From a phage: a stretch of DNA of 48,147 bases. The notes beneath the pieces were generated by a model. The model ran no database searches, had not been told where the DNA came from, and saw nothing but the letters and a program-made list of their open reading frames with translations. The position numbers were made by a program, and so were the translations under genes. Where the stretch lies: sequence record PV636260.1; one strand, written 5' to 3'. Below, one piece after another: positions 1 to 48,147 of the stretch (position 1 is its first letter; each line of letters starts with the position of its first letter).

Positions 1-127
1 ACGACTGGTCTATTTATAAAAATGTAGACTCTGAGCCGCCAAGCGGTTCCGATTCTTCAGGCGGCAGGATTGATTCAAAATTCAAGGTTGGTGAAGTTGA
101 TAAGTACAGATCCTCTTTCGAATTGCA
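1..127. repeat. 127-bp terminal direct duplication (identical to 48021-48147); circular closure or assembly overlap
   Basis: Positions 1-127 match 48021-48147 base for base; an ORF reads continuously across the junction. Confidence 0.9.
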
Positions 128-899
128 GGGAGGTAATGAAATAGATATATGGACAAGGATAACAACAATCAATGACAGATATAAGCAGGGCGCGGCAACG
201 TGGGATTTCAAACTGGACGGAAAGTTGATTTTTAACAAGGGTCTAACACCAAATGCAACTGGATATGCTCCAGGTAATACCTATTTGACATTGGCTAACA
301 CATGGATGAGTTCTTCGTACAGCGGTTATATTGGTCTAGTTGGTGGCGGCGTTGGTTTATCCAACGGCGGTTGGAGGAATTTTATCTCTCTTGGTTCGCT
401 TATTTTTCCAGGTAGTTCTCACCCCGTGGCGGTAATATCTCAGGTGTACGATTATGATATAGCTTCAGGTAATCAGCCAAACGGTGACATTGTAAGGAAT
501 ACATCGTTCAACGCTGAGAGTTACGACATAACGTTTGGGAATAACTCAGGTACTGTCAACTATATATTTTCCAAGTCTCCAGTGTCAGATGAGAGACTTA
601 AAAGCGACATAAAGGATATTGAAACAAGATTGGCGCTTGACAATTTGATGAAAATGAAATACCGATCATTCACATACAATTATGACAAGGAGAAAACTGT
701 AAGGAGAGGGTTCATAGCTCAACAACTTATGAGCATAGATAGTCAGTACGTTAGAAAGTACGGAAATATGAATGGAGAAGATTACACGCTATCACTGGAT
801 GAGAATGTTCTTTTGCTTGACGCTATAGCTGCGATACAGGAGCTTTCAAAGCAAGTATCTTCTCTAAAAGAAGAAATAAAATCACTTAAACAATCATAA
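1..899 (+). CDS. tail fiber protein, C-terminal part (intramolecular chaperone / peptidase S74-like domain); 5' part is 47072..48147
   Basis: In frame with 47072.. across the junction; C-terminus SDERLKSDIKDIE...AIAAIQELSKQVSSLKEEIKSLKQ resembles the autoproteolytic chaperone domain of phage tail fibers/endosialidases. Confidence 0.8.
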   Translation, partial: DWSIYKNVDSEPPSGSDSSGGRIDSKFKVGEVDKYRSSFELQGGNEIDIWTRITTINDRYKQGAATWDFKLDGKLIFNKGLTPNATGYAPGNTYLTLANTWMSSSYSGYIGLVGGGVGLSNGGWRNFISLGSLIFPGSSHPVAVISQVYDYDIASGNQPNGDIVRNTSFNAESYDITFGNNSGTVNYIFSKSPVSDERLKSDIKDIETRLALDNLMKMKYRSFTYNYDKEKTVRRGFIAQQLMSIDSQYVRKYGNMNGEDYTLSLDENVLLLDAIAAIQELSKQVSSLKEEIKSLKQS

Positions 900-902
900 A
901 GA

Positions 903-928
903 AAAGCCCCGCAATGCGGGGCTTTCTT
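903..928. terminator. bidirectional intrinsic terminator between converging tail fiber and ssb genes
   Basis: Hairpin AGCCCCGC-AAT-GCGGGGCT flanked by A-run and T-run. Confidence 0.7.
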
Positions 929-929
929 A

Positions 930-1346
930 TCAGAATGGGATATCATCGTCAAATGTTGACTGAGGGTTCGGTTGTGGTTGTTGTTGAGTTCGCTGTTGTT
1001 GCTGAGGCGATCGCTGTTGTTGATTGCTTTGTCCTCGTTGACTGAATACCAGCTTAGGAAAATCAGCGGCCTGCAATGAATTGTAAACCGTTCCGTTGTG
1101 CTCACGGGATGAGATCTTCAACGTTTCGCATGATACAGATATAACTCGACCAACTTGGAACGCTTCACGATACCAGTCAGCAAGGCCAGGCTTTCCACCA
1201 TCACTAAAAAAGAATGTGTAGTTGGTGTATTCTCGATCGCCATCACGAGGTTTATAGCTCTCTGCCAGTTCGATGATATAAGTATTGCCGCCGTTACGCT
1301 CCAGAATCTTAGGTTCTTTGCGGATCTCGCCAGTGATAATATGCAT
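930..1346 (-). CDS. ssb: single-stranded DNA-binding protein
   Basis: RBS AGGAGAG before ATG; Q/P-rich linker and C-terminal acidic tail DDDIPF typical of SSB. Confidence 0.85.
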   Translation of the reverse strand: MHIITGEIRKEPKILERNGGNTYIIELAESYKPRDGDREYTNYTFFFSDGGKPGLADWYREAFQVGRVISVSCETLKISSREHNGTVYNSLQAADFPKLVFSQRGQSNQQQRSPQQQQRTQQQPQPNPQSTFDDDIPF

Positions 1347-1392
1347 GTTTTTCTCTCCTAAAATTTATGGGCGACCGAAGCCGCCCTGATGA

Positions 1393-2040
1393 TTATTCGA
1401 AGTTGGTGATTGATTGAGATTGTACAGGCTTCGCGCTCGTTGCTTCAACCTGTTTTTTCTGTTCCGGTTGTGCCGGGCGAATACCGCGAGCTTTACCGAT
1501 CTCAAACTTAGCCTTAAGTGCGTTGTAGTGATCCTGAATGATTGACTTGCTTGCCGTGTCCGTCTGTCGGTAAGCGTTAGCCCATACCTCTTTCAGTGAT
1601 TCGATATCTTCACACGCATCAAGTTCTTTCTTCCAGTCCTTGACAGATTTTACTGCAAGCTGAGCATCGTCATCACTCTGGCTAATCCCCAGCGCTGCGG
1701 CTAATGAGTAACGTCGAGCATACGTCATTGCGGAACCTACGCCTTGCGGATCGCGCTTTGCAATCGGCATCATCATGAAGAATTTGGCCCACTGCCCGGA
1801 TTTGTGAATAAGCATCGTTTCAAGATGGAAAGTTGTTTCAGTGCTGGTATCCAGCATTGATTGCAGGATCATAATATCGTTATCTGTTAGTGCTGGGCTT
1901 ACTGCCGCCATCATTGCATCAAGAGTTGCATATGAGTTTTTCAGGTGATTGTTTTTAGCGTCCTTCTTTGCTTTCGCGAATTTGTTGCGAGCATTGAACA
2001 GTGCAGGAAGGATTTCGTTTGTTTCTGGTGATAATTGCAT
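1393..2040 (-). CDS. erf: Erf-like single-strand annealing recombination protein
   Basis: Start moved to internal ATG at 2040 with RBS CAGGAGAAG; sequence character of ERF-family annealing proteins; sits between ssb and exonuclease. Confidence 0.7.
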   Translation of the reverse strand: MQLSPETNEILPALFNARNKFAKAKKDAKNNHLKNSYATLDAMMAAVSPALTDNDIMILQSMLDTSTETTFHLETMLIHKSGQWAKFFMMMPIAKRDPQGVGSAMTYARRYSLAAALGISQSDDDAQLAVKSVKDWKKELDACEDIESLKEVWANAYRQTDTASKSIIQDHYNALKAKFEIGKARGIRPAQPEQKKQVEATSAKPVQSQSITNFE

Positions 2041-2114
2041 ATTAACTTCTCCTGATTGGTGTATGAGGTGCATTATAACACCTCATTAATTATTTGTTTA
2101 GCTATTTGTGCCGT

Positions 2115-3179
2115 TTACTTATTTTGGTAACGCACCCATGATGGCGTTTCAAGTTCGATCTCGCTTGCGTCGCCAGCGTACCCAGGCCAAATATCCATTT
2201 CAGAGCAAGCCTTGTAAGTGTGGACTACGCTAATGTACTGGTTACGACCGATCCTGATTTGCTCCATAGTCATACGGTAAGCCAGTGCGATATAAGGCTC
2301 TTTTTTCTCCTGCGCAAGCAATCTAACTACGATCGGGATATCTTCAGGGAAGTTGCCTTCAAAAGCGCCAGCCTGGATTGCGCGTCGTAGCAGATCATGC
2401 TGCAAGGCCATTTTCAGATAATACCCGTGATTATATGCAAGGCGCGGGAACTCCAACGGATTTGCGCTCATCGTTGTTTTGAAGTCGGTGATAATCAGTG
2501 CTTCCGGGAAAATAACGTCTTCGAATACCGGATCTCCATTCTCATCATAACCAGTCAGCACACGACCTGGTACATTCTCTTTGTAGTCCAGATGGTCAAG
2601 TCTAACCTTAACCTTTACGCCGGATATCTCACCGAAGATTGAGATCTCACGCTGCGCAGTTTCGCTATTGATGCACGCTTCATGATCGGGATTTTGCTCA
2701 AGAATGGCCCTCATCTTCATACAGGCATCATATTTATCAGCGTCAACCAGTTGCTTTCCTTCAGCGCGCGCCTCAGCTTCAGCAATCAGTTCAATAAGAT
2801 ATTGAACATTGAGATCTTCACCGCAATCAACCATCATTTTGATGAGGTCAGGGTACTGCTTACCGGATGTACCTTTCAGGCCAAAAGATTTTAATTTTGC
2901 TGCCAGTGCCGTTTGCGAAGTAATAAGATCTTTAAACTCTGACGGAGCAGGACAACGCGCATACGTTGCAGTAAACAGATCTCGACTCTCAAAGTTAGTG
3001 TGCGACTGAGTACCGAACTCCAGCGCTTTCGTTGTCTCATTCTTCTTGAATCGCCAGTTAGCTGGGCAAGTTTGATAAATTTCTGCAAGGCTCGATCCGC
3101 TTACATACTCTGCCGCCCAACCTTCGTTGCTATGATACTCGTCATTAGAAAGCTGACTTGATGTGAATACCTGGAACAT
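2115..3179 (-). CDS. recombination exonuclease, PD-(D/E)XK (YqaJ/lambda-Exo-like)
   Basis: RBS AAGGAG; motif ITDFKTT and surrounding acidic residues typical of YqaJ-type nucleases; adjacent to erf and ssb. Confidence 0.7.
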   Translation of the reverse strand: MFQVFTSSQLSNDEYHSNEGWAAEYVSGSSLAEIYQTCPANWRFKKNETTKALEFGTQSHTNFESRDLFTATYARCPAPSEFKDLITSQTALAAKLKSFGLKGTSGKQYPDLIKMMVDCGEDLNVQYLIELIAEAEARAEGKQLVDADKYDACMKMRAILEQNPDHEACINSETAQREISIFGEISGVKVKVRLDHLDYKENVPGRVLTGYDENGDPVFEDVIFPEALIITDFKTTMSANPLEFPRLAYNHGYYLKMALQHDLLRRAIQAGAFEGNFPEDIPIVVRLLAQEKKEPYIALAYRMTMEQIRIGRNQYISVVHTYKACSEMDIWPGYAGDASEIELETPSWVRYQNK

Positions 3180-3210
3180 TGCGCTTATCTCCTTCGTTTA
3201 CGATGAATCC

Positions 3211-3238
3211 ATTATAGCCATTAACAGCGTTTAGTCAA
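3211..3238 (-). promoter_or_regulatory. sigma70-type promoter for the exo-erf-ssb operon
   Basis: On minus strand TTGACT - 16 bp - TATAAT, about 30 nt upstream of the exonuclease RBS. Confidence 0.65.
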
Positions 3239-3647
3239 TCGGATACATGTAATTGGTGTGTAATAGCGTGTCTATATCGCTCAAGTTACAATCAGCATCA
3301 ACAGAATCAATGGCTTAATCCTGTTTTTATGTGGTGTCTATTTCGTAATACTTGTAACCGCTTTTTCTTAGAAATACACAGATATCCATGAATAGAATCA
3401 AGATTGATTATATTTTGAACAAATATGATAGAAATTTGACGAATCAATCAAATCACCTGTTACACGATATACAACTGTTACACAACAATAATTATATATA
3501 TAAAGCTAAAATTAAATATTATCTATCTATATATATTATATAGAGTTTTTATCATATCTCCCTGCGGTCGAATGAGGTCGATTTTGTAACACACCTCCCG
3601 GTTACAAAAATAGACACCTGTTACACGAAAAAATTGTAATCGAACTA

Positions 3648-3676
3648 TTGCAATAAAAGTAAATGCGACATACAAT
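3648..3676 (+). promoter_or_regulatory. sigma70-type promoter for the cor-like/RBP genes
   Basis: TTGCAA - 17 bp - TACAAT, about 30 nt upstream of ATG 3706. Confidence 0.6.
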
Positions 3677-3705
3677 GCAATCACACTAAAGACGAGGACA
3701 CACGA

Positions 3706-3936
3706 ATGAAAAAGTTAATCACCATTATCGCCGCCGCGTTCATCCTGACTGGTTGCGCTCAGAATCTTAAGAATGGCGACTGTGTTACTTACGCTTACGG
3801 ATCTTGCATGATGCGATTCGTTGACGGTCAGAAAGTGCCTGCTGGCGAAATCGATATGCGATTCAAGGGTCTGTCATCCGACGACGATCAGGGCAACTTT
3901 AGCGGCAAGGTGTCAATCAAAACTAAAGAGTGGTAA
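3706..3936 (+). CDS. small outer-membrane lipoprotein, Cor/Llp-like superinfection exclusion candidate
   Basis: Signal peptide with lipobox LTGC (MKKLITIIAAAFILTGC); 76 aa; sits next to receptor-binding locus downstream of J. Confidence 0.65.
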   Translation: MKKLITIIAAAFILTGCAQNLKNGDCVTYAYGSCMMRFVDGQKVPAGEIDMRFKGLSSDDDQGNFSGKVSIKTKEW

Positions 3937-3938
3937 TT

Positions 3939-4895
3939 ATGGGACAAGGAATATATATAAACCTAAACGACGGTCGCCCGGCAATGGAGATAACTTCGGG
4001 TCTTCGCGCACCGTCATGGTGCGGACCCATACAGGCTGACGGGGTTGATTCATCTGGATCGGTGTTTGATTTTGGTTTGCAAATGAGTCCAGGGTCTACT
4101 GCTTTTTGCCTTCCATCTCAGGCTATCTACATAGACGATATGGATTACATCCCGGAGGTGTATTATTTGACTAGTTTTCAGAAGGTAAATGATTCAACCG
4201 GACGAATAACGGTAGGTAATTTTAACGGGCACGGTGGAAGGAGGATGAGATTTTATGGAAACTGCTACGAAATCCTCCCCGCTCAAGCTGGAAATCAGGG
4301 GATACTTGTTAACGATTCAACGAACTTCGCAGCTATACCGAATAACGCCAGATTGATGAGCGCTGCATTTGTTGGGGGGATTCAGGTTAACGGTCAGGCT
4401 CAGTTGCCAGTACAGGGCGTTCCTTTCGGTATGTGGGATAATCCAAACGTAACACTTGAATCTGACGGCAATACAATATGGTGCAGGGATGCAAACTATA
4501 ACGGGATTGATGACGTTGGCGCTAGCGTATACGTGCAACTCGTAATATTTAATAACACTCCACCACCTCCTGGGCTAGGAATAACTATGAGTAACCCTGC
4601 TGGTCAGATCGTTTTCTCAAGCGTTAGACGCCCATTCGTTCTTGGCGGGACTATGGCGATAAATGATGGTTGGCAGTGGTGCGGTGGATTTTTCCCAATA
4701 CTGAGAACAGGTACGATATGCAGAGTTACGGGTGGATATAATAACATTCGATACAAGGGAGTTTGCATGAGCGGCGGTAACGTGAGAAGCGCACCCGGAA
4801 CAAGGGTGGGTAACTATTCTACTCAGAGCGGCGCTCAATTTCCCTTCAATATAAACATTTCAATGCCAATTCCTTTCACTCCAAACATGTATTAA
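3939..4895 (+). CDS. putative receptor-binding protein (distal tail protein)
   Basis: ATG 3939 after RBS AAAGAG; 318 aa, Gly/Asn-rich with PPPP linker; position between cor-like gene and J, converging on J. Confidence 0.5.
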   Translation: MGQGIYINLNDGRPAMEITSGLRAPSWCGPIQADGVDSSGSVFDFGLQMSPGSTAFCLPSQAIYIDDMDYIPEVYYLTSFQKVNDSTGRITVGNFNGHGGRRMRFYGNCYEILPAQAGNQGILVNDSTNFAAIPNNARLMSAAFVGGIQVNGQAQLPVQGVPFGMWDNPNVTLESDGNTIWCRDANYNGIDDVGASVYVQLVIFNNTPPPPGLGITMSNPAGQIVFSSVRRPFVLGGTMAINDGWQWCGGFFPILRTGTICRVTGGYNNIRYKGVCMSGGNVRSAPGTRVGNYSTQSGAQFPFNINISMPIPFTPNMY

Positions 4896-4920
4896 AAAAA
4901 GGGGCCAATCGGCCCCTTTC
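4896..4920. terminator. bidirectional intrinsic terminator between RBP and J
   Basis: A7-GGGGCCAATCGGCCCC-TTTCT. Confidence 0.7.
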
Positions 4921-4922
4921 TG

Positions 4923-7900
4923 TTACCAGACACCAACAACCACTCGGCCCCCGTTAGGTAGGTTAACCGTGATCCCGTTATTGTTTATCTGAACCGTATT
5001 GTTTGTCCCGTTGAATGCAAACGATCCGTTATTTGCATACAAAGCACCCCTTACGGTTGCGTTCATGAAGTAAGCTGCACCATTCTTGTTAATATGCCAC
5101 CCTTGATTTCCATCCCAATTGTTAGACTGAATCGCGTTACCAATCATGGCGTTAGTAATAAATCCATCCTTGATGATCGCGCTACTTAGAATGACCTGGC
5201 CATTCTCAACAACGAATGGGTACTGAGTCTGACCATTCATTCCTGTCATGATGGCAAATCGTGATGCCTCAAACAAAATCTGCGCCTTAGCCGCAGCTCC
5301 GGAACCAATCAGAGACATAGCCATGCCTGCACTGTATTCCTGGCCGTTATACTTCAGACCGAGCTTGACGCCGTACATTGCACCAGTCGAATCCGCATTG
5401 CTCCACGAATCAAGTTTTTGAGAAAGAGCTGCCTCATTATCCCCAAGCCTCGCGCTTAACGACAAGTCAGCTTGCGTTCTCGCCTCAGTCTCGTTTGCTA
5501 TAGCCTCTCTGATATCAGTCAAACTTGCCTGGATATCATCACCAATCTCTGCCCTGAGTTGATCGATTTCACGCGATAGCGCTCCAGTCTCAGTTGCGAT
5601 AACTTCACGCAATTCGCTGTTGCTAGCGCTAATCTGATCGCCAAAACTTGCCTTCAATTGCTCGATCGCCGTCACTCGTGCCTGCGTCTCATCAGCAATA
5701 AGTTTCAGTGATTTCGTGTACTCGGCTTTTCGTTTTCCGTTCTCCTTCTTCATGTAGATCGCGTCTTTGTCATTGGCGAGCGCGTTTTCTATTGCCGCCT
5801 CTGCGTTAGCTGCGTTCTGCGCCGCGTTGTCGGTTGCGTTGTCAACAAGCCACTTGTAACCCGGCGAGTTTTCGATATCGACAGAAATCTCTCCGATGAT
5901 ATCGTCAACGTTTGTTGATGCCATACCTCTGACAAAATCAGTCCACTGAGACACGTTACCGATCCTGTCAACCGTCCTTACCCGATACCACACAATATTC
6001 CCTCCAGGCATCGGTGAGTGATAATACTCATGCTGCGGATACGGAATCAAAGAAAGCAAACTTGCGTTATCCACTGTTCCATCCGGTGACTGTTGCAACT
6101 CTGTATAGGCCGTATCTCCAGAACCATCAGAGAACCCCCATTTTGTACGGATACCAAAAACAACATCATCCGTAGCTGTAAGGTTAATCGGTCTGCCCGG
6201 TTCACCCTGTTTACCCGTCAACGTTGCCGCGACGATATTTGACCAGCCTGAAGTCGTGCCCGAACCAGCGACTGAGCGCACGCGAACCTGATAGTTTCCA
6301 GCGTAAATCCCTTCAACATAAACCTCTTTGTTTGCTGTCTGCGGAACGTTTTGCCAGTTGCCGTCATCCTTTCTCCACTGTACGTCATAGAAAACTGCGT
6401 ACGGCACTTTATCCCAGCTAACAATCATAGTTTCTACGCTCATCCCTTGGACGATTCTCGACTCTGAGGACACTTGCACGTTTTCCGGTCTAGGGATCTG
6501 ATCTGGTTCAACGATGCTTGTCGGTCGGTCGTCGATGTTAACTCCGTAATCAATCTCATCGTACTTGTTAGGATCGTACTCAACCGCAGTAATCTTGTAG
6601 GTAAATTCCTCATCGTCATCACCCTTATCGATTTTTGTCACGACGTACTGCTGTAACGCAATGTCTGTGCGGTCGATAGCGAATACCGTGTTAGGCTTCA
6701 CAGGAAAGCCAAAGCCAATGTTAACCTCTATAGTCTTACCATCCGCACTAACACTTGAGATTGTGCGCTTCACGGGCTTGCCATCTGGCTTATTTACGAT
6801 AATAAAGTCACCCGCGCGTGCATCAACCCGGAACGGCAAGAAAATCTGACTTCCAGACACTTCGAGCAAGCGCCCTGATAGGTTCATCGTCAAGTTACTT
6901 GACCAGAAGTTATCAGCTATTGCCACAACATCTCCGATTGTCGGGATCATACCCTCAAGACCGGTAGCGAAGTTTACCGTAGTGCTGCGGAGGTTGGTTT
7001 TCAGAATCCATCTCCCGCGTCGGTTAGCCTCGCTTCGACGTGTGCAACCGATCGCTGTAATGCTGGTTACGTTATTACCGAACCGCAGAGTCGCCTCACG
7101 ATCGAATACTGGCTCAACGTCCTGTTGATACATGTTTTGCTCGTCGTCAAACATCACGTTACACGTCGTGTACATACTCTTTTCGCTTGCGAACGTATAG
7201 GAGAAGTCACCATTAACAACGTTGTCGTTAGTGAAGATGTACGCAGGCTCACGCGGTCTGTCGATGATTACCGAGATGCTTTCGCCATTCCAGAAGCTCA
7301 TACCACGGAAGATTGAGCAAATATCTCGAATCACCTTATACGCATCAGTCTGTGACTGAATTATCACGTCGCAAAGGTAGCGAGGCTCCGTGCCGCCTTT
7401 CCCGTCAGGAACCATCTGGTCGCAATATTGCGCCGCCTCATATAGCGCCCATTTATCTACAGATATTCCAAGCTCTTTCTGATCCAGTCCGTAACGCTGA
7501 TTAATCATCAAGTCATAAAGAACCCAAGCCGGATTATTAGTCCACGCCTTCTTAAAAGTGCCATCCCAATTTCCGTTATAAGTTCGTGATTCCGGATCGT
7601 AGTTTGACGGAACGTTTACAATCTTCCAGCGCTTACGAATTGAGATCGTAGGTAACTGGTTTGGGAACATCTTCGAGTCGAACTCTACGAAAAGAAGACC
7701 TGTCAGAGGATAACGGAACTTGGCATCGATAACCTCAGCATAGCTTTTTACCTGAATTGCATCGACAACGTTTGAGTTATCAGAGTCTGGAGTCTTTCTA
7801 ACAATCCTGAATATCACCTGGTTGTTGAAGTTTGGTAAGTTTATTCGACGACTTCGATCGTAACCAGACATTGTTTTGCCTTCGATTACGTCAGTGAGAA

Positions 7901-8372
7901 CAGTCTCAAACGAACCACCATCAACCGCTTGCTGCACTTCGTACTCAACGCGAACTCCGTTTTTATCACCGTTGCTTTCAATTCGTACTCCGCGTGGCAT
8001 AAACATTTTTATACGTATTGCCGATAGCGTTTTATTGGTTACTGATATTGAGTAAGGATTATTGGTAGTAATCTCACGGTTTACAGTTACCTCGCTTGAG
8101 CTATCTTCCATTCCTTTTATGTATTCCTGAGTCTGAGTTCCCGATCTGAACTCTGCTGTTACTCCTTCAAAGTTGAATGATCCGTCCTCGTTCTGCACTG
8201 GTACAGAGTTGAACATCAACTGCCTAAGGTCGAATTTATCGTCAATCTCACCATCAGATATTGCTAACAGGATCTTAATCTTGTTGATTGAGATCAGGTT
8301 ATCTTCCATTTCTTGAGGTTTGTGAGGTTTTGGTGAACCACCTTTCGATCCGCTTATCACTTTTTGAATCAT
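4923..8372 (-). CDS. central tail fiber / tail tip protein, lambda J-like
   Basis: 1149 aa; size, position after gpI, and C-terminal region typical of J-like host specificity proteins. Confidence 0.85.
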   Translation of the reverse strand: MIQKVISGSKGGSPKPHKPQEMEDNLISINKIKILLAISDGEIDDKFDLRQLMFNSVPVQNEDGSFNFEGVTAEFRSGTQTQEYIKGMEDSSSEVTVNREITTNNPYSISVTNKTLSAIRIKMFMPRGVRIESNGDKNGVRVEYEVQQAVDGGSFETVLTDVIEGKTMSGYDRSRRINLPNFNNQVIFRIVRKTPDSDNSNVVDAIQVKSYAEVIDAKFRYPLTGLLFVEFDSKMFPNQLPTISIRKRWKIVNVPSNYDPESRTYNGNWDGTFKKAWTNNPAWVLYDLMINQRYGLDQKELGISVDKWALYEAAQYCDQMVPDGKGGTEPRYLCDVIIQSQTDAYKVIRDICSIFRGMSFWNGESISVIIDRPREPAYIFTNDNVVNGDFSYTFASEKSMYTTCNVMFDDEQNMYQQDVEPVFDREATLRFGNNVTSITAIGCTRRSEANRRGRWILKTNLRSTTVNFATGLEGMIPTIGDVVAIADNFWSSNLTMNLSGRLLEVSGSQIFLPFRVDARAGDFIIVNKPDGKPVKRTISSVSADGKTIEVNIGFGFPVKPNTVFAIDRTDIALQQYVVTKIDKGDDDEEFTYKITAVEYDPNKYDEIDYGVNIDDRPTSIVEPDQIPRPENVQVSSESRIVQGMSVETMIVSWDKVPYAVFYDVQWRKDDGNWQNVPQTANKEVYVEGIYAGNYQVRVRSVAGSGTTSGWSNIVAATLTGKQGEPGRPINLTATDDVVFGIRTKWGFSDGSGDTAYTELQQSPDGTVDNASLLSLIPYPQHEYYHSPMPGGNIVWYRVRTVDRIGNVSQWTDFVRGMASTNVDDIIGEISVDIENSPGYKWLVDNATDNAAQNAANAEAAIENALANDKDAIYMKKENGKRKAEYTKSLKLIADETQARVTAIEQLKASFGDQISASNSELREVIATETGALSREIDQLRAEIGDDIQASLTDIREAIANETEARTQADLSLSARLGDNEAALSQKLDSWSNADSTGAMYGVKLGLKYNGQEYSAGMAMSLIGSGAAAKAQILFEASRFAIMTGMNGQTQYPFVVENGQVILSSAIIKDGFITNAMIGNAIQSNNWDGNQGWHINKNGAAYFMNATVRGALYANNGSFAFNGTNNTVQINNNGITVNLPNGGRVVVGVW

Positions 8373-8420
8373 GATGTTTACCTTTTTGTGCTATTTATCG
8401 GTGAACTCATTATACAGGCG

Positions 8421-8445
8421 AAAAAAAACCCGCGCAAGGCGGGTT
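8421..8445 (-). terminator. intrinsic terminator between gene I and gene J
   Basis: Minus strand AACCCGCCTTGCGCGGGTT followed by T8. Confidence 0.7.
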
Positions 8446-8449
8446 GATT

Positions 8450-9049
8450 TTAACTCATATCCTCAGCGTAAGAACCTGCTGAGAATGTTGCTCCACCTCC
8501 GGCTCGATACCCGTATGGTATAGGGAGAGGATATCCCGCCGCCGTCGTATTGACAGCACCACCGAACGCGTACGAAGGTTTATTCTTGCTTGACTGAACC
8601 TCAAAATTTGCGCCACCTGGCTGAGGTGAAATCATCTGCATCACGCCACCCAGCACCATAGCGCCACCCATCATGAATATAGATGAGGACATTGTACCCA
8701 TTAACGCCAGAGATGCGCCGCCAGTATAGAATGCGGCAACCATTATTGCCGCGCCCAATACAACCTGGAATAGACCGCCGGACTTAGAACCAGTTGGGAT
8801 AGGTACGATTCTTATCTCTTTAGCACACTTGAATTTTTCCTCTTCATGTTGCCCTACGTTAATGCCATCCACGAATATTGCAAACTTGCTACGTGATCCG
8901 ACCTCACTTTGCATATATTCTTTGAATCCATCCACCTGACTGGATAGCGCCCGGATAGCTTCCGGGTAAGAGTCAACGGCGAATTTGTGAAAGACGCCGA
9001 AGCGCCTTCCAAGTGAACCGGATAATTTGATTACTTTTACATCATTCAT
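8450..9049 (-). CDS. tail assembly protein, lambda gpI-like
   Basis: Size, position, Gly/Ala-rich hydrophobic C-terminal half. Confidence 0.7.
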   Translation of the reverse strand: MNDVKVIKLSGSLGRRFGVFHKFAVDSYPEAIRALSSQVDGFKEYMQSEVGSRSKFAIFVDGINVGQHEEEKFKCAKEIRIVPIPTGSKSGGLFQVVLGAAIMVAAFYTGGASLALMGTMSSSIFMMGGAMVLGGVMQMISPQPGGANFEVQSSKNKPSYAFGGAVNTTAAGYPLPIPYGYRAGGGATFSAGSYAEDMS

Positions 9050-9780
9050 AATTTAAGATCCTTATGGCGAACAATTAAAACAGTATGATCCTGATACCAT
9101 CCGGAATAGATATCACGTCGCGAAAGTTTGCCAAAGGCGTGATGCAAGATCTGATTATCACCCAGGTAAATCCCTGCGTGGTTCCATACCGGAACATTTT
9201 GCCCTATCTGCATGATTACCATATCCCCGAATGATGGGTTATTCTGATCTGGAATCTCAACGAATCCATCTTGCTTGTAATAATCCTGATAGAGATTAAT
9301 TCCGTACTCAGGTTTCCACCATTCAAAATTCAATCGGCGATCGCGTAACTCTACGCCGTGCTCTTTGTGCCACGCCATTACTAGCCCGTAACAGTCAAAT
9401 GAGCCTAACGACCACGGTCTACCAATCAGAGGTAATTTCTCAGGCTTAACAAATCGCATATCTCCTTCCGGTACGCTAACAATAATCCAGGTAACTTCCA
9501 TCTCGTTGCACATGCATGTGTCGTGCGCACTGGGAAGAGTTGTAGCCCCGTCTCCTGTGTGGCTGTGAACGATCGCAATCGTGGTTGAGTCTGCGTCATC
9601 CTCAATACATGCGTATTGCACTGCGTCCATCATGAAATGATTCTCAGGATCGCGATGCACGTTATCAATGCGATGGTATTTTTGCACGCGTCCTTTTTGG
9701 GTAACTACCCCGCAGCATTCTCGGGGGTATTCTTCTTGAGCGTGAGTCATGATTTCAAGTTTAATTTTTGCATTAATCAT
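9046..9780 (-). CDS. tail assembly protein, lambda gpK-like (JAB/MPN + NlpC/P60 domains)
   Basis: Start at internal ATG 9780 overlapping the upstream stop (ATGA); HSHT motif and Cys/His residues consistent with MPN and NlpC/P60. Confidence 0.75.
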   Translation of the reverse strand: MINAKIKLEIMTHAQEEYPRECCGVVTQKGRVQKYHRIDNVHRDPENHFMMDAVQYACIEDDADSTTIAIVHSHTGDGATTLPSAHDTCMCNEMEVTWIIVSVPEGDMRFVKPEKLPLIGRPWSLGSFDCYGLVMAWHKEHGVELRDRRLNFEWWKPEYGINLYQDYYKQDGFVEIPDQNNPSFGDMVIMQIGQNVPVWNHAGIYLGDNQILHHAFGKLSRRDIYSGWYQDHTVLIVRHKDLKL

Positions 9781-10559
9781 TGATTTTTCCTCTGTAGTGA
9801 AGCGACAGCACAACCGCCAAAATCCAATTCATTATTTGCACCAAATCTAAGTCGGCACGCAGTTACCGTTCCGGGGCAGAAGTCTAGGGATGGATCGCCT
9901 ACCTTGTTGTTGTCTTTGTCAAAATAACCGTTTTGCCCGTTGTATCCGCAGCCTTTCCCGGTTTTATACCATCCCCGCTGCGCCCAATAGCAAACGCTTT
10001 GCGTTAGTCGAGACGGGATCATGATGCCATCCATATCATACGGCGACGTGAGATCGAATCGGGCGACGCTCTTATCGACATAGCTCGGGCGTTCGATATA
10101 GTATACCAGTTTGCGGTAAGCGCCGTCAGCTATTGAGCCGTCAGGTTGAATTAAGTCCTTTTGAGTGATCCAGATTGTCACCTTAGCTTGCATCAATCCG
10201 TTATATGATCGAATCATTGCAGATACTCTGCTATCAATGTTCGCCACCGTCAACTGTGGTTTTGTTGCCTTGCCGGAACTATCAAACGAGATCCCGGATA
10301 TGCCGAACGGGCGCGCTCCATATTGCTCCCCACGGAATGTAATTTCTTTCGGCGGCAGCGTTCCAGTTTGCTGGGCCTGCATGATTTCCTCTGGAGTGTA
10401 CTGGATGTTCTCTCCGTGGAATCGATACACCTGAGCGCCGAACTTGCTACCATCAACTTCAATAAGGGTGATTATCTCCCCTGGATACAGTGACTGAAGG
10501 CAGTTATGAAACAGGCTCCTTCCGCTTTCTTCATCATAAAGTTTTTTGTTTTCGCTCAT
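9777..10559 (-). CDS. minor tail protein, lambda gpL-like
   Basis: Start at ATG 10559 after RBS AGGAAAAG; C-terminal cysteine cluster. Confidence 0.75.
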   Translation of the reverse strand: MSENKKLYDEESGRSLFHNCLQSLYPGEIITLIEVDGSKFGAQVYRFHGENIQYTPEEIMQAQQTGTLPPKEITFRGEQYGARPFGISGISFDSSGKATKPQLTVANIDSRVSAMIRSYNGLMQAKVTIWITQKDLIQPDGSIADGAYRKLVYYIERPSYVDKSVARFDLTSPYDMDGIMIPSRLTQSVCYWAQRGWYKTGKGCGYNGQNGYFDKDNNKVGDPSLDFCPGTVTACRLRFGANNELDFGGCAVASLQRKNQ

Positions 10560-10597
10560 TTTCTTTTCCTCTTGTTTAGTTGCAACCATTCTACAGC

Positions 10598-10622
10598 TAC
10601 AAAAAAACCCGCGCAAGGCGGG
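10598..10622 (-). terminator. intrinsic terminator between M and L
   Basis: Hairpin CCCGCCTTGCGCGGG + T7 on minus strand; 22 bp identical to the terminator at 8421-8445. Confidence 0.65.
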
Positions 10623-10638
10623 CTTTTGTCATGAAGTG

Positions 10639-10992
10639 CTATTCCATAGATGTAAACTGCTCCATAAACGTTACATTAATTTCCATCACGTCACGTGATA
10701 CTGGTTTCGCTCCCAAACTATTTGGCTTAACTACCCATATCCCGATCTTCCCGTCTGGAGGCGTCCATGCGAACGGCTTGATGCGGTGAGAATCGCAGAA
10801 GTCGTAAACAGCCATGAAATCTTCCCCAGCATAGACAACTGAATACTCGCGCCGAGTGGTGTTAAATCCAGAAGATGCAAGCTGCATGTATCCGTTACCA
10901 AACTGTATGGATCTGTCATTGTTGGTAGTGGTAAGGGAGCCACCGCCCCCTTGAACCTGCGTACACCAACTGAAAGTGTCAAGTGTCGCCAT
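10639..10992 (-). CDS. minor tail protein, lambda gpM-like
   Basis: RBS CAGGAGG; 117 aa; position between tape measure and L. Confidence 0.75.
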   Translation of the reverse strand: MATLDTFSWCTQVQGGGGSLTTTNNDRSIQFGNGYMQLASSGFNTTRREYSVVYAGEDFMAVYDFCDSHRIKPFAWTPPDGKIGIWVVKPNSLGAKPVSRDVMEINVTFMEQFTSME

Positions 10993-10994
10993 TA

Positions 10995-13868
10995 TTAGCC
11001 TCCTGTTTTTTCCTGAATGTAATTGTAAACCTCACCGCCCTGTGAACAAGACTCTCGAATCATTTTTTTGAACATCATTTCTACGCCCTGAGAAATTCCT
11101 CTCGGATCTGAACCGTTGTCAACTTTAACCTCCATGCCCCTAACATCAACGACCGTCCCGCCTGCTGATTGGTTCACTGCCTTCGGTGCGGATTTAGATG
11201 CGTTAAATCCAGATGTTGCAACACTACCAGCAGCGGCAGCAAGCGAGGTAACGGCGGCTCCTGAAGATAAAGACCTAAAACCAGAGGCGGCAGGCGTAGG
11301 GGTTGCCTGTGATGCCGCAGAAGCACCAGACGACGCCACTCCAGCAAAGCTCCACGTCTTACCGCCCATCATGCCTGAGATCGTATTGAATATTACCATC
11401 TGAGCAATCATCTTGATAATCATGCTAATGATGTTTTTCGCAAAGTCCTCAAAGTTTGCCTTACCTGTAGTAAGGAATTGGGTCATCATATCACTCATTC
11501 CGTTAAGTGAACTTGACGCGATATCATACACGTTGCCGTACATATCCATTGCAGAATCGCCGTAATCTGCAAATGCGCTTTCAGCACCAGCTAACCAGTC
11601 AGCGCGCTTGGCATCTTCCGCAGCATAGTAATCATTTTGTGCCTTGATCATGTTCTGGAGTTTTTCATCTCCTTCGCTGCCACCTGCATTAATATAGTCA
11701 GTGGTGATCTTAGCCAGCTCCGCTTGTCGTTCCATTTCTCGGGTGCTCATCCCGCGAGACGCGTTTAGCTGCTCTGTAGCTGCCGTCAAATCATTGACAA
11801 ATTTCAGTGATTTATCGGTAAGGGCGTTCAACTGCTGCTGCTTAACAATCTGATCGCCAATCTCAGCCTTTTGTTTCGCAAGCTCTAAAACCTTCTCTTG
11901 GTTTGCAAGTAGTGCTTTTTCTTCCGCAGATAACTGACGCTTAGAACTAGCTTCTCGAAGAACAGCAATCGTCGCCTCGGTCGTAAACAGTGCTTTTCTC
12001 TGTGCGGAAAGTTTTTGCCCAATCTCCTTGTGCTCTTGCAATACCTTAAGTTGAGCCTTGAGTGAAATTAACTCCTTGTCGAATTGCTCTGTCGGTGAGC
12101 GTACAATTTTCGACTGCTTATTTCTTTCTCGGTTTCGCTTCTCGATCTCTTCTGCTTCTTTCCTTATTGCCTCCTTAGTTTCCTCACTGTACTGCTTTTC
12201 AAGAGTTCGACGCTGCTTCATCGCTTCAATGTATCCCATCTCGCCTTTTTCTACGCGAGCGTTAATAGCATCAAGCTCTGAAGCCAACTGGTCGTAGTTG
12301 TCGCGAGAACTTTTTACGATGTTCTCCTGCTCCTTCAGTACATCAGCGCCGAAATCACTCATTCCAGGCAGTGACTGAGTTGCCTTTATGGCTGAGGCGA
12401 TAAAGTTTGAGATGTACTCATCACCCTTCGCTAGAATCATTTTGACCTGAATCACTGTACCCTGAACAACGTCGATAATCAGGTTTAGCGCCCCGAGTGT
12501 ATGATCACCAACCCATCCCCACGCGTCCGAAGCCCATTGTTTAATATCGCTCCACATCTTTTCCAGAGGGGTAGCGTTATCCGCGATCGACTTCATTCGC
12601 TTTTCCATTACGTCTGCGAATAGTTTGGTAGCCTCTGATACAGCCTCAGTTTCTCCTTTCGTCCGGCTTAATGTATCGATATAGGTAAGCTGCCCTTTTT
12701 CAAGGAAATTATATTGCTCGTTTAACTTCTTCAGACCTTTTACCGGATCGCTTGCGATTTTGTCGAACTCAGAAATAATTTGACTTGCTGACTTTCCTGT
12801 TGACGCTGACCACTCTGCGGTAGCCTTAGTGATGTTCTGGATCTGCTCGCGGGTGTACTTACCAGAACTTGCCAACTCCGTCACAATCTCGCGAATACTC
12901 CCAATGATTGAGTTGCTTGTCTGAGCCACCTTTTTAGCAACAGAATCAAGTTCTTCAGCCGTGACTCCTGCATAACCTCCAGTCTCAACAAGAGCCTTCT
13001 GCATATCAGTTATTGACTTGTAAGAGTCATAACCGGCTTTCGCAAGAAGGCCTAAAGAGCCGACAAGAACACCAACACCAACTGTGACCGGATTAATATA
13101 GCTGAGCAATACCTTAAATGTATTCCCGATCCCGCCGAACGAGTCCTTGATTTGACCGCCTTGCTGGATGGCAACCATCCAAACTGGCATACCGGACGCA
13201 AGAGATGTAACGACGTCGGTAATCTGCGCGGGAAGCATTCGCATTGCCTGCCTATATTGCCCAGCGCTAATACCTGCGGCATTCATAGCTCGACCCTGCT
13301 CTTTCAGTTTTGCGATCAGTGGCGCTGCTTCATTTGATAGTCCAAGCTGAGCCGCTTTCAGTTCCATTAACTCTGCGTGAGTTTTGCCAATAGCGTTAAC
13401 CTGACTGTTCAGGGAATCCATGAACGCTTTGTTTTTCGCTGCTGCCTGCTCTTTTGCTTTCGCTTCCTGCAATGCTGCCTGACCCTCTTCAGTAAGCATG
13501 GCTCGGCTACGAGCAAGTTTTGCATTTTGCATGTCCAGCATTTCACCCAAACGGAAAAATGTTTCATCTGGAACAACGCCCTTTTGCCAGAGTTTATCAA
13601 GCTGCTGAGATGCAATCTTCAGCCTTTCCATTTTTGATACTGTAGGATCGATTGCCTTTTCTACAGCCTCGTACTCTTTGCGCTGGCGCTTAAGTTGCTC
13701 AGCGTGTTCTTTAGCCTTCTGTTTTGCAACCTCGGCCTCATTGATTAAAGACCCCATAGAGTCAGCGGCTTGGTCGTTAGCTTTTGAAAACTCCTTCAAT
13801 GACTTGACGGCGCGCTGTACTGTCGACACATCAACGTCAAGCGATAGACCTGCTACCTTATCAACCAT
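10995..13868 (-). CDS. tail tape measure protein
   Basis: 957 aa, long coiled-coil Ala/Lys/Glu-rich regions, hydrophobic Gly-rich segment, position after G/GT. Confidence 0.9.
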
Positions 13869-13885
13869 ATAACCCCCTTATATAC

Positions 13886-13910
13886 AAAAAAACCGCCAAA
13901 CGGCGGCTTA
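13886..13910 (-). terminator. intrinsic terminator-like hairpin upstream of the tape measure gene
   Basis: CCGCCGTTTGGCGG + T7 on minus strand. Confidence 0.5.
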
Positions 13911-14542
13911 GTTATTCTGCTTAGCAATCATTTCAAGCGCTTTCGCTTCCATGATCCTAACGTCCTGCAATGCCAGTTCTTCATCTTCTATTTTATAGAT
14001 TTTAAACAACATAGGCAAAACATTATAGTCAAGACCATAAGCGCCAGCGCCTGAACTTCTCCACTGAGTGAGCATTGATGTAAAAACATTCCAAGCCTTC
14101 ACCATTTCAGCGTCGCCAATTATCGTTTCAGGTTCCTCGTCTTCATAGTCTGAAAGACTTAAACCAACCGATCGCAATTGTTCCTCTGTTGGCGGCTTCT
14201 GATATAACAGATAGACCGCCTTTTTTAGTTTTTTGCGCGGTGTCCGGCAAGAGCCTTGATGTAAGTCGCTGTCAGGTTGTACGCTGCTGAAGGATAATAC
14301 TGAACCAGTTTTCGCGCATTTTCTTCGTTAAATTCTTCTTCAAGGTTCCATCCTGACGCGATCTTGGTAATGAACTCGCTGTCGTTCATTTCTCCCTGGT
14401 TGGCATACATATCCTGAACTTCTTTACTGGAAAGGTGGCGTACAGTGAAAATGATCGTTGCATCTTCACCGTTAGGCATGGTGAAGGTAACTGGAAGTTT
14501 GAAGTCTGGAAGTTGACCAAGAATAAAATTAAATTTAGCCAT
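13908..14542 (-). CDS. tail assembly chaperone -1 frameshift fusion product (gpGT-like)
   Basis: Slippery heptamer A_AAA_AAC (complement of 14228-14234) at the last codons of G; the -1 frame is open into ORF 13908..14177. Confidence 0.7.
14225..14542 (-). CDS. tail assembly chaperone (gpG-like)
   Basis: RBS CAGGAGAAA; 105 aa; immediately upstream of tape measure with slippery site at its 3' end. Confidence 0.8.
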   Translation of the reverse strand: MAKFNFILGQLPDFKLPVTFTMPNGEDATIIFTVRHLSSKEVQDMYANQGEMNDSEFITKIASGWNLEEEFNEENARKLVQYYPSAAYNLTATYIKALAGHRAKN

Positions 14543-14564
14543 GATATTTCTCCTGATTGGTTAA

Positions 14565-14583
14565 TGGCACTTTTTGTTAAAAG
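14565..14583 (+). promoter_or_regulatory. copy of the ATAGCAC...TAAAAC element (TGGCACTTTTTGTTAAAAG), plus-oriented within the minus-strand tail module
   Basis: 17/19 match to the repeated element; TACGAT 18 bp downstream. Confidence 0.4.
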
Positions 14584-14626
14584 AGAATAGTGCAAACTTG
14601 ATACGATGATTTTACAGAAATGAATA

Positions 14627-14647
14627 AGGGGGCGCAAGCCCCCTTGT
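14627..14647. terminator. hairpin terminator downstream of the major tail gene
   Basis: GGGGGCGCAAGCCCCC followed by T-rich tract on minus strand. Confidence 0.6.
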
Positions 14648-14656
14648 AGATATGAT

Positions 14657-15325
14657 TTAGGCACCAGGTGATGCCAGAGCGGATGAAACGAAAGTGAAAT
14701 CACCCTTCAGGGATACGGCGAGTTGTACCGTTTCCATTTCGTTTACTTGCGTAGATGGAATGTCGTTAAAAGACAAGATACCAGCCCACATGCGCATCTC
14801 GTTCGCTTTTGGAACATACATCCGAACCGCAGTTACCTGACCAGAAGAATCCAGCTTACGCAGAATAGGGTAGATCGGGTTATCAAATTCGTGCGCGAAT
14901 GTGTAAGTTAGCGAGATCGCAGATTTAAACGTTGGGATCTGCTGTTCTTTATCGTCGGACAAGCACTGATAAGTATAATACTGCTGCTCGCCGCCGTCCT
15001 GACCAATCTCCTGTACACAAGGAATCTCAGTCCAGCCAGTAATTTTTGCAAAGCTCATCGTACCGCCAGCCGGGAAAACAAGAGTATCAGAGGTGTCAAT
15101 CCCAGCGAGAGTGATGCTTGTTTCCTGGGCGTCAGTAACAATTAGCACTCGACTAACCATCTTGGCCCAGGTTGACTGAGTTACAATAACGTAATCACCT
15201 TTTGCCAAGTCGCCCTTAGATGCAACTGTAGCAACAGGATTTTTTGCGTTAGTGACAGCGGTCGCCTCGATCTCTTCTCCGCGAGAGGTTTCCACGAAAA
15301 TTTGCGCGCCATTTGGTAAGTGCAT
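14657..15325 (-). CDS. major tail protein (gpV-like)
   Basis: RBS AAAGGAGA; 222 aa; position upstream of G/GT. Confidence 0.8.
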   Translation of the reverse strand: MHLPNGAQIFVETSRGEEIEATAVTNAKNPVATVASKGDLAKGDYVIVTQSTWAKMVSRVLIVTDAQETSITLAGIDTSDTLVFPAGGTMSFAKITGWTEIPCVQEIGQDGGEQQYYTYQCLSDDKEQQIPTFKSAISLTYTFAHEFDNPIYPILRKLDSSGQVTAVRMYVPKANEMRMWAGILSFNDIPSTQVNEMETVQLAVSLKGDFTFVSSALASPGA

Positions 15326-15326
15326 A

Positions 15327-15725
15327 TTAAGTCTCCTTTGTGTCTACTCGTACTGTAAAGCGAACCGGAATCATCCATCCGCTTTCGTGTTTAACAATTT
15401 GATGCACGATTGCACCTTCGAAAATATAACCAACGTTAAGCATTTTACCATCTTTGAAAAAATCAGCAATCTCTTTTGCTTTCAATCTTGCCTCATCAAC
15501 GCCGGAACCAGGAGGGAACACAACTCCGATCTGAACTATTGCGATGTAAGATTTACACTTTCGGTCAATTGATAGATAAAGCGTATCACCTTCAATGTAG
15601 TTGAACCTTAGCCACATGCCGCCATCCTTCGGAGGTGTAAAGTTCCTGTTTTCCATGTAGTGAGGAAAGTCTCTATACTTCGACAGAAAGGCGGCGCGCG
15701 CCGCCGCTGATAACTCATAGTGCAT
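15327..15725 (-). CDS. tail terminator protein (gpU-like), putative
   Basis: RBS AAGGAGA; position directly upstream of the major tail gene in lambda-like order. Confidence 0.55.
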   Translation of the reverse strand: MHYELSAAARAAFLSKYRDFPHYMENRNFTPPKDGGMWLRFNYIEGDTLYLSIDRKCKSYIAIVQIGVVFPPGSGVDEARLKAKEIADFFKDGKMLNVGYIFEGAIVHQIVKHESGWMIPVRFTVRVDTKET

Positions 15726-16158
15726 TTTGTTGTCTCCTTGCTTGCTTTATTGCGTCTGCCATATACGATCGCAATCTCAATGCAACCAGTCCGACGACTC
15801 CGTTTGGTGCTTGTTGTGAATGACCGTACTCAAGAGAGTTTGCATAAATCAACATGTTTGAGAAGTGAACTGATGTTATCGCACCTCCACGGCTGAACAT
15901 GCCATAAGTTTTTGCTTGCTCCTCACTACGGACGACGCTGCCAGTTTTATCGTATCGATTTAATGCGTAGTTAGGGATTTCGTTAAAAGTTATCTGCCAG
16001 TTACCCTTAAAGCGCCCAGTGTCGACGGGAGAACGGCTAACGAGCGCGTCGTGAACATCCCTTACAAATATCTCAATGGAATGTTCTAACGTGCTTTCAG
16101 CGGCCTTAATCCACGCATCAATCTCACCTTGAAATCTACGAATCTGATAATTAGCCAC
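15715..16158 (-). CDS. tail completion protein (gpZ / HK97 gp10-like), putative
   Basis: GTG start after GGAGGG; synteny. Confidence 0.5.
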   Translation of the reverse strand: MANYQIRRFQGEIDAWIKAAESTLEHSIEIFVRDVHDALVSRSPVDTGRFKGNWQITFNEIPNYALNRYDKTGSVVRSEEQAKTYGMFSRGGAITSVHFSNMLIYANSLEYGHSQQAPNGVVGLVALRLRSYMADAIKQARRQQNAL

Positions 16159-16522
16159 CTACTGATACCCTCCGCAATACTGGGCGATAGGCGACTGGTT
16201 TCAGTGACGCCTGAACCGGGCGAGCATCAACGACAACATGACGAACGCCGTCAATCTCTATATGGTCACCTTCGTTTATTTCATGGTCGTTATTGAAGAT
16301 CCCCAAAAGGTCTGAGGTGCGGATAGTCTCCCCGTCAATCTCACGCGCGTTCGGTCTTCGCGTCGCGCCGGATATTGGAATAATCTGTTCCATCGGTGGG
16401 ATCTCGAATCCGTTTTCATCATATCCGTATTCACCTTGCTTTATCAGGTTCATAGGTCTTGATGCATCGGTGAAGAAATCCACGCCTTTGCGAGCCATCC
16501 TTTCGATCTGTGAGTAGTTCAT
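16151..16522 (-). CDS. head closure / head-tail joining protein, putative
   Basis: Start at ATG 16522 after GGAGG; synteny. Confidence 0.5.
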   Translation of the reverse strand: MNYSQIERMARKGVDFFTDASRPMNLIKQGEYGYDENGFEIPPMEQIIPISGATRRPNAREIDGETIRTSDLLGIFNNDHEINEGDHIEIDGVRHVVVDARPVQASLKPVAYRPVLRRVSVGG

Positions 16523-16932
16523 TGGTGGCATCCTCCACGGAGTCCTGTTATTAATGCGAATCGACCACGGCGTCGCGCTTTAAGCTGTTCGAACATCTTA
16601 CCCCACGGCGTCGAAAGCATCATGTTCTCTGACTGGTTCTTCGTCACCTCTCCAAAAGTCTGGCTAAATTCACCGCTCAGGGAGAATGACGTAACGCGTC
16701 GTGAGTACGATTCAAGATCCTCATCTTCACCTTTTAGCGCCCCATCAAGGAAAGCAAGGTGCAATGCATAAAGAGCAAGCGCCTTGACGTATGCATCTTT
16801 AAAGGTCTTCTGGCATACAAATAGCTCAGCCATTTCTACCCATGCATAAAGCGTTTCGTCTGGAACCTTGCGAAGTGCCGGAACCAGCTTTCTCATTTGC
16901 TCGACCACTTTGTTTAATGTTTCTTGATCCAT
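16519..16932 (-). CDS. head-tail connector (adaptor) protein, putative
   Basis: Start at ATG 16932 after AGGTGG; synteny. Confidence 0.5.
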   Translation of the reverse strand: MDQETLNKVVEQMRKLVPALRKVPDETLYAWVEMAELFVCQKTFKDAYVKALALYALHLAFLDGALKGEDEDLESYSRRVTSFSLSGEFSQTFGEVTKNQSENMMLSTPWGKMFEQLKARRRGRFALITGLRGGCHQ

Positions 16933-16944
16933 AATTTCCACCTA

Positions 16945-16972
16945 TAAAAAAAGGCGCATTAAGCGCCTTGTT
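16945..16972 (-). terminator. intrinsic terminator
   Basis: AAGGCGCTTAATGCGCCTT + T7 on minus strand. Confidence 0.65.
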
Positions 16973-16974
16973 GA

Positions 16975-17265
16975 TTAATAGTATTCGCCGCCGTCTTCAA
17001 GCTCTTTTACGCTCATCTTATCCCACGGATCAGGTTTTTTAAGTTTAGCCATCTCTGCGCGGATTTCCCGGTTGGTGGCACTGTCGTCTTTTACTTCGAT
17101 TTCTTCGCGAGCAATCAAGAAACGCAGCCCGGGCAATTCAAGTGCGGATGCTGGGAGTGTCACCTCTTCATCCGGGAGAACCTTTGCGAATGAGCCATCT
17201 TCAAGACGGAACATCTGAAGCGCTACACCAACGTTTACGATAACAACAGTTTTTTCTTTAGCCAT
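16975..17265 (-). CDS. hypothetical structural protein
   Basis: RBS GGAGAAA; 96 aa between capsid and connector genes. Confidence 0.55.
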   Translation of the reverse strand: MAKEKTVVIVNVGVALQMFRLEDGSFAKVLPDEEVTLPASALELPGLRFLIAREEIEVKDDSATNREIRAEMAKLKKPDPWDKMSVKELEDGGEYY

Positions 17266-17280
17266 TTTGATTTCTCCAAT

Positions 17281-17310
17281 AAAAAAGGGACCAACTAAGT
17301 TAGTCCCTAT
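17281..17310 (-). terminator. intrinsic terminator downstream of the major capsid gene
   Basis: GGGACTAACTTAGTTGGTCCC + T6 on minus strand. Confidence 0.65.
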
Positions 17311-17314
17311 AATA

Positions 17315-18274
17315 TTACACGCCAGTGATTAAGACAATAGTCATCGGACGATAAATTGTAAGGCCAGTACACTTGGAGGTGCAAGGCACTTTAAAGTGAA
17401 GGTCTTTCGGCTGCGCTGGCAGCATGTTAAATGCTTCCGGGATTTCGATGGACATATTCATCGGATTTTTTTCGTACACCAGTACGCCTTTAGTCCCCGC
17501 ACCGTCGATATCTTCAAGCTCTGCGATAGAGTCGATTTCGATACCAGCATTCTGAGACTTGAAATAGTCCAGGTAAGACATGGTAGTTTCAGGCATACGG
17601 ATCGCCAGAACCTTACGCATGGACGGCGGGATCAGAATGTTGGTTGCACGATGCTGACCGCGAGTAATCGTCTCGATGGTTTCGATTGCCTGAGTCAATT
17701 CAGCTTCTGCCGTTTCCGGTTTCTGAGTTGCGCCATCCATCCACTTACCGGAGGTAATTTTGGTGATGTTCGGATGATTGAACACGGACACGATCTTGTG
17801 CGGCGCGGAACCTTTGAACACCAGACGGTTAACCAGTTGGTCATGCGCTAACTGACATGCACTTGCCTTACGAGTTGACAGTGGGCGACCAGTTGCCTGA
17901 CCCGCTTTGATTTCGTCGATTGAGATCAGATACGCGTTACCCAAACGGAACACTTTACCGAACTCAGAAGTACCCAGGGCATCAACAAGCGGCAGGTCGT
18001 CGGTGTAGTCCGCGATAATCTGAGCCGTGCCAACCTTATCAAAGGTCATGTATTCGAACGTCTTATCAGTCGGAGAAAGATCGGTTGTAACCGGGAATAC
18101 GCGTAGAGCGGAGCCGACCGGGTAGTCTTCTTCATAGGACTGGCTTTTAATGCGGTGTAGTTCCTGAGCGGTCCAGATACCCATTGTTGCGGCTGCATCC
18201 TGTTTTACGCCAGCCTGGATCAGATACATTTCAACATTGCTTTTATCTGCTTCATCAAATTTTTTAGTAGTCAT
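17315..18274 (-). CDS. major capsid protein
   Basis: RBS GGAGAAG; 319 aa; flanked by strong terminators; position after scaffold/decoration genes. Confidence 0.8.
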   Translation of the reverse strand: MTTKKFDEADKSNVEMYLIQAGVKQDAAATMGIWTAQELHRIKSQSYEEDYPVGSALRVFPVTTDLSPTDKTFEYMTFDKVGTAQIIADYTDDLPLVDALGTSEFGKVFRLGNAYLISIDEIKAGQATGRPLSTRKASACQLAHDQLVNRLVFKGSAPHKIVSVFNHPNITKITSGKWMDGATQKPETAEAELTQAIETIETITRGQHRATNILIPPSMRKVLAIRMPETTMSYLDYFKSQNAGIEIDSIAELEDIDGAGTKGVLVYEKNPMNMSIEIPEAFNMLPAQPKDLHFKVPCTSKCTGLTIYRPMTIVLITGV

Positions 18275-18295
18275 GATTACTTCTCCGTAGTTAAT

Positions 18296-18325
18296 AAAAA
18301 AGCCGTGATTATGTTCACGGCTTCA
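18296..18325 (-). terminator. intrinsic terminator immediately upstream of the major capsid gene
   Basis: AGCCGTGAACATAATCACGGCT + T6 on minus strand. Confidence 0.65.
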
Positions 18326-18328
18326 ATA

Positions 18329-18348
18329 ATAGCACTTTTTGTTAAAGC
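18329..18348 (+). promoter_or_regulatory. copy of the repeated element (ATAGCACTTTTTGTTAAAGC), plus-oriented
   Basis: Sequence match; lies between decoration gene stop and capsid terminator. Confidence 0.4.
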
Positions 18349-18365
18349 GTCAAAGTGTTTTTATG

Positions 18366-19133
18366 TTATGCATCAACCTCTGGCTCTGGCACTGCTTCTA
18401 CGCGATAAGCAATGGTTGCCGTCGTCTTGCTGGCATCGTTAGCCGTCCATGTGATATTGAAATCACCGACCGATTCTCCACCAGCAGGAGTTACAAGACC
18501 TGAGTCAGGATCGATAGTAGCGATGTTGGTGGCGTCAATTGACCACTTGCCAGTTTTATCATCAGCGTTCACAGGAAGAACATTAGCTACGCACTGAATC
18601 GTAACATTGTTCGGCTGAGGACTTTCCTTGTCGGTAGTGATCGTAGCTGATTCAACAAGAACAACTGGAGGTGGTGGCGGTGGGACGATGAAAGCATTTT
18701 GTTTCACCTGAACCTCAATGATGTAGCCGTCTTCATGCTTAACAAATCCACCAGCGAAGGTCCAACCTGCGGAACCAGATCCACCAGTAACAACGCCACC
18801 AGATCCAAATTGCAACTTTGAGAATAAGTCGGGAGCCTCATCAAGAGAAGTAAGCGTCCACATGCGACCGTGAGAAACTACGTTGCACACTTCGCCGTCT
18901 AAGATTTTACCGCTCAGGTGTTCATATTGAGAACGGAAAGCGATACCGTAAGGAGTCCCGCCATCAGAAAGTACTTTGACGACTTTCACACCATCAACGA
19001 TGCCGACAACCTGAACCGCCGCGCCGAACTCAATGTCACCTTGAGCCACACAAGCGCCATCAATATTGTAGGTTGAAGTATCAGAAAGATTTCCCGGACA
19101 CGCCGGGCGCAACATTAAATTTTCGTAAGCCAT
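18366..19133 (-). CDS. head decoration-like protein with C-terminal Ig-like (Big_2-type) domain
   Basis: N-terminal 150 aa paralogous to 19196..19672 (DTSxYNIDGACV...GAAVQVV...); PPPPPP linker then beta-rich domain. Confidence 0.65.
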   Translation of the reverse strand: MAYENLMLRPACPGNLSDTSTYNIDGACVAQGDIEFGAAVQVVGIVDGVKVVKVLSDGGTPYGIAFRSQYEHLSGKILDGEVCNVVSHGRMWTLTSLDEAPDLFSKLQFGSGGVVTGGSGSAGWTFAGGFVKHEDGYIIEVQVKQNAFIVPPPPPPVVLVESATITTDKESPQPNNVTIQCVANVLPVNADDKTGKWSIDATNIATIDPDSGLVTPAGGESVGDFNITWTANDASKTTATIAYRVEAVPEPEVDA

Positions 19134-19148
19134 AATGATTTCTCCATA

Positions 19149-19182
19149 AAAAAAGGACTATCCAAAAAAAGGATAGTCCCCA
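19149..19182 (-). terminator. intrinsic terminator between the two decoration paralogs
   Basis: AGGACTATCC-T7-GGATAGTCCT + T7. Confidence 0.6.
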
Positions 19183-19195
19183 TATTAAACGCTAA

Positions 19196-19672
19196 TTACA
19201 GTTGATGCAACTGAACCTCAACAAGCTGAATATCTTTGTATTTAGTCCAACCGCCAGCGTAGGTCCAGGTTGTTTCGATCGTGCCATCAGATTTTTCCTG
19301 ACCATCAACATCAAGTTTAACGGCAGAGCCGAAAGTTGGTGCTTCGGTGGATTTGGAAAGCATCCATACTCGACCTGAAGTCATCACGTTGATAGCGCCG
19401 CCATCTTCGTAAATCATCTGATTTTGAGCGTTAACAGTCTGCCAGTGAGAACGGATTGCCACGCCGTAAGGAGTGGTTCCGGTAGTAAGAGCCTTAACCA
19501 ACTTATGACCATCAACCGCCTGAGCTTGAACAACTTGTACGGCAGCGCCAACAAGAACATCACCTTCATTAACGACACAAGCGCCGTCAATATTGTACTT
19601 TGAAGTATCCGCAACCATACCCGGAAGCGCAATCGCCATATCTCGCTGATAAGATGCATTAATTTGTGCCAT
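19196..19672 (-). CDS. head decoration-like protein
   Basis: RBS AGGGGAAA; paralog of the N-terminal domain of 18366..19133. Confidence 0.65.
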   Translation of the reverse strand: MAQINASYQRDMAIALPGMVADTSKYNIDGACVVNEGDVLVGAAVQVVQAQAVDGHKLVKALTTGTTPYGVAIRSHWQTVNAQNQMIYEDGGAINVMTSGRVWMLSKSTEAPTFGSAVKLDVDGQEKSDGTIETTWTYAGGWTKYKDIQLVEVQLHQL

Positions 19673-19683
19673 GATATTTCCCC

Positions 19684-20796
19684 TTACATTACTTTGCTTA
19701 AACGTGAATTTGGCGTAACAGGCGCGGCGTCGTTTTTCTCTTCCGGCTTACCGCCTTCGATAGAGTCGCCTTTTACTGCTTTACGCTGAATAGCCATGAT
19801 ATCAGAATCTTTAGCAACATCAAACATAGCGTCGATATATGCGTCTGATTTTTCACTAACATCTTTATCAAGCATGGCTTTAACTACGGCAATCTTGACG
19901 TCTTTGATATCAAGACCATCATGTTTGACGCCTGCGGTTTCTGCTACTGCGGTAACTTCTGCGCGTGCGGCGGCATCAGCTTTTTGCTTCTCTACTTCAG
20001 CCTTCACAAGTTCCGGCAGAGAGTCAACCTTAACCTTCAGCGCATCGCGCTCAGCTTCGAAGCCATCAGCTTTCCCCTGAATGGTTGCAATCTGCGCGGT
20101 TAATTTTTCGATATGGTTCGCAACGTCTTCGGTTACTTCCACATCAACTGAGTCGATCTTAATTTTTTTCATTTGCTTGTCCTCGTTAGTTAATTGAACG
20201 TTATTATCATACGGGAACTCCTGTTCGGCATCAAGATTTAATTTAGCAATTCCCGCGCGACCTTTGAAAACAAGTGCGATATGGTTGACCTTGATATTAG
20301 TCTGTACCGCGTCAAATTTCACCCAGCCTTCAGGTGGCGCTTCGTCCTGTTTCATATCCTCTTCGAAGATATATTCTCCAGTCTCATTTGAACCCCATCC
20401 CGGTTTATCAATATCTACTGACGTGTAGCCAACAGATAATTCACCAGCTTCTTTTGCTTTAGCCTTGCTGATCGCGTAGTCGCTGTAAATGCTTAAAGGG
20501 ACTTCAACTCCAACACCTGAAGCAATACCAGCGCCAGCGCACGAACCTACAACAACGTCCTTAGCATTTTGGGGAGTCACCGTTACGTGACCGACTGTGA
20601 TCGGCTTGCCTGCAAAACTTTGCAAGGAATCTTGCTTGAAAACTTCGGACGCCGGACGGAACTCAACTCGATCGCCGTGCGGCGTTTTGTAAACCTGAGC
20701 GCCGATTCGCGCCACTATTGGGCGGTCAACTAAAAAACCGTTATCATCAAAGTGCGCCTTGATTTTTACTGAATCGAATCTTTGCTTTGCCTTCAT
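19684..20796 (-). CDS. scaffolding protein (possibly with N-terminal prohead protease-like domain)
   Basis: Start at ATG 20796 after CAGGAGA; Ala/Lys/Glu-rich coiled-coil C-terminal half; position. Confidence 0.6.
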   Translation of the reverse strand: MKAKQRFDSVKIKAHFDDNGFLVDRPIVARIGAQVYKTPHGDRVEFRPASEVFKQDSLQSFAGKPITVGHVTVTPQNAKDVVVGSCAGAGIASGVGVEVPLSIYSDYAISKAKAKEAGELSVGYTSVDIDKPGWGSNETGEYIFEEDMKQDEAPPEGWVKFDAVQTNIKVNHIALVFKGRAGIAKLNLDAEQEFPYDNNVQLTNEDKQMKKIKIDSVDVEVTEDVANHIEKLTAQIATIQGKADGFEAERDALKVKVDSLPELVKAEVEKQKADAAARAEVTAVAETAGVKHDGLDIKDVKIAVVKAMLDKDVSEKSDAYIDAMFDVAKDSDIMAIQRKAVKGDSIEGGKPEEKNDAAPVTPNSRLSKVM

Positions 20797-20798
20797 TT

Positions 20799-21560
20799 TT
20801 AATCTCCTGTAGAAAAGTCTGGAACAGCCCAACAGCGGCAATTGTATTCCTCACCCGGGAATACGTGATCGGAATCTACCGCTATGCGCTTACCTTCCCA
20901 TCTTACATGTTTTTCACGTTCACGTAAATCCATCACCCCACGCCAGAAATAGTAAGAGACTCCAGCGTCTTTTATGCGCTGACGCATTAGTCTACTGTTC
21001 CAGGTTCCAACAATTCCCGACGCTCTATTTTTGGCCCAATTCCGGTAAACACCAAATCGCTCATTAGCAAGTTCAACAACAAAATCCTTGCTTTTACCCT
21101 GACCGGATGCAGCACGAAGTTTATCAGTGAAATCAGTAACCATGTTGGCAGCAAATTTCCTGATAGAAGTAGTCACCTGCGATCGCCACAGATTATATTG
21201 TCCTGAGTACCAGCTTTCGGCAGCGGCAGGACCAATCAGGGCAAGTAGCATTACGGCTTGATTCTTCTTACCTCCAGCATTTCGAGCTATTCGCAACCAC
21301 TGCTTAGAGTTGAATTTATATATAGTTAGCGCAACGGATGATAGAGAACCAATAATCGGAGCGATGAGTGATTCAACGTAATCAAGCAATGACCTTTCTG
21401 TCTGATCTATCTCTTCGTCGGTAGCATCAAATTTCATCGGCTTTAATTCGTCACGCATTTTTTCAGTTAGTTTGGCTGCAACATCCTGTAGGGAGCGCGA
21501 CATTGCGCGCTCGCTCATTTCAGGATAGCGCCACTGTGTTGCAACGCCATTAATTTTCAT
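20799..21560 (-). CDS. head morphogenesis protein (Mu F / SPP1 gp7-like)
   Basis: RBS GGGGAGAAG; position after portal. Confidence 0.6.
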   Translation of the reverse strand: MKINGVATQWRYPEMSERAMSRSLQDVAAKLTEKMRDELKPMKFDATDEEIDQTERSLLDYVESLIAPIIGSLSSVALTIYKFNSKQWLRIARNAGGKKNQAVMLLALIGPAAAESWYSGQYNLWRSQVTTSIRKFAANMVTDFTDKLRAASGQGKSKDFVVELANERFGVYRNWAKNRASGIVGTWNSRLMRQRIKDAGVSYYFWRGVMDLREREKHVRWEGKRIAVDSDHVFPGEEYNCRCWAVPDFSTGD

Positions 21561-22833
21561 CTTCTAACTTCTCCCCTAATCCCGGTTCCGGTTCGGTTGT
21601 TTCTTCCTGTTCGCGAATGTTGATGTTATTACCATCCTTGAGTTTGAACTCAGGGGCAATGGATCGCAACGTGTCTCGAGCTTCTTCCAGATCGATGATT
21701 TGCTCAGTGATAGCTTTCGTGACTGACTCAACGTTATTCTTCGTGATCTCTGATTCCTCTTTCTTACTCGGAACAGACAAAGGCTCAAACTCGATCGACC
21801 ACTCTTGCTCGTCAACAATGAACGGCAGCAAGAACTCAAGAAGAGGCCTGTAATCTTCCTCACGCTTACGATCTACCAGCTTATAGAAAGTCTCAAGCGC
21901 TGTGTTTTGGCTCGCTGATACGCCGCCTACGTTCTTATTTTTGATGATAATCTCATGAATCCCTGAAAGGGAAACAATACGATCCATCTTGCTCGATAAG
22001 AACTCAGGCACTCCGCTGATATCAGAGTTTAGAACATCGTATTCTTCCGTCTCAGCATCGATACCGATCGCACGGCCTACTCCGGAGTTGTCATCAACCT
22101 GAGCAAGTCGCAGGCGCGCAGCATACTGAGCATCGTCATCATCGCACATTTCGGCAAGACCTTTGACCTTCCATACCGCCTGTTGCTTACGCCGCAGGAT
22201 CTGAGTCGCAAGTGATTCGCAATAGTCGTAGTCGCAGATTGCATCAATCAGTGACTTATTCAAAACTGAAGCACCCCACCCCTGATTCTGCTTGCGAATC
22301 TGAGGGGTTACTCGCTCACCATCAGCAATAAAAATTCTTGTGTGGTGGATTAAGTAAGGTTGAAGATTATCGCCAGGAGATACCTTGTATATCTCAGGCT
22401 CACCATAGCGAGGCGATCGAGCGTTGGTTACTCTCTTTTCAACGGTGATTGCAAATCGATCGTAAACACGCACGCCCTCAAGTTTAGCGCCAGGTTTAAC
22501 GGGGCTGGTTAGCATTCTGTTGTCTTTGATGATTGCCACAATAGCAGCCCCACCGTATAGTCTCGCCCAGCAAAGAACGTCAACCAAGCTAGAATCAATT
22601 TTGTAACTATCCCACAGAGACTTGAACTCTTTTTCATCCTTGACGCCTGACATTTTAAATCCAGCCGTCACCATCTCTTCCGGGATAACATCCACAATTC
22701 GCTTCGCGGTTGCGTTGTCGTTGTAGAAAGATCCTACGTGATATGATGCATCAGACATAAAGAATGGCTTAGGCGATCCGTCTGCACCGCCGTTAAAGAT
22801 ATCGTTATATCCATCATGCTTAACAATTTTCAT
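21550..22833 (-). CDS. portal protein
   Basis: Start at ATG 22833 after GGAGGAAAC; 427 aa, acidic C-terminus; position after TerL. Confidence 0.8.
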   Translation of the reverse strand: MKIVKHDGYNDIFNGGADGSPKPFFMSDASYHVGSFYNDNATAKRIVDVIPEEMVTAGFKMSGVKDEKEFKSLWDSYKIDSSLVDVLCWARLYGGAAIVAIIKDNRMLTSPVKPGAKLEGVRVYDRFAITVEKRVTNARSPRYGEPEIYKVSPGDNLQPYLIHHTRIFIADGERVTPQIRKQNQGWGASVLNKSLIDAICDYDYCESLATQILRRKQQAVWKVKGLAEMCDDDDAQYAARLRLAQVDDNSGVGRAIGIDAETEEYDVLNSDISGVPEFLSSKMDRIVSLSGIHEIIIKNKNVGGVSASQNTALETFYKLVDRKREEDYRPLLEFLLPFIVDEQEWSIEFEPLSVPSKKEESEITKNNVESVTKAITEQIIDLEEARDTLRSIAPEFKLKDGNNINIREQEETTEPEPGLGEKLEDEN

Positions 22834-22844
22834 GTTTCCTCCAA

Positions 22845-22875
22845 TAAAAAAGGCCGTCAATTGACAGCCTTGATT
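22845..22875 (-). terminator. terminator-like hairpin between TerL and portal
   Basis: AAGGCTGTCAATTGACGGCCTT + T6. Confidence 0.5.
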
Positions 22876-22887
22876 ATATCTCATTTA

Positions 22888-24456
22888 TTACCGCTTAACC
22901 ATCCCGGCGAGCCGCTTCATTCTCTCGATAGGATCATCAATGGTCAGCAATTCGATGTTCGCCGCATCCATGAAGTTATCGACGATATCATCATGCGGAT
23001 GGGTGTCATCGTAAGTGAAGGCGCTGTGTTCAGCGATAATTTCAGCAAGCATGGGGTGCTCTTCTGGCAGAACCACACGCCCGGCTTTAATAACTGGCTG
23101 AGCATCCATAGCGCGGGTAACTTTGTCTTTGTTACGCTGCAACGGAGTGATAGAGATCGGAGTCTTTTTCCTGAGGTTCTGTATAAGGCCCGTACCGCTC
23201 GCTTTATCTTCCACGTAGATTTTTCGAAGCACGCCCATTGATTTATTGTGTCTCCATGCCTGATTAACGAAAGCGGTAAATTGTTTCTCCATATCCGGCG
23301 CTTCCCACTTACCGCGAATGCCGTCAATAAAGTAAACCTTATCGTTCTTCTTACCCCACAAGCAAAAGACTGTGTAGTCGTTTAGCTCGCCTGTCTTCTG
23401 AGCGGTATCGGCAGTGATGAAACGGTAGTCGTACTTACCCGGATCTGGTTCGTCAGCGTCAAGGCTGCTGCCGTAATAAGTCCACCATTCCGAGTTAAAC
23501 ACGGAGCCACCAAGCGCGATCGGCTTCTGCTGATACTGAGAGTCAAAGGTGTACTGGTCAGCTTCGCGAAGCGCTAACAGGTCATGTACACTTTCCTTAC
23601 TGGGCCAGAACGAGTAATGCTTGACGCCATCAAGTTCGACATACTCAGACGATAAAACGTCGCGCTCGAAGTAAGGTTGTAACCAGTCAGGAAGCGTCTT
23701 TCCGTATTCTTCCGTGACCAGCGCCGGGATCGAGATCTGGTCAAACTCAATACCCATACCTCCATTCATCATAAACCAAGTTGAATCCTGCGCGTGCAGT
23801 CGCTGCTGGATTGCGATAATCGGCGTCTCGTTGTGCATACGACGGGATCGTATGGTGTTCTTCAATAGCATGTGAGTACGCTCACGCTTAACCTTTGAGA
23901 ACATATCGTCAGGCTTGTCTATATCGTCGAGCATTACCATCCCGGAGAATCCCGGCATCATATAGCCACCACGCGAACCTGTGATTCGACCTCCGGCTGC
24001 TGCGGATATTAGCTCGAACCAGACCTTGCCATCTTCGTTAAGAACTTGCATCTCTTCATCTTTCGATGTGCCGAACTTACAGGGCCACAACTCTTGGAAC
24101 TCTTTGCTGCTGATAATCTCACGAACTCGCTTACTGTTACGCTTTACAAGGCTATCTGCAAATGAAACGTTAAGGTTTCGTACCTTCTTGCACTTGAGCA
24201 TTGCGTAAACAGGAAGGTGAATTGAGAACACCTCGGTTTTACCCGAACCTGGCGTGACGTTAAAGATAGTGTTCCCGCGTCGACCTGCAATTATTTCCTC
24301 CACTTCGTGACATAGGTAAAGGTGATGCCAGTTAGGCTGGAACTGCTGCGCCTGCATAAGCTGGAACCAGATCCGAATCATTTTTTCGAAATTGGCCTCG
24401 CTCATTTTCTTGATCGCTAACTTCTGCGTTGCGTTAAGGTCTTCCCATTGAATCAT
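22888..24456 (-). CDS. terminase large subunit
   Basis: Start at ATG 24456 after GGGAGAC; Walker A-like TPGSGKT; 522 aa. Confidence 0.85.
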   Translation of the reverse strand: MIQWEDLNATQKLAIKKMSEANFEKMIRIWFQLMQAQQFQPNWHHLYLCHEVEEIIAGRRGNTIFNVTPGSGKTEVFSIHLPVYAMLKCKKVRNLNVSFADSLVKRNSKRVREIISSKEFQELWPCKFGTSKDEEMQVLNEDGKVWFELISAAAGGRITGSRGGYMMPGFSGMVMLDDIDKPDDMFSKVKRERTHMLLKNTIRSRRMHNETPIIAIQQRLHAQDSTWFMMNGGMGIEFDQISIPALVTEEYGKTLPDWLQPYFERDVLSSEYVELDGVKHYSFWPSKESVHDLLALREADQYTFDSQYQQKPIALGGSVFNSEWWTYYGSSLDADEPDPGKYDYRFITADTAQKTGELNDYTVFCLWGKKNDKVYFIDGIRGKWEAPDMEKQFTAFVNQAWRHNKSMGVLRKIYVEDKASGTGLIQNLRKKTPISITPLQRNKDKVTRAMDAQPVIKAGRVVLPEEHPMLAEIIAEHSAFTYDDTHPHDDIVDNFMDAANIELLTIDDPIERMKRLAGMVKR

Positions 24457-24495
24457 GATTAAGTCTCCCATGTGGGCGCTAGCGCGCCCGTAACG

Positions 24496-25020
24496 TTAAA
24501 GCATGTCAAGAATGCTATTTACTGCCTCTTTCATTGCATCCTCAGTAGTGGCGACTACTGTCGATGCGGAAGCTGACGAGTTTTCGATATTGATTGAGGC
24601 TGGCTTATCGATTCCGAGATCCTTACCGATAAAGGAGGCATTAATAACACCGTTGGCGGCAAGCTGGAATTTTTGCTCGTTGATTACCGATTCCACAAAC
24701 TCCATAACCTCACTGTATTCTTCCTCTCGCTTCCACTTAATGATTGCGGCCTCGCTTGCACCGATGAATAGTCGGTATCCGGTCCAGGTGAAGACTCGCG
24801 GCTTATGAACTAGCGATTCATAAACGCCACCCTGAAAGCTGGCTGATTCTGACGCCTTGATTGCGTTGTCCTCAGCCCATTCGAAATACTTAACTGACAG
24901 ATCGAATAGTTGCTCAGGCGTCATTGCCCGGTTTTTAGCAAGAACAGTGCCGAACTTTTTCTTGTATAGCTCTTTGAAATTACCTCCCTGGACTACGGGG
25001 GCGTTCTTAGGTTCACTCAT
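24496..25020 (-). CDS. terminase small subunit
   Basis: RBS AGAGGA; 174 aa directly upstream of TerL. Confidence 0.65.
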   Translation of the reverse strand: MSEPKNAPVVQGGNFKELYKKKFGTVLAKNRAMTPEQLFDLSVKYFEWAEDNAIKASESASFQGGVYESLVHKPRVFTWTGYRLFIGASEAAIIKWKREEEYSEVMEFVESVINEQKFQLAANGVINASFIGKDLGIDKPASINIENSSASASTVVATTEDAMKEAVNSILDML

Positions 25021-25035
25021 AAATCAATCCTCTTT

Positions 25036-25057
25036 GTTTAACATTTAGTGCTATTTT
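25036..25057 (-). promoter_or_regulatory. copy of the repeated element upstream of TerS
   Basis: Minus strand ATAGCACTAAATGTTAAAC directly upstream of the RBS. Confidence 0.45.
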
Positions 25058-25073
25058 ACCATATTGCAGGCAT

Positions 25074-25096
25074 AAAAAAACCCGCCGAAGCGGGTT
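25074..25096 (-). terminator. intrinsic terminator ending the leftward early operon
   Basis: AACCCGCTTCGGCGGGTT + T7 on minus strand. Confidence 0.7.
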
Positions 25097-25104
25097 AGTA
25101 TTTA

Positions 25105-25332
25105 TCACGATAATCGTCGTTTAATGCCTTTAGGGTGGGTCTGAGCTTTAGAGTAGCAGTGAGCAAGGTCGCCAGTCATTTCCCATTGATCCTTCTTAGG
25201 CGAGTAGGTCAGCCATACGCCAGTTTTATCTTTTGCTTCCGTAGCCATCATGAACGCTACAAGAACGAAGCCAGAAAATAAACCAGCACCAAAAATAACG
25301 ATACAAGCGATAATCCATAAAAAAATTTCCAT
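25105..25332 (-). CDS. small membrane protein
   Basis: RBS AAGGAGA; one strong TM helix (IFLWIIACIVIFGAGLFSGFVLVAFMM). Confidence 0.6.
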   Translation of the reverse strand: MEIFLWIIACIVIFGAGLFSGFVLVAFMMATEAKDKTGVWLTYSPKKDQWEMTGDLAHCYSKAQTHPKGIKRRLS

Positions 25333-25333
25333 G

Positions 25334-25519
25334 TTAAATCTCCTTAATTAATTCAATGTTTATTTTGTGAGTGTCAAGGTTTGCGCCGGAAAGTTTTTTG
25401 GCTTTCGTGATGGCTTCTGCCTGACTGGTTGCTGATAATTCAGTCTCGAAAGATTGTTTGCATGATTGGCAAAACATCCCCATCTTTCGAATGATTAATT
25501 TAACTTTGAATCGCTTCAT
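25334..25519 (-). CDS. hypothetical protein
   Basis: ORF in operon context. Confidence 0.5.
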   Translation of the reverse strand: MKRFKVKLIIRKMGMFCQSCKQSFETELSATSQAEAITKAKKLSGANLDTHKINIELIKEI

Positions 25520-25661
25520 CTTCTTGCGCCTTAATCATAACGCCATCGATGCGACCAATAACGGCCTCTCCAGGATTTAATCGCTTTTTATAACGAGTCG
25601 TTTTGCCGTTGCGAGTTACTTTAATTTCGATTTTGACTGATTCGTCTTTGATATTTTGCAT
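25500..25661 (-). CDS. hypothetical small basic protein (53 aa, not in ORF track)
   Basis: ATG 25661 with RBS GAGGA 8 nt upstream; MQNIKDESVKIEIKV... Confidence 0.45.
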   Translation of the reverse strand: MQNIKDESVKIEIKVTRNGKTTRYKKRLNPGEAVIGRIDGVMIKAQEDEAIQS

Positions 25662-25825
25662 TATGCAATCCTCTGGAATTGTTGCCGCTTACGGGTCTGC
25701 GGCGTTGCTTAACCACTATGCAACCGAGCTTGTTAGCTGGGAGTGTGAGAATCGTCTCACGCGTTGCGCTTCTTTGCGCCTCGTCTGTCTACGGGGTTAA
25801 TACTATCACCGCTAAGCGATTCAGG

Positions 25826-26029
25826 TCAATCATTAATTTCGAATTGTCCCTTAGTCATATCCTGCGGGTAATCAATCTCATGCAAGTTTCCATCGTCGCC
25901 GTACACATATATGAGTCTCTTTGCTTTACTAACCTTTTCCACATCGTAAGAGCATCCCGCTGAGAAAGCATCACTATTGCGTGATGTAATGCATCGAACC
26001 TGATCGCCTTTCTTCGGTAAGTTAGCCAT
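25826..26029 (-). CDS. hypothetical protein
   Basis: ORF, TAATG coupling with upstream gene. Confidence 0.5.
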   Translation of the reverse strand: MANLPKKGDQVRCITSRNSDAFSAGCSYDVEKVSKAKRLIYVYGDDGNLHEIDYPQDMTKGQFEIND

Positions 26030-26259
26030 TATTCGTAATCCCCCTCTTTGTTACCTACACGCCCTGCGATATACCCGGCAGTCCAGACAAACTTGTATCG
26101 ATCAATGAGTAGCTCAACCTTTTTGTGATGAGTTGAGATCACATCAATCATAATCTTTTCGTTTTTGCGATCTTCTTTCTTCATTCCGCTAACGAATTTA
26201 TTCAATTCCTTCGCTGCGCGCTTTACTACGTTCCATTCCGCTTCACTTAAACCGAACAT
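26029..26259 (-). CDS. hypothetical protein
   Basis: ORF, translationally coupled. Confidence 0.5.
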   Translation of the reverse strand: MFGLSEAEWNVVKRAAKELNKFVSGMKKEDRKNEKIMIDVISTHHKKVELLIDRYKFVWTAGYIAGRVGNKEGDYE

Positions 26260-26603
26260 TATTTACCTCTCCCAAATGAAAAATTAACACCTAAAACCTG
26301 ATTGCAAACTGATTCCATGTATCGCAACTGATATTGAGCAACCTTTGAAGGGCTTAATTCATCAGTAAATAAGTCATCAACATTGATTTCTTTTTTATGC
26401 TTGCGCTTCCATGCCTTGATGATATTGGGCAGGATTCGCTCGCTTTTCCAGGCTGCAAACTCAGCTTGATTCGTTGAAACAGGAGTAAGTTGTTTTTCGA
26501 TCTGGTTTAGCAACTCGGCGGCCGCTCCTTTTATATGCAACTGGTCGCCGATCGCATCAAGGATTTCACGAGCTTGCTTCTCTGACAGGTTAATCGTAAT
26601 CAT
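26259..26603 (-). CDS. hypothetical protein
   Basis: ORF, translationally coupled. Confidence 0.5.
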   Translation of the reverse strand: MITINLSEKQAREILDAIGDQLHIKGAAAELLNQIEKQLTPVSTNQAEFAAWKSERILPNIIKAWKRKHKKEINVDDLFTDELSPSKVAQYQLRYMESVCNQVLGVNFSFGRGK

Positions 26604-26809
26604 GCCTCTTCTCCCTCATCTTCGATCGGTGTAAAAAACTGAGTGTTCACTGCCGGGTTGTAATAAACCCCGTCATCATAGTCGCTTTCTTTCACTTCAA
26701 TGAAAACGTCGCAACCGTCATGCATGAAATCACCGTTATCAGTATGAACGAGTTCGAATACTTCAGAAGTTTTATTGCAAGTGAAAAACTTATCAGTTGA
26801 CACCATCAT
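26600..26809 (-). CDS. hypothetical small acidic protein
   Basis: ORF with upstream element and hairpin; Asp/Glu-rich. Confidence 0.5.
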   Translation of the reverse strand: MMVSTDKFFTCNKTSEVFELVHTDNGDFMHDGCDVFIEVKESDYDDGVYYNPAVNTQFFTPIEDEGEEA

Positions 26810-26837
26810 TTCTATTTTCTCTCTTCGTTGTCGATGA

Positions 26838-26887
26838 GGTGACTATATCAAATCACCCCACCGACGTTTTAGCAATTAGTGCTATTT
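26838..26887 (-). promoter_or_regulatory. repeated element (ATAGCACTAATTGCTAAAAC) plus hairpin with -10-like TATAGT
   Basis: Stop codon TAG of the kinase gene lies inside the element; hairpin GGTGA-N10-TCACC. Confidence 0.55.
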
Positions 26888-27454
26888 GTTGATGAACGTA
26901 GCGGCTATGTGCTGAGCGGTAATTTCAGGATGACCCTCAACAGAGAAGAAATCACATTCCTGATAACCGTTAACCCCGATCATATCGTCCAGGTAGATAT
27001 AATCGCGACTGTCGTTATCGAAGTTGCAACCGTTGCGATGTATGCGGCATAGCTTGACCTTGATATCGCCTTCAATCATTTGCAAGATCTCGTCTTTGAA
27101 TCCCCCGTCAGTAAATACCGAAAGTGAGTGCGACTCTTTCACCTTGCTTTCCGCTCGCATACCGAAGAATCGATTTCCGAACTGCGGCTTGATGACTTCC
27201 TCGCTAATCCAGATCATAAACTGGCGCGGGCTTTTACCGTTCAGGATTGACGCTGGCTCTTCTTTGTAACGACGGTCCTCATACAAGAACATGAAATACT
27301 CGTAGTTAGTTTCACCCAGGATTGCCCGAGCAATCTCAAACATTGGTGCTTTGAAGCTGCGCAAAGCTACATGATCGTAAGTGTCAGCCAGGATGCATCC
27401 GATAGTGTCCTTGCCTGCTCCAGGAGCGCCGTTTAAAATGATAGCTGTTTTCAT
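26882..27454 (-). CDS. P-loop nucleotide kinase (dNMP kinase / PNK kinase-like)
   Basis: N-terminal Walker A ILNGAPGAGKDT. Confidence 0.65.
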   Translation of the reverse strand: MKTAIILNGAPGAGKDTIGCILADTYDHVALRSFKAPMFEIARAILGETNYEYFMFLYEDRRYKEEPASILNGKSPRQFMIWISEEVIKPQFGNRFFGMRAESKVKESHSLSVFTDGGFKDEILQMIEGDIKVKLCRIHRNGCNFDNDSRDYIYLDDMIGVNGYQECDFFSVEGHPEITAQHIAATFINK

Positions 27455-27455
27455 A

Positions 27456-27566
27456 TCAGTATCTCCCTAAAAATAATTTTGCCATATTGATAATAGTGTG
27501 ATTGATGATTAGCAGGATGATAACCGTCAATACCGGATGTGCTGCAATAAATTCGTATAGGTTCAT
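27456..27566 (-). CDS. 36-aa hydrophobic peptide between phosphatase and kinase (not in ORF track)
   Basis: ATGA overlap with phosphatase stop, TGA then 1 nt before the kinase ATG; RBS GGGGTAGAG; MNLYEFIAAHPVLTVIILLIINHTIINMAKLFLGRY. Confidence 0.4.
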   Translation of the reverse strand: MNLYEFIAAHPVLTVIILLIINHTIINMAKLFLGRY

Positions 27567-28096
27567 TTCTCTACCCCGTGCGATTTTAAATGATCGTGAA
27601 CGTTATCGCCATAGTCAACTACAGCATATGTGGTTATTCCAAGCGACCGGAATAATGGAATAATTTGCGGTGAATCATCCCAAGCCGCGAGGATGTTTTC
27701 AATACCGATAGCTCGCACCGCTTCCTCTTTCATCACTGTGTCTTTCCGGTTGTCGGTGTGCGGTCGCATGACTAAGTAATCATATCGCGCACCGTGATGC
27801 TTAAGCCATAACTCAGATGCGTAACGAACCTCATCACTTCGCCCGGTTAAAACTATTACGTGATACCCAGCGGCAAACATAGAGTTCATCACCTCAATCG
27901 TGCTCTGGATGGGGTTATCAAATATTGCGGCTCGATTAAACTCAGACCAGCTTTCAGTCAAGTGCAAATCCTTTTTTGGCAACAGGTGAATGCGCTTTGA
28001 TCCGTCACTCAGTGTTCCGTCAAAGTCAAAGATTGCGACGCGGCGCGGACCGAGAAACAGGTTGATAGTTTGACCCCAAATTGTAATTTTATCCAT
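27563..28096 (-). CDS. HAD-superfamily phosphatase (PNK 3'-phosphatase-like)
   Basis: Motif I FDFDGTL near N-terminus; later VLTGR and Asp-rich motifs. Confidence 0.7.
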   Translation of the reverse strand: MDKITIWGQTINLFLGPRRVAIFDFDGTLSDGSKRIHLLPKKDLHLTESWSEFNRAAIFDNPIQSTIEVMNSMFAAGYHVIVLTGRSDEVRYASELWLKHHGARYDYLVMRPHTDNRKDTVMKEEAVRAIGIENILAAWDDSPQIIPLFRSLGITTYAVVDYGDNVHDHLKSHGVEK

Positions 28097-28132
28097 GATT
28101 TATTCCTCTGATCGGTTGTTTAACTCAACGAA

Positions 28133-28181
28133 GGGCACTATATCAAATGCCCTTGAGCAAGTTTTAGCAATTCGTGCTATT
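28133..28181 (-). promoter_or_regulatory. repeated element (ATAGCACGAATTGCTAAAAC) plus hairpin with TATAGT
   Basis: Hairpin GGGCA-N10-TGCCC; element abuts the stop codon of 28180..28626. Confidence 0.55.
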
Positions 28182-28626
28182 ACCAGTAATCTAACTCGCG
28201 TCCAACCCAGGCGTCAAAGTCACTTTGGCAGAATGTGCCGCTATAATTTTCCATCATTTCATCGATCAGGAAGTTGGCTGGCTCTCCGATGCTATAGAAG
28301 TATAAATCAGCAGCGTTACGCGCCCAGCGCCCGGCATCTTTCTTGCTCATCTTCCAGTATTTAATTGCAATCTTCTTGAATGCGCGAACTACGCGCTTGC
28401 GGATCTTGATATGCTTGTATACCGCATTGCAGCCGTAAGCCATATATTCATTGTTGCCAAGATTCTGCATGATGTACGGATTAACGTCTTTTGACGTAAT
28501 CATCAGTTCGCCATCTCCGCGACGCGCATAATAAATGCTTGCTGTCATGTAGTGACCTTTGAACATTCCAATGCCGTACAGGGTATGTTCATCGTTAGGT
28601 GTATCAATGCAAATCAAATGTTTCAT
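28180..28626 (-). CDS. hypothetical protein
   Basis: Start moved to ATG 28626 with RBS GAGGGAA. Confidence 0.5.
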   Translation of the reverse strand: MKHLICIDTPNDEHTLYGIGMFKGHYMTASIYYARRGDGELMITSKDVNPYIMQNLGNNEYMAYGCNAVYKHIKIRKRVVRAFKKIAIKYWKMSKKDAGRWARNAADLYFYSIGEPANFLIDEMMENYSGTFCQSDFDAWVGRELDYW

Positions 28627-28651
28627 GAGTGTTCCCTCGTTCGTTGGTGTG

Positions 28652-28700
28652 GGGGAATCATAGCGCATTCCCCTTGATAGGTTTTAGCAATTCGTGCTAT
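28652..28700 (-). promoter_or_regulatory. repeated element plus hairpin with TATGAT
   Basis: ATAGCACGAATTGCTAAAAC; hairpin GGGGAAT-N8-ATTCCCC. Confidence 0.55.
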
Positions 28701-28902
28701 TCGTTTTAATAGTGATGCAAAAATAATTTTTTAAGCACGTCACCACGCGCGCTGAATCGACTTGTGGGAGCATTAAAATTTCGTGGACCAATTGCACTGC
28801 CGACACCTCAGATTTGTAGTAGTGTGCGATTCTGGAGGTATTTGGGCGCATTCCTTCCACTGCGTCACGCGCTGCATCTTCTGCTGTCATGATAGTAGCC
28901 AT
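28684..28902 (-). CDS. hypothetical protein (uncertain; 3' end reads through the repeated element)
   Basis: ORF track only; weak RBS. Confidence 0.3.
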   Translation of the reverse strand: MATIMTAEDAARDAVEGMRPNTSRIAHYYKSEVSAVQLVHEILMLPQVDSARVVTCLKNYFCITIKTNSTNC

Positions 28903-29010
28903 AAAACACCCTTAAGAGATAATGTCAGGACCAGGAGGCAGAATAGCAACTCCTGAAATGATGGCGGCTCGTTATTCCAGTTAGAAAAGTCTGGCATAGT
29001 GTTTTCTCCA

Positions 29011-29040
29011 AAAGAAAGGGGAACCGCTCAGAGTCGATTC
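29011..29040 (-). terminator. terminator-like hairpin downstream of 29051..29689
   Basis: GGGGAATCGACTCTGAGCGGTTCCCC then TTTCTTTT on minus strand. Confidence 0.5.
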
Positions 29041-29050
29041 CCCGTTAAAA

Positions 29051-29689
29051 TTACATGATGAACAATAGCGAAATCGAAGCGACCAAGAGAACAATCGCAA
29101 TAGCCAGGCCAGACAAGTCTGCTTTCTCTTCAAACTTCAGTGCTGGCTTGCGGTCAGCATTAATAGGCTTGACGTTGCTAATCTTGCTGGTGTTGATCTT
29201 GCCGTTGGCGCGGAAGGTGCGCTTGCGCTTCTTGCCGAACGTTGCAAACTTAGTGCCGCCGCTATTCCAGCGAAGACCCTCTCCGTTGTGCGTTACGGTT
29301 GCAATGCGGTTGCGGCCCGTGTCGTCGGTAATTACAGCCGTGTGCTTAGCGTGCTCAGAGGGAACGTCGTAAATTTTGCCAACAGTAAATTTTTTGGTGT
29401 TATCGCTGATACATTCGAATTTCATAAATTTTACCTCTTTATTATGCAGTTGGTTGATTGCTTCGATTACGTCGTTAAATTTAACACCATCCACGATTCG
29501 ATGGAAGATATATTTTGAACTGCCGCCATACGGAAGGAAGATCTCCTGATATTCGTGACGCCGTACAACGTTTACGTTACTACCGTACTCATCAACTATA
29601 ACGAAGCTGTCGTCATTGACGCGAGCGCCTTCGTAGATTTTGCCGTACTTAAAACCAGATCCTATACTTGATACGCATTCAAATTTCAT
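29051..29689 (-). CDS. tail-anchored membrane protein with tandem duplicated domain
   Basis: Two repeats starting MKFEC(V/I)S...GKIY; basic linker; C-terminal TM helix LSGLAIAIVLLVASISLLFIM. Confidence 0.55.
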   Translation of the reverse strand: MKFECVSSIGSGFKYGKIYEGARVNDDSFVIVDEYGSNVNVVRRHEYQEIFLPYGGSSKYIFHRIVDGVKFNDVIEAINQLHNKEVKFMKFECISDNTKKFTVGKIYDVPSEHAKHTAVITDDTGRNRIATVTHNGEGLRWNSGGTKFATFGKKRKRTFRANGKINTSKISNVKPINADRKPALKFEEKADLSGLAIAIVLLVASISLLFIM

Positions 29690-29973
29690 GGTCTAACCTT
29701 CCTGTAAGGCTTGATTGATAACATCACGTATTGCGTGAAGTCGCATTCTTGCTCGTCATACCCGCGATTGATGTATGGCGTCACATCGGTAACATCGGAT
29801 ACCCTGGCGTGAACTTCCCACCCGGTAAACTCACCGCGATCGAACTCGCGTAGCTCCAGAATATCGCCAGGCCGGAAGTTTCGATCATTGACGCGGAACT
29901 CTGCCGTTTTGGTGCCGTTCATTACTCCAATAAAATGTACCGTGTTGATCTTAAGTTTGTGAATATTGCTCAT
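29686..29973 (-). CDS. ASCH-domain protein
   Basis: GxKxxExR signature (NGTKTAEFR) near N-terminus. Confidence 0.55.
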   Translation of the reverse strand: MSNIHKLKINTVHFIGVMNGTKTAEFRVNDRNFRPGDILELREFDRGEFTGWEVHARVSDVTDVTPYINRGYDEQECDFTQYVMLSIKPYRKVRP

Positions 29974-30163
29974 CTTCCTTCACCTCGAATGTTACGTTCC
30001 AAAATTTATTGCCGCAAGAATGATAGGTTACGTCATGCGGAGTTAGTTCGTGCAATGCATGACCGATGATTTCCATGCGATCGTTCGGTGCCAGGCATCG
30101 AAGTGATTCACGAAGGCGTGAAGCCTTGTCGTAAATCTGCCACTGCGTGAGTCGTGTAGCCAT
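29951..30163 (-). CDS. hypothetical protein (start revised to ATG 30163)
   Basis: Strong RBS AAGGAA before internal ATG; the track start is a TTG. Confidence 0.45.
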   Translation of the reverse strand: MATRLTQWQIYDKASRLRESLRCLAPNDRMEIIGHALHELTPHDVTYHSCGNKFWNVTFEVKEDEQYSQT

Positions 30164-30173
30164 AGCTAATTCC

Positions 30174-30251
30174 TTATTTGCAAAATGGGCAGGTTGATTT
30201 ATTTCCGCTGCCACCATGATTAGGGCAGCACAATTTCTCAATTGGCGTCAT
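30174..30251 (-). CDS. 25-aa Cys-rich mini-protein (not in ORF track)
   Basis: RBS GAGGAA 7 nt before ATG; MTPIEKLCCPNHGGSGNKSTCPFCK; stop TAA overlaps the next RBS. Confidence 0.35.
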   Translation of the reverse strand: MTPIEKLCCPNHGGSGNKSTCPFCK

Positions 30252-30285
30252 AACTGATTCCTCTGATTGGTTGCCATGCTTCAAT

Positions 30286-30335
30286 AAGGCCACTATATCA
30301 AATGGCCTTGCGGAAGGTTTAGCAATTCGTGCTAT
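30286..30335 (-). promoter_or_regulatory. repeated element plus hairpin with TATAGT
   Basis: ATAGCACGAATTGCTAAAC; hairpin AAGGCCA-N10-TGGCCTT. Confidence 0.55.
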
Positions 30336-30481
30336 CGTTTAACACACATTGTTTTTACTTCGTATCCGAACGGCTTGTTTTCTGCAATTACTTCACGAGC
30401 TTTGTTACATGATTGCTGACTCTCCATGTATACGTGATCCGGCCCGGTGCTCATCAGTATAATCAATACCCATGCAGCCAT
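30332..30481 (-). CDS. 49-aa hypothetical protein with hydrophobic N-terminus (not in ORF track)
   Basis: TAATG coupling to upstream gene, RBS GGTGA; stop TAG is the TAG of the repeated element. Confidence 0.4.
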   Translation of the reverse strand: MAAWVLIILMSTGPDHVYMESQQSCNKAREVIAENKPFGYEVKTMCVKR

Positions 30482-30987
30482 TATTTCACCTCGTAGCGTA
30501 CAAGCGTTCCGCGCTTAATGCTGATTTCACCTGATACCGTATTGTTCTTGAAGCTGCCGTGATGCAATAGAAGCGTGATGATATCGTCGTGCACCTCAAT
30601 AGTTTTTGGTATCGCGGTAATCTCAACCCAAGAATCGCTGCTAATCTGGACACCTTTTAGCTTTGCGCTAAGTGGCATGTTCTCGATCTGAGAGCACTGT
30701 ATAGACGGCTTGATTTCTGGCTTTGCAGCTTTGAATATCGAGCCTTCAATCTTCCAGCTATAATACAAGCTGTAAGCATTATGACCGTCACTCATAATGT
30801 AGTGGTAGTCCTTATTTGGTGAGTTTTCTTTATTCACTTCATTATGTCTGGCAATAAACCACTCCAGATTAAGCTGCGACACCTTATCAGTGGCCCATGT
30901 ACCCTTATCTTTATCGGTGAACGTAATTTCACCACATCCCATGCTGATAAATTTGATCGGGAATTTAACGTCTTCTAATTTCAACAT
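30481..30987 (-). CDS. hypothetical protein
   Basis: ORF preceded by element, hairpin and RBS AAGAGGAAA. Confidence 0.55.
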   Translation of the reverse strand: MLKLEDVKFPIKFISMGCGEITFTDKDKGTWATDKVSQLNLEWFIARHNEVNKENSPNKDYHYIMSDGHNAYSLYYSWKIEGSIFKAAKPEIKPSIQCSQIENMPLSAKLKGVQISSDSWVEITAIPKTIEVHDDIITLLLHHGSFKNNTVSGEISIKRGTLVRYEVK

Positions 30988-31013
30988 AATGATTTCCTCT
31001 TAGTGGTTGATGT

Positions 31014-31061
31014 GGGATTGTACCAGTCAGGACGAATCCCCTTTTAACAATTCGTGCTTAG
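31014..31061 (-). promoter_or_regulatory. repeated element (AGCACGAATTGTTAAAAG) plus hairpin with TACAAT
   Basis: Sequence match and position. Confidence 0.5.
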
Positions 31062-31552
31062 TAGACTAGCTCGCACTCAATAGAGAACGGTTCGGAGTCG
31101 CGATGGAAGAAGCAAAGTGACTCTTTATTCATCCCACCCCAAAAACCTACAGCATTGAGTTGTTCATTGCCAACGTAAGCTAGGGTGCTGGTAATTTCCT
31201 CAAAGTCAACAATAACCGGGAACGTGCGATTCTCATAACCAGGGCGCATAGGATACCCGCCATTGTTGAGAAGTCGAACCTTGCGCGGCTTGATGTTTGC
31301 CTGGACTTCCCATTTAAAAAAGAACATCGTTCCGTCCTTCTCGTTGAAGTCAGCCGGGCCAAATGCCGGACTAACCGATAGGCCGTAATCAAGATCGTAC
31401 ACGCCAGCTTTAACCAGGTCATCGACCTTTACGCGGTAGCCACCGCCGCCCAAGCTATCATCGCACTTCACCGCGTCAACGATAATCGGGTCTGATTCCA
31501 GGTCGCGAGTAAAGCCTTTGTAACCGCCAGTGCACAGTAATTTAATTTTCAT
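31058..31552 (-). CDS. hypothetical protein (start revised to ATG 31552)
   Basis: RBS GAGGACGAGAG; the longer track ORF would run through the regulatory element. Confidence 0.5.
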   Translation of the reverse strand: MKIKLLCTGGYKGFTRDLESDPIIVDAVKCDDSLGGGGYRVKVDDLVKAGVYDLDYGLSVSPAFGPADFNEKDGTMFFFKWEVQANIKPRKVRLLNNGGYPMRPGYENRTFPVIVDFEEITSTLAYVGNEQLNAVGFWGGMNKESLCFFHRDSEPFSIECELVY

Positions 31553-31577
31553 GCTCTCGTCCTCATTCGTTGTCGAT

Positions 31578-31629
31578 GTGGTTACTATATCGCAACCACA
31601 TGATCGCGTTTTAACAAAAAGTGCTATTT
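31578..31629 (-). promoter_or_regulatory. repeated element (ATAGCACTTTTTGTTAAAAC) plus hairpin with TATAGT
   Basis: Hairpin GTGGTT-N10-AACCAC. Confidence 0.55.
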
Positions 31630-31863
31630 CATCAGAGTGAAGCAACGAATCTCGTTTGGCTTAAAGATGAATGTCTGTATGCCATTGATAAGACCTGCGT
31701 GAATAACTTCGAACCCAAACTCTTTCTTTACATACCTTACAAATTCGAAGGTTGTACGATAATCACCATTGAATCCAAACGTCTCGGGGTTAAGCTGGAA
31801 TGCTTCGCCTGGGTTTAGTCGCATCAAGATACCTTTCAGGGCGTCATGCTTAATTTTGCTCAT
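31624..31863 (-). CDS. hypothetical protein
   Basis: ORF in operon. Confidence 0.5.
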   Translation of the reverse strand: MSKIKHDALKGILMRLNPGEAFQLNPETFGFNGDYRTTFEFVRYVKKEFGFEVIHAGLINGIQTFIFKPNEIRCFTLMK

Positions 31864-31865
31864 GA

Positions 31866-32441
31866 TTACTTCTCCTCATCCAGTAAATGCGAGCGGAATT
31901 GCTCGACCAGCTTGTTGAGATCGGATACCGAGATATTGCTGCCTTCAAAATCCCTCAAATCGATTCTGAACGCTTCAACCTTCGCATTGAACACGTCGGC
32001 TATGCTCTTTCGCTTCCGACCTCTCTTGCCCTGTTTAGCTTCGCATATGACCTTCTTCGCTTCCTCACCTTCTAGTTCGGTTATGAATATCGTCACCCCG
32101 TCAACCTGATCGCGGTTGATTCGCACAGATACGGCCTTATTGTGCACCTTGAGCATGTGGCGCTTGATGATATTGGACACATACGACGCGGTGAGTCGTT
32201 CTAGCAACCAGGCTGATCGAGATGTGTACTCGTTAACGACTGCCTCATCAATCTGGTCATCGTTAAGTTCCACGCCATGAGTAGCCTTTACAATCTCGGC
32301 CTGCTCATTGACGTACACTTCAACCATTTGCTTTCCGGTGATTGAGAACTCATTCCCTGATTGGTTGATTTCAATCGCCTTTCGAATATAGTCCGGCAGG
32401 TTGAGTTCAAATTCTGTCACTTCTTTAAGCTGAGTTTTCAC
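31866..32441 (-). CDS. hypothetical protein, first gene of the leftward early operon
   Basis: GTG start after GAGGT; 191 aa. Confidence 0.5.
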   Translation of the reverse strand: MKTQLKEVTEFELNLPDYIRKAIEINQSGNEFSITGKQMVEVYVNEQAEIVKATHGVELNDDQIDEAVVNEYTSRSAWLLERLTASYVSNIIKRHMLKVHNKAVSVRINRDQVDGVTIFITELEGEEAKKVICEAKQGKRGRKRKSIADVFNAKVEAFRIDLRDFEGSNISVSDLNKLVEQFRSHLLDEEK

Positions 32442-32489
32442 TTGTCTATACCTCGTTGTCTATGGTTGTAACTTTCAACTTCGAAAAAC

Positions 32490-32519
32490 ATGTTACAGCT
32501 ACAACGTCAGATGCGTCAA
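32490..32519 (-). promoter_or_regulatory. candidate sigma70-like leftward early promoter
   Basis: Minus strand TTGACG - 18 bp - TAACAT, about 50 nt upstream of the first gene. Confidence 0.35.
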
Positions 32520-32851
32520 TGTCTATAGCTGCATTTTTTATTTTTGTAACCAGTGCAACCGATGCAACCGACTTTTTCTATAAAAGTAAGAACATCTATT
32601 TATGCGCGCGGAATAGTATGTTTTTTATACTATGCATCACGAAATATATGCCACCCTCAAAAAATGCGGTTGCACCTATTACGCCGATTACATACCAATA
32701 TATAATATAATAAATAAATAAATATATATTATCTATCTTATTATTATATATAGATATTTTATTATCTATAGGCCTATCGATTCTCTGGCCATTTTGTAAC
32801 ACCCCTGATGGTATACAACTATTACGACAATTACAACTAACGCATAGACGA

Positions 32852-32871
32852 ATAGCACGTTTTGCTAAAAA
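32852..32871 (+). promoter_or_regulatory. copy of the repeated element within the large intergenic region (no obvious -10 at the usual spacing)
   Basis: ATAGCACGTTTTGCTAAAAA. Confidence 0.4.
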
Positions 32872-33221
32872 TGGAGATGACCACCAGGCGAACTGGGTAA
32901 CACTAAATCCCCCCTCTCACAATCATTGCAATCTAAGCAACAAATCAACCAACTGTTGCACACCATGCAACAATCACATTTCATCATTCGAGATCAATCA
33001 TGATCGTAATTATTCCAGATATTCCAGTATTGATGGAATAATGAGCAATTATTGGAATAGCATTTTTTGCCACACATCAGCCCTGCCGATCGGGTATGAT
33101 TCATCTCATCAACCAATCAGAGGAGATTTGCAGTGAAATTAATCTGGTCGCTATTCGACGGTTCCGGCCTTGCAGGTCATGAACTTAACTTTGCGCGATG
33201 TCTTCCGTTTTGAGGTGATGA

Positions 33222-33749
33222 ATGATTTGGCACGATTACTTTACATACAATCCGAAAACTGGAAAGCTGTTCTGGAAAGAAAGAAAAGATATACACAAAT
33301 CAAGAGTTAAACAATGGAATGCTCGCAATGCTGGTAATGAGGTTGGCTCTTTGGGTAGTGGTGGCAGATATTTAGAAACTACACTTACTGTAAACGGAAA
33401 ACGTTATAACCTGAAAGTTCATAGAATATGCTATGAAATGCACTATGGCCCAATACCTGAAGGAAAGGCGGTTGATCACGTAAATCACATCACGACTGAT
33501 AACAGAGCAATAAACTTTGAGTTAAAAGATCATAAAGGAAATATGCGAAACACATCAAAACAGAAAAACAATACAAGTGGCATACCAGGTGTGCATAAAA
33601 ATAAACATGGCAAATGGGTTGTAAGGATTGGAGGGGGAAAGCGAGGGAGGAGGATTTACATAGGGTGCTTCTCAAGTTTTGATGATGCGATTTCCGCAAA
33701 GAAAGCAGCTGAATATGAACATGGATACCATGAAAACCACGGCAAATAG
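33222..33749 (+). CDS. HNH endonuclease with C-terminal AP2 DNA-binding domain
   Basis: HNH core VDHVNHITTDNRAINFEL; AP2-like SGIPGVHKNKHGKWVVRI...IGCFSSFDDAISAKKAAEYEHG; RBS GAGGTGA. Confidence 0.7.
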   Translation: MIWHDYFTYNPKTGKLFWKERKDIHKSRVKQWNARNAGNEVGSLGSGGRYLETTLTVNGKRYNLKVHRICYEMHYGPIPEGKAVDHVNHITTDNRAINFELKDHKGNMRNTSKQKNNTSGIPGVHKNKHGKWVVRIGGGKRGRRIYIGCFSSFDDAISAKKAAEYEHGYHENHGK

Positions 33750-33765
33750 CACTTTTTGTTAAAAC
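33746..33765 (+). promoter_or_regulatory. repeated element (ATAGCACTTTTTGTTAAAAC) abutting the HNH stop codon
   Basis: The TAG of ATAGCAC is the HNH stop codon; -10-like TAATTA about 20 bp downstream. Confidence 0.5.
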
Positions 33766-33822
33766 TCGATCGGTGCGATTTGGCATAATTACCTCATCGA
33801 AACGAGATTGAGGAAAAACAAA

Positions 33823-34008
33823 ATGGCACGTCGCATCACTAAAGAACTTAAAGTTCTGAACAAAGAAAACGTAGTTAAAATCCTGGTTATTTGGGGATAC
33901 AGCGAAGAGTCAGCAAAGCAGAAGGTAGAAGCAGGTTACGACCTGGCTATCAAGGCAATGCCTAACGACGACGCAAAAGGCATTGCAAACTATGTAGCGT
34001 TCTTTTAA
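33823..34008 (+). CDS. hypothetical protein
   Basis: ATG 33823 after GAGGAAAAA. Confidence 0.5.
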   Translation: MARRITKELKVLNKENVVKILVIWGYSEESAKQKVEAGYDLAIKAMPNDDAKGIANYVAFF

Positions 34009-34023
34009 TTAACAGGCTAACAA

Positions 34024-34209
34024 ATGAAAACGAAATTAGTGCATAAATCAGAAATCAAGATCGGCGATACTGTGATTCACAACGGAGAGCTTAAAACTGT
34101 TGGCAAGGAGTCAATAACCAAAGATGAATTTATGGGGTTATTGTTGTTCGGGGACTCCTATCGACTTGGTTACAAAATGGTTGAGCTTGTTGAAGATGTA
34201 AAATTCTAA
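34024..34209 (+). CDS. hypothetical protein
   Basis: ORF; stop followed directly by the repeated element. Confidence 0.5.
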   Translation: MKTKLVHKSEIKIGDTVIHNGELKTVGKESITKDEFMGLLLFGDSYRLGYKMVELVEDVKF

Positions 34210-34259
34210 ATAGCACTTTTTGCTAAACGAAAATGCGGGAGGGCTGCTATAGTTCTCCC
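34210..34259 (+). promoter_or_regulatory. repeated element (ATAGCACTTTTTGCTAAAC) plus hairpin with TATAGT
   Basis: Hairpin GGGAG-N13-CTCCC with TATAGT in the loop, then RBS GAGGTAA. Confidence 0.55.
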
Positions 34260-34284
34260 ATCAACAGAAAACGAGGTAATCACC

Positions 34285-34656
34285 ATGTTTAAACAATTCG
34301 TAGACCTGGACTTCTCAGCAAGCACAGCAATCCAGACTGACGAGAAAGAGAACGTAGCGATCGAGAACATTGCGCGAAAGATTTACAACAAGCAAGAGAA
34401 GGCAGTGAGAGCCGCTCTAAGCGCTTATTACGGCGTAAGTGATGCAATGGAGTGCGTGAACCGAGTAACCCGCGCAGTGGACCATTTAGGCGTGTCTCGC
34501 TTCATTGATAATGATACTGGAGAGACAATAATCCAGCTTAACAACCCATCAATGCGGACCGAGCTTGGCAATATTGCATTATGGGGCGTGGCTAACTACT
34601 CAATCACTGTAAACTCCTGCATTGCGGATCGTGTTAAGGAGGCATTGTATGAGTGA
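34285..34656 (+). CDS. hypothetical protein
   Basis: ORF with RBS. Confidence 0.55.
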   Translation: MFKQFVDLDFSASTAIQTDEKENVAIENIARKIYNKQEKAVRAALSAYYGVSDAMECVNRVTRAVDHLGVSRFIDNDTGETIIQLNNPSMRTELGNIALWGVANYSITVNSCIADRVKEALYE

Positions 34657-34849
34657 TAATATCTACCGCGTGGTTGCGATCTCACGCAAGACGCAAAAGA
34701 GAGTAGTTGCCTACATGGGAAATAGCGCAATTGAAGCTACGGATGCCTTCGAACTATTGAAGAACAACGAGGGATTTATGAACACGTTCCGCGTTCGACT
34801 TGAGCGCCTCGAACCTGTTATCATTGATGAAGCGCGAAAGCTATCCTGA
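34651..34849 (+). CDS. hypothetical protein
   Basis: ATG 34651 overlapping the upstream stop (ATGAGTGA). Confidence 0.5.
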
Positions 34850-34866
34850 CTGGTTAAGGGGGAGTA

Positions 34867-35187
34867 ATGAACCACACTTACAAAATCACAACGAAGTCAC
34901 CGAAGATTAACGGAAGCACGGTTGCGGCACTGAATAACGCGGCGGCAATTCACGAAAAAAATATCATGGAGCGCGTGAAGGCGGCGGTAGGTAGATTCTA
35001 CGGGATCAATGCCGACATTGCCGACAGCAAGCGACTGTTCAAATACGTTCCAGGTCATCCATATGGCAGGATGATTGATATCAAGCATGAAAAAGAATTG
35101 GTTCGAATCGGATCGCTAAGCATTGATGAGTTCGATCATAGCATCAACCTGGTGACGGCGTATCAAACTTGGGACGGTAAAAAATGA
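34867..35187 (+). CDS. hypothetical protein
   Basis: RBS AAGGGGGAG. Confidence 0.55.
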   Translation: MNHTYKITTKSPKINGSTVAALNNAAAIHEKNIMERVKAAVGRFYGINADIADSKRLFKYVPGHPYGRMIDIKHEKELVRIGSLSIDEFDHSINLVTAYQTWDGKK

Positions 35188-35327
35188 TTTATATTCACAC
35201 TTTCTATACTGGCAAATTTAACAACGTAAAAAATGTTCGCGTTTACGATAGCCACCAAAAAGCAATGATGCAGAAAGTAGTTCTAGGCGGCACAACCAAA
35301 GAGTGCAAAGTAATTTCTGAGTACTGA
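35184..35327 (+). CDS. 47-aa hypothetical protein (not in ORF track)
   Basis: ATGA coupling with upstream stop; stop TGA immediately before the repeated element. Confidence 0.4.
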   Translation: MIYIHTFYTGKFNNVKNVRVYDSHQKAMMQKVVLGGTTKECKVISEY

Positions 35328-35378
35328 TAGCACGAATAGCTAAAGACAATCAGCAAGGGAGTAAGGTATATTACTCCC
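35327..35378 (+). promoter_or_regulatory. repeated element (ATAGCACGAATAGCTAAAG) plus hairpin with TATATT
   Basis: Hairpin GGGAGTA-N8-TACTCCC. Confidence 0.5.
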
Positions 35379-35404
35379 ACACCAAACAAACAAAGGAATT
35401 AAAA

Positions 35405-35629
35405 ATGAGCATTAAAGTTGAGAATATCATCAAGCACCTGAACGCGAAAGGCCGTGTAGTTATCAAAATGGATAAGTCTTCCGGTTTTATTTCAATGACG
35501 GTAACTAAGACTCGTAACGGTAATAACGTTATCGGCAGCACGCCAGGCTCTCGCTTAGTAAATGCAACAGATGCTGATGTGCGCGCTACGCTTGAGGCTA
35601 ACTCAATTTACATTAATTCATGGAGTTAA
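35405..35629 (+). CDS. hypothetical protein
   Basis: RBS AAAGGAA. Confidence 0.55.
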   Translation: MSIKVENIIKHLNAKGRVVIKMDKSSGFISMTVTKTRNGNNVIGSTPGSRLVNATDADVRATLEANSIYINSWS

Positions 35630-35632
35630 TTG

Positions 35633-35842
35633 ATGGAACGGGATAATTTCTGGACTCGTTATTTTGCCGCTCTTGATGCCGGGCTTAGTGCGGAATGGTG
35701 TATCAAGGTTGCATATAAGGAAATCACACTTGAGGACGCGCTAGGAAATATGGATATGGACGCAGAAAGCGAATATAATCCAAACTTCGAGTTACCTGGC
35801 GATGATATTGATGAGGACGACGACGATTATATTCCCTGGTAA
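35633..35842 (+). CDS. small highly acidic protein
   Basis: C-terminus PGDDIDEDDDDYIPW; 69 aa. Confidence 0.5.
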   Translation: MERDNFWTRYFAALDAGLSAEWCIKVAYKEITLEDALGNMDMDAESEYNPNFELPGDDIDEDDDDYIPW

Positions 35843-35892
35843 ATAGCACGATTTGTTAATATTGCCGTAAGGTCATTTGATAAAGTGACCTT
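35843..35892 (+). promoter_or_regulatory. repeated element (ATAGCACGATTTGTTAATA) plus hairpin with TAAAGT
   Basis: Hairpin AAGGTCA-N10-TGACCTT. Confidence 0.5.
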
Positions 35893-35922
35893 ATTCAAGA
35901 TAACCAATCAGGAGTTAATGCG

Positions 35923-36339
35923 ATGAAATCAATCAAACTGAAATGTACTTACGCCGATAAAATCACAGGATTTGAAATTAACAACCTATACAAAGGTCGA
36001 GAGCGTTTCGATGGCACTCGCGAAGTAAAATTAAAATGCGGCAAGTATTTAAAACTTGAAAAGCATGATGAATTACAGATTCACGGATCTGATGAAATCT
36101 TCTTCGCGAAGTTCACTGAGTTGAAAACAAAGACGCTCAAGTGCACCGGGCTTGACCATCGCAACCCAATGAAAAAATCATTCAAAGTTGGCAAGCGTTA
36201 CCAGGTTGAAAGCGGTCGCGCTCTCGGTGGAGTAGCTGGTTACATCTTTGATGAAGATGGTTGTCGCTGGACCTTATTTCGCGAAGAGGTTGGTTTTAGT
36301 ATCGCAGACGGCACAAACTTTGAGGCCAAATACTTATAA
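35923..36339 (+). CDS. hypothetical protein
   Basis: RBS CAGGAG. Confidence 0.55.
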   Translation: MKSIKLKCTYADKITGFEINNLYKGRERFDGTREVKLKCGKYLKLEKHDELQIHGSDEIFFAKFTELKTKTLKCTGLDHRNPMKKSFKVGKRYQVESGRALGGVAGYIFDEDGCRWTLFREEVGFSIADGTNFEAKYL

Positions 36340-36342
36340 CCA

Positions 36343-36394
36343 ATAGCACTTTTTGCAAAACGCGTGTACCATTGGCGGTGTATCATTCACACCG
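36343..36394 (+). promoter_or_regulatory. repeated element (ATAGCACTTTTTGCAAAAC) plus hairpin with TATCAT
   Basis: Followed by RBS AAAGGAG and start at 36416. Confidence 0.5.
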
Positions 36395-36415
36395 TCAACA
36401 AAGGAGTTTATTGTG

Positions 36416-37984
36416 ATGTTTAATATTAAGCCAAAACTGAATTACCAACAGATTATTGAGATCGCAAATAGCACTGGAGTTAATCCGGTGGCGATCGCAA
36501 TTCGTGAAAACAGCTATGGGGATTCAGTTTCGTTTTGGCAAGATCCGATCGATATAAACAGTGGAAACGATAAGTTCCCGCTGATTTCGTTAGGTGGCGA
36601 TAACCTGGTATTCGAATATGCAAAGGCAAAGGCTGAGTCTGTACAGTTCCCTGTTTCGTCTGCGTACGCTCATTTCATTGGGTGCATCTCAGCCGCGATG
36701 CTCGGGAAGTTTTGGGTGCAATATCACGGAGAAGAGCAACCGACAGCTCTTTACATGGTGATTAGCCAGCCACCTTCAACGGGTAAATCCGCGATTAACT
36801 CAGCGGCAATTACACCTATGCGTGCAGAGATTCAGCGACTGAATGAAGAGCGAAAAAAGGAACGTATCCGCTTAACCAGTCAGCTACGTCAGGTCGAGAA
36901 GGAAATTAAAAACGACCCGAAGGGTAACACGACGGCGGCGCTGTACGAGGACAAAGAAAAACTGGAAGAGAAGATCAAGAAGATGGCTGATATTGTTTTC
37001 GCGGTATCAGATCCTACACCTGAAGGTCTAGCGAAGGTAGCTGCTGTTCAAGGTCATTTCTCCGTAATCTCTGATGAGGCGACAGCAATCAATACATTGC
37101 TCGGCCTGACTTATGGTGGTTCAGACAAGAAATCAAATAGTGAGCTTATCCTTAAGGCGTGGGATAAAAACCATATGGAGGTGGCGCGTTCCAACCAGGA
37201 TAACAACTTGTCCCTTTGCCCGGTCGGTTCCATCTGCGTTATTGCGCAAGATGAAACAATCAAGGGCATCATGGACGCAGGCCAACGAGGCATCGGCGTA
37301 TCTGAGCGTTTCCTTTTAGTTCGTGAGGAACCGCTTTTAGGTACTCGTATTCTTTGTGATGAAAATGGTGATGCGCTGTATAAGGAAGTCGATCGAGGAT
37401 TGGTGAGTAAATATTATCGACTCGTGCACAACATCATGAAAGAGGATAACGTTGTTCTCTATGTAAGCCGTAATGCTATGCGTGAATTAAACCTTGCGCG
37501 TCAGGCGATGGAACCGGATTTCGCCGCAGGTGGGAAATACTCTCACTCAATGCTACGCGGTCATCTCGGCAAGTTCGATAAGCACGCCTTGCGTATTGCT
37601 TCAGTTCTCCACACGATCAAGAATTGGGAGGGTGAATCACCGAACCGTTCCAACCGTGAGATTGACCTTGAAACAATGCAAGAAGCGATCATGATTTTCA
37701 ATGAGCTTTCCAGGACTTATCTGTCGTCTGCCAGCGCTGCCGGGTATGCTGGTGATGAGGCTGAATCTCGTAAGCTGATTGATGTTATCACTGAGATCGC
37801 AAAGAAGAATAAAGGGCGCGCTCCTATTCATAGCATCGTTGCAAAGTGCCGGAACGTTACGCCGTTCAACGGTCAACAGAAAGTATCTGAGCGAATCGAC
37901 AGCCTGCTGATCACGCTCGAAGAGATGAACTACACTTGCCGCATTGATGATATTGTTTTCATCAATCCTAGACTGATGGGTTAA
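36416..37984 (+). CDS. putative ATPase with degenerate Walker A (QPPSTGKS)
   Basis: Start moved to ATG 36416 after AAAGGAG; the track start 36353 lies inside the regulatory element. Confidence 0.55.
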   Translation: MFNIKPKLNYQQIIEIANSTGVNPVAIAIRENSYGDSVSFWQDPIDINSGNDKFPLISLGGDNLVFEYAKAKAESVQFPVSSAYAHFIGCISAAMLGKFWVQYHGEEQPTALYMVISQPPSTGKSAINSAAITPMRAEIQRLNEERKKERIRLTSQLRQVEKEIKNDPKGNTTAALYEDKEKLEEKIKKMADIVFAVSDPTPEGLAKVAAVQGHFSVISDEATAINTLLGLTYGGSDKKSNSELILKAWDKNHMEVARSNQDNNLSLCPVGSICVIAQDETIKGIMDAGQRGIGVSERFLLVREEPLLGTRILCDENGDALYKEVDRGLVSKYYRLVHNIMKEDNVVLYVSRNAMRELNLARQAMEPDFAAGGKYSHSMLRGHLGKFDKHALRIASVLHTIKNWEGESPNRSNREIDLETMQEAIMIFNELSRTYLSSASAAGYAGDEAESRKLIDVITEIAKKNKGRAPIHSIVAKCRNVTPFNGQQKVSERIDSLLITLEEMNYTCRIDDIVFINPRLMG

Positions 37985-37988
37985 TGAT

Positions 37989-38396
37989 ATGCTGCTTCTT
38001 TTAGATCTGTTCAGGTTCTGCGAAGGTTACGACAAATACACTCGACAGCACATAGCGAAATTTATATACGCCCACAAGGAAAGTGAGCGATTTGCTAAGG
38101 CCGCAGGAATGACTCGTCGTGAATTTACAAGCGCGCTATCTAAGGAGTTTTGCTCACGCTGTGTAACTGAGGGTTATCTTGATTGCAGGGATGGGTTTTA
38201 CTGGTGCAAGGGAAAGATTAAGCGCCCGGTAATGATGAAGCTGATGTGTATTGATGGCTACAACAATCGGTATACGTGGGAAATGATGCACATTGGAGAG
38301 ATGAGTGATGAGGATTTGTTTGGCGAACGTAGAAACATTGATAGATCGGAACGTCGAATTGTGCGCAAGGCTCCAGCTTACGAAAGAAGAATTTGA
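37989..38396 (+). CDS. hypothetical Cys-rich protein
   Basis: CSRCVTEGYLDCRDGFYWCKGK cysteine cluster. Confidence 0.5.
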   Translation: MLLLLDLFRFCEGYDKYTRQHIAKFIYAHKESERFAKAAGMTRREFTSALSKEFCSRCVTEGYLDCRDGFYWCKGKIKRPVMMKLMCIDGYNNRYTWEMMHIGEMSDEDLFGERRNIDRSERRIVRKAPAYERRI

Positions 38397-38508
38397 GCAA
38401 GGGTTGTTGAGTCTGTTGCTCACTTCAATGAGGGCCAGTAACGAAAGCGAGCATAATCTTTGCGACCAGGAGGGGGAGTTACTACTTAACGTAAAAAGGT
38501 ACAAATAA
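38308..38508 (+). CDS. hypothetical protein (uncertain, overlaps the 3' end of the previous gene out of frame)
   Basis: RBS GGAGAG before ATG; ends at the bidirectional terminator. Confidence 0.3.
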   Translation: MRICLANVETLIDRNVELCARLQLTKEEFEQGLLSLLLTSMRASNESEHNLCDQEGELLLNVKRYK

Positions 38509-38509
38509 C

Positions 38510-38535
38510 AAAGGAGGCTAAGCCTCCTTTTTTTC
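38510..38535. terminator. bidirectional intrinsic terminator closing the rightward block and the lysis cassette
   Basis: AGGAGGCTAAGCCTCCT + T7; hairpin spans the spanin stop codon. Confidence 0.75.
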
Positions 38536-38922
38536 GTCCTTACGAAGTGAAAAATAAACCAGCAATAGACCGATAAAAACGAGAATCCAGCCAACGATAG
38601 CATCGTACCAGTTTTCCGGTTTTGTTACTGTGATGCTTTCAGCGTTAACCGTGTTAGCCTTAATGGTTGACACTTCAATTGACTTCTTCAAGGAAGAGTC
38701 AATCTTTCCTACATTGGACTTCTCAACTTTAACATCTCGCTTATCTTCGGATTTTGCGGTTACTCCTGCTAATTGCTTTGTGTTCTCCTCTCCGATTTGT
38801 GCTGTAACTTCCGGTTTAGATCCGATTAAACCGCTCAGGGCAGATGCCGTCGAACAACCGGATAGGGAAATAACGCCAACAGCCACTGCAATCGCAATGC
38901 ACGTTTTCTTCAGTTTCATCAT
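38518..38922 (-). CDS. unimolecular spanin (u-spanin)
   Basis: N-terminal lipoprotein signal with lipobox LSGC and a C-terminal TM helix ([16 protein letters not shown]); the topology described for T1 gp11. Confidence 0.75.
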
Positions 38923-39407
38923 AATTCCTTAACGCAATACGCGTATTCTTCAGCGCGTCGGTTCTTTAGTCCTCTAGACACTTCGCGCTTTTTGGTTTTT
39001 GGGTTGTAGTAGTATACCCATCGCCATAACTGATTGCACGCTTCCTTGTGCTTACTCTGATTTATTAGCTTAAGCATTGTAGAAGATCCGAACGCGCCAG
39101 TACCGACGTTGAAAGTGAAACTGTACAGTGACGCGCGCATCGTTACCGGAATATCAACATTCACCTTTTTGTCAACGTATCGCTGAGCGACTACGATATG
39201 TTTTATCAGCAATGCATCGCATTCTCGCTTAGTGTATTTCTTGCCAGGTATGACGTCCGGCCCGGTTATTCCGCTGCATACTGTAGGGACTCCGGCTATA
39301 TCGTAATACACCTCGTATTCTATCCCTTCGATTCGTTCCAGTAGTGTAGGTGTCAACGTCAAAGCGGCCCCGATCGATGCGCCTATAACGTTATTTTTTA
39401 AGCTCAT
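38919..39407 (-). CDS. SAR-type endolysin, glycoside hydrolase family 24 lysozyme
   Basis: N-terminal weakly hydrophobic Gly/Ala-rich segment; catalytic motif E-G-x(5)-Y-x-D-x(2)-G-x(2)-T-x(3)-G. Confidence 0.75.
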
Positions 39408-39622
39408 TATCTCCCCCTGATCTTAAGCGCCTTATTTAGATCGCCATCGTTTAACGCTTCCTGAATCGCCTTACTATCACGATACTTCCAGTATGCTCCC
39501 CAAGCGCCAAAAAGCAGAAAGCAAATGAATGTAGCGCCAGCAATGTAAAGTTGCCCGGTAGCGGCCCCGACTAATGAAGCGCCGCCAGTGCTGGACGTCG
39601 CAGCTGTTAAAAATTCTTTCAT
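39407..39622 (-). CDS. holin (71 aa, probably pinholin type)
   Basis: Start at ATG 39622 after GGTGAG; two hydrophobic segments and a charged C-terminus; 1-nt overlap with endolysin. Confidence 0.65.
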
Positions 39623-39656
39623 AATCTCACCATATATTTTTTGAACAAGTGAGTCG

Positions 39657-39685
39657 ATTTTAACCTTCAAATTTATTTGATACAA
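39657..39685 (-). promoter_or_regulatory. sigma70-type promoter for the lysis cassette
   Basis: Minus strand TTGTAT - 17 bp - TAAAAT, about 35 nt upstream of the holin ATG. Confidence 0.5.
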
Positions 39686-39694
39686 CGCAAAAAG

Positions 39695-39725
39695 GCCAGC
39701 ATGTAAATCATGCCAGCCTGTAAGG
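39695..39725 (-). terminator. terminator-like imperfect hairpin + T5 between the small gene and holin
   Basis: GGCTGGCATG-N5-CATGCTGGCC then TTTTTG. Confidence 0.4.
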
Positions 39726-39740
39726 TGATGAATGATATTG

Positions 39741-39917
39741 TTAATCTATCGCAATAAATTCCAGGTAGTGACCGTTCAGAGGCGCTTGGATTGCTGAACC
39801 TCGCCCGTCGTAAATCTCAAATAATCCCCCACAGAAATCATAACCAACACTATAGATCTGATTTACACGGAATGGAAGTGTCTTGGAGTCATTTCGGATG
39901 CACTTAACTAGCTTCAT
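39741..39917 (-). CDS. 58-aa hypothetical protein (not in ORF track)
   Basis: RBS AAAGAGG before ATG 39917; preceded by repeated element and hairpin. Confidence 0.45.
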   Translation of the reverse strand: MKLVKCIRNDSKTLPFRVNQIYSVGYDFCGGLFEIYDGRGSAIQAPLNGHYLEFIAID

Positions 39918-39950
39918 GATATAGCCTCTTTGTTTCGATGTGGTTACTAT

Positions 39951-39990
39951 GCCCGAATCCCTTCGGGCGTTTTTATCAATTAGTGCGATC
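39951..39990 (-). promoter_or_regulatory. variant repeated element (GCACTAATTGATAAAAAC) plus hairpin
   Basis: Hairpin GCCCGAA-N4-TTCGGGC followed by TAGTAA. Confidence 0.45.
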
Positions 39991-41131
39991 CTGTCATTTC
40001 TGGACGATAGATGAAGCGACCTATTTCCCCAAACTGCTTATCGTAAACAATTACAGCCGCTTGGCGATATGAGCGCCACCCTCCGCGTGCTGCGTATGCA
40101 TCTTTCGCGCCTAACTGACCGTGCACTTCATCAATACCAAGCGAGTGCTCAGTGATTGTCTGGTGATGCCAGTGACCACTATGAGTATACACATACTTGC
40201 TCTCGCCGAAGTCTGATCGGAAATCTGCGGCCATTGCTGCAAGTCGCGTGTCTGCCTTTTTCATAGTGTGCCCGTGAGTGTATCCCAACAAGGTATTTCC
40301 CCAACGAGTCTTATGCAGAATCATAGGACTAACGTCAACGAATACTCGCGGCTCGTCTTCATAATATGCCGACATTGCAGCGCGTAGCCAAATCATCCCT
40401 GCCTGGTCGTGGTTCCCTTCGATAACCTGGACTTCGACTTCCTTGTGTTTCAGTAGCATTTTGTCGATAGCGCGACGAACAGATCTAATAGCTACATGCA
40501 CCAATTTTGCATATCGTGAATCCTGATCCAGAACGTGACCACTTGCCGGGGTAACAGCATCAAGACCGTCCGAGTGAAGGAAGTCACCGCCGATTAAAAG
40601 AACGGCCTTCTCTGCGTTCGGAGCAATATCGATCGCGTAATTAAAGAAGTCGCTAAGCACTTTTTCCGCTACGTCGGTAGAGTAGTTCTCTCCACATTCA
40701 TGCTTATGAGCAAGCGCGCCAATGTGAAGATCGAATACCGGGTAGAGTGCCAGCTTGCCAATAGCGGTTGTAAGACCTTGCGATGTGAGTAGCTCAGTTG
40801 GCTTTGCTCGCGGCAAGTCTTCACAAAATGCAATGCGTGCAGCTTCCATCATAGCGGCAATCTTCTCACGGTCCTGATCGGTCTTAACCCATCGCACGAC
40901 CTCAGTCCCATCACCGCGAATCATTGTTGATGTGCCTTTTACCATGAAGCCTTCAGGAACGTTTTTAGCAACATGCTCATTGCCGTGAAAGTGGCCTTCT
41001 TTTGCCAATTTTGCGTGTCGAGCCTCAACAGTGCGAATATGCATACCGTACTTTTCCGCGATCTCGCGAAGTGTAAGTCCGTTCATACGTTCTTCGATAA
41101 GTTGCTCGGTAGTGATTTTAGCTTGTGACAT
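39980..41131 (-). CDS. calcineurin-like metallophosphoesterase with N-terminal HTH domain
   Basis: HTH-like LTLREIAEKYGMHIRTVEARHAKL; phosphoesterase motifs GGDFLH and GNHD. Confidence 0.7.
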   Translation of the reverse strand: MSQAKITTEQLIEERMNGLTLREIAEKYGMHIRTVEARHAKLAKEGHFHGNEHVAKNVPEGFMVKGTSTMIRGDGTEVVRWVKTDQDREKIAAMMEAARIAFCEDLPRAKPTELLTSQGLTTAIGKLALYPVFDLHIGALAHKHECGENYSTDVAEKVLSDFFNYAIDIAPNAEKAVLLIGGDFLHSDGLDAVTPASGHVLDQDSRYAKLVHVAIRSVRRAIDKMLLKHKEVEVQVIEGNHDQAGMIWLRAAMSAYYEDEPRVFVDVSPMILHKTRWGNTLLGYTHGHTMKKADTRLAAMAADFRSDFGESKYVYTHSGHWHHQTITEHSLGIDEVHGQLGAKDAYAARGGWRSYRQAAVIVYDKQFGEIGRFIYRPEMTGSH

Positions 41132-41209
41132 ATTTTAATCCTTACATGATAATGAAATACATTACTGAAAATGAAATTAGCGGTGTTAATACTACAGCAA
41201 AATAAAGTC

Positions 41210-41611
41210 TCATGCCACAGCCTTTAACCAGAATCCTAGATCTGAAGATTTAAACTCAACTAGTTTTCCATCAACCTCAAGCATCATACTGTTTCTACCT
41301 GGTGAGTAATAACCTATATGCAACTCTTGCTCGATCCCAATAGTGCAAAGCACGTTAACGAAGTCAGGAGGCAACCAATCAGAGAAAGGGATTTGCTTAA
41401 CCTGCTTCTTTCCGATCCATATAGTCTGGTAATCTTCTTCGTTAATGTTTAAGCCTGGAAGACTTGTTGTTCTTTGATGTTTTTCGTTCTCGCTCAATTC
41501 TCTTTCCCTCTTCACGATAAAACTCAAGTGACGGAGTTGCTGGCACTCTATGCATTTTTCTCGGCATATCCTCCATAAATGAAATCTTGCCATTTGAGAT
41601 AATGCTAACAT
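41210..41611 (-). CDS. hypothetical protein (frame B; overlaps 41442..41714 out of frame)
   Basis: ORF track; start unclear. Confidence 0.35.
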   Translation of the reverse strand: MLALSQMARFHLWRICREKCIECQQLRHLSFIVKRERELSENEKHQRTTSLPGLNINEEDYQTIWIGKKQVKQIPFSDWLPPDFVNVLCTIGIEQELHIGYYSPGRNSMMLEVDGKLVEFKSSDLGFWLKAVA

Positions 41612-41714
41612 CCTTTATATCGAAATATTTCGCTATTAGTGCTATATCGTCTGAGATTCCGCACTCCTTCGCGTGCTCCCAAACCTCTCGTTTACCTTGT
41701 TTTTTTATCAGCAT
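41442..41714 (-). CDS. hypothetical protein (frame A)
   Basis: RBS GGAGAA before ATG 41714; the C-terminal third is low-complexity basic. Confidence 0.4.
   Translation of the reverse strand: MLIKKQGKREVWEHAKECGISDDIALIAKYFDIKDVSIISNGKISFMEDMPRKMHRVPATPSLEFYREEGKRIERERKTSKNNKSSRLKH
41627..41646 (-). promoter_or_regulatory. intragenic copy of the repeated element (ATAGCACTAATAGCGAAAT)
   Basis: Sequence match inside frame A, just upstream of the frame B start. Confidence 0.35.
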
Positions 41715-41901
41715 TGGTTAGTTTCTCCACGCTTTCAATAAAACACTCAACATCTTTGACTGAGCAGAGGTAATAAGCCATTTTAAGGAAGTTCATAGCA
41801 ATATCCCAATCAAAGTTACCGCCTTTCTTGTCAGTGATATGAACAGCCATTTTTGCGGACTGTTGAGCGATATTGAAAAAGTTTGCGTTAATGCGTGCCA
41901 T
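41692..41901 (-). CDS. hypothetical protein (start revised to ATG 41901)
   Basis: RBS GAGGAATCAGAAG. Confidence 0.5.
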   Translation of the reverse strand: MARINANFFNIAQQSAKMAVHITDKKGGNFDWDIAMNFLKMAYYLCSVKDVECFIESVEKLTNADKKTR

Positions 41902-41938
41902 CTTCTGATTCCTCATTTCGTTTCTATGAAATAACTAT

Positions 41939-41977
41939 ACCCGACTTTCGCCGGGTATTTTTAGCAATTAGTGCTGT
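41939..41977 (-). promoter_or_regulatory. repeated element (AGCACTAATTGCTAAAAAT) plus hairpin, TATAGT after the hairpin
   Basis: Hairpin ACCCG-N8-CGGGT. Confidence 0.5.
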
Positions 41978-42219
41978 ACGATTGTATCAGCTTTAAGTTC
42001 TTCCACGTCTTTCTGTATGATTGAAGGCCAATTCTCTATGTATTCATTTTTTATCTCATCGAAAGACATATCAAGAGAACTAGTGAACTCCCACAGATCG
42101 CAACCAATAACATCCTGAGTCAATCCGTTTCGCTCCATAATTTCGCAGCAGGTAGCTCGATAAAGCAGCCATAAACCTTGATCAGTTAACTTAACCGGAA
42201 TCATTTTCTCGTTAATCAT
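41968..42219 (-). CDS. hypothetical protein
   Basis: ATGA coupling with the dam stop; RBS GAGGAAAG. Confidence 0.5.
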   Translation of the reverse strand: MINEKMIPVKLTDQGLWLLYRATCCEIMERNGLTQDVIGCDLWEFTSSLDMSFDEIKNEYIENWPSIIQKDVEELKADTIVQH

Positions 42220-42929
42220 ACTTTCCTCACTTTTGCGCGATTGTTTTTCACCGAAGGGCAAATGCTTGTGATTGGGATATAGTGAGTTTGCTGCGTCTCA
42301 CCCTCTTTAAGTTCGCGCATAATGAAAATTACCGAACCTTTGTTGTTACCGTCAACCGCCTTTCCTGTTTCACCGGATATGAACGCCAGGCGACCTGATC
42401 GTGCATATTCATTGCCGTCAATATCCTCAGTCAAGTCAGCTTCAATCCAGATGATTTCAGCCGCGTGCTGTCGAGCCTCAGTAAACCACGCCGTCGAGTT
42501 ATCGGCAGGTAAAAGAATATCGATCTGGTTGTTGTGCTCCATTTGCTCAATCGCTTTCTTGACGAATATATCAGGTCGACTGTAAGGAGGATTTAACCAT
42601 ACGTGCTTATTTTTACCCCACCAACGTTTTAAGCAGTTTGTTTCCTGGGAATAAAACTTCTCGCAAACTTTATTTTCTTCGCTTGCCGCAGCGTCGAGAT
42701 CATATTTTTCGTAGCGACCCTCAAGGTATGCGATAACCTCGCGTGGGGTTGACCATAAATCACGAACGGCGTCAGGTGTATTGGTTCCCTTGTATCTACG
42801 GCCTGAAATCTCTTTGCAGGTCGGCGTTTTCAGTGCCTGATAATAACAGCCTGATGCTATTGCTTCACGAGTGAATGAGCACCCAGTATCTGCAAAGTCT
42901 ATGGTTTCGATATCATTAAAGTCTTTCAT
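42216..42929 (-). CDS. dam: DNA N6-adenine methyltransferase (Dam-like)
   Basis: Catalytic motif NPPY (WLNPPYS); RBS GAGAGGAA. Confidence 0.8.
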   Translation of the reverse strand: MKDFNDIETIDFADTGCSFTREAIASGCYYQALKTPTCKEISGRRYKGTNTPDAVRDLWSTPREVIAYLEGRYEKYDLDAAASEENKVCEKFYSQETNCLKRWWGKNKHVWLNPPYSRPDIFVKKAIEQMEHNNQIDILLPADNSTAWFTEARQHAAEIIWIEADLTEDIDGNEYARSGRLAFISGETGKAVDGNNKGSVIFIMRELKEGETQQTHYIPITSICPSVKNNRAKVRKV

Positions 42930-42961
42930 TTTTATTCCTCTCGTTTTGGTGAGGTAATAAT

Positions 42962-43002
42962 GCCAGATTCCATTCCGGCATGTTTAGCAAAAAGTGCTAT
43001 TT
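42962..43002 (-). promoter_or_regulatory. repeated element (ATAGCACTTTTTGCTAAAC) plus hairpin upstream of dam
   Basis: TAG stop of the VRR-NUC gene lies within the element. Confidence 0.5.
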
Positions 43003-43413
43003 CATCATTTCGTATATTGCGATCTTGAATTGCTCAAATCCGTATGCAACGGCAGAGAATCCACCGCGATCCCGAACCTTTTTGAGAAACTCCCTTTGCT
43101 TATCGCTGACTGGTGACGCCTTTCCCTTGCCGGACTTATTAACCCGTTTGAGTTCGATAGCTGCGAACGGGTAACGTGAGTTTACACCAATCAGGATAAC
43201 GAAATCTGAAACACCTTTAAGTAATCCAGCCTGCTCATCCCTGAGTGCTGAAGTGATTGTTTTTTCACCTTCATTTACAGTGTGCCAAAATAGAAGGTGT
43301 GGAAAGTTGTATTTCAGCCAGGAAACGCAATCTACCTGATGAGCGTCCTCCTTTCTAGTGTCGCTAGGATCTCGATCGTAAAACTCTAAGTAATCGCCTT
43401 TATCTGTAATCAT
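42997..43413 (-). CDS. VRR-NUC domain nuclease
   Basis: Motifs VSDFVIL and AIELKR typical of VRR-NUC; ATGA coupling with helicase. Confidence 0.65.
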   Translation of the reverse strand: MITDKGDYLEFYDRDPSDTRKEDAHQVDCVSWLKYNFPHLLFWHTVNEGEKTITSALRDEQAGLLKGVSDFVILIGVNSRYPFAAIELKRVNKSGKGKASPVSDKQREFLKKVRDRGGFSAVAYGFEQFKIAIYEMMK

Positions 43414-45422
43414 TCCGGGATATCCTCCATACCGAAGTCTTTGCGTGAGATAATATCTTCTTTCTTCTGGTTGCGACGATGAGTTACGCGTACCGGGTGA
43501 GCGATATGATGTGCGTACTGCACGATCTTGATGGCGTTCTTCATTCCGATAAAGTAGCGACGCATTTTAGGATCTGACACATGAGGAAGTACACCTTTAG
43601 TTTTCCATAGCGTACCGCAAATCTTAGAGTCAGACTCGGGGAAGAATTTTTCATACGCCTTGAACTCATCACCATCGTCGTTAATCAGCATGTATTTGTA
43701 TATTATGCCTTTCTGGTTTTTGGTTAGCGTAACTTCAAAATTCTTTACCTCGTACCAGTCATTCTTAGTGTACGCCTTACCGGACAACTTCAGGTTCGGA
43801 TCGACAAGTGAGACATCACAACAACGACAGACTCGGGCCACAACGTCATTCTCTGCACCGCATCCTTTAACAAGGATTTTTCCGGTGCGCTCGTCAACCT
43901 GGTCCTCACAAATCTGAGAAGTCCAGAAATGATCGCAACGTTCACCATCAATGACATTAACGCATCGTCGAGCATAGAAGCTATTTACGCAACCGCATTT
44001 CGGACATTTTTTCGGATCTTTGCCATTTTCAAAACGCTTTTGGAATTGCGCCTGCTCAAGTATAGGATCGAAATAAAGCTGCCCCAACTCATCCATCGTG
44101 CCTGCGAAATCCCATACAAGATGATCTTGCTTAACCATTCCTTCAGCAACCTGCCAGGATTTAAGAAGTCGCATACCCCTACCCAAAAGCTGAATCAGCA
44201 AGGTAAGAGATCCTATCTTGCGAAGTATTACACTAAAATCCCAATTTGGAACGTTAACGCCAGTAGTTAGCGCCATGACTTGAAAGGTGTATTTAATTTT
44301 CCCGGCCCTCACATCATCAAGAATCTTCTTGCGCGTTTTAGTGTCTGTGTCGCCAGTAATAATTGCATATGTGCTTCCTGGTGGTAGTGCCGCCGCCGCC
44401 TCTTTGCAGTGACGCACACCAGCGCATGTAATCAGAACTGCGTTACGCTCTTCAGCCTTTTTGGCAACCATTTGCATGATTCGCTGAGTAAGAGATTTAT
44501 CATGAAGGATCTCATCTTCCATTGCCTTCATATCTTTCTCTGTAAAGTCCTGTACACCATCCTCGCTTGATGCCTTAAATTTATCAAGATCGTAGTGAAC
44601 TCCGTCCGTAGAACCGAATATAGTCGGAACGACTGAGCCAAACTCAATAAGGTAGTTGGTGTCTATATCAGTAACGCGCTCACGCCAGAATCCTAACGCC
44701 TTTGGATTCTCAACAAGAATAGGAACTACGCCCCTAAATTCAGATCCGGTCATACCAAATATTCTAAGGTCGTGACCGTGAACCTGTTTACAGCGTCGCA
44801 TCATTTCCATGATTACGATCGTGTACTGACTGCGCTTAGTTCCAAGAAGAGGCTTTCCATCATTACCAATCAGAGGAGTATCACCGTCCATGATAATTTT
44901 CCCTTTCTCTCCCCGCATCTGTTCCATCGTTTCCTTGCCTTCGATAGCTTGCGCAAGGTCTTCCCAATCCACCTGGTGACATTCATCGATCCCGATTACG
45001 TGAGGGACAAAATCAGATAACTCATTATTTAGACCATTTGCAACAGTTCCCTCAGATCCAACCACGATAGGGAAGTAGCAAGACTTGATTCCAAGTGACG
45101 CTGAGAATATAGAGTTAGTCACCCCGAAATTGTCGATCTCTTCACTATCCTGATCGACAATCTCACCCTGGCGTGCCAGAACAAGCATTTTCAAGCCCAT
45201 TTTTTGACACTGCTTTGCAACCATAGCAAAAATGATGGTCTTACCCGCAGATACTGACGCTTTAACAAAGAATGGATGCTCGTAATTTGACAGGCGTTTC
45301 GCGATCTCGGCATAAGCAACAACCTGGTACGGATAAGGAACAACCTCACCAACAGTAAATCGCTCCTGAGTTCGCTTTATGTAGTCCTCGCCAAGTAATG
45401 CAATCTGTTTTTTAATGTTCAT
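43410..45422 (-). CDS. SF2 DNA helicase (DEAD/DEAH-like) with C-terminal Cys-rich zinc-binding region
   Basis: Walker A VSAGKT, DEAH-like GIDECHQ, C-terminal CPKCGC...C...C cluster; start ATG 45422 (GTG 45428 possible). Confidence 0.8.
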   Translation of the reverse strand: MNIKKQIALLGEDYIKRTQERFTVGEVVPYPYQVVAYAEIAKRLSNYEHPFFVKASVSAGKTIIFAMVAKQCQKMGLKMLVLARQGEIVDQDSEEIDNFGVTNSIFSASLGIKSCYFPIVVGSEGTVANGLNNELSDFVPHVIGIDECHQVDWEDLAQAIEGKETMEQMRGEKGKIIMDGDTPLIGNDGKPLLGTKRSQYTIVIMEMMRRCKQVHGHDLRIFGMTGSEFRGVVPILVENPKALGFWRERVTDIDTNYLIEFGSVVPTIFGSTDGVHYDLDKFKASSEDGVQDFTEKDMKAMEDEILHDKSLTQRIMQMVAKKAEERNAVLITCAGVRHCKEAAAALPPGSTYAIITGDTDTKTRKKILDDVRAGKIKYTFQVMALTTGVNVPNWDFSVILRKIGSLTLLIQLLGRGMRLLKSWQVAEGMVKQDHLVWDFAGTMDELGQLYFDPILEQAQFQKRFENGKDPKKCPKCGCVNSFYARRCVNVIDGERCDHFWTSQICEDQVDERTGKILVKGCGAENDVVARVCRCCDVSLVDPNLKLSGKAYTKNDWYEVKNFEVTLTKNQKGIIYKYMLINDDGDEFKAYEKFFPESDSKICGTLWKTKGVLPHVSDPKMRRYFIGMKNAIKIVQYAHHIAHPVRVTHRRNQKKEDIISRKDFGMEDIPE

Positions 45423-45441
45423 TGTCACGGCTATTAATCCT

Positions 45442-45470
45442 TTGAATCGTTGTAACGTTTACGCTATAAT
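45442..45470 (+). promoter_or_regulatory. sigma70-type promoter for the HTH regulator gene
   Basis: TTGAAT - 17 bp - TATAAT; flanked by inverted repeat AACGTTTAC / GTAAACGTT. Confidence 0.6.
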
Positions 45471-45488
45471 ACACGGCATAAAGTAAAC

Positions 45489-45510
45489 GTTTTTAGCAAA
45501 AAGTGCTATA
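45489..45510 (-). promoter_or_regulatory. repeated element (ATAGCACTTTTTGCTAAAAAC) upstream of the helicase
   Basis: Its -10-like TATTAT is the complement of the plus-strand TATAAT region. Confidence 0.5.
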
Positions 45511-45521
45511 GGAGAATCAAG

Positions 45522-45974
45522 ATGAGTATTCAACGTATCGCAGAGTCAACTGGTGAAATCGATAAACGTCACATCAATGGTAACAACGGAACACGGCGCG
45601 GTAAAGATAAAAAGCCTCGACAGCGTTGCGGGTTCTATATTCATAAAGAAGAAACACGCGCCGGACTGCGAGCGCGACTTGATGCTCTTATCGAATATTA
45701 CGGCGGCCCTGCGGCCTGCGCAAAGGCTCTAAAAGTTAGCAATCAGACGGTGCAAGGCTGGAAAGATCGAAATATGATTTCATGGCAAGGCGCTGAAGCT
45801 GCGCATCGCGCTTACCGCCGACAGGGGTGCAAAGGATTTCGTGCCGCATGGTTGCGATTCGACCTGAAGTTTGACGGTAACGGCAAGTGCCTTGAGAAGC
45901 GATGCAAGAACAAGAAATTTATGCGCGTCGTGAAGAAGGAAGATATCGGAACTACCAATAGCATTTTTAGTTAA
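45522..45974 (+). CDS. putative DNA-binding regulator (Cro/YdaS-like HTH)
   Basis: RBS AGGAGA; HTH-like AACAKALKVSNQTVQGWKDRNMIS; Cys/His and basic residues. Confidence 0.5.
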   Translation: MSIQRIAESTGEIDKRHINGNNGTRRGKDKKPRQRCGFYIHKEETRAGLRARLDALIEYYGGPAACAKALKVSNQTVQGWKDRNMISWQGAEAAHRAYRRQGCKGFRAAWLRFDLKFDGNGKCLEKRCKNKKFMRVVKKEDIGTTNSIFS

Positions 45975-45977
45975 AAC
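45958..45977 (+). promoter_or_regulatory. variant repeated element (ATAGCATTTTTAGTTAAAAC) overlapping the regulator stop
   Basis: Sequence match. Confidence 0.4.
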
Positions 45978-45982
45978 AAACG

Positions 45983-46019
45983 ACGCGTAGCGGGTTAACA
46001 TCCTTATACGCGTTTTTTA
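45983..46019 (+). terminator. terminator/attenuator-like hairpin upstream of primase
   Basis: ACGCGTA-N17-TACGCGT followed by TTTTTTATTTT. Confidence 0.45.
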
Positions 46020-46035
46020 TTTTGGAGATCTGGAA

Positions 46036-46971
46036 GTGAACGAAGAATTTATGATGTTTCAGAAAGAGGACGTTTTGCCGTACATGAAGGGGTTATGGCG
46101 CGAGGCTTTCCAATCAATCTGCGGATTGCCGAATGATGTTTTTAATAAGAAGCACCAACCTTGCCCCAACTGCGGCGGTAAAGACCGCTTTCGCTGGACC
46201 GATAACTTAAACACTCCTGGCGACGGCGGCGCGATCTGCAACTCATGCGGGAACGACTCCGGGATCGGGTGGCTAATGAAATTAACTGGTATGCCGTACA
46301 GTGAATGTATAAACATCCTGGGGAGATTTCTCGGCAAGGTTCCGCAGGAATACATTGTTAAGGCAAACAAGAAAGCACGCAGGACTCCGGTATCTGGTGT
46401 CAATGTCATGATGGCAGATCATGAAGCGGTGATGAAAGTCATGGAGCGTACAGAGAAGCGCGTAAACACACCTCTAAGCATGTTTGAATCTCTACCTACT
46501 GAATCATTCGACGTTGGCGTAAAACGTCGCGAGGATGGCGGCGAGAGCGTATTTCACACCATACCATGTCAACTTGTACACGAGGACGGTCTTGATGATG
46601 AGTTTTGTAATATTTTGATTATTGATGAGGAGGGTAGGGAGTCATTTTACGCTAAGAAATACACAAGTTGCTCGGTTGCCGTGACTGGTAAAACAGAAAA
46701 AGCGATCTACTTATGCCTTAATTGGATTGATGCTCAGCATATTGCATTTCACACAAAGCAAGAGGTATGGGCCTGCTTCACTCCTGAGAATCTGGAAATG
46801 GTTGCATACAGATATAAAGGGGATCGAGAAGTAAGGGTTGCGTGCGAACCTTCAGACAAGGAGACTTTATACATGGCAGACGACCGACAATTAAAAATAA
46901 TCATCCCAAATCCTGGAGGATACCGCTCAGGAATGCAAGCCAAGTTATTCTCAGCAAGTGACCTACTCTGA
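46036..46971 (+). CDS. DNA primase with N-terminal zinc-binding domain
   Basis: CPNCGG...CNSCGN zinc ribbon; acidic IIDEEG motif; next to the helicase. Confidence 0.7.
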   Translation: MNEEFMMFQKEDVLPYMKGLWREAFQSICGLPNDVFNKKHQPCPNCGGKDRFRWTDNLNTPGDGGAICNSCGNDSGIGWLMKLTGMPYSECINILGRFLGKVPQEYIVKANKKARRTPVSGVNVMMADHEAVMKVMERTEKRVNTPLSMFESLPTESFDVGVKRREDGGESVFHTIPCQLVHEDGLDDEFCNILIIDEEGRESFYAKKYTSCSVAVTGKTEKAIYLCLNWIDAQHIAFHTKQEVWACFTPENLEMVAYRYKGDREVRVACEPSDKETLYMADDRQLKIIIPNPGGYRSGMQAKLFSASDLL

Positions 46972-46993
46972 CCGCCTTCTGGCGGTTTTTTAT
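46971..46993 (+). terminator. intrinsic terminator after primase
   Basis: ACCGCCTTCTGGCGGT + T6. Confidence 0.75.
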
Positions 46994-47010
46994 TGTCCAT
47001 TGCAAGTCGG

Positions 47011-47053
47011 ATAGCACAATGATAAAATCAGCGTTTAGCAATTCGTGCTATTT
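47011..47053. promoter_or_regulatory. head-to-head pair of repeated elements upstream of the tail fiber gene
   Basis: ATAGCACAATGATAAAATC (plus) and the complement of ATAGCACGAATTGCTAAAC; then RBS AAGGAG and ATG 47072. Confidence 0.5.
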
Positions 47054-47071
47054 ACTTAAGGAGTTTATACT

Positions 47072-48147
47072 ATGGCTTTATATAGACGCGGTACAGCATC
47101 AATGGATGCAGATGGAACGGTTCGCGGAACCGACACAAAATGGAAGGATCAGCTTGCTCTGATTCGAGTAGGTGCAACTATCGTATTCCTGGAGCAACCA
47201 ATTAAGCTGGCTGTAATCAGCGATATCGTGAGCGACACTGAGTTAAAGGCTATCTCTACGGATGGTCAGACTGCCGCTGACGGTAAGTATGTGATCCTGC
47301 TTAACGATTCACTGACTGTAAACGGCTTAGCTCAAAACGTTGCTGAAACGCTGCGATACTACCAGAGCAAAGAAACTGAGATTGCTGCGGCTCTTGATAT
47401 CATCAATCAGCTTGATATGGATAAACTTGAGCAAATAGTTACTGAGGTGAATAAGGCGAAATCTGATTCTCAAGCTGCGCAAAATCAGGCTGAATTAGCG
47501 CGTGACGCAGCCAACGCTGCACGAGATGAAACTAACTCAATCAAGAACCAGACTCAACAAATTGTTGACGGTGCTGTAGGTAGTATTAATGCAGCAAAGG
47601 ATCAGGCCATTACTGATATAGGATCTAAGGAATCATCTGTCATCACTCACATTGACACTGAAGAGGCGGCAGCGATTCAGGCCATTAATGACGCGAAAGG
47701 TGATTTATCTGGTTACGTTAATGACGCTCAAACGGCAGCACAAACTGCGACCTCTGCAAAAAATGACGCTCAGGTAGCGCGTGACAATGCGGTAAGCGCA
47801 AAAGATGCGGCGGCGGTAAGTGCTCAGGAAGCGAAAGACGCAGCAAATAGCGTTAATGCTGAAAACCTTTTAACTAAGGACGGTAATTTAGCTGGTCTTG
47901 TGGATAAATTAGAATCATGGAAAAACTTGAGGCCAGACGCCCCATTAGAGTTACTTAAAGATCCTGAAGGCAACATGGACGCAACTACTAAGGGTTGGGT
48001 TGAGAAAGGCCTAAAAGTAAACGACTGGTCTATTTATAAAAATGTAGACTCTGAGCCGCCAAGCGGTTCCGATTCTTCAGGCGGCAGGATTGATTCAAAA
48101 TTCAAGGTTGGTGAAGTTGATAAGTACAGATCCTCTTTCGAATTGCA
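47072..48147 (+). CDS. tail fiber protein, N-terminal part (continues through the terminal duplicate into ..899; about 615 aa in total)
   Basis: RBS AAGGAG; Ala/Gln/Asp-rich coiled-coil shaft; reading frame continuous with the ORF ending at 899. Confidence 0.8.
   Translation, partial: MALYRRGTASMDADGTVRGTDTKWKDQLALIRVGATIVFLEQPIKLAVISDIVSDTELKAISTDGQTAADGKYVILLNDSLTVNGLAQNVAETLRYYQSKETEIAAALDIINQLDMDKLEQIVTEVNKAKSDSQAAQNQAELARDAANAARDETNSIKNQTQQIVDGAVGSINAAKDQAITDIGSKESSVITHIDTEEAAAIQAINDAKGDLSGYVNDAQTAAQTATSAKNDAQVARDNAVSAKDAAAVSAQEAKDAANSVNAENLLTKDGNLAGLVDKLESWKNLRPDAPLELLKDPEGNMDATTKGWVEKGLKVNDWSIYKNVDSEPPSGSDSSGGRIDSKFKVGEVDKYRSSFEL

Follow-up and report, generated by a model that had tools for sequence, protein, structure and literature searches.

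Two adjacent genes for related proteins lie between the protease gene and the major capsid protein gene of the phage DNA analysed here (sequence record PV636260.1, 48,147 nucleotides; the whole stretch is referred to below as the window). What do they encode, and what is the role of the additional domain carried by one of the two products? The original prediction, made from the sequence, described them as tandem paralogous decoration-like genes, one with an added Ig-like domain. The best explanation of the evidence as a whole is that the pair represents the orthologues of the capsid cement proteins gp49 (short) and gp48 (long) of phage T1, and we hold this identification with high confidence.

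The gene pair and the head module

The region 17300-20900 gave full-length megablast matches to Tunavirus genomes, with 94-96.5% identity among the phage genomes searched. These included Shigella phages Sfin-3 and pSf-2, Escherichia phage ADB-2, and T1, the latter being 94.3% identical to the window over 3.6 kb of DNA. The genome of pSf-2 covered 96% of the first 25 kb of the window at 93% identity. Because of these megablast matches, the window is assigned at the nucleotide level to a T1-like phage of the genus Tunavirus, family Drexlerviridae.

A siphophage-type head module occupies the minus strand from 16.9 kb to 24.5 kb. It includes the genes for the large terminase (22888-24471), portal (21550-22884), head morphogenesis protein (20799-21560), and prohead protease/scaffold of the DUF2213 type (19684..20841; Pfam PF09979, 9e-26; PHROG 530 'head maturation protease', 9.5e-110). 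[quoted passage not shown] The order runs from portal, morphogenesis protein, and protease through short and long cement proteins to the major capsid protein, and in the part from the protease/scaffold to the major capsid protein the open reading frame map of the window is the same as the annotation of T1. The protease/scaffold gene ends (stop codon at 19684) 11 nt before the start of the short cement gene, whose ribosome-binding site, AAGGGG, overlaps this stop codon.

The open reading frames of the pair have the coordinates and lengths originally given, both on the minus strand, and the homology of their products is far beyond chance: the BLASTP alignment spans residues 15-157 of the short product and 11-145 of the long product (63/143 identities, 44%; E = 2e-33). 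The motifs on which the homology had been proposed, DTSxYNIDGACV, GAAVQVV, and TPYG(I/V)A(F/I)RS, are all located within this alignment. The first ~14 residues of the short protein and the first ~10 residues of the long protein remained outside the BLASTP alignment, which fits the differing N-terminal contacts of gp49 and gp48 in T1 (Chen et al., 2025; PMC11945409).

The short protein (19196..19672) is identical over all 158 residues to a chain deposited in PDB entries 9KZJ, 9KMG, and 9KMH ('Decoration protein / cement protein II'). It passes the threshold of the Pfam family PF22758, Phage_cement (106.1 bits versus a cut-off of 27), and matches PHROG 1989 (5e-66); its sequence similarity to the 'Cement' chain 8hdt_G was weak (E = 1.4e-4).

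The long protein is composed of three parts, all read from the minus strand. The N-terminal cement domain (residues 1-149; 18687..19133), which shares the 44% identity with the short protein, also belongs to PF22758 (62.2 bits versus the same cut-off). It is followed by a PPPPPP linker (residues 151-156; 18666..18683), seen directly in the translation, as had been proposed, and by a C-terminal Ig-like display domain (residues 157-255; 18369..18665). The predicted Ig-like nature of this domain was borne out by the Pfam family Big_2 (PF02368), whose core match at residues 176-240 (nt 18414-18608) scored 33.0 bits versus a cut-off of 22.8. Further support came from PHROG 215 'structural protein with Ig domain' (3e-12), from the Ig-domain PHROGs 1280 and 341, and from a weak match of the C-terminus to 8hqz_p, a phage tail tube protein, within its Ig-like portion (E = 0.0012). 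The AlphaFold2 model of the 255-residue protein, built from the single sequence without an alignment, was unusable (pLDDT 36, pTM 0.19). Among deposited structures, the long protein matched 9KZJ_H, a 'BIG2 domain-containing protein' (E = 1e-160), and 9KMH, 'Decoration protein gp29'.

The 5' end of the window differs from this region in its coverage. An open reading frame at 123-899 (plus strand) encodes the C-terminal part of a tail-fibre-like protein, the end of which resembles an intramolecular chaperone domain (…SDERLKSDIKDIE…). The megablast match to pSf-2, the closest genome, leaves out the stretch 1-901, which may therefore be a swapped host-range module.

Correspondence to the cement proteins of T1

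The arrangement of cement proteins on the T1 capsid was determined by cryo-EM (Chen et al., 2025, Viruses 17:351; PMC11945409; PDB 9KZJ). [quoted passage not shown] Both gp49 and residues 2-153 of gp48 adopt the beta-tulip fold, as do TW1 gp56 and lambda gpD. With its N-terminal arm, gp49 enters the inner capsid surface; gp48 is found on the outside only. The C-terminal domain of gp48 is flexible and protrudes outward: residues 154-255 were not resolved beyond a weak protruding density and were modelled by AlphaFold3 only. According to the same authors, the protrusion "may assist T1 adsorption" (Chen et al., 2025; PMC11945409).

The T1 pair and the window pair are alike in gene order, in the lengths of the products (158 and 255 amino acids), in the PPPPPP linker, in the Big_2 domain, and in the intergenic terminators. 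In the T1 record AY216660, the two products carry the names 'capsid decoration protein' and 'IgG-domain-containing decoration protein'. The long protein is identical to T1 gp48 at 238 of 255 positions (93%); eight of the 17 substitutions are in the N-terminal domain (94.6% identity) and nine in the linker and C-terminal domain (91.5%). The major capsid protein, which forms the surface that the cement trimers bind, has full-length matches to the capsid chains of 9KZJ and 9KMG (E about 1e-210; 5e-210 for 9KZJ_A). Since the short protein is 100%, the long protein 93%, and the major capsid protein nearly 100% identical to their T1 counterparts, the architecture of the T1 capsid can be transferred to the window phage. 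The near-identity of these three capsid proteins suggests that 80 homotrimers and 60 heterotrimers would be present here as well. The beta-tulip fold is established by cryo-EM for the identical and 93%-identical T1 chains (Chen et al., 2025; PMC11945409) and, by the same analogy, the short protein would be the beta-tulip subunit present in all capsid trimers. The original reading of the two products as decoration proteins agrees both with this structure of their orthologues and with the PDB matches.

Chains identical or nearly identical to the window proteins occur in a second PDB deposit, 9KMG/9KMH, for which the literature search returned no relevant paper; only 9KZJ maps to the T1 study. 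A 314-residue major capsid protein in PDB entries 9n01 and 9yix also matches that of the window (E = 2e-94), and a PDB sequence search at E <= 1 gave no match between chains of these entries and the short cement protein.

The same beta-tulip class includes lambda gpD, TW1 gp56 (5WK1), and gp40 of Shigella phage Sf11. Like the T1 proteins, these form trimers at the threefold and quasi-threefold sites of a T=7 capsid with the HK97 fold. Each of them, however, is a single protein that forms homotrimers only and has no display domain, whereas T1 and the window phage possess two paralogues, which form mixed trimers in T1 and probably do so in the window phage. The GenBank record of T1 (AY216660) notes an HHpred match to TW1 5WK1; at the sequence level, our searches revealed no match of gpD or TW1 gp56 to the window cement proteins. 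Both window proteins also exceed the curated threshold of PF23982, the family of the minor capsid protein gp53 of Vibrio phage XM1, in addition to that of PF22758, which contains Pseudomonas phage E217 gp24 and cyanophage Pam3 gp6. Neither the family matches nor the literature search gave any indication of a second, Ig-bearing paralogue in E217, Pam3, or XM1. The literature search gave no further paper with a mixture of homotrimers and heterotrimers such as that of T1.

Ig-like domains held above the capsid by a capsid-anchoring N-terminal domain are also known from T4 Hoc and T5 pb10, for which a weak adhesion role has been proposed. Hoc and pb10 bind as monomers at the centres of hexamers, and their anchoring domain is unrelated to cement proteins. 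In T1, by contrast, and presumably in the window phage, the anchoring part is a paralogue of the cement protein and occupies a single place within a quasi-threefold trimer. These distinctions from gpD, gp56, and gp40 and from Hoc and pb10 have already been described for T1. The paired cement genes, including a solved structure, are likewise already known, because they were solved in a phage with identical or 93%-identical proteins; the window pair shows no qualitative difference from that of T1.

Terminators and putative promoter

The minus strand was scanned for hairpins followed by a U-tract, and the fold energies were expressed as z-scores. Four strong sites were revealed: 19181..19153 (z = -3.3), 18324..18299 (z = -3.8), 17308..17286 (z = -2.6), and 16969..16951 (z = -4.5). 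The first of these, between the short and long cement genes (19153..19181, minus strand), has an 11-bp stem, a 7-nt loop, and a T-run (-17.2 kcal/mol). The second, between the long cement gene and the gene for the major capsid protein (18299..18324, minus strand), has a 10-bp stem. The claim that each copy has its own upstream terminator was correct for the long gene, which has 19181..19153 upstream, and incorrect for the short gene, which has none; the terminator belonging to each gene is in fact located downstream of it. Correspondingly, a rho-independent terminator is annotated after each cement gene in the T1 record AY216660. A hairpin with a U-tract is present 3' of each cement gene in all seven of the other Drexlerviridae loci with the pair, where its position is kept and its stem sequence differs.

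Across 16951-19181 of the window, the genes for the short cement, long cement, major capsid, and DUF7444 proteins each have a 3' terminator of their own. Such a series of four terminators is unusually dense for a late operon.

The best promoter-like match in the region, TTGACG-N16-TATTAT with a TG extension (18326..18353, minus strand), is sigma-70-like, agrees with the consensus at 10 of 12 positions, and adjoins the 5' side of the hairpin 18324..18299. A promoter is annotated at the same place, before the capsid gene, in T1 (AY216660). T1, IME347, Kalemo, and MartyMcPhage share the motif TTTAACAAAAAGTGCTAT in the corresponding intergenic region, and variants of it occur in K50, morffagbaw, and Salmonella phage 36. 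Judged by its sequence, 18326..18353 is a putative promoter.

These elements point to a possible scheme of expression. The terminator 3' of the short gene probably reduces the transcription that reaches the long gene, in keeping with the 6:1 ratio of the two proteins. RNA started at 18353..18326 would begin within the 5' arm of the hairpin 18324..18299 and would therefore probably escape this terminator. In this way, the promoter on the 5' side of the second terminator would probably bring expression of the major capsid protein back to a high level.

Variation of the pair and role of the Ig-like domain

A tblastn search with the long protein matched 388 phage records. Two matching places per record, corresponding to both paralogues, were found in Tunavirus and close relatives, in Klebsiella phages, and in a Tlsvirus. 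Seven other Drexlerviridae loci were compared with the window, namely those of Kalemo, IME347, K50, morffagbaw, MartyMcPhage, Salmonella phage 36, and Rogue1. The short-then-long pair is present in several Drexlerviridae subfamilies, and it is the C-terminal module of the long copy that varies. The homologues in IME347, K50, and Rogue1 also pass the PF22758 threshold of 27 bits.

The long copy of T1 has the same composition as that of the window. In Escherichia phage Kalemo (locus L008, 1501-2514; PP925822.1, 14713-15726), it comprises 337 amino acids and carries PPPPPP followed by two tandem Ig-like repeats, which are 38% identical to each other. The long copy of vB_EcoS_IME347, a Badaguanvirus (locus L002, 2492-2986; NC_047960.1, 15523-16017), is 164 amino acids in length and has no Ig domain; it shows PEPEPEPE instead of PPPPPP at the linker position and ends in the acidic, PE-rich tail PPEPEPEPEQDPEEP of 14 residues. 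In Klebsiella phages K50 and morffagbaw, the Warwickvirus MartyMcPhage, and the Tlsvirus Salmonella phage 36, the long copies are 250-271 amino acids in length, and their Ig-like C-terminal regions align with the window protein. The PPPPPP-type run is present in T1 and Kalemo and is absent from these Klebsiella and Tempevirinae homologues. Enterobacteria phage vB_EcoS_Rogue1, a Rogunavirus, has a single cement gene; the slot of the long copy (locus L004, 3056-4501; JQ182736.1, 9564-11009) is occupied by a gene for a 481-residue protein with long G-X-Y repeats (Pfam Collagen, 3e-27) and no cement domain, which may be a capsid-associated fibre.

The long copy of Salmonella phage 36 (locus L006, 1492-2244; KR296690.1, 7748-8500) is peculiar in that its last ~20 residues (…MAQMMCMLLGLQMTAAALRQ) are unlike those of the K50 protein, which looks like the result of a frameshift or sequencing error. 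Also, the product names given to the head genes of this phage are clearly wrong, for example 'zonula occludens toxin' and 'SbcC-like scaffolding protein'.

With an Ig-fused cement paralogue in the heterotrimers, as suggested for the window phage, ~60 Ig-like domains would be displayed above each capsid on flexible stalks. They probably bind glycans of host or environmental surfaces weakly and reversibly. Weak adhesion is put forward here as a hypothesis and is the same speculation as that of the T1 authors (Chen et al., 2025; PMC11945409).

The long paralogue could, alternatively, be mainly structural, that is, a site-specific cement variant whose presence in the heterotrimer fits the trimer to a particular class of quasi-threefold position, with the Ig-like domain as a passive, non-adhesive passenger. 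IME347, which retains a second paralogue with only a 14-residue tail and no Ig domain, suggests that the heterotrimer may serve a purpose independent of display. The different contacts that the N-terminal arms of gp48 and gp49 make with the capsid (Chen et al., 2025; PMC11945409) point in the same direction, as does the fact that the N-terminal domains of the long copies form fast-diverging lineages of their own. Relatives in Tunavirus, Tlsvirus, Warwickvirus, and the Klebsiella phages, however, retain an Ig-like C-terminus, and Kalemo has it in duplicate, which suggests selection on the displayed module. Moreover, structural and display roles are compatible with each other. We consider this mainly structural alternative possible but rather doubtful and prefer the reading in which the displayed domain contributes weak adhesion.

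With regard to origin, the long copy may have arisen by duplication of a cement gene and subsequent fusion, via a rigid poly-proline spacer, to a Big_2 Ig-like domain, giving rise to gp48. Across the phages compared, short copies share 49-77% identity and the N-terminal domains of long copies share 32-60%; within Tunavirus, between the long copies of the window phage and Kalemo, identity is 83% in the N-terminal domain and 64% in the C-terminal part. In a crude, midpoint-rooted neighbour-joining tree of cement domains from eight phages, the short copies clustered together, and the long copies fell into two groups on long branches, one from Tunavirinae and the other from Tempevirinae/Klebsiella phages. 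This tree of eight phages does not separate one old duplication from repeated events.

That the long copies do not form one clade in the midpoint-rooted tree could also mean that the second copy was acquired horizontally from a phage with a cement-Ig fusion, with no duplication within the lineage. The N-terminal domain of the window long protein is, in agreement with this, about equally distant from the neighbouring short copy (44% identity) and from the single cement protein of Rogue1 (43%). Long-branch artefacts are, however, to be expected in such a tree because the long copies diverge faster, and the same short-then-long order with terminators recurs across several Drexlerviridae subfamilies. 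Horizontal acquisition is thus unlikely as compared with duplication and fusion. Whether duplicated or horizontally gained, both genes remain paralogous members of one family.

The notion that the genes encode scaffolding or other non-virion proteins, which is based on product names in a few GenBank records only ('scaffolding protein SbcC-like', 'putative zonula occludens toxin', 'putative scaffolding protein'), is almost certainly wrong, given that the two proteins have been modelled at the atomic level on the mature capsid of T1 (Chen et al., 2025; PMC11945409), that Pfam places both in a structural cement family, and that the scaffold/protease function belongs to the upstream DUF2213 gene. 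The labels 'scaffolding protein' and 'zonula occludens toxin' were rejected as conflicting with the T1 virion structure.

The practical value of these results is limited, as they confirm T1-type capsid decoration in the window phage. Since this decoration matches that solved for T1, the products labelled 'hypothetical protein' in Tunavirus records can be renamed 'cement protein' and 'Ig-domain cement protein'. The long paralogue offers a flexible site for C-terminal fusions and has ~60 copies on each capsid, which makes it a natural candidate for phage display. It is also a candidate for probing whether capsid Ig-like domains aid adsorption in T1-like phages.

A broader interpretation, which we offer tentatively and do not regard as the probable one, is that the slot flanked by the genes for the short cement protein and the major capsid protein is a conserved "display cassette" of the Drexlerviridae. 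It would combine a cement anchor, kept at ~1/6 of the level of the main cement protein by the intervening terminator, with exchangeable modules, and the overlapping promoter and terminator would uncouple expression of the capsid gene. The modules would comprise a single Ig domain, a pair of such domains, or an acidic tail, and in Rogunavirus the slot would hold the collagen-like fibre protein. If this interpretation is true, the long paralogue would be a natural, stoichiometry-controlled phage-display scaffold and a determinant of adhesion to the environment or the host.

Follow-up and report, generated by a model that had tools for sequence, protein, structure and literature searches.

What recognises the short repeat that sits before most of the early and middle genes of the T1-like phage PV636260.1? 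The same repeat was described in phage TLS in 2024, where its function was posed as an open question (PMC11447400). In the 48,147-nucleotide stretch analysed here in full (the window), an earlier note had recognised a bipartite, genome-wide set of elements; that part stood, but the prior publication, a nested hairpin and a different placement in the late region had been overlooked.

The box and its phasing to a -10 hexamer

The literal pattern ATAGCAC-N4-6-KYTAAAAC, for which about 25 copies had been claimed, occurred only five times in the window (0 expected), and ATAGCAC by itself 21 times. The number was approached only with a relaxed, iterated position weight matrix (PWM), which gave 29 matches at 10 bits or more, 27 of them at 17.7 bits or more, against a null mean of 2.5. 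All previously listed positions (2096, 8376, 39969, 41957, 42981, 45489, 45958 and 47011-47053) were recovered by the PWM, as were additional copies at 14564, 18329, 31060 and 33057. The consensus of the 20-bp box is A-T-A-G-C-A-C-K-W-W-T-T-G-Y-T-A-A-A-a/c-c/a, with the A of ATAGCAC as index 0. The box had been called partially palindromic, and TAGCA and TGCTA are present, but conservation is asymmetric: when 510 unique modules from T1-like phages were profiled in register, G3 was conserved at 99%, whereas its pairing partner at index 13 was C in 68% and T in 30%. A2 and T10 are near-invariant, and the uniformity of the phage box exceeds that of host marboxes.

The proposed -10-like hexamer at fixed spacing was borne out, more tightly than claimed. 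Of 433 scorable modules, 331 (76%) had the hexamer starting at index 38, 18 bp past the box, while it started at index 39 in 42 and at index 37 in 22. The profile showed G at index 36 (76%), A39 and T43 (81% each) and C49/A50 (67%/76%), giving a signature in promoter coordinates of G-14, T-12, A-11, T-7 and C-1/A+1. As the earlier note had stated, there is no TTGACA-like -35 element in the modules, since AAAACn occupies the position 17 bp upstream of the hexamer; canonical -35/-10 promoters were not enriched in the region (32 versus 27.6 in shuffles). Between the window and T1 orthologues TATAGT is exchanged for TAGAAT, with TAnnnT retained. The description of copies as intergenic and oriented with the downstream gene applied to about 18 copies, with start codons 70-84 nt from the box, but not to five late-region copies, to 32852 (+) or to 41645 (-), which lies within an ORF. 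The bipartite reading of a genome-wide set with a sigma70 -10, an upstream box and rigid spacing was thus supported; judged by these sequence features, the modules of box and extended -10 (G at -14, TAnnnT) are promoters, and an activator over the -35 region is the best reading of the box.

Distribution of modules and atypical boxes

On the minus strand, the module at 26835-26885 (box 26866-26885, ATAGCACTAATTGCTAAAAC; TGaTATAGT, hexamer 26842-26847; predicted +1 at 26835; hairpin 26830-26865) serves a 69-aa ORF at 26600-26809. That at 28130-28180 (box 28161-28180; hexamer TATAGT, TAGAAT at the same place in the T1 orthologue; predicted +1 at about 28130) serves polynucleotide kinase (27563-28096); its box adjoins the stop codon of the gene upstream, and the hexamer lies in the loop of a Type A hairpin, AAGGGCA/TGCCCTT (28131-28154). 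Further modules on this strand serve the T1 Orf65 homologue at 28180-28626 (module 28650-28700; box 28681-28700; TATGAT; hairpin GGGGAAT/ATTCCCC, 28652-28673), ORF 30481-30987 (31010-31060; degenerate box TAAGCACGAATTGTTAAAAG; TGgTACAAT; hairpin GGGATT/AATCCC) and ORF 31058-31552 (31577-31627; box 31608-31627; TATAGT; hairpin ATGTGGTT/AACCACAT, 31576-31601, with the compensatory pair GGGGTT/AACCCC in the T1 orthologue). Downstream of the module at 30285-30335 (box 30316-30335; TGaTATAGT; hairpin AAGGCCA/TGGCCTT, 30286-30309) there is only a 25-aa ORF (30174-30251). The first leftward-arm gene (31866-32441) is preceded by a canonical promoter candidate without a box (32490-32519, minus strand; TTGACG-18-TAACAT). 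Between the early arms, 780 bp of AT-rich non-coding DNA contain an orphan perfect box, ATAGCACGTTTTGCTAAAAA (32852-32871, plus strand), which is kept in T1 and lacks a hexamer.

The first rightward unit begins with the plus-strand module at 33057-33107 (degenerate box ATAGCATTTTTTGCCACACA; TATGAT; no real hairpin), which leads into a 26-aa remnant with an LFDGSG motif, typical of the N-terminus of cytosine methylases. It is followed by modules at 33746-33796 (box 33746-33765; TGgCATAAT), serving ORF 33823-34008; at 34210-34260 (box 34210-34229; TGcTATAGT; hairpin GGGAG/CTCCC, 34237-34259), serving ORF 34285-34656; at 35327-35379 (box 35327-35346, ATAGCACGAATAGCTAAAGA; TATATT after a 20-bp gap; hairpin GGGAGTA/TACTCCC, 35357-35378), serving ORF 35405-35629; at 35843-35893 (box 35843-35862; TGaTAAAGT; hairpin AAGGTCA/TGACCTT, 35867-35894), serving ORF 35923-36339; and at 36343-36393 (box 36343-36362; TATCAT; hairpin 36372-36398), serving a DNA helicase (36413-37984).

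Three minus-strand modules carry Type B hairpins. The one at 39939-39989 (box ATCGCACTAATTGATAAAAA; CATAGT) serves ORF 39741-39917, upstream of the lysis genes, with GCCCGAA-GGGA-TTCGGGC (39951-39968) in the spacer and the hexamer at the 3' edge of the hairpin; that at 41927-41977 (box ACAGCACTAATTGCTAAAAA; TATAGT; hairpin ATACCCGGC-GAAA-GTCGGGTAT, 41937-41958, its orthologue annotated as a rho-independent terminator in the T1 record) serves ORF 41692-41901; and that at 42950-43000 (box 42981-43000; CATTAT; hairpin ATGCCGGA/TCTGGCAT, 42960-42981) serves Dam methylase (42216-42929). The minus-strand module at 45459-45509 (box 45490-45509; TATTAT), with an inverted repeat AACGTTTAC-N20-GTAAACGTT (45454-45491), serves a helicase (43410-45428) and overlaps the divergently oriented promoter of pir. 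The plus-strand module at 45958-46008 (box ATAGCATTTTTAGTTAAAAC; TAACAT), located at the 3' end of pir, serves primase (46036-46971); its hexamer lies within the loop of a terminator hairpin with a U tail (GACGCGTA...TACGCGTTTTTTATTTT, 45982-46014). The erf gene (1393-2040) is served by a minus-strand module at 2064-2114 (degenerate box ACGGCACAAATAGCTAAACA; TGtTATAAT after a 17-bp gap), with its hexamer in the 6-nt loop of a hairpin (ATGAGGTGT/GCACCTCAT, 2063-2086).

Six boxes occupy repression-type positions, namely five late-region boxes and the box of the pir leader. The boxes at 8394 (-) and 25054 (-) stand directly before an RBS; those at 14564 (+), 18329 (+) and 47051 (-) have the orientation opposite to that of the gene. 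The forward box at 8375-8394 (-) lies at about +8 to +27 of a late promoter (8375-8414, minus strand; TGtTATAAT, 8409-8414, right after a terminator), directly before the start codon of the gene for a 1149-aa tail protein. The forward box at 25035-25054 (-), just past a terminator (25079-25096), immediately precedes the RBS and ATG of the gene for the small terminase (24496-25020) and has no hexamer at index 38. The box at 14564-14583 (+), reversed relative to the late genes and some 12 nt 5' of the RBS for ORF 14225-14542, has TGaTACGAT at index 38 on its own strand, which would drive a short antisense RNA. In the late promoter of the major head gene 17315-18274 (18326-18353, minus strand; TTGACG 18348-18353, 16-bp spacer, TATTAT 18326-18331), the spacer is filled by a reverse box (18329-18348) that also overlaps the -10. 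A plus-strand gene starting at about 47072 has a promoter (47000-47051) with TTGCAA (47000-47005), a 17-bp spacer and TAAAAT (47023-47028), and its start-site region and leader are covered by a reverse box at 47032-47051. The pir promoter (45442-45470, plus strand) is of canonical sigma70 type (TTGAAT 45442-45447, 17-bp spacer, TATAAT 45465-45470), and in the transcribed leader a reverse box, at about +13 to +32, immediately precedes the RBS.

Candidate readers of the box

Marboxes are defined as gcannwwntgnnaaa and are non-palindromic; class II sites are forward, overlap the -35 region and are centred between -36 and -55 (PMC12052159). The phage box satisfies all defined positions, and its own degeneracies (W at indices 8-9) are degenerate marbox positions. 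The window contained 19 exact matches to this definition against 0.94 expected, a number reached in none of 100 shuffles. The box is forward and spans -50 to -31 (centre -40.5; 15-mer centre -40), and the RamA site of micF, CACT-7N-AAA, is likewise forward, at about -41 (PMC8811837). Scanning with the phage-box PWM identified a single site each in the mar region and at micF of E. coli. The mar site, ATGCCACGTTTTGCTAAATC, is in reverse orientation and scored 12.3, compared with -10.1 for the runner-up and 7.2 for the 99th percentile of the null; the micF site, ACAGCACTGAATGTCAAAAC, is forward and is followed after exactly 18 nt by TAGAAT. Because the box matches the marbox, to which the host stress activators MarA, SoxS and Rob bind, and is placed as in host micF, the phage probably borrows a host activator and encodes none of its own for the box. 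It seems reasonably likely that the modules are class II MarA/SoxS/Rob-type sigma70 promoters in which a host activator reads a near-consensus marbox; this identity appears to be novel, the repeat itself having been published.

Some observations sit less easily with a host activator. Unstressed cells contain little MarA or SoxS, and their Rob is mostly sequestered, so a fast lytic phage relying on them is not obviously viable. The extended -10 may be sufficient alone, the box only modulating it, and a dedicated phage reader could explain the greater uniformity of the box equally well. A phage that is 94.5% identical to C130_2 was deposited with Stutzerimonas stutzeri as its host; if correct, this host lies outside the Enterobacterales and is a point against the marbox reading.

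The same promoter architecture with the box read by a phage protein mimicking marbox specificity (Orf65, Pir or an unrecognised small protein) would make the regulon phage-autonomous, as the earlier note proposed, and we consider it rather unlikely. In T1, Orf65 positively autoregulates its own box promoter and represses pir, and Pir activates dam, which has a box promoter, and represses itself (PMC6737242); a box-binding protein would be expected to act as Orf65 does on its own box promoter and on pir, whose leader contains a box. An HTH dimer could in principle sit on TAGCA-N5-TGCTA, many small early ORFs are without assigned function, and Pir could be made first given its canonical host-type promoter. 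However, the box is conserved asymmetrically, like a marbox and unlike a dimer palindrome, and is invariant across Tunavirinae, Tempevirinae and Braunvirinae, whereas Orf65 homologues are restricted to close T1 relatives (23 clusters at 71% identity or more), with none in Rtp or C130_2 and a marginal match in TLS, in all three of which the box is invariant. Pir (45522-45974, plus strand; 98.7% identical to its T1 homologue orf23; a single Cro-type HTH at residues 54-84), one of two candidates named previously, is disfavoured: no homologue of Pir or Orf65 was detectable in the podovirus-type Hungariovirus C130_2, which has eight identical boxes in the same geometry, and in T1 reporter assays the orf65 promoter, a perfect box module, was independent of Pir (PMC6737242). 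T1 promoter fusions were also active in phage-free E. coli (PMC6737242). The other candidate, a supposed HTH N-terminus of 39980-41131, belongs to an exonuclease (phrog_704, E 7e-157) without a Pfam HTH. No AraC-type HTH and no MarA-like protein was found among 30 window proteins scanned, and a tblastn search with MarA returned no T1-like phage among the matches listed or in the organism tally of 126 hit records. The only unknown protein common to C130_2, 41442-41714 (predicted structure pLDDT 81.5), matched no DNA-binding fold (best E 1.4); the Orf65 model was of low quality (pLDDT 47).

Self-sufficient extended -10 promoters, the box being a stoperator-like shut-off operator, an UP-like element or a cassette-shuffling recombination sequence, appear improbable. 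The hexamers are good, with G-14 in 76% of modules, and the six repression-type boxes would suit an operator, but neither an operator nor a recombination site needs the rigid 18-bp phasing and single orientation, and the marbox match in sequence, orientation and distance would be coincidence. UP elements are A/T-tract-like, and the phage box is not of that kind. Homology breakpoints were enriched at modules (21 of 167 versus 7.5 expected), although modestly and in intergenic regions, which are expected to hold breakpoints anyway; a comparable pattern has been described for PeSL cassettes of T4-type phages (PMC4122927), and stoperator, enhancer or UP-element roles were suggested by the TLS authors (PMC11447400).

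Under the favoured reading, a host marbox, the box would replace the -35 element 18 bp upstream of the extended -10 TGnTAnnnT, with transcription starting at the A 7 nt past the hexamer. The reader would be a monomeric two-HTH host activator (Rob, MarA or SoxS in E. coli; also RamA in Klebsiella and Salmonella), with one HTH on GCAC and the other on TAAA, contacting sigma region 4 and the alpha-CTD and so recruiting RNA polymerase. About 18 early and middle units would then need no RNA polymerase, sigma factor or activator of the phage's own, while a hindrance to transcription would be expected from the boxes in the leader of pir and inside or just downstream of the five promoters of late genes.

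The nested hairpin and comparison with known systems

Between the box and +1 lies a covarying hairpin that is tied to the end of the upstream gene. Stems of at least 7 bp occurred in 66 modules versus 23.8 in a chimera null, and the mean module MFE was -10.2 versus -7.1 kcal/mol. Helices were confined to registers i+j = 59/61 and 75/77, the 3' arm ending most often at -1 and the 5' arm starting variably from index 18 to 30. On the sense strand G.T mismatches outnumbered A.C (30 versus 9), an excess that is partly compositional (14.2 versus 7.8 in the chimera null), and the sense strand folded better than the antisense in 112 cases, the opposite in 52. Where a co-directional ORF of at least 60 codons ended at the box, values were -12 to -13 versus about -8 kcal/mol (p 5e-6, hairpin p-values being optimistic because the modules share ancestry); modules without an upstream gene kept box and hexamer and lost the hairpin. 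The hairpin would be a separate RNA-level element: the transcript started by the module would lack it, and only RNA reading through from the gene upstream would contain it. There it may act as a stabilising 3' stem-loop and, in the register that gives it the T-rich hexamer as a tail, as a partial terminator. What the sequences show is motif identity, orientation, spacing, enrichment, conservation across phage lineages and hairpin covariation; binding, activation and this hairpin role are inferred.

That box and hairpin form an RNA element of long read-through transcripts (processing, antitermination, nut-like), the -10 resemblance being incidental, is very improbable: sense-strand G.U pairing, a possible 5-bp stem in the box in which index-13 C/T variation preserves G-C or G.U, and hairpins annotated as terminators in some records would fit it, but the box-hexamer distance is fixed whichever hairpin register is used, hexamer conservation is sigma70-like (strongest at A-11 and T-7, with TG at -15/-14 and C/A at the start site), the hairpin lies at varying distances from the box, unlike in boxA-boxB, no Rfam family matches the window, and modules without an upstream gene dispense with the hairpin alone.

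The earlier comparison with T4 MotA-dependent promoters and sigma appropriation was not supported, as both box position and distance to the -10 differ: the MotA box, WWWTGCTTtA, has its centre at -30 and is separated from the -10 by 12+/-1 bp (PMC2988021), whereas the phage box is centred at -40.5, 18 bp from it. The phage 15-mer, centred at -40, compares with the validated class II sites rfaYP1 (-41) and fumC (-39), and the gap between box and hexamer has exactly the length found in micF, the archetypal class II Mar/Sox/Rob promoter.

Repeat census and architecture of the modules

The window represents the nearly complete genome of a T1-like Tunavirus siphovirus of the Drexlerviridae with 90–93% identity to phages AV106, DELF2 and ISF002, and its gene order is collinear with that of T1. 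An iterated position weight matrix (PWM) identified 27–29 copies of a 20-bp box with the consensus A-T-A-G-C-A-C-K-W-W-T-T-G-Y-T-A-A-A, against 2.5 expected, and recovered each of the copy positions listed in the earlier note. The estimate of about 25 copies made there is correct for such a degenerate definition but not for the literal pattern proposed, of which the window contains only five occurrences (ATAGCAC alone occurs 21 times). The re-annotation of phage TLS in 2024 (Kropinski, Misra et al.) described 18 intergenic copies of aaATAGCACnnnTTGnTAAAA as 21-nt direct repeats, oriented with transcription and preceding start codons by about 76 nt, and reported similar repeats in T1, Rtp and Rogue1; their role was listed as an open question, with a stoperator, an enhancer site or an UP element being proposed (PMC11447400). 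The TLS repeat is the same element as the box, with the same A, T and G sub-types of the central triplet, but the -10 at a set distance, the identity with the marbox, the hairpin and the distinct late-region placement described here are not in the TLS paper. The repeat is thus already known; the interpretation as a marbox regulon is apparently new in the searchable literature, in which no papers linking marboxes with phage promoters were found, and so are the hairpin nested in the modules and the placement of boxes at late promoters.

Modules consisting of box, -10 hexamer and start site were collected from 125 loci (T1, TLS, Rtp and IMG/VR contigs), giving 510 unique box-anchored sequences that were profiled without realignment, index (idx) 0 being the first A of the box. 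The box (idx 0–19) was followed by G at idx 36 (76%), a hexamer T-A-T-A-A/G-T at idx 38–43, with A39 and T43 at 81% each, and C-A at idx 49–50. Expressed as promoter positions, this is the pattern of a sigma70 extended -10 element (G-14 76%, T-15 44%, A-11 81%, T-7 81%), with a predicted start (C-1 67%, A+1 76%) at a purine about 7 nt after the hexamer. The claim of a fixed distance between box and hexamer was borne out: of the 433 modules that could be scored, 331 had the start of the hexamer at idx 38 (gap of 18 bp), 42 at idx 39 (19 bp) and 22 at idx 37 (17 bp). With the hexamer set at -12 to -7, the box occupies -50 to -31. Between T1 and the window, orthologous copies exchanged TATAGT for TAGAAT while TAnnnT was retained. 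About 18 modules of the window led to an RBS and then a start codon 70–84 nt from the box. The absence of a TTGACA-like -35 was likewise upheld, the position 17 bp before the hexamer reading AAAACn, and TTGCTA within the box would leave a spacer of 22 bp, which is too long for sigma70. Canonical -35/-10 promoters were not enriched in the region of densest boxes (32 versus 27.6 in shuffles). To our knowledge, T1-like phages have neither an RNA polymerase nor a sigma factor of their own, and almost no canonical promoters as judged by sequence scans. A literature search returned no transcription-start-site data for Drexlerviridae. From their architecture, the modules are very probably promoters.

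The box as a class II marbox and its candidate readers

Marboxes, the binding sites of the host activators MarA, SoxS and Rob (RamA in Klebsiella and Salmonella), follow the non-palindromic consensus 5'-gcannwwntgnnaaa-3', and those of class II are in forward orientation and overlap the -35 region, with their centre between -36 and -55 (PMC12052159). The class II site of micF, CACT-7N-AAA at about -41, is bound by the two HTHs of a monomer (PMC8811837), and further validated sites are rfaYP1 at -41 and fumC at -39. This published pattern, defined independently of the phage sequences, matched exactly at 19 places in the 48 kb, where 0.94 would be expected. The 510-module profile agreed with all defined marbox positions, the W at idx 8–9 falling on degenerate ones. 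All promoter-type copies had the GCAC end distal and the AAA end proximal, and the 15-mer was centred at -40 relative to the hexamer at idx 38–43, which is the orientation and position of class II. In a reciprocal test, a PWM built from phage boxes only was run on the mar region of E. coli K-12 (1.3 kb around marR) and on micF. Around marR it returned a single site, ATGCCACGTTTTGCTAAATC, reversed as expected for class I, with a score of 12.3 (next best -10.1, null 99th percentile 7.2). Upstream of micF it also returned a single site, ACAGCACTGAATGTCAAAAC, in forward orientation and followed by exactly 18 nt and TAGAAT, with the annotated 5' end of micF at idx 51, and the micF and phage modules thus have sequence class, orientation and spacing in common. 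At the level of sequence and geometry, these data identify the box with a class II marbox. We infer that, most simply, a host protein highly conserved across Enterobacteriaceae would read the box, and on the sequence match we favour MarA, SoxS or Rob as the probable activators of the box promoters.

The main rival explanation, a phage-encoded reader as proposed in the earlier note, is in our view improbable. Neither of the two candidates named there was sustained: the product of 39980–41131 is an exonuclease, and 45522–45974 (+) encodes the homologue of T1 Orf23 (Pir), with one Cro-type HTH, on which the box promoter of orf65 does not depend. Reporter assays in T1 showed that Pir is an activator of hol and dam and a repressor of recE and of its own gene, that the orf65 promoter is independent of Pir, and that Orf65 activates its own promoter and represses pir; promoter fusions of T1 showed activity in phage-free E. 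coli, those of pir and hol having been measured in a BL21(DE3) background (PMC6737242). The orf65 promoter is a perfect box module (28650–28700 in the window, 4344 in T1), and pir, which Orf65 represses, carries a box in its leader. In T1, then, Orf65 (homologue at 28180–28626) acts as a box reader would, but it is confined to close T1 relatives. Its AlphaFold model was too poor to be used in judging a MarA-like fold (pLDDT 47). No AraC/MarA-type HTH was present in the 30 window proteins scanned, and a tblastn search with MarA against 50,697 phage records, including more than 400 Drexlerviridae genomes, gave no T1-like phage among the matches listed or in the organism tally.

A further system relevant to the reader is Escherichia phage C130_2 (NC_048067, Hungariovirus), which has a podovirus-type virion module and has in common with the window only replication/recombination genes, Dam, endolysin and one small unknown protein. 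Its genome contains eight boxes of the same sequence; six of these are followed, at a gap of 18 bp, by a hexamer with A second and T sixth. Box modules lie at 1345, 3760, 4736, 10710, 13857, 34813 and 37099, and homologues of Pir and Orf65 were not detectable in this genome. The one unknown protein common to both genomes is the product of the ORF at 41442–41714 (phrog_2817); considered as a reader, this 90-aa protein gave a good structural model with no match to a known fold. Inside the same ORF lies a box-like sequence (41626–41645) with a TAGCAT hexamer and an internal ATG at the usual distance, which encodes the nearly invariant D-I-A-L-I-A-K-Y-F of this conserved family of 80–90 aa. A record 94.5% identical to C130_2 (OR754315) was deposited as a Stutzerimonas stutzeri phage, a host that would be unexpected if the box depends on enterobacterial MarA, SoxS or Rob.

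Other assignments of the box were rejected. Stoperators of the Mycobacteriophage L5 type are asymmetric repressor sites inside transcription units, oriented with transcription and blocking elongation; most copies of the box lie upstream of a phased -10 and predicted start rather than within transcribed regions, and only about six are in leaders or core promoters. Sigma54 promoters have the consensus TGGCAC-N5-TTGCW with invariant GG and GC 10 bp apart, and the box, TAGCAC-N3-TTGC, has AG instead of GG and is 2 bp short. A lambda nut-like boxA/boxB arrangement fails on the variable distance between box and hairpin and on the number of copies (about 20).

Late-region copies and other sites along the genome

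The five boxes in or next to the late/structural region are located within a core promoter, just 3' of one or immediately in front of an RBS, and not at -40; three of the five are reversed relative to the gene. In the canonical promoter of the major head gene (18326–18353, - strand, TTGACG-16-TATTAT), a reversed box (18329–18348) fills the spacer and the -10, and in the promoter of a tail-protein gene (8375–8414, - strand, TGtTATAAT) the box (8375–8394) is at about +8 to +27. The terS box (25035–25054, - strand) directly precedes the RBS, a reversed box (47032–47051) covers the start site of the promoter (47000–47051, TTGCAA-17-TAAAAT) of a + strand gene at about 47072, and another reversed box (14564–14583, +) is just upstream of an RBS. 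The pir promoter (45442–45521, TTGAAT-17-TATAAT) has its box in the leader, next to the RBS. Repressive marboxes are found from -35 to +25 of a promoter (PMC12052159). The late-region and pir-leader boxes fall within this interval, as in known repression by a marbox over the core promoter, and a marbox protein bound there would be expected to hinder transcription. Judged from position only, this suggests that the late-region boxes may mediate repression by the same factor that reads the early ones, and it may be speculated that a single factor activates early and middle units and restrains late ones.

Several other observations were made at these and neighbouring sites. The pir promoter faces the helicase module, and their two -10 elements overlap on opposite strands in the loop of an inverted repeat, AACGTTTAC-N20-GTAAACGTT. 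The reversed box at 14564 (+) is followed, at the spacing of the promoter modules, by a TGaTACGAT of its own; a start at about 14614 would give an antisense RNA of about 40 nt running into a GGGGGCGCAAGCCCCC hairpin, so that a small antisense RNA between two tail genes (14564–14650, +) is possible. The two early arms are separated by 780 bp of non-coding sequence (32440–33220), corresponding to the ends of the T1 map, with a very AT-rich repetitive stretch (32690–32770) and an orphan perfect box (32852–32871) that has no hexamer and is conserved in T1; the first leftward promoter candidate (32490–32519) is canonical and without a box. The module at 33057 (+) leads to an ORF of 26 aa (33133–33213) with an LFDGSG motif typical of the cytosine methylase N-terminus, indicating a truncated cytosine methylase gene; relatives have full-length or split methylase genes. 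A perfect module at 30335 (-) is followed only by a Cys-rich ORF of 25 aa (30174–30251, beginning MTPIEKLCCPNHGGS), where T1 has a gene for 124 aa.

Combining activation by host MarA, SoxS or Rob with the late-region copies, it is conceivable, if unlikely, that marbox arrays place almost the whole of early and middle transcription under these host factors, that the same factor represses late promoters, and that replication titrates it, forming a timer. T1-like siphoviruses and the unrelated podovirus-type Hungariovirus would then both rely on the Mar/Sox/Rob regulon of antibiotic and oxidative stress, and a marbox over the core or leader of a late promoter would act in repression by the same factor. 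Each replicated genome would add about 25 high-affinity sites and titrate the factor out, upon which early promoters would fade and late promoters would be released. Such a system would need no dedicated phage regulator and would be tunable by antibiotics, salicylate, bile salts and redox stress.

The class II marbox reading by itself offers a concrete mechanism for repeats whose function was listed as open in 2024. If correct, it would couple phage gene expression to a regulon induced by antibiotics, salicylate, bile salts and oxidative stress in very common coliphages and in Klebsiella phages, widely used in phage-therapy collections, and would predict drug–phage interactions. It would also mean that a virulent phage leaves the specificity of its promoters to a host stress activator, as two virion lineages apparently do.

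Nested hairpins and comparison with known systems

Between the box and +1 the modules carry an inverted repeat, the arms of which vary from copy to copy while complementarity is kept. Among 164 modules remaining after redundancy reduction, stems of at least 7 bp were present in 66 and of at least 8 bp in 35, against 23.8 and 8.5 in a position-preserving chimera null, and the mean minimum free energy was -10.2 versus -7.1 kcal/mol. Since orthologous alignments contained only 4–6 distinct sequences per module, covariation was assessed by a register-resolved paralogue test. Without preselection, helices of at least 6 pairs were concentrated at two registers, both using only positions free of promoter constraint: i+j = 59/61, with the hairpin inside the 18-bp spacer and the hexamer at its 3' edge (type B), and i+j = 75/77, with the hexamer in the loop and the 3' arm ending at -1 (type A). 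Compensatory changes in the arms were seen between window and T1 orthologues. Internal mismatches on the sense strand were mostly G.T rather than A.C (89 versus 14 in the full set; 30 versus 9 in the non-redundant set, null 14 versus 8), and the sense strand folded better than the antisense in 112 versus 52 cases. Folding was much stronger where a co-directional ORF of at least 60 codons ends at the box, and modules that open a transcription unit had no hairpin (33057+ in the window; 3760+ and 37099+ in C130_2).

As the 5' arm is upstream of +1, the hairpin can be present in read-through RNA only. The stems of type B hairpins are GC-rich and capped by tetraloops, with the hexamer supplying a T-rich tail (at least 4 T in the next 8 nt in 45%). 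Type A hairpins have no U-tract, with 1.3 T in 8 on average and at least 4 in 4%. Some database records label the hairpins as terminators. Together, the restriction to read-through RNA and the T-tail pattern point to a stem-loop that belongs to the 3' end of the upstream cistron and is embedded in the promoter that follows. It would stabilise the RNA of that cistron and, in type B, would also terminate transcription in part, and promoter and 3' element of the preceding gene could thus occupy the same 50 bp. A hairpin promoter of the N4 or cruciform type was rejected: the distance between hexamer and box is the same in both registers, the excess of G.T over A.C argues for single-strand folding, and the hairpin is missing where no gene precedes the module. 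No Rfam family matched the window. The early gene at 29686–29973 (-), labelled 'RNA-binding protein' in RefSeq, encodes an ASCH/DUF3850 domain (Pfam E 1.8e-14) with no evident link to the hairpins.

The resemblance to T4 MotA and sigma appropriation suggested in the earlier note breaks down over position and spacing. MotA boxes (WWWTGCTTtA) have their centre at -30 and a distance of 12±1 bp to the -10, and they depend on two phage proteins, MotA and AsiA (PMC2988021), whereas the box here is centred at -40.5 with a gap of 18 bp and its TGCT core is followed by AAA instead of TTtA. No Pfam or PHROG match to MotA or AsiA was found among the 30 window proteins scanned. The two systems are alike in having a box where the -35 would be, a stringent sigma70 -10 that often includes TGn, and numerous copies making up a temporal class.

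The class II promoters of micF, fumC, rfaYP1 and lpxCP2 are closer, having, like the phage modules, an asymmetric 20-bp GCAC...TG...AAA element in forward orientation over the -35, centred at about -40/-41; micF also has the same 18-bp gap, and in both cases a sigma70 core lacks a usable -35. Unlike their chromosomal counterparts, the phage sites are in a virulent phage, at about 18 near-identical copies per 48 kb, are much nearer to consensus and mostly have an extended -10, and a covarying hairpin lies in the spacer or around the -10.

For the hairpin, the nearest described analogue is the promoter-early stem-loop (PeSL) cassette of T4-type phages (PMC4122927), likewise a small composite of stem-loop and promoter that recurs before numerous small ORFs of variable regions, and at which homology breakpoints tend to lie. 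Between the window and related phages (125 loci), 21 of 167 breakpoints were in modules (±15 bp) versus 7.5 expected, this expectation being calculated without restriction to intergenic sequence; such a modest enrichment is compatible with cassette shuffling at conserved boxes. PeSL promoters, however, are ordinary early sigma70 promoters, whereas here the stem-loop lies inside a promoter of the activator type and the repeated sequence corresponds to a host transcription-factor site.

Follow-up and report, generated by a model that had tools for sequence, protein, structure and literature searches.

To our knowledge, the transcription program of T1, a classic coliphage, is essentially unmapped, and for T1-like phages a search of the literature returned neither transcription start site (TSS) mapping nor transcriptomes. 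A closely related system, reported for phage TLS (PMC11447400), is the direct repeat aaATAGCACnnnTTGnTAAAA, 21 nt long, that lies between genes of T1-like phages. In that work the repeat was treated alone, and its function was still posed as a question in 2024, with a stoperator, an enhancer, or a UP-like element as the options (PMC11447400). The sequence analyzed here (PV636260.1), called the window in its whole length of 48,147 nt, is a Tunavirus (T1-like) genome. Its repeats are intergenic and agree with those of TLS in consensus, in orientation with transcription, in the three central-triplet subtypes, in number (about 18 intergenic copies per genome), and in lying approximately 76 nt upstream of start codons. 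However, the hairpins, the extended -10 at a fixed distance, and the conservation around +1 found here are absent from the TLS description.

The repeat consensus was matched 13 times in the window at ≤3 mismatches (0.03 expected), and a T1-family repeat, ATAGCACnnnTTGnTAAAA, was located at a fixed distance upstream of every hairpin. This included all four copies named in the original prediction, each of which follows a aaATAGCACnnnTTGnTAAAA repeat. A promoter profile was built from 551 unique copies, anchored on the repeat and drawn from 73 related loci. The unit begins with the element ATAGCACnnnTTGyTAAAA at about -50 to -32; after a fixed gap of 17 nt come an extended -10 (TGnTATAaT) and a C-rich discriminator, and the putative +1 is an A. 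G was present at position 37 in 90% of the copies, T at position 36 in 50%, A at position 40 in 90%, and T at position 44 in 87%, with TATAaT at positions 39 to 44, CCcC at positions 47 to 50, and A at position 51 in 81%. Across the 551 copies the TG at -15/-14 thus precedes a TAnnnT hexamer by one base, as in extended -10 sigma-70 promoters, in agreement with the original prediction that the hairpins lie within promoter-like units and carry the -10 in the loop. The composite pattern of the element with G-14, A-11, and T-7 gave 18 matches (0 expected). Canonical -35/-10 pairs were not enriched in the window (37 versus 38.7 expected), and the promoter unit has no -35 at sigma-70 spacing. Judging from promoter geometry, transcription would start at the conserved A at position 51, 7 nt past the hexamer; start codons follow 20 to 34 nt past this position, which is 70 to 85 nt from the start of the element.

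Other readings of these motifs were considered. TTGCTA as a normal -35 was rejected, since its distance from the hexamer is a constant 22 nt. An alternative -10, TTTGAT at 17 nt, suits only the 26838-type subfamily, and the start would still fall inside the 3' arm. TAGCA-N5-TGCTA might be a palindromic operator centered at -42, although the symmetry is not maintained because position 14 of the element varies (C in 56%, T in 42%) opposite the invariant G at position 4; RNAalifold proposed a 3-bp stem within this motif, without covariation.

The promoter units and hairpins of the window are as follows.

26838-26857, minus (coding) strand: minimal hairpin, GGTGA / loop TTTGATATAG / TCACC.
26830-26865, minus strand: full sense-strand helix by RNA folding, 15 bp including three G.U pairs.
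26867-26885, minus strand: upstream element ATAGCACTAATTGCTAAAA, the T1-family 21-nt repeat at about -50 to -32 (sequence match and PMC11447400).
26842-26850, minus strand: extended -10 TGATATAGT (TGn plus TATAGT), making up most of the hairpin loop.
28123-28180, minus strand: unit upstream of the PNK gene; element at 28162-28180, stem AAGGGCA/TGCCCTT at 28131-28154, -10 TATAGT at 28137-28142; covariation was seen among its orthologues.
28652-28700, minus strand: unit with element at 28682-28700 and stem GGGGAA(U)/(A)UUCCCC at 28652-28673 around TATGAT.
30279-30335, minus strand: unit with element at 30317-30335, stem AAGGCCA/TGGCCTT at 30286-30309, -10 TATAGT at 30292-30297, and putative +1 A at 30285.
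31014-31060, minus strand: unit with a degenerate element (TAAGCAC...); stem GGGATT/AATCCC overlaps TACAAT.
31568-31627, minus strand: unit of the predicted fourth copy; element at 31609-31627, stem ATGTGGTT/AACCACAT (31594-31601 and 31576-31583), putative +1 A at 31577.
34210-34260, plus strand: unit with stem GGGAG.../...CTCCC at 34237-34259 around TGCTATAGT.
35327-35378, plus strand: unit with an 8-bp stem GGGAGTAA/TTACTCCC at 35357-35378, loop GGTATA, z = -5.07.
35843-35898, plus strand: unit with the one-mismatch loop TTTGATAAAGT, stem AAGGTCA/TGACCTT, z = -5.67.
36343-36398, plus strand: unit with stem at 36372-36398 and a loop that is approximately the -10 hexamer TATCAT alone; its orthologues gave the clearest compensatory series found.
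39951-39989, minus strand: spacer-type unit; hairpin GCCCGAA-GGGA-UUCGGGC at 39951-39968 fills the spacer, and the remainder of CATAGT follows directly.
41937-41977, minus strand: spacer-type unit; AUACCCGGC-GAAA-GUCGGGUAU at 41937-41958 with a GNRA loop and one G.U pair, then U-rich AGUUAUUU.
42960-43000, minus strand: spacer-type unit; AUGCCGGA-AUGGAA-UCUGGCAU at 42960-42981 with one G.U pair.
45454-45509, minus strand: unit with a long-range 8- to 9-bp stem ACGTTTAC/GTAAACGT around TATTAT; the upstream gene is divergent, an exception.

The inverted repeat GGTGA/TCACC at 26838-26857 has the loop CTATATCAAA, which reads ATTTGATATAGT on the coding strand. This loop had been described as identical in at least four copies. 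Three of the four that were named do share the exact 12-mer ACTATATCAAAT, on the plus strand at 26842, 28137, and 30292, but the copy at about 31578 has the loop GCGATATAGT and only the TATAGT part in common with the others. At ≤1 mismatch the 12-mer had 4 matches (0.37 expected), with the one-mismatch copy at 35875-35886; at ≤2 mismatches the 12-mer alone was not enriched in the window (7 versus 5.6 expected). The observation that a GC stem nearly always lies downstream of the element was borne out, as the sense RNA fold had a z below -2 in 13 of the 15 promoter copies of the window. The stem sequence varies from copy to copy, and complementarity is kept throughout. Folded as sense RNA, the 26838-26857 hairpin is bigger than first described: the helix at 26830-26865 has 15 bp including three G.U pairs (-23.4 to -24.6 kcal/mol; z = -7.07), corresponds to positions 21 to 56 of the promoter unit, and spans the putative +1 (A at 26835). 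No Rfam family was matched in the window.

The hairpins have two geometries, with either the -10 enclosed or the spacer filled (the latter also noted originally, for some copies), and their register relative to the -10 and +1 varies. Of 98 hairpins with stems of at least 5 bp, 24 lie only in the spacer and 20 overlap the -10. Among the 54 hairpins that enclose the -10, 17 have a 3' arm that stops at -1, and in 16 of the 24 spacer-type hairpins this arm stops at position 39 (-12). Perfect stems have 5 to 11 bp, the longest window helix reaching 15 bp with G.U pairs included; loops have 4 to 30 nt, commonly 10. The 5' arm starts at positions 18 to 34, at least 17 nt upstream of the conserved A, and the arms always stay within the promoter core. 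The conserved loop had been taken to imply sequence-specific recognition of the hairpin. However, the loop is the extended -10 and is conserved equally where the hairpin does not enclose it, which suggests that its conservation reflects its use by RNA polymerase as a DNA -10 and not recognition of the hairpin.

The stems could be a functionless by-product, either of chance complementarity between the G-rich spacer and the C-rich discriminator or of templated quasi-palindrome correction. The profile itself is G-rich at positions 27 to 30 and C-rich at positions 47 to 50, and composition-matched left/right chimeras alone reach stems of at least 5 bp in 23% of cases. However, the real copies far exceed the chimeras. 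In a set of 137 non-redundant relatives, stems around the -10 of at least 6 bp were present in 33% of copies versus 7% of chimeras and stems of at least 8 bp in 15% versus 0.4%, while spacer stems of at least 5 bp were present in 23% versus 4% in shuffles; about 30% of the non-redundant promoters have no stem of at least 5 bp. Covariation was also above the controls. In a set picked by the loop motif alone, 80% of cells were paired compared with 62.7% after shuffling, none of 500 shuffles reached the observed pairing or covariation, slid-register controls paired in 39 to 54%, and six of seven pairs had changes on both sides. Compensatory series are present in several orthologue groups, and stems covary within and between groups. 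The compensation in relatives that the original prediction proposed as a check is thus present, and compensatory changes above both shuffled and slid-register controls are as expected of a selected RNA structure. Position-by-position covariation over all promoter families was weak (best z, 3.5) because the hairpins use many registers, and register-free chimera tests were used in its place. The structure is under selection, with a geometry, a strand bias, and a context dependence of its own. Neither the strand-specific wobble bias nor the context dependence is expected of a by-product, an explanation that we find scarcely credible.

The strand bias is seen in the mismatches. On the sense strand, helices with at least 5 of 7 Watson-Crick pairs had 26 G.T, 1 A.C, and 6 other non-Watson-Crick cells, and helices with at least 7 Watson-Crick pairs and one mismatch had 20 G.T and 2 A.C (P = 1.2e-4), compared with 48 versus 42 in chimeras; these event counts are not fully independent phylogenetically. 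In one series the G.U pair is intermediate between Watson-Crick states (GAGGACA/UGUCCUC, GAGGGCA/UGUCCUC, GAGGGCA/UGCCCUC). Sense RNA folds were more stable than antisense folds by 0.9 to 1.9 kcal/mol, several spacer loops have a C-G plus G.U closure around GNRA tetraloops, and with DNA parameters the antisense fold of the 26838 copy was interrupted (-6.5 versus -9.1 kcal/mol). Counting G.U pairs in minimum free energy folds of both strands gave no strand difference over distinct contexts (201 versus 211); this naive count is uninformative, and symmetric helix definitions were used instead. Spacer hairpins were also considered as antisense terminators acting through the A-tract of the element; one copy scored in this way, and the idea was rejected because the sense-strand wobble bias holds in the spacer class too. 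The bias is equally compatible with the non-template DNA strand and with RNA.

A DNA cruciform or hairpin promoter, as originally proposed, would have negative supercoiling extrude the repeat so that a single-stranded -10 in the loop stimulates or gates initiation. This would fit the commonest geometry, in which the -10 lies within the loop, as well as the 3' arms that end at -1 and the confinement of the arms to the promoter core, and in the four named copies either DNA strand can fold (-6 to -9 kcal/mol). However, both strands of a cruciform must pair equivalently, and every sense G.T is an A.C on the other strand, so the ratios of 26:1 and 20:2 argue against it. The register is not fixed relative to the -10 or +1, about one-third of the 98 hairpins (the 24 spacer-only ones and part of the 20 overlapping ones) leave most of the -10 outside, and promoters without a co-directional gene upstream have weak hairpins. 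Stems of 5 to 8 bp with 10-nt loops are, moreover, poor candidates for extrusion on the energetics of cruciforms. With two geometries and a strand-specific excess of G.T over A.C, we hold the cruciform to be very doubtful.

A hairpin of the non-template DNA strand could instead act in initiation, for example as a fork-junction mimic with double-stranded TGn/-12 and single-stranded -11 to -7, perhaps aided by SSB or a phage factor. Such a hairpin accounts for the sense-strand bias no less well than RNA does, and with the spacer-type 3' arm ending at -12 in 16 of 24 hairpins, the stem would cover TGn and -12 and leave a single strand from -11. However, a hairpin that fills the 20 nt separating the invariant A-tract from the invariant A-11 would be expected to end at -12 anyway. 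The geometry of the enclosing type is different, dependence on the upstream gene is not predicted, and the region from -30 to -1 is not known to become single stranded in sigma-70 open complexes. We regard a non-template hairpin as distinctly unlikely.

The hairpins were originally said to lack a U-tract and therefore not to be terminators. This holds for the -10-enclosing type, including all of the copies named, in which CAUCGAAACGA-like sequence follows with no U-run. A simple terminator scan reported none of the four named copies; the only promoter hairpins that it scored as terminator-like were the spacer-type ones at 41958-41937 (sense strand) and 39949-39970 (antisense strand). In a further reading, the hairpins would mark off "transcriptons" by acting as leaky intrinsic terminators or attenuators, with the hairpin and a U/A-rich -10 or leader partly halting read-through polymerase before the next promoter. 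The terminator-like score of 41958-41937 on the sense strand speaks for this, as does the GenBank record of phage Chapo, in which one spacer-type promoter hairpin is annotated as a terminator; the T1 late region was also described as terminator-flanked modules containing promoters (PMC11447400). Against it stand the missing U-run of the enclosing type, the C/A-rich positions 45 to 50 that follow most spacer hairpins, and the separate location of true U-tract terminators, at 29018-29043, 39693-39719, and 25079-25096. Termination as the general explanation is unlikely.

The stability of the hairpins depends on gene context. The mean ΔG was -12.1 where a co-directional upstream open reading frame (ORF) abuts the promoter (n = 142) and -5.6 where there is no such ORF or a terminator lies upstream (P = 1.7e-4), the latter class being small (n = 12) and having exceptions, such as 45509, which has a divergent upstream gene yet an 8- to 9-bp stem. 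Stop codons of upstream genes overlap the element; the upstream ORF 26882-27454, for instance, has its stop codon in the TAG of the element at 26867-26885.

The alternative of a 5'-untranslated region (5'-UTR) RNA structure, also raised originally, appears only half right: the putative +1 lies at or after the 3' arm and would leave the 5' arm outside the promoter's own transcript. In some copies, e.g., 26830-26865, the helix reaches +5 or +6, as a structure of the promoter's own 5'-UTR might. However, the 5' arm begins at least 17 nt upstream of the conserved A, and there is no alternative upstream -10/-35 pair that would start before it, which makes this reading highly improbable. With the +1 so placed, the complete hairpin would be possible only in transcripts from an upstream promoter.

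We therefore consider it probable, though far from assured, that the hairpin is an intercistronic sense-strand stem-loop in read-through polycistronic RNA, encoded within the core of the T1-family promoter. We infer both the folding molecule, RNA rather than single-stranded DNA, and the biochemical role of the stem-loop. RNA would start at an upstream promoter and read through, and the hairpin would fold in that polycistronic transcript. The stop codon of the upstream gene falls within or next to the element, and a ribosome-binding site comes about 20 nt past the putative +1, so that only the spacer and the discriminator are free to evolve between the two genes. In the enclosing type, to which the 26838 hairpin belongs, the spacer pairs with the discriminator and the -10 stays in the loop; in hairpins that fill the spacer, its partner is TGG(C/T) just ahead of the hexamer. 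The stem-loop would provide a structured 3' boundary for the upstream cistrons in the read-through RNA, and its candidate roles are a barrier to decay or processing, the structuring of ribosome-free C-rich intergenic RNA, and, for the spacer type, weak attenuation. Transcripts begun at the promoter itself would be without the 5' arm and would have an unstructured, A/C-rich leader. Points against this explanation include the length of the stems, which at 5 to 15 bp fall short of a typical RNase III site, and the lack of a U-tract in most of them, as well as the equal fit of the strand bias to non-template DNA, the small size of the class without read-through, and the promoters that have no stem of at least 5 bp. 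There is also a slim chance that the hairpin has a regulatory role in a new class of T1-like promoter, in which a sense-strand structure, of nascent read-through RNA or non-template DNA, couples downstream firing to incoming transcription with a putative element-reading factor. Expression of the whole genome would then pass, as in a relay, from one structured promoter to the next.

The T1-family repeat now becomes part of a testable promoter model, in which a spacer of fixed length joins the element, at -50 to -32, to an extended -10 and a putative conserved start. Most such promoters bear a second, overlapping code in the form of a covarying sense-strand stem-loop. The arrangement would be an example of compact dual-use sequence, a promoter as DNA and probably an intercistronic hairpin as RNA. 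In the annotation of Drexlerviridae, many of which are therapy candidates, such hairpins are now missed or called terminators.

Among known systems, the promoters resemble extended -10 sigma-70 promoters, including those that are -35 independent and activator dependent, in the TG at -15/-14, the TAnnnT hexamer, the probable purine start 7 nt downstream, and the absence of a usable -35. They differ in the strictly conserved 19-nt element at -50 to -32, in TTGyTA placed 22 nt from the hexamer, and in the C-rich discriminator. The early promoters of phage N4, which are used by its virion RNA polymerase, likewise have a short GC stem of variable sequence in a phage promoter. However, N4 hairpins form on the template strand at a fixed position relative to +1, with a 5- to 7-bp stem and a 3-nt loop, and are read by a dedicated phage polymerase. 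The hairpins described here have loops of 4 to 30 nt, a variable register, and a wobble bias that favors the non-template (sense) strand, and no polymerase gene has been reported for T1-like phages, as described for TLS (PMC11447400). Rho-independent terminators have a GC-rich stem-loop in common with these hairpins, and in a few spacer-type copies U-rich sequence comes next and a terminator is predicted or annotated; in contrast, the 26838-type (enclosing) hairpins are without a U-tract. RNase III sites have about 20 bp of near-continuous double-stranded RNA, compared with perfect stems here of 5 to 11 bp and a longest helix of 15 bp. Intercistronic mRNA stem-loops, such as the T4 hairpins, REP-type stabilizers, and the loops that bound the trimmed 3' ends of Rho-terminated transcripts, are likewise GC rich, have no U-tract, and lie between co-directional genes; a sense-strand G.U signature and, in some copies, GNRA-type loops add to the likeness. 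In contrast to those stem-loops, the hairpins of the T1-like phages lie within the promoter core, with the -10 as the loop or the 3' arm, and are found at nearly every promoter.

The hairpin at 26838-26857 is an inverted repeat, GGTGA/TCACC, flanking CTATATCAAA. The exact 12-mer ACTATATCAAAT occurs three times in the window (26842, 28137, and 30292), and a one-mismatch copy lies on the opposite strand at 35875-35886; these four matches at ≤1 mismatch compare with 0.37 expected. The original prediction of four copies with an identical loop thus stands for three, with one more at one mismatch. The copy it had counted as fourth, at ~31578, carries GCGATATAGT, which has only the TATAGT part in common with ACTATATCAAAT. 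Apart from this miscount, the hairpin observation is real and robust. On the coding strand the copies share a frame. The upstream element (ATAGCAC-N3-TTGCTAAAAC) is followed by 13 to 14 variable nt that include the 5' arm, and then by ATTTGATATAGT and the 3' arm; an A/C-rich leader comes next, ahead of a Shine-Dalgarno sequence and the ATG. The stem sequences are wholly unlike among copies while complementarity is kept (GGTGA/TCACC, AAGGGCA/TGCCCTT, AAGGCCA/TGGCCTT, and ATGTGGTT/AACCACAT). The window (48 kb, ~45% GC) covers nearly an entire genome, and a 6-kb stretch around the hairpin is 88 to 93% identical to T1-like siphophages (Escherichia phage AV106 and Shigella phages ISF002, Sfin-2, and pSf-2), the best match being classified as Drexlerviridae, Tunavirinae, Tunavirus. 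Related loci were fetched around the polynucleotide-kinase gene (72) and later around another gene (54).

The upstream element is already known as a T1-family repeat class. The reannotation of phage TLS reports the same 21-nt repeat, aaATAGCACnnnTTGnTAAAA, in 18 intergenic copies ~76 nt 5' of start codons, and the repeat occurs in T1, Rtp, and Rogue1 as well (PMC11447400). The TLS authors found only three sigma-70-like promoters, left open what the repeat does, proposing stoperators, enhancer sites, or UP-like elements, and mentioned neither hairpins nor a -10 (PMC11447400). Our literature search found no transcription start site or transcriptome study of a T1-like phage. In the window, the pattern TAGCACNAATTGCTAAAAC matched 13 times at ≤3 mismatches, where 0.03 matches are expected, and a looser search gave about 20 copies, all but a few of which run with transcription. 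Across all loci, the element half-sites TAGCA/TGYTA have an invariant G at position 4 (counted from the element start) and C (56%) or T (42%) opposite it at position 14; read as RNA, this pair is always G-C or G.U. RNAalifold proposed a 3-bp stem between the half-sites, with no covariation.

A position profile was built from 551 unique copies anchored on the element and aligned without gaps. The element occupies positions 1 to 20, and positions 21 to 35 are variable. These are followed by T (50%) at 36, G (90%) at 37, a hexamer at 39 to 44 with T (72%), A (90%), T (77%), A (66%), a/g, and T (87%), then CCcC at 47 to 50 and A (81%) at 51. The resulting TGnTATAaT, with a purine 7 nt further on, is the signature of a putative extended -10 promoter and its start, and it places the element at about -50 to -32. 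The TTGyTA of the element was considered as a -35 and rejected, as it lies a constant 22 nt from the hexamer, which is too distant. A composite pattern of the element, G-14, A-11, and T-7 matched 18 times in the window and never in 100 shuffles, and canonical -35/-10 pairs were not enriched in the window (37 versus 38.7 expected). The conserved loop had been taken to imply recognition of the hairpin. However, the ATTTGATATAGT positions are equally conserved where the hairpin sits elsewhere in the promoter, because they are the TGn-plus-hexamer of the promoter itself, so that the loop conservation reflects the extended -10. An A/C-rich leader, A-U-C-G-A-A-A-C-G-A, is conserved at +1 to +12 in most copies family-wide; an outer helix forms in many copies between its first 5 nt and a UCGAU-like sequence just after the element. 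Examples in the window are as follows.

26824-26835: A/C-rich leader after the putative start
31566-31577: A/C-rich leader after the putative start
33796-33807: A/C-rich leader after the putative start

Selection on the stems was assessed in 137 nonredundant promoters, counting perfect stems with the -10 between the arms. Chimeras made of left and right halves from different promoters, which preserve position-specific composition, served as the comparison. Enclosing stems of at least 6 bp were present in 33% of the promoters versus 7% of chimeras, those of at least 7 bp in 21% versus 1.7%, and those of at least 8 bp in 15% versus 0.4%. Stems of at least 5 bp confined to the spacer between element and hexamer reached 23%, compared to 4% in shuffles. 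Sense-RNA folds of 15 window copies had z scores from -0.7 to -7.1, 13 of them below -2. For covariation, we aligned every promoter with TTTG at positions 34 to 37 (alignment A1; 83 distinct sequences), a choice made by the loop motif and independent of pairing, and counted the helix 27-33/44-50. Standard pairs filled 80% of cells versus 62.7% in shuffles (0 of 500 as high), slid registers were 39 to 54% paired, the covariation score was 0.528 versus 0.246, and both sides had changed in six of the seven pairs. The sequences include the compensatory series AAGGCCA/TGGCCTT, AAGCCCA/TGGGCTT, AGGAGCA/TGCTCCT, AGGCACA/TGTGCCT, AGAGGCA/TGCCTCT, AGGGGTA/TACCCCT, GTGGGTA/TACCCAC, and GGGGTAA/TTACCCC. 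Orthologues of the 36343 promoter, whose loop is the hexamer, show GGTTGGCC/GGCCAACC, GGTTGACC/GGTCAACC, GTTGCCC/GGGCAAC, and TTGCCG/CGGCAA, and spacer-type orthologues changed from GCCCGG...CGGGC to GCCAGG...CTGGC. Stem maintenance by compensatory change in relatives, on which the original prediction depended, is thus borne out, and the hairpins are under selection.

The geometry of the hairpin is flexible. A stem of at least 5 bp encloses the hexamer in 54 of the 137 promoters, its 3' arm usually being the discriminator, with position 50 (-1) as its last base. Another 24 have a hairpin entirely within the spacer, from right after the element to positions 38 to 39; the hairpin overlaps the hexamer in 20, and no stem reaches 5 bp in the other 39. 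In both main types semiconserved promoter sequence forms the 3' arm (the C-rich discriminator in the enclosing type, TGG plus the first hexamer base in the spacer type), and the free spacer provides the matching 5' arm. No register common to all families was found (best pairwise z, 3.5); the rule is therefore a hairpin anywhere between the element and +1 rather than a fixed relation to the -10. The start of the 5' arm is always within positions 18 to 34, and a transcript from position 51 therefore cannot hold the complete hairpin.

We then considered which strand folds. A cruciform is a duplex-level, symmetric structure in which G.T on one strand is A.C on the other, and both mismatches are one transition away from Watson-Crick pairs. 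In A1 helices with at least 5 of 7 Watson-Crick pairs, the remaining cells were G.T 26, A.C 1, and other 6; with at least 6 of 7, they were 16, 0, and 3. Family-wise, there were 20 distinct G.T states versus 7 A.C states (60 versus 9 by sequences). Among 576 unique promoters, helices with at least 7 Watson-Crick pairs and one internal mismatch gave G.T 20, A.C 2, and other 15 (37 distinct helices, 14 after clustering of related helices; binomial P = 1.2e-4 for 20 versus 2), compared to G.T 48 and A.C 42 in random chimeric helices. These events are partly related by phylogeny, with at least 10 separate stems contributing. This strong asymmetry makes a cruciform unlikely. Wobble states join Watson-Crick states, as in GAGGACA/TGTCCTC, GAGGGCA/TGTCCTC (many phages), and GAGGGCA/TGCCCTC, links that resemble RNA evolution. 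Sense RNA folds exceeded antisense folds in stability by 0.93 kcal/mol (Wilcoxon P = 0.0045), whereas chimeras differed by 0.28 in the opposite direction; a second comparison gave -12.6 versus -10.7 kcal/mol. The hairpin at 26838-26857 is the extreme of this asymmetry: its sense RNA (26830-26865) forms a 15-bp helix with three G.U pairs (-23.4 kcal/mol; z = -7.07), and the opposite strand gives only an interrupted 4+2+5 bp fold. Several spacer loops are GAAA, GCGA, GAGA, or GCAA tetraloops closed by C-G plus G.U. A cruder count of G.U pairs in minimum free energy (MFE) folds showed no strand difference (201 versus 211 distinct contexts) and was taken as uninformative because MFE folding finds other wobble helices on either strand.

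The genes upstream run up to or into the element, where they end. At the following sites, among others, the TAG in ATAGCAC serves as stop codon for the preceding open reading frame (ORF).

26882-26885: stop codon within the element
30332-30335: stop codon within the element
31624-31627: stop codon within the element
33746-33749: stop codon within the element
42997-43000: stop codon within the element

Other stops either precede the element by 0 to 3 nt or fall within the central triplet (TAA at 39980-39982 and 41968-41970). Gene end and promoter element are fused, and the hairpin therefore lies in the untranslated gap that, within an array of co-directional genes, separates a stop from the following ribosome-binding site. 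In a simple scan, true terminators stood in a few places only.

25079-25096: terminator, bidirectional
29018-29043: terminator
38510-38530: terminator
39693-39719: terminator

Promoters abutted by a co-directional ORF (at least 30 codons) with no terminator had a mean of -12.1 kcal/mol (n = 142, nonredundant), compared to -5.6 kcal/mol (n = 12; P = 1.7e-4) for those without such an ORF or with a terminator just upstream. The latter value is close to the chimera baseline of -7.7, and this class includes the first promoter after a noncoding divergent region. The 45509 promoter of the window is an exception, being divergent yet having an 8- to 9-bp stem. The noncoding divergent region at 32440-33100 (~650 bp) contains a palindromic core of extreme AT content (32690-32770), several TGCAAC/GTTGCA repeats, a degenerate element copy (33055-33077), and two promoter-like TAGATA-17-(A/T)AT(A/T)AT sites on the - strand; it may be an early control region or origin.

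Some element copies depart from the usual unit. The copy ATAGCACTAAATGTTAAAC at 25036-25054 (-) has no -10 at the fixed distance, stands just after the 25079-25096 terminator, and directly precedes the AAGAGG and ATG of ORF 24496-25020, which comparison with the phage Chapo record identifies as the small terminase subunit. This copy cannot belong to a usual promoter, a hint that the element has a second role. A perfect copy at 32852-32895 (+) has GAACTG in place of the hexamer and ~330 nt without an ORF downstream; the T1 orthologue (locus L014) is similar. Two copies at 14564-14607 and 18329-18372 (+), with -10-like hexamers and no hairpin, are oriented opposite to the surrounding (-) structural genes and may be antisense promoters or chance remnants. 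At 45958-46014 (+), at the end of ORF 45522-45974, an element-like copy with two mismatches precedes ACGCGTA...TACGCGT and TTTTT, which together make up a canonical terminator and not a hairpin of the promoter kind.

These results show a promoter-like unit of fixed architecture whose core carries a selected hairpin of flexible geometry. The pairing signature is that of the sense strand, and the hairpins are associated with co-directional genes upstream. We infer that transcription starts at position 51 and that the folding molecule is the read-through RNA rather than the non-template DNA strand. The hairpin would then serve the upstream cistron or the polycistronic RNA. It could be a barrier against 3' exonucleases or a processing boundary, hold a C-rich, ribosome-free spacer structured, or insulate the ribosome-binding site that follows; the spacer type, with a UAUUAU-like sequence after the hairpin, may attenuate weakly. 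The stem is confined to spacer and discriminator because the promoter claims nearly every base between the stop and the next Shine-Dalgarno sequence. Compactness thus accounts for its placement, and the promoter's own transcripts would retain an unstructured A/C-rich leader.

No Rfam family matched the window. The promoter unit belongs to the T1-family repeat class (PMC11447400), and its sequence shows the features of an extended -10 promoter. It differs from an N4-type hairpin promoter in loop size, register, and strand; the enclosing type, to which the four originally named copies belong, does not match an intrinsic terminator, and an RNase III site would require longer stems. In the record of phage Chapo (locus L001, MT682715.1), a spacer-type promoter hairpin is labelled a terminator and an element-plus-hexamer unit a promoter (8067-8087 and 5740-5769); Drexlerviridae records are thus inconsistent in how they annotate such hairpins. 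The units have been seen piecemeal before, with no description as a class in the literature searched. The hairpin is a family-wide, covarying sense-strand structure laid over promoters, which offers a testable and concrete model for a question acknowledged as open in T1 biology.

Follow-up and report, generated by a model that had tools for sequence, protein, structure and literature searches.

The locus considered here raises the question of why a phage would encode a putative P-loop kinase and a HAD phosphatase as separate neighbouring genes with a very small hydrophobic reading frame between them, and what the two enzymes might do. The locus lies in what we call the window, the whole stretch of 48,147 nucleotides analysed (sequence record PV636260.1), which represents nearly the whole genome of a T1-like siphovirus (Tunavirus, Drexlerviridae), with ~95% identity to sequenced phages. 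The 1.6-kb region of interest matches 120 phage records, the top one being Escherichia phage SA12KD (95.3% identity over the full length), followed by AV106, ADB-2, ISF002 and the Sfin phages. The ORF listing and the sequence bear out the layout described in the initial annotation. All on the minus strand, a putative stand-alone HAD phosphatase of the Pnkp type (27563..28096; 177 aa, with FDFDGTL at residues 23-29) is followed by a 36-aa hydrophobic ORF with a single helix (MNLYEFIAAHPVLTVIILLIINHTIINMAKLFLGRY; 27456..27566), apparently a lineage-specific insert at the HAD-kinase junction, and then by a P-loop (GxxGxGKDT) nucleotide kinase that we place in the T4 gp1 dNMP-kinase family (26882..27454; 190 aa, with GAPGAGKDT at residues 9-17). 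The HAD stop codon and the ATG of the small ORF share 4 nt (ATGA, 27563-27566), the stop of the small ORF ends at 27456 and the kinase ATG begins at 27454, leaving a 1-nt gap, and the Shine-Dalgarno sequence of the kinase (AGGGAG) lies inside the last codons of the 36-aa ORF.

The absence of a ligase nearby, also remarked upon earlier, held up on wider inspection: of the window's 20 ORFs that reach 220 aa, 10 were scanned against PHROGs with no ligase among them, the other 10 being T1 tail, capsid, portal, terminase and helicase genes by position and size, and this agrees with the synteny with T1, whose RefSeq annotation lists no ligase, polymerase or RNR. The T1 orthologues (genes 64-63-62, in the same early region) have identities of 86% for the HAD protein and 99% for the kinase, but in T1 an HNH endonuclease gene occupies the place of the window's 36-aa ORF. 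In TLS the orthologues of the two enzymes are gp09 and gp14, with four genes between them.

The HAD protein belongs, as a stand-alone member, with the Pnkp-type phosphatases rather than with the sugar phosphatases. It scored 62.6 bits against Pfam PF25109 (HAD_PNKP), above the cut-off of 27.6, as did its orthologues in K1ind1 (72.1) and LAh5 (65.2), and it matches PHROG 415. A profile built from 22 homologues matched only three distinct sequences in the PDB, namely Pnkp1 of the Pnkp1-Rnl-Hen1 repair complex (3e-14) and T4 Pnkp as the isolated phosphatase domain (2e-9) and at full length (8e-9). The hhalign alignment to T4 Pnkp covers the entire phosphatase domain (residues 152-297, E 5e-12), and the fold is nearest to those of solved Pnkp phosphatase domains. 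It had been envisaged that the phosphatase might fall among unrelated sugar phosphatases; this is not so, given that the HAD_PNKP threshold was passed and that Pnkp proteins were the only PDB matches.

The catalytic residues tell the same story, with D24, D26, R35, T84 and R86 of the window protein aligned to D165, D167, R176, S211 and R213 of T4 Pnkp, and D119, K123, D140 and D141 to D254, K258, D277 and D278; most of them are invariant or at least 90% conserved among the 22 homologues. All of the HAD motifs are thus accounted for (DxDGT, the motif II S/T, the motif III Lys and the motif IV DD), as are the equivalents of Arg176, Arg213 and Asp254, which reportedly were among the residues found essential in T4 Pnkp by mutagenesis in the Shuman laboratory. 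The family also has an additional conserved segment of ~21 residues (HLLP..DLHLTESWSEFN) between motifs I and II; relative to the T4 phosphatase domain the window protein adds this insert and an N-terminal beta-hairpin. T4 Pnkp (PseT; PDB 1ltq, 5uj0) carries a fused kinase and has an RNA ligase as partner, whereas the window protein, at 177 aa, has no Pnk kinase domain and its genome no RNA ligase; similarly, Capnocytophaga gingivalis Pnkp1 (PDB 4xrp) is a fused kinase-phosphatase with ligase and Hen1, partners that the window lacks. A Pnk-type 5'-OH kinase domain is absent from the HAD protein and from the gene alongside it, and since the HAD protein has no kinase domain, the label “polynucleotide kinase” that GenBank relatives usually give its gene is a misnomer. 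The phosphatase of T4 Pnkp also hydrolyses deoxynucleoside 3'-monophosphates.

For the kinase, searches of Pfam, NCBIfam and the PDB, with the single sequence and with a 31-sequence profile, returned only sub-threshold generic P-loop matches, and its placement in a family rests on PHROGs, a fold search and hhalign. It matches PHROG 139, “deoxynucleoside monophosphate kinase”, at 5e-47; its fold is nearest to that of T4 gp1; and a 128-sequence kinase profile aligned to gp1 from end to end (residues 2-185 against 1-236 in 173 columns; 95.4%, E 2e-8), whereas its alignment to T4 Pnkp was limited to the 25-residue P-loop. A smaller profile reached gp1 at E 2.5e-5 over the N-terminal half. The P-loop, GAPGAGKDT, is of the GK-D-T rather than the GK-S/T type, as is that of gp1 (GVKRSGKDT), and G14, K15 and D16 are invariant in 31 homologues and likewise in 16. 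Also held in common with gp1 are Y-D-R, LNGKSP, an R..M helix and a D-x5-E segment. The initial annotation had proposed profile searches to separate dNMP kinases from polynucleotide kinases, and on this comparison the window protein is best assigned to the dNMP kinases, as a gp1-type and not a Pnk-type enzyme. The family appears in 5048 representative clusters (E <=0.001) and 1431 phage records.

The resemblance to gp1 (PDB 1dek) is nonetheless a distant one, with a sequence identity of about 13-20% only; gp1 has 241 aa, and the window kinase, at 190 aa, is without a ~36-residue gp1 insertion. The DTR segment of gp1 aligns to D116-G-G-F...E122, in which D and E are retained and the Arg is lost, the window kinase having, away from this position, an invariant D148-S-R150 in place of the NDTH of gp1. 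With DGGF in place of DTR, the catalytic details would therefore differ from those of gp1.

Across related phages, the HAD gene lies upstream of the kinase gene on the same strand in 92 of the 92 loci that hold both. The two abut or overlap in 39 of these 92; in most they share 4 nt or 1 nt, and in two they stand 2-4 nt apart. The 39 loci come from three phage groups: Webervirus-like Drexlerviridae, Kagunavirus (K1ind1 and relatives) and Ahphunavirus (the autographivirus LAh5). In addition, an N-terminal HAD_PNKP domain and a C-terminal kinase occur naturally fused in two proteins, P0216 (403 aa), present on 3 contigs, and P0237 (461 aa). The identity between the two, linker included, is only 37%, and such divergence around a linker that they have in common argues that the fusion is old and stable. 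Taken at face value, the fusions would show that the two enzymes act together and, with the direct overlaps in three phage groups, they point to the HAD-kinase pair as an ancient unit; the ancestral arrangement may well have been a HAD stop codon overlapping the kinase start. Mammalian PNKP consists of FHA, phosphatase and kinase domains in this order, with a HAD DxDGT phosphatase and a kinase domain of the T4 Pnk type. Its phosphatase-to-kinase order is that of the gene pair and of both fusions, but the pair in the window has a gp1-type kinase and no FHA domain.

A third gene belongs in this picture. By tblastn mapping, an orthologue of a Mre11/SbcD-like metallophosphoesterase lies upstream of the HAD gene in 38 of the 39 abutting or overlapping loci, usually within ~40 nt, and such a gene stands directly after the fused HAD-kinase gene; the same neighbourhood is reported in the KanT1 paper (PMC13164509). 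The LAh5 homologue reaches the Pfam cut-off for Metallophos, and those of K1ind1 and L073 fall below it. In the window this gene (39980..41131, minus strand; “DNA repair exonuclease”, PHROG 704, 7e-157) is found ~12 kb from the pair, and the exonuclease-HAD-kinase trio has thus been separated in the Tunavirus lineage. From the recurrent linkage elsewhere we infer that the exonuclease is a functional partner of the two enzymes.

More distant homologues of the kinase provide further context. P0072 (42% identity) is encoded between a RNase_T-like exonuclease and a NT5C 5'(3')-deoxyribonucleotidase, with ThyX and RNR nearby, and P0071 follows the small and large subunits of RNR. In the rV5-like phage APECc02 a member of the same kinase family lies directly beside a HAD nucleotidase, NT5C (gp121/gp120; NT5C at 27.1 bits, cut-off 24.8), after which come ThyX, thymidylate synthase and RNR; there, however, the HAD protein is of the NT5C lineage rather than the Pnkp type, and the kinase comes first instead of the HAD. 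The association of kinase and HAD nucleotidase therefore recurs with two different HAD lineages. An L073-type 44-kb lineage has the order exonuclease, kinase, ATP-dependent DNA ligase, with no HAD gene, and in Kuravirus a kinase domain is followed by a 5'-3' exonuclease. The kinase is accordingly always found with nucleases and genes of nucleotide metabolism in these distant contexts, and in two of them its companion is a HAD nucleotidase from another lineage.

What, then, would the pair do? The initial annotation had offered end healing or nucleotide pool remodelling, and it is the second that we prefer, with the gp1 homology and the RNR, ThyX and NT5C contexts on its side, while end healing is retained as a weaker rival. 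Specifically, we propose, with a probability of about 0.5, that the two enzymes make up a conserved module for salvage, by which the nucleotides of host DNA become precursors for phage DNA. T1-type phages, with no DNA polymerase or nucleotide-synthesis genes, would rely on host-derived nucleotides. The Mre11-like nuclease, with other nucleases, might degrade the host DNA; the Pnkp-type HAD enzyme might remove 3'-phosphates that block the flow, either from DNA ends and oligonucleotides, so that exonucleases could proceed, or from 3'-phosphorylated mononucleotides; the gp1-type kinase might then act on the 5'-dNMPs that nucleases set free and yield dNDPs, leaving the last phosphorylation to host NDP kinase. 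In T4, gp46/47 (Rad50/Mre11) and gp1 serve the same purpose. Both the salvage role and the substrates that we assign to the two enzymes are read from homology and gene context. In T1 and TLS, phages without a DNA polymerase, the host chromosome is broken down and its nucleotides are used again, through genes that have yet to be identified (PMC11447400); the KanT1 authors independently propose “enhancing nucleotide supply” (PMC13164509). Our literature searches returned no biochemical data for any member of either family branch; for the function of the Drexlerviridae “PNK”, or a role of it against anticodon nucleases, they returned only genome descriptions, and a retron Eco2 paper mentions PNK as a reagent only.

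Several observations sit uneasily with salvage. The characterised relatives of the phosphatase, T4 Pnkp and Pnkp1, work in nucleic-acid end repair, and if both enzymes acted on mononucleotides they would seem to work against each other, unless the phosphatase were specific for the 3' position. The L073-type kinase, flanked by an exonuclease and an ATP-dependent DNA ligase without a HAD, fits DNA-end repair as well. There is also the DGGF in place of the “DTR” of gp1, and the distance of 12 kb to the exonuclease in the window. E. coli, moreover, already has all four NMP kinases.

Alternatively, the pair might be a split, non-orthologous Pnkp, in which, at breaks in DNA (or RNA), the HAD enzyme clears 3'-phosphates and the kinase phosphorylates 5'-OH ends, so that host LigA (or RtcB or an RNA ligase) could seal breaks left by host nucleases, defence systems or recombination-dependent replication. 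Such a reading would sit well with a phosphatase that is a true Pnkp-lineage domain with all of its catalytic residues, with fusions that place the phosphatase N-terminally and the kinase C-terminally as in mammalian PNKP, with a DNA-end nuclease of the Mre11 type as the constant neighbour, and with the ATP-dependent DNA ligase that adjoins the L073-type kinase. The kinase half speaks against it, being homologous to gp1 over its full length and set among RNR, ThyX and NT5C genes, and we consider a split Pnkp unlikely, though it is the main rival to salvage. A bolder form of the idea, which we would entertain only tentatively and rate as improbable, is that phosphatase, kinase and Mre11-like nuclease represent a previously unrecognised and widespread phage enzyme system, a second “PNKP” assembled independently with its kinase half drawn from nucleotide kinases and acting on an unexpected substrate. 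If this were true, the substrate might be, for instance, DNA ends with a 5'-OH that host LigA would go on to seal, or nucleotides, 3',5'-bisphosphorylated or 3'-phosphorylated, that the phosphatase would channel to the kinase.

Less probable by far is a function in counter-defence, in which the pair would restore or destroy specific nucleotides, for example by replenishing dNTP pools once dNTPase or deaminase defences of the host had acted, or by taking the phosphate from 3'-phosphorylated signalling nucleotides. Its place among the early genes, where small accessory genes abound, and its wide spread over unrelated lytic phages might be taken to favour it; but neither enzyme has a significant PADLOC match, the neighbourhoods are those of DNA and nucleotide metabolism and not known anti-defence loci, and literature searches gave no support. 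We return to salvage as the preferred reading of the enzyme pair, and turn to the small ORF that lies between its genes.

The 36-aa peptide is hydrophobic, with one helix (best 19-residue Kyte-Doolittle mean 2.22). When the window is compared with 13 close relatives, 25 sites of the 111-nt ORF vary, and third codon positions account for 17 of these (binomial p = 4e-4), a bias also seen in the flanking genes. In its own frame the changes divide into 19 synonymous and 6 non-synonymous (19:6); the other two frames give 4:19 and 2:22. In relatives with a 203-aa HAD protein (a 26-aa C-terminal extension) the 4-nt overlap is kept as GTGA, with AAGGAG before the start. The ORF is annotated as a hypothetical CDS in Sfin-4, AV106 and Sfin-1 (CDS17), and the peptide has no match in Pfam, PHROGs, NCBIfam or PADLOC. 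We conclude from the substitution pattern that the 36-aa ORF is a real gene under coding (purifying) selection and more than a chance ORF. Its translation might occur by re-initiation at the ATGA, with the ribosomes then passed on to the kinase, and the tight HAD/36-aa ORF/kinase junctions suggest translational coupling along the three genes. An overlapping 39-aa ORF in another frame, present in several relatives, was considered and rejected as non-coding: its changes are mostly non-synonymous and its frame is closed in the window.

The peptide gene is nevertheless not a constant part of the locus. A tblastn search returned no homologue of the peptide from T1 and did not connect it with the 61-aa membrane proteins that occur in other Drexlerviridae. 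In T1 and two relatives its slot holds a gene for a 164-aa HNH/AP2 homing endonuclease (HNH_3, 78.9 bits), the slot is empty in the 39 abutting or overlapping loci and in the fusions, and in other Drexlerviridae it contains 389-2072 nt of unrelated small genes, often but not always for membrane proteins (among them the 61-aa two-helix family). With HNH in the T1 slot and most relatives lacking the peptide, it would not be a coupling device. The notion that the peptide couples the enzymes physically or translationally and anchors the pair at the membrane can draw on the conserved 4-nt and 1-nt junctions, on an ATGA/GTGA overlap that persists despite a differing HAD C-terminus, on hydrophobicity under purifying selection and on the unrelated small membrane proteins in the same slot, but we think it very improbable, as the peptide is missing from T1, from the 39 abutting or overlapping loci and from the fusion proteins, several lineages with long inserts have no membrane ORF, and neither enzyme has a hydrophobic segment. 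The role as a link between the enzymes suggested in the initial annotation was thus not borne out, and we regard the peptide as an optional insert, confined to its lineage and outside the conserved module. The junction itself is most readily understood as a slot into which accessory genes and homing endonucleases insert, which it may have become in the Tunavirus lineage, with the 36-aa membrane peptide here and the HNH homing endonuclease in T1.

Since nearly identical genomes in public databases carry annotations for orthologues of the three genes, the finding as such is already known and fairly ordinary. The T1 genes 64, 63 and 62 were described with the T1 genome, and the TLS and KanT1 papers name the enzymes PNK and dNMP kinase and suggest a part in nucleotide supply (PMC11447400, PMC13164509). 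What this analysis adds is the gp1 type of the kinase, the likely antiquity of the pair, the constant Mre11-like partner, and a peptide that appears to be a real but dispensable insert. It also brings to light a widespread mis-annotation: in hundreds of Drexlerviridae records a protein with only a phosphatase domain bears the name “polynucleotide kinase”, and its neighbour, the actual kinase, is often “hypothetical”. The trio of exonuclease, phosphatase and kinase offers concrete candidates for the degradation of the host chromosome and reuse of its nucleotides in T1-type phages (PMC11447400), and that the enzymes may act together is a modest, testable point on phage nucleotide economy. The small peptide, for its part, may illustrate how accessory genes and homing endonucleases come to settle in a translationally coupled junction.

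The intergenic sequences bear on the limits of the transcription unit. Upstream of the HAD gene, an element on the minus strand (28097..28181) comprises a 20-mer (28162-28181) set against the stop codon (28180-28182) that ends the preceding gene, a short hairpin (28131-28154) and then the HAD Shine-Dalgarno sequence. A simple scan for promoters and terminators did not detect the intergenic elements; a motif search found the 20-mer (gene sense AATAGCAC[G/T]AATTGCTAAAA) in 9 copies in the window against 0.01 expected, most of them followed by a short GC hairpin and then by the ribosome-binding site of the next gene. In several copies, including both that flank the cassette, the hairpin loop reads TTTGATATAG (gene sense), and with the next base TGATATAGT, an extended -10-like sequence. 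The SA12KD annotators label the hairpin as a terminator; we would instead read the element with TGATATAGT as a candidate promoter. A second copy (26836..26886, minus strand; 20-mer 26867-26886, hairpin 26836-26859) overlaps the kinase stop codon, and no copy of the 20-mer lies inside the three-gene stretch. With three ORFs between two copies of the element and none within, the genes would therefore form one cassette, presumably an early-gene cassette of this T1-like phage, of which the second copy marks the 3' boundary.

The junction between the HAD phosphatase gene (window 27563-28096, minus strand) and the kinase gene (26882-27454, minus strand) is a hot spot for homing or insertion. In phage T1 (L003) the 36-aa ORF that lies here in the window (27456-27566, minus strand) is replaced by gene 63 (2504-2998), which encodes a 164-aa HNH_3/AP2 homing endonuclease; it overlaps the end of the HAD gene, and its stop falls 2 nt short of the kinase start. 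An HNH_3/AP2 gene likewise takes the place of the 36-aa ORF in the related phage loci L007 and L010. We also observed that in many non-Tunavirus Drexlerviridae the gap is filled by a family of small, two-helix membrane proteins of ~61 aa (L041 2606-2791, L044 1731-1916, L064 2422-2604 and L065 2234-2452, among others), which share the conserved pattern M..LL.FLVV.FY.SG.F.FRAL.K..D.TDKD...W and are unrelated to the 36-aa peptide.

In a sub-clade (L001, L004, L006, L013 and L016) the HAD gene encodes 203 aa owing to a C-terminal extension of 26 aa (78 nt), and the 4-nt overlap with the small ORF is kept, as GTGA or ATGA, the small ORF there having its own ribosome-binding site, AAGGAG. In several relatives (L005, L008, L009, L011, L012 and L015, positions 2885-3004) a 39-aa ORF overlaps the 36-aa ORF in another frame. 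This ORF is probably spurious, since it does not stay open in the window and most of the substitutions in its frame are non-synonymous.

Natural single-chain fusions of an N-terminal HAD_PNKP domain to a C-terminal gp1-type kinase were found in two proteins, P0216 (encoded at 5001-6212 of locus L114) and P0237, in which a conserved stretch of 65-110 aa (..GPELHG..) links the two domains, and in L114 the gene for the Mre11-like exonuclease directly follows the fusion gene. In one lineage, represented by viral contigs of ~44 kb (L073, L077, L097, L098 and L100), the order is Mre11-like exonuclease, gp1-type kinase and ATP-dependent DNA ligase (positions 1792-4520), with the HAD gene absent from these loci and the kinase gene overlapping that of the ligase, which matches DNA_ligase_OB_2 at 48.6 bits and DNA_ligase_A_M at 25.7 bits, slightly below the 26.2 cut-off. 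The window HAD protein resembles phage P1 Pap (NC_005856, 83829-84266; 36.5% identity across 81% of length), so a stand-alone Pnkp-type phosphatase is present in a temperate myovirus too; no kinase was noted adjacent to pap.

A 20-mer reading AATAGCAC[G/T]AATTGCTAAAA in gene sense occurs nine times in the window (0.01 expected), at 26867-26886, 28162-28181, 28682-28701, 30317-30336, 32851-32870, 35326-35345, 35842-35861, 41959-41978 and 47033-47052, each copy lying at, over or just past the upstream gene's stop codon. Some 22 nt downstream of TTGCTA is a -10-like TATAGT, TATGAT or TATATT, within a short GC hairpin in most copies (extended -10-like TGATATAGT). The element resembles a promoter or terminator module specific to the phage, one that divides the early regions into cassettes. 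Elsewhere in the window, between the recombination and tail genes, a 321-aa ORF (3930-4895, plus strand) has a 1e-125 match to PHROG 1265, a family labelled "membrane protein" and placed in the moron / host takeover category.

Follow-up and report, generated by a model that had tools for sequence, protein, structure and literature searches.

A stop-bearing direct repeat heads compact early-gene modules in a T1-like phage and may occasionally serve as a recombination joint

The gene that ends at position 28180 of the phage sequence analysed here (PV636260.1, 48,147 nucleotides, hereafter the window) has a stop codon that overlaps a short element which recurs at many other gene boundaries, which raises the question of whether this element is a common linker by which early genes are joined, and shuffled between related phages, as modular cassettes, or whether it has another primary role. 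The window is a T1-like phage of the genus Tunavirus (Drexlerviridae), with 88-93% identity to Tunavirus genomes and a gene order collinear with that of T1. At this locus the minus strand reads ...ctggTAATAGCACGAATTGCTAAAacttgctcAAGGGCAtttgaTATAGTGCCCTTcg...cagaGGAataaatcATG, and the element itself, ATAGCACGAATTGCTAAA (28163..28180, minus strand), is a pseudo-palindrome of the form TAGCA-N5-TGCTA. It is the published direct repeat (DR) of T1-like phages, the consensus of which, aaATAGCACnnnTTGnTAAAA, was described for TLS, where its function was given as unknown, and which was also noted in T1, Rtp and Rogue1 (PMC11447400). TLS has ~20 copies of it, which point in the direction of transcription, precede start codons by ~76 nt and are divided by their central triplet into AAA, TTT and GAA subtypes; the authors suggested a stoperator, an enhancer site or a UP element (PMC11447400). 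The element in the window matches the TLS/T1 repeat in consensus, copy number (~20), orientation, start-codon distance and triplet subtypes; dyad symmetry, a 22-nt distance to a -10 hexamer, a hairpin, embedded stop codons and a link to gene content do not figure in the TLS paper's passages on the repeat (PMC11447400).

ATAGCAC, the left half of the DR, is found 21 times in the window where 5.1 would be expected, a count reached in none of 100 shuffles, and full copies of the DR (18-21 bases long) number ~25 at up to three mismatches. Family-wide counts were made over 80 related loci, which hold 282 distinct DR units. Position frequencies across the 80 loci agree with the TLS consensus, with AGCA and T.G.TAA invariant and C/T the sole common variant of the right half, and the DR-bearing unit, its geometry unchanged, is also present in Webervirus, Rogunavirinae and Braunvirinae. 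Inverted copies exist, and the DR also occurs inside or downstream of core promoters. One such non-unit copy (47034..47051, minus strand) stands 6 nt past a canonical promoter read from the sequence, TTGCAA-17-TGaTAAAAT (47000-47028, plus strand), and just before the tail-fibre RBS; another, in the late region (18329..18346, plus strand), occupies the spacer of a minus-strand promoter-like site, TTGACG-17-TATTAT. A DR variant at 25037..25054 (minus strand) stands between a real intrinsic terminator and the small terminase RBS, with no -10 after it.

The earlier note had described each unit as a stop, the element, a hairpin, an RBS and a start codon, forming a compact punctuation between genes. 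Our analysis confirms this order and adds a -10-like hexamer inside or beside the hairpin: the unit runs stop, DR, variable hairpin, -10-like TAnnnT, C/A start context, RBS and ATG, and the DR-headed module, of ~75-85 nt, occupies the entire gap between two genes, in support of the description as punctuation. At the locus in question the TAA of the Orf65-homologue gene (28180..28182, minus strand) gives its last A as the DR's first A and is in frame with the DR's TAG, so forming a tandem stop. There follows a hairpin (28123..28158, minus strand; core AAGGGCA / TGCCCTT, dG ~ -16 kcal/mol, z = -4.1), the loop and 3' arm of which hold a -10-like TATAGT with TGn (28137..28142, minus strand), 22 nt past TTGCTA, and then, within 28094..28108 on the same strand, the Shine-Dalgarno sequence GAGGA (28104-28108) and the ATG (28094-28096) of a polynucleotide kinase gene (27563..28096), named from the annotation of relatives. 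The start codon lies 70-84 nt from the DR's first base in 18 units, all of them co-oriented, TAnnnT is positioned exactly 22 nt past TTGCTA in 18 of 20 units, and TGn, the mark of an extended -10, is present in 11 of the 20.

A canonical sigma-70 promoter was ruled out for these units, which have a spacer of 22 nt and are missed by a consensus -35/-10 scan. Across the early region, canonical -35/-10 promoters show no enrichment (30 found, 26 expected), and the TLS study likewise found just three (PMC11447400). Also rejected were a -10 hexamer 17 nt past TTGCTA (TTTGAT), which is present in only four copies, and TGcTAAAAC as an extended -10, which has no T at -7. A sigma-54 promoter has GG at -24 and GC at -12, 12 bp apart (TGGCAC-N5-TTGC); the DR, reading TAGCAC-N3-TTGC, has AG for GG and a spacing 2 bp short. 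Nor does it fit the consensus sequences of IHF, CRP or LexA sites.

The hairpins vary in sequence between units and fall into two positional classes, and a single register fixed for all units was discarded (best pairing 51%, against 34-49% in shifted registers). Their mean z is -3.2, with z <= -2.9 in 15 of 19 units. Orthologous units retain them, showing 10 changes that are compensatory and 22 that are one-sided, and the sense strand gives the more stable fold in 30 of 36 units (p=1e-4). Although the annotation of relatives labels them as terminators, most have no U tract, and none was called as an intrinsic terminator within 25000-37000; a search of Rfam returned no match in the window. The sequence after them is CATCGAC or CACACC. 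In the units at 39989, 41977 and 43000 the hairpins are tight and lead into U-rich -10 regions. In the first of these (39915..39989, minus strand; an ATCGCAC variant) a terminator-like hairpin lies 5' of the -10 and overlaps its first base, and in the second (41899..41977, minus strand; an ACAGCAC variant) a hairpin with a GNRA loop lies 5' of the -10 and overlaps its first bases.

Seven genes had been listed in the earlier note as stopping in or against the element, and all seven do so, although that at 35327 uses TGA rather than TAA. The TAG of ATAGCAC is the stop codon of the minus-strand ORFs ending at 26882 (dNMP-kinase-like, 26882..27454; unit 26807..26885), 30332 (30332..30481; unit 30249..30335) and 42997 (the VRR-NUC gene, 42997..43413; unit 42927..43000, upstream of a dam-like methylase gene), and of the plus-strand HNH gene ending at 33749 (33222..33749; unit 33746..33825). 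The DR's first A is shared by the TAA of the 28180 gene and by the TGA (35325-35327) that precedes the plus-strand unit 35327..35407, in which the -10 lies at 24 nt, and at 34209 a TAA (34207-34209) abuts the DR of the plus-strand unit 34210..34287.

Further cases were not in that list. The TAG of ATAGCAC also serves as a stop at 31624 (ORF 31624..31863; unit 31550..31627, minus strand) and at 10642, and an abutting TAA at 35842 (35840-35842; unit 35843..35925, plus strand) and at 2115, where the minus-strand unit 2038..2114, with the degenerate DR ACGGCACAAATAGCTAAA and a -10, TATAAT, at 21 nt, marks the junction of the PDDEXK exonuclease and ERF genes. The unit ending at 31060 (30985..31060, minus strand; variant TAAGCACGAATTGTTAAA) carries TAAGCAC, the TAA of which stops ORF 31058..31552. 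At 39989 and 41977 the stop is the TAA of the central triplet, the TAG there being mutated, and at 28684 and 45974 it is the TAA of TTGCTAA: the former closes ORF 28684..28902 in the unit upstream of the Orf65 homologue (28624..28700, minus strand), and the latter closes the pir gene in a degenerate unit upstream of the primase gene (45958..46038, plus strand), where the heptamer reads TAGTTAA. In the unit upstream of a helicase gene (36343..36415, plus strand) the upstream stop is 6 nt before the DR. Counted together, the upstream stop falls between -6 and +16 of the DR for 17 copies in the window and for 237 of the 282 distinct units from the 80 related loci, 135 of which use the TAG. This tight abutment is non-random, yet it is expected from genome compaction and the motif's own TAG and TAA: stops become embedded because there is no spare intergenic DNA and because the DR itself, with these two triplets, closes two of the three reading frames.

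We compared gene content among eight Tunavirus relatives and found that DR-bounded segments behave as cassettes, with those designated O, K, S, B' and P present or absent, M replaced by Q and N replaced by V. The outcome that the earlier note named as counting against its proposal, related phages with the same genes but no element between them, was not seen: the orthologous junctions examined keep the element, including two degenerate DR copies that were checked by hand. At two junctions the recombinant flanks share nothing but the 19-21-nt DR, these being the window without O+K, where unit 31550..31627 is the junction left by the cassettes that relatives possess, and the window without ISF002's B' (at 34210..34287 ISF002 has an extra DR-bounded cassette). 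Between the window and its relatives, 10 of 17 gene-content differences have at least one end in the DR zone, which makes up 3% of the sequence; homology breakpoints are 8-fold enriched in this zone, and 47% of them lie inside units, which account for 9.6% of the sequence. Central triplets differ between genomes at orthologous DRs. A breakpoint is present at 22 of 41 DR junctions and at 20 of 81 other gene junctions, and linkage is broken in 27% of pairs at DR junctions as against 8% at others, so that breaks are 2- to 3-fold more frequent at DR junctions than at the other junctions between genes, a difference that is not significant after de-duplication (12/23 against 10/28 when junctions are collapsed to families, p=0.27). 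The longer interval at DR junctions accounts for part of the pairwise excess. If the DR were conserved for its function alone, alignments would break off at its edges even without DR-mediated exchange.

The proposal that the units are gene cassettes whose common linker favours recombinational shuffling consequently stands in part: DR-bounded segments do come and go, and two DR-only junctions were identified, but the excess over other gene junctions is modest. Under an explanation by compaction only, the DR would be purely a transcription signal and genes would come and go at any boundary, with no special role for the repeat in recombination. Such an explanation is in keeping with the loss of significance on de-duplication, with homologous crossovers (divergence change-points), only 6 of 36 of which are at DRs, and with gap events, 90 of 180 of which touch no DR, but it leaves aside the two junctions whose flanks have just the DR in common, the 8-fold enrichment of breakpoints, the broken linkage and the swapping of central triplets between orthologous DRs; we regard it as possible rather than probable. 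Some events, moreover, trace to a homing HNH gene or to microhomology of 3-4 nt and not to repeat-by-repeat exchange, as compaction only would allow. The M-to-Q replacement, considered as a DR-by-DR swap, is instead an insertion of HNH homing type, made at the cost of most of a methylase gene, and a degenerate unit (33057..33135, plus strand) now heads the remnant methylase 5' end followed by the HNH gene. In T1 an HNH gene is inserted exactly at the DR edge of the unit upstream of the helicase gene (36343..36415 in the window). The Z>K junction of T1 is only partly accounted for by a simple deletion of O, since the upstream gene differs, though the triplet matches another DR. On this evidence the element is probably a transcription signal in the first place and a linker for recombination only now and then; the recombination system that the phage itself encodes, an ERF-family annealing protein (1393..2073) and the PDDEXK exonuclease (2115..3179), both on the minus strand, could use such short homologies.

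The closest apparent analogue of the DR units as cassette joints is the PeSL (promoter-early stem-loop) of T4-like phages, a small conserved intergenic composite of promoter and stem-loop (PMC4122927). PeSLs are repeated among small early genes, lie near indels and replacements, and have been proposed to permit cassette exchange between copies (PMC4122927; Arbiol et al. 2010, as cited there). DR units also combine a promoter-like element and a stem-loop in one short intergenic composite. In some clear cases DR copies adjoin indels and replacements between close relatives, but the excess over other gene junctions is modest and not significant after de-duplication. DR units differ from PeSLs in that PeSLs have a near-consensus -35/N17/-10, whereas DR units have no -35 at 17 nt and instead a dyad that would lie near -42, in that the stem-loop of a DR unit encloses or abuts the -10, and in the phages concerned, T4-like in the one case and Drexlerviridae in the other. 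Excision of mini-circles has been shown experimentally for PeSLs, whilst DR units are known from sequence, the two DR-only junctions being the expected products. Lambdoid morons, genes that bring their own promoter and terminator and are added between existing genes, offer a further likeness, in that single genes with their own promoter are added here also, for example the P cassette of IME18, which is inserted just upstream of a terminator. Morons carry unrelated promoters, in contrast to DR cassettes, every one of which carries one common repeat that is itself able to serve as a joint.

If transcription starts 7 nt past the hexamer, the DR would be centred near -42. At class II activator promoters CRP is located at -41.5, and lambda cI at OR2 lies about -42 of PRM. 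The DR resembles such sites in being a dyad with half-sites 10 bp apart that would sit near -42 and overlap the -35 position, in accompanying a good or extended -10, and in that the same protein may repress where the site overlaps the core promoter. It differs in that ~20 copies per 48-kb genome is far above the number for a typical operator, and in that the binding protein of the DR is a candidate and the start is inferred.

The candidate is the product of the pir homologue (T1 orf23; 45522..45974, plus strand), a Cro-like HTH transcription regulator (PMC6737242). An inverted DR abuts the pir RBS in 80/80 loci; in the window this same DR, read on the opposite strand, belongs to the unit (45426..45509, minus strand) of a helicase gene (43410..45428). 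Reporter data from T1 indicate that Pir activates Pdam and represses its own promoter, and that Orf65 activates its own DR-bearing promoter and represses pir (PMC6737242); in our reading of the T1 sequence, a DR is present in each of the Pdam, Porf65 and Ppir fragments. The gene that ends in the DR at 28180 (28180..28626, or ..28668 from the first ATG, minus strand) has homology to T1 Orf65. Together with the geometry these data suggest that the DR is probably an operator through which the phage regulators Pir and Orf65 control promoters without a -35. Pir would be the family-wide candidate and Orf65 an additional one in Tunavirus: homologues of Pir occur in 825 phage records, those of Orf65 in only 65. 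One DR with one regulator is nevertheless too simple a scheme, since Porf65, which has a DR, was reported to be independent of Pir, and PrecE, which has none, to be repressed by it (PMC6737242). In the 80/80 relatives retrieved, Pir is at least 51% identical and the DR identical, which leaves no co-variation of Pir and DR to read, and an AlphaFold model of the Orf65 homologue (pLDDT 47) was unusable.

Early promoters that need a phage activator face a bootstrapping problem, for which the TGn present in half of them could provide basal activity. Since early genes need transcription before any phage protein exists, the DR might alternatively be recognised directly by the host's RNA polymerase or another host factor, as a UP-element-like or displaced -35-like enhancer, rather than serve as an operator for a phage protein. 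The invariance of the DR across subfamilies, all with Enterobacteriaceae hosts, agrees with host recognition. TTGCTA does resemble a -35 hexamer, but established promoter geometry does not let sigma-70 region 4 span a spacer of 22 nt, and whilst UP elements are among the suggestions of the TLS authors (PMC11447400), the left half ATAGCAC is not A/T-rich, as UP elements are. The dyad symmetry and 10-bp half-site spacing, moreover, fit a dimeric regulator, the DR is also found inverted and inside or downstream of core promoters, and phage regulators alter the activity of DR-carrying fragments (PMC6737242). We consider recognition by the host unlikely on balance.

A phage repressor might instead bind co-oriented intergenic DRs to block elongating polymerase, as at stoperators, with the hairpin aiding termination. 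The stoperators of mycobacteriophage L5 are asymmetric repressor sites that are not known to have an associated -10, whereas the DR is near-palindromic. They too comprise many copies of one short intergenic site, mostly oriented with transcription (cited in PMC11447400), but the -10-like hexamer at a fixed 22 nt, the C/A start context, the RBS and the reporter activity of DR units are not stoperator features and point to initiation. The carrier or lysogen-like state reported for T1 (PMC6737242) and the labelling of hairpins as terminators in relatives would suit silencing, but most hairpins are without U tracts, and we judge it improbable. Equally improbable is an RNA element in which the DR and the hairpin act together within the polycistronic transcript, such as a site of processing or of protein binding: the DR could fold as a 5-bp hairpin (UAGCA/UGCUA) in which the C/T variant of the right half keeps G-C or G-U pairing, and the large hairpin has a sense-strand bias, but so short a stem is marginal, the window has no Rfam match, the T variant in an inverted DR would set A against C, the remaining variants are without compensation, and the fixed spacing to the -10 hexamer is left unexplained. 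The early region holds a gene for a DUF3850/ASCH 'RNA-binding protein', which would accord with an RNA-level element.

We favour, with moderate confidence, a model in which the DR heads a transcription module, stops are embedded in it by compaction, and cassettes are occasionally exchanged DR by DR. In this model the DR would be the 5' edge of a compact transcription module between two genes, and the TAnnnT hexamer the sigma-70 -10 of a promoter without a -35. A dimeric phage regulator bound at the DR would activate from near -42, and the same regulator would repress where the DR overlaps the core promoter or the 5' UTR. The hairpin would work in transcripts that run on from the upstream gene, weakly terminating them or stabilising their 3' ends, and transcripts begun at the unit's own start would be without it. 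As a by-product, 20-odd copies of one 19-21-nt sequence would provide portable homology, and repeat-by-repeat exchange, plausibly via ERF/exonuclease, would occasionally delete or insert whole DR-bounded cassettes, each exchange leaving a stop for the gene before the joint and a promoter for the gene after it. A stronger version, in which one 19-21-nt operator is at once the upstream stop, the regulatory address for Pir/Orf65 and the homology that ERF/exonuclease uses to reshuffle early genes ('plug-and-play'), is offered tentatively. If it were true, any gene joined by a DR would be correctly terminated and regulated at once, and the DR would play in siphoviruses the part that PeSLs play in T4, with an activator site in place of a -35 hexamer.

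T1-like phages often contaminate laboratories and industrial processes and are candidates for therapy, yet their early regions yield hardly any promoters in standard searches. The anatomy of the DR units offers a concrete, testable model for these regions: a dyad at a fixed distance from the -10, a hairpin acting at the RNA level and a link to Pir/Orf65. Were repeat-by-repeat exchange real and frequent, it would explain the turnover of small early genes, many of which are likely to have anti-defence or host-takeover functions, without breaking neighbouring genes, and would extend the PeSL principle beyond T4-like phages. In a scan of viral contigs for the DR, single matches look like chance, and multi-copy matches are mostly on contigs of ~45-53 kb, a length like that of T1-like genomes, with a few on contigs of 28-29 kb.

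The phage is a T1-like siphovirus (Drexlerviridae, Tunavirus), its 26000-34000 region being 88-93% identical to Escherichia phages AV106, DELF2, ADB-2 and others, and its gene order collinear with that of phage T1. The heptamer ATAGCAC occurs 21 times in the window against 5.1 expected, a count reached by no shuffle, and heads a longer direct repeat (DR), (a)aATAGCAC-NNN-TTG(C/T)TAAA(a), of which some 25 window copies are found at up to three mismatches. The same DR set is present in T1, and DR units, i.e. the repeat-headed modules filling gaps between genes, share consensus and geometry with those of Webervirus, Rogunavirinae and Braunvirinae. The DR itself is an already known repeat: the paper on phage TLS gives the consensus aaATAGCACnnnTTGnTAAAA, counts 21 copies lying ~76 nt upstream of start codons, notes the repeat also for T1, Rtp and Rogue1, and leaves its function at stoperator, enhancer site or UP element (PMC11447400). 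What was worked out here is the embedding of stop codons, the fixed distance to a -10 hexamer, a probable placement of the DR dyad at about -42 and a predicted RNA-level role for the hairpin; the proposal that the units serve as recombination linkers is partly supported.

At the finding site the minus strand carries, in order, the TAA stop of the 28180 gene, the DR (28180-28163), a hairpin, TATAGT, an RBS and the ATG of the polynucleotide kinase gene. The earlier note held that stop codons of upstream genes are embedded in the element, and this is confirmed, all seven stops that it listed (26882, 28180, 30332, 33749, 34209, 35327 and 42997) being correct and its kinase-like, HNH and VRR-NUC gene labels holding, although the stop at 35327 is TGA and not TAA. 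In 17 window copies the upstream ORF stops between -6 and +16 of the DR: the TAG of the DR is used in six, an abutting TAA in three, a TAA or TGA that ends on the first A of the DR in two, a TAA in the central triplet (with the TAG mutated) in two and the TAA of TTGCTAA in two, whilst one stop lies at -6 and one is supplied by a TAAGCAC variant. Among related phages, 237 of 282 distinct units (80 loci) have the upstream stop at the DR, with TAG used in 135. The embedding is thus real and systematic, yet it is as genome compaction would produce together with a DR that by itself closes two of three reading frames.

Cassette exchange was assessed in eight Tunavirus relatives, whose two divergent early arms were compared by cutting each genome at its DRs and clustering the pieces. 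With letters denoting clusters of DR-bounded cassettes, the leftward arm reads (O)(S)(K)-A-A-C-D-E-F-L and the rightward arm G-(M, Q or none)-(N, V or none)-B(+B')-H-I-J-(P), complete pieces being present, absent or replaced among relatives. At 31627 the window matches the upstream flank of AV106 Z>O on one side and the downstream flank of AV106 K>A on the other, the two AV106 junctions having only the 19-21-nt DR in common, and the 622-bp B' cassette of ISF002 is absent from the window, the joint lying within a DR; both joints are of the kind that repeat-by-repeat recombination would yield. The N>B junction has a conserved upstream gene and DR but a hairpin, leader and first gene that vary between genomes, as does the central triplet of orthologous DRs. 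Homology breakpoints fall in units in 47% of cases (9.6% of sequence) and in the DR zone in 26% (3.2%), and among the 17 differences in gene content that involve the window, 10 reach the DR zone. No orthologous junction lacking the element was found, all of those examined retaining it, at worst as a degenerate copy. The phage also has genes for an ERF annealing protein and a PDDEXK exonuclease, which could use homology of DR length.

The excess at DR junctions over other gene junctions is nevertheless modest. Breakpoints occur at 22 of 41 DR junctions and 20 of 81 others (pooled over three non-independent genomes), and across 133 sequences the homologous flanks on the two sides of a junction have lost their linkage in 27% of DR pairs and in 8% of control pairs, a contrast due in part to the longer DR interval. 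Collapsed to families, the counts become 12 of 23 DR and 10 of 28 other junctions (p=0.27), and of 36 divergence changes marking ordinary homologous crossovers only 6 coincide with a DR. The earlier picture of cassettes joined at a common linker can be demonstrated in a few events but is not supported as a dominant mechanism. Part of the events arose in other ways: the difference between IME18, with its P cassette, and the window has 3-4 nt of microhomology at the DR edge, and the HNH gene at 33222-33749 took the place of a Dcm-like methylase gene in the manner of a homing endonuclease. About 17 codons of the methylase 5' end remain at 33133-33185, and phage Kalemo carries the same HNH gene upstream of an intact methylase. 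HNH insertions are also found in T1.

The units have a constant internal layout. In 18 of 20 the distance from TTGCTA to a TAnnnT hexamer (TATAGT commonest) is exactly 22 nt, and in 11 of 20 TGn precedes the hexamer. A G+C-rich 6-nt stretch follows the hexamer, then CATC (C/A start context) and a leader of ~25 nt with a strong RBS, the start codon lying 70-84 nt from the first base of the DR. The DR is a pseudo-palindrome, TAGCA-N5-TGCTA, with half-sites spaced by one helical turn, and if transcription starts 7 nt after the hexamer its dyad centre would fall near -42, which is where class II activators sit and where OR2, bound by lambda cI, lies with respect to PRM. A reading of the unit as a sigma-70 -35/-10 pair is rejected, the 22-nt spacing being too long. 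A consensus promoter scan missed the DR units and found canonical promoters in the early region to be no commoner than expected, and the TLS paper reports the same shortage (PMC11447400).

The unit hairpin is real (mean z -3.2 over 19 units, z <= -2.9 in 15). Its sequence varies between units with pairing kept, and orthologous families hold 10 base pairs with compensatory changes and 22 in which one side changed. The -10 is enclosed by the hairpin in some units and lies just 3' of it in others, the latter having a tight GNRA-type loop and a U-rich tail doubling as the -10. In 30 of 36 distinct units the sense strand gives a more stable fold than the antisense (mean difference -2.2 kcal/mol, p=1e-4), which suggests that the hairpin acts in RNA reading through from the gene upstream; RNA from the unit's own putative start would not contain the hairpin. 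Annotations of relatives call these hairpins terminators, and a terminator scan found most to be without a U tract; we predict that they act as weak terminators or 3'-end stabilisers. No Rfam family matched. The closest known system is the promoter-early stem-loop (PeSL) of T4-like phages, although DR units are built on a different promoter design, and our literature search found no paper linking the PeSL idea to T1-like phages.

T1 encodes two transcription regulators, Orf23 (Pir) and Orf65: Pir activates Pdam and Phol, represses its own promoter and PrecE, and is without effect on Porf65, whilst Orf65 activates its own promoter and represses pir (PMC6737242). In the T1 sequence the Pdam and Porf65 fragments are each essentially one DR unit, the pir promoter carries one in inverted orientation, placed between -10 and RBS, of the DR alone, and PrecE is a canonical TTGACT-17-TATAAT promoter with no DR. 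All 80 related loci have a TTT-type DR in inverted orientation directly against the pir RBS (window 45492-45521), shared with the divergent helicase promoter. Homologues of Pir are present in 825 phage records, across the family, and those of Orf65 in only 65; the window pir homologue (45522..45974) gives a weak Cro-type HTH match, and the gene whose stop sits in the finding DR is the Orf65 homologue. Taken together, the reporter data, DR placement and distribution of Pir indicate that the DR is most probably read by a phage regulator, for which Pir is the family-wide candidate. Such a regulator would activate from -42 and repress at other DR positions, but the lack of a Pir response at Porf65 shows that the picture is not simple. 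The most probable start of the Orf65 homologue (28180-28668) is 28626, at 74 nt from the DR of this gene, giving 148 aa as in most homologues; the AlphaFold model of the protein is poor (pLDDT 47).

Late-region DRs sit where a bound protein would repress, either within the spacer of a promoter or immediately past a canonical one. The copy at 47034-47051 lies 6 nt past a strong canonical promoter (TTGCAA-17-TGaTAAAAT) and ahead of the tail-fibre RBS (47000-47051), and that at 18329-18346 forms the spacer of a minus-strand TTGACG-17-TATTAT site, with a terminator hairpin directly after (18325-18353). Three copies (25037-25054, 8377-8394 and 14564-14581) have no -10 downstream; two are preceded by a true terminator with a -10-like box and followed by an RBS, in one case that of the small terminase gene and in the other that of a tail gene, and the third is inverted and abuts a tail-gene RBS. 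A small ORF contains, or begins at, the copy at 41628-41645, whose hairpin is weak and whose -10 is poor; the T1 equivalent of this copy lies in an unannotated 195-nt gap. At 32852 a perfect DR is followed by a conserved 205-nt stretch (32852-33057) with neither -10 nor gene, which may be part of the packaging start region because coordinate 1 of the T1 record maps to 32971/32972. Elsewhere, ~470 nt of non-coding sequence (3230-3700) between a cor-like gene and the exonuclease gene, with a core of very high A+T content set between GTGTAACA/TGTTACAA repeats and then a canonical TTGACT-17-TATAAT promoter, may be a replication origin or control region. The polynucleotide kinase gene of SA32RD, ADB-2, IME18 and LeonhardEuler contains 78 extra in-frame bases at the position of window 27569/27570.
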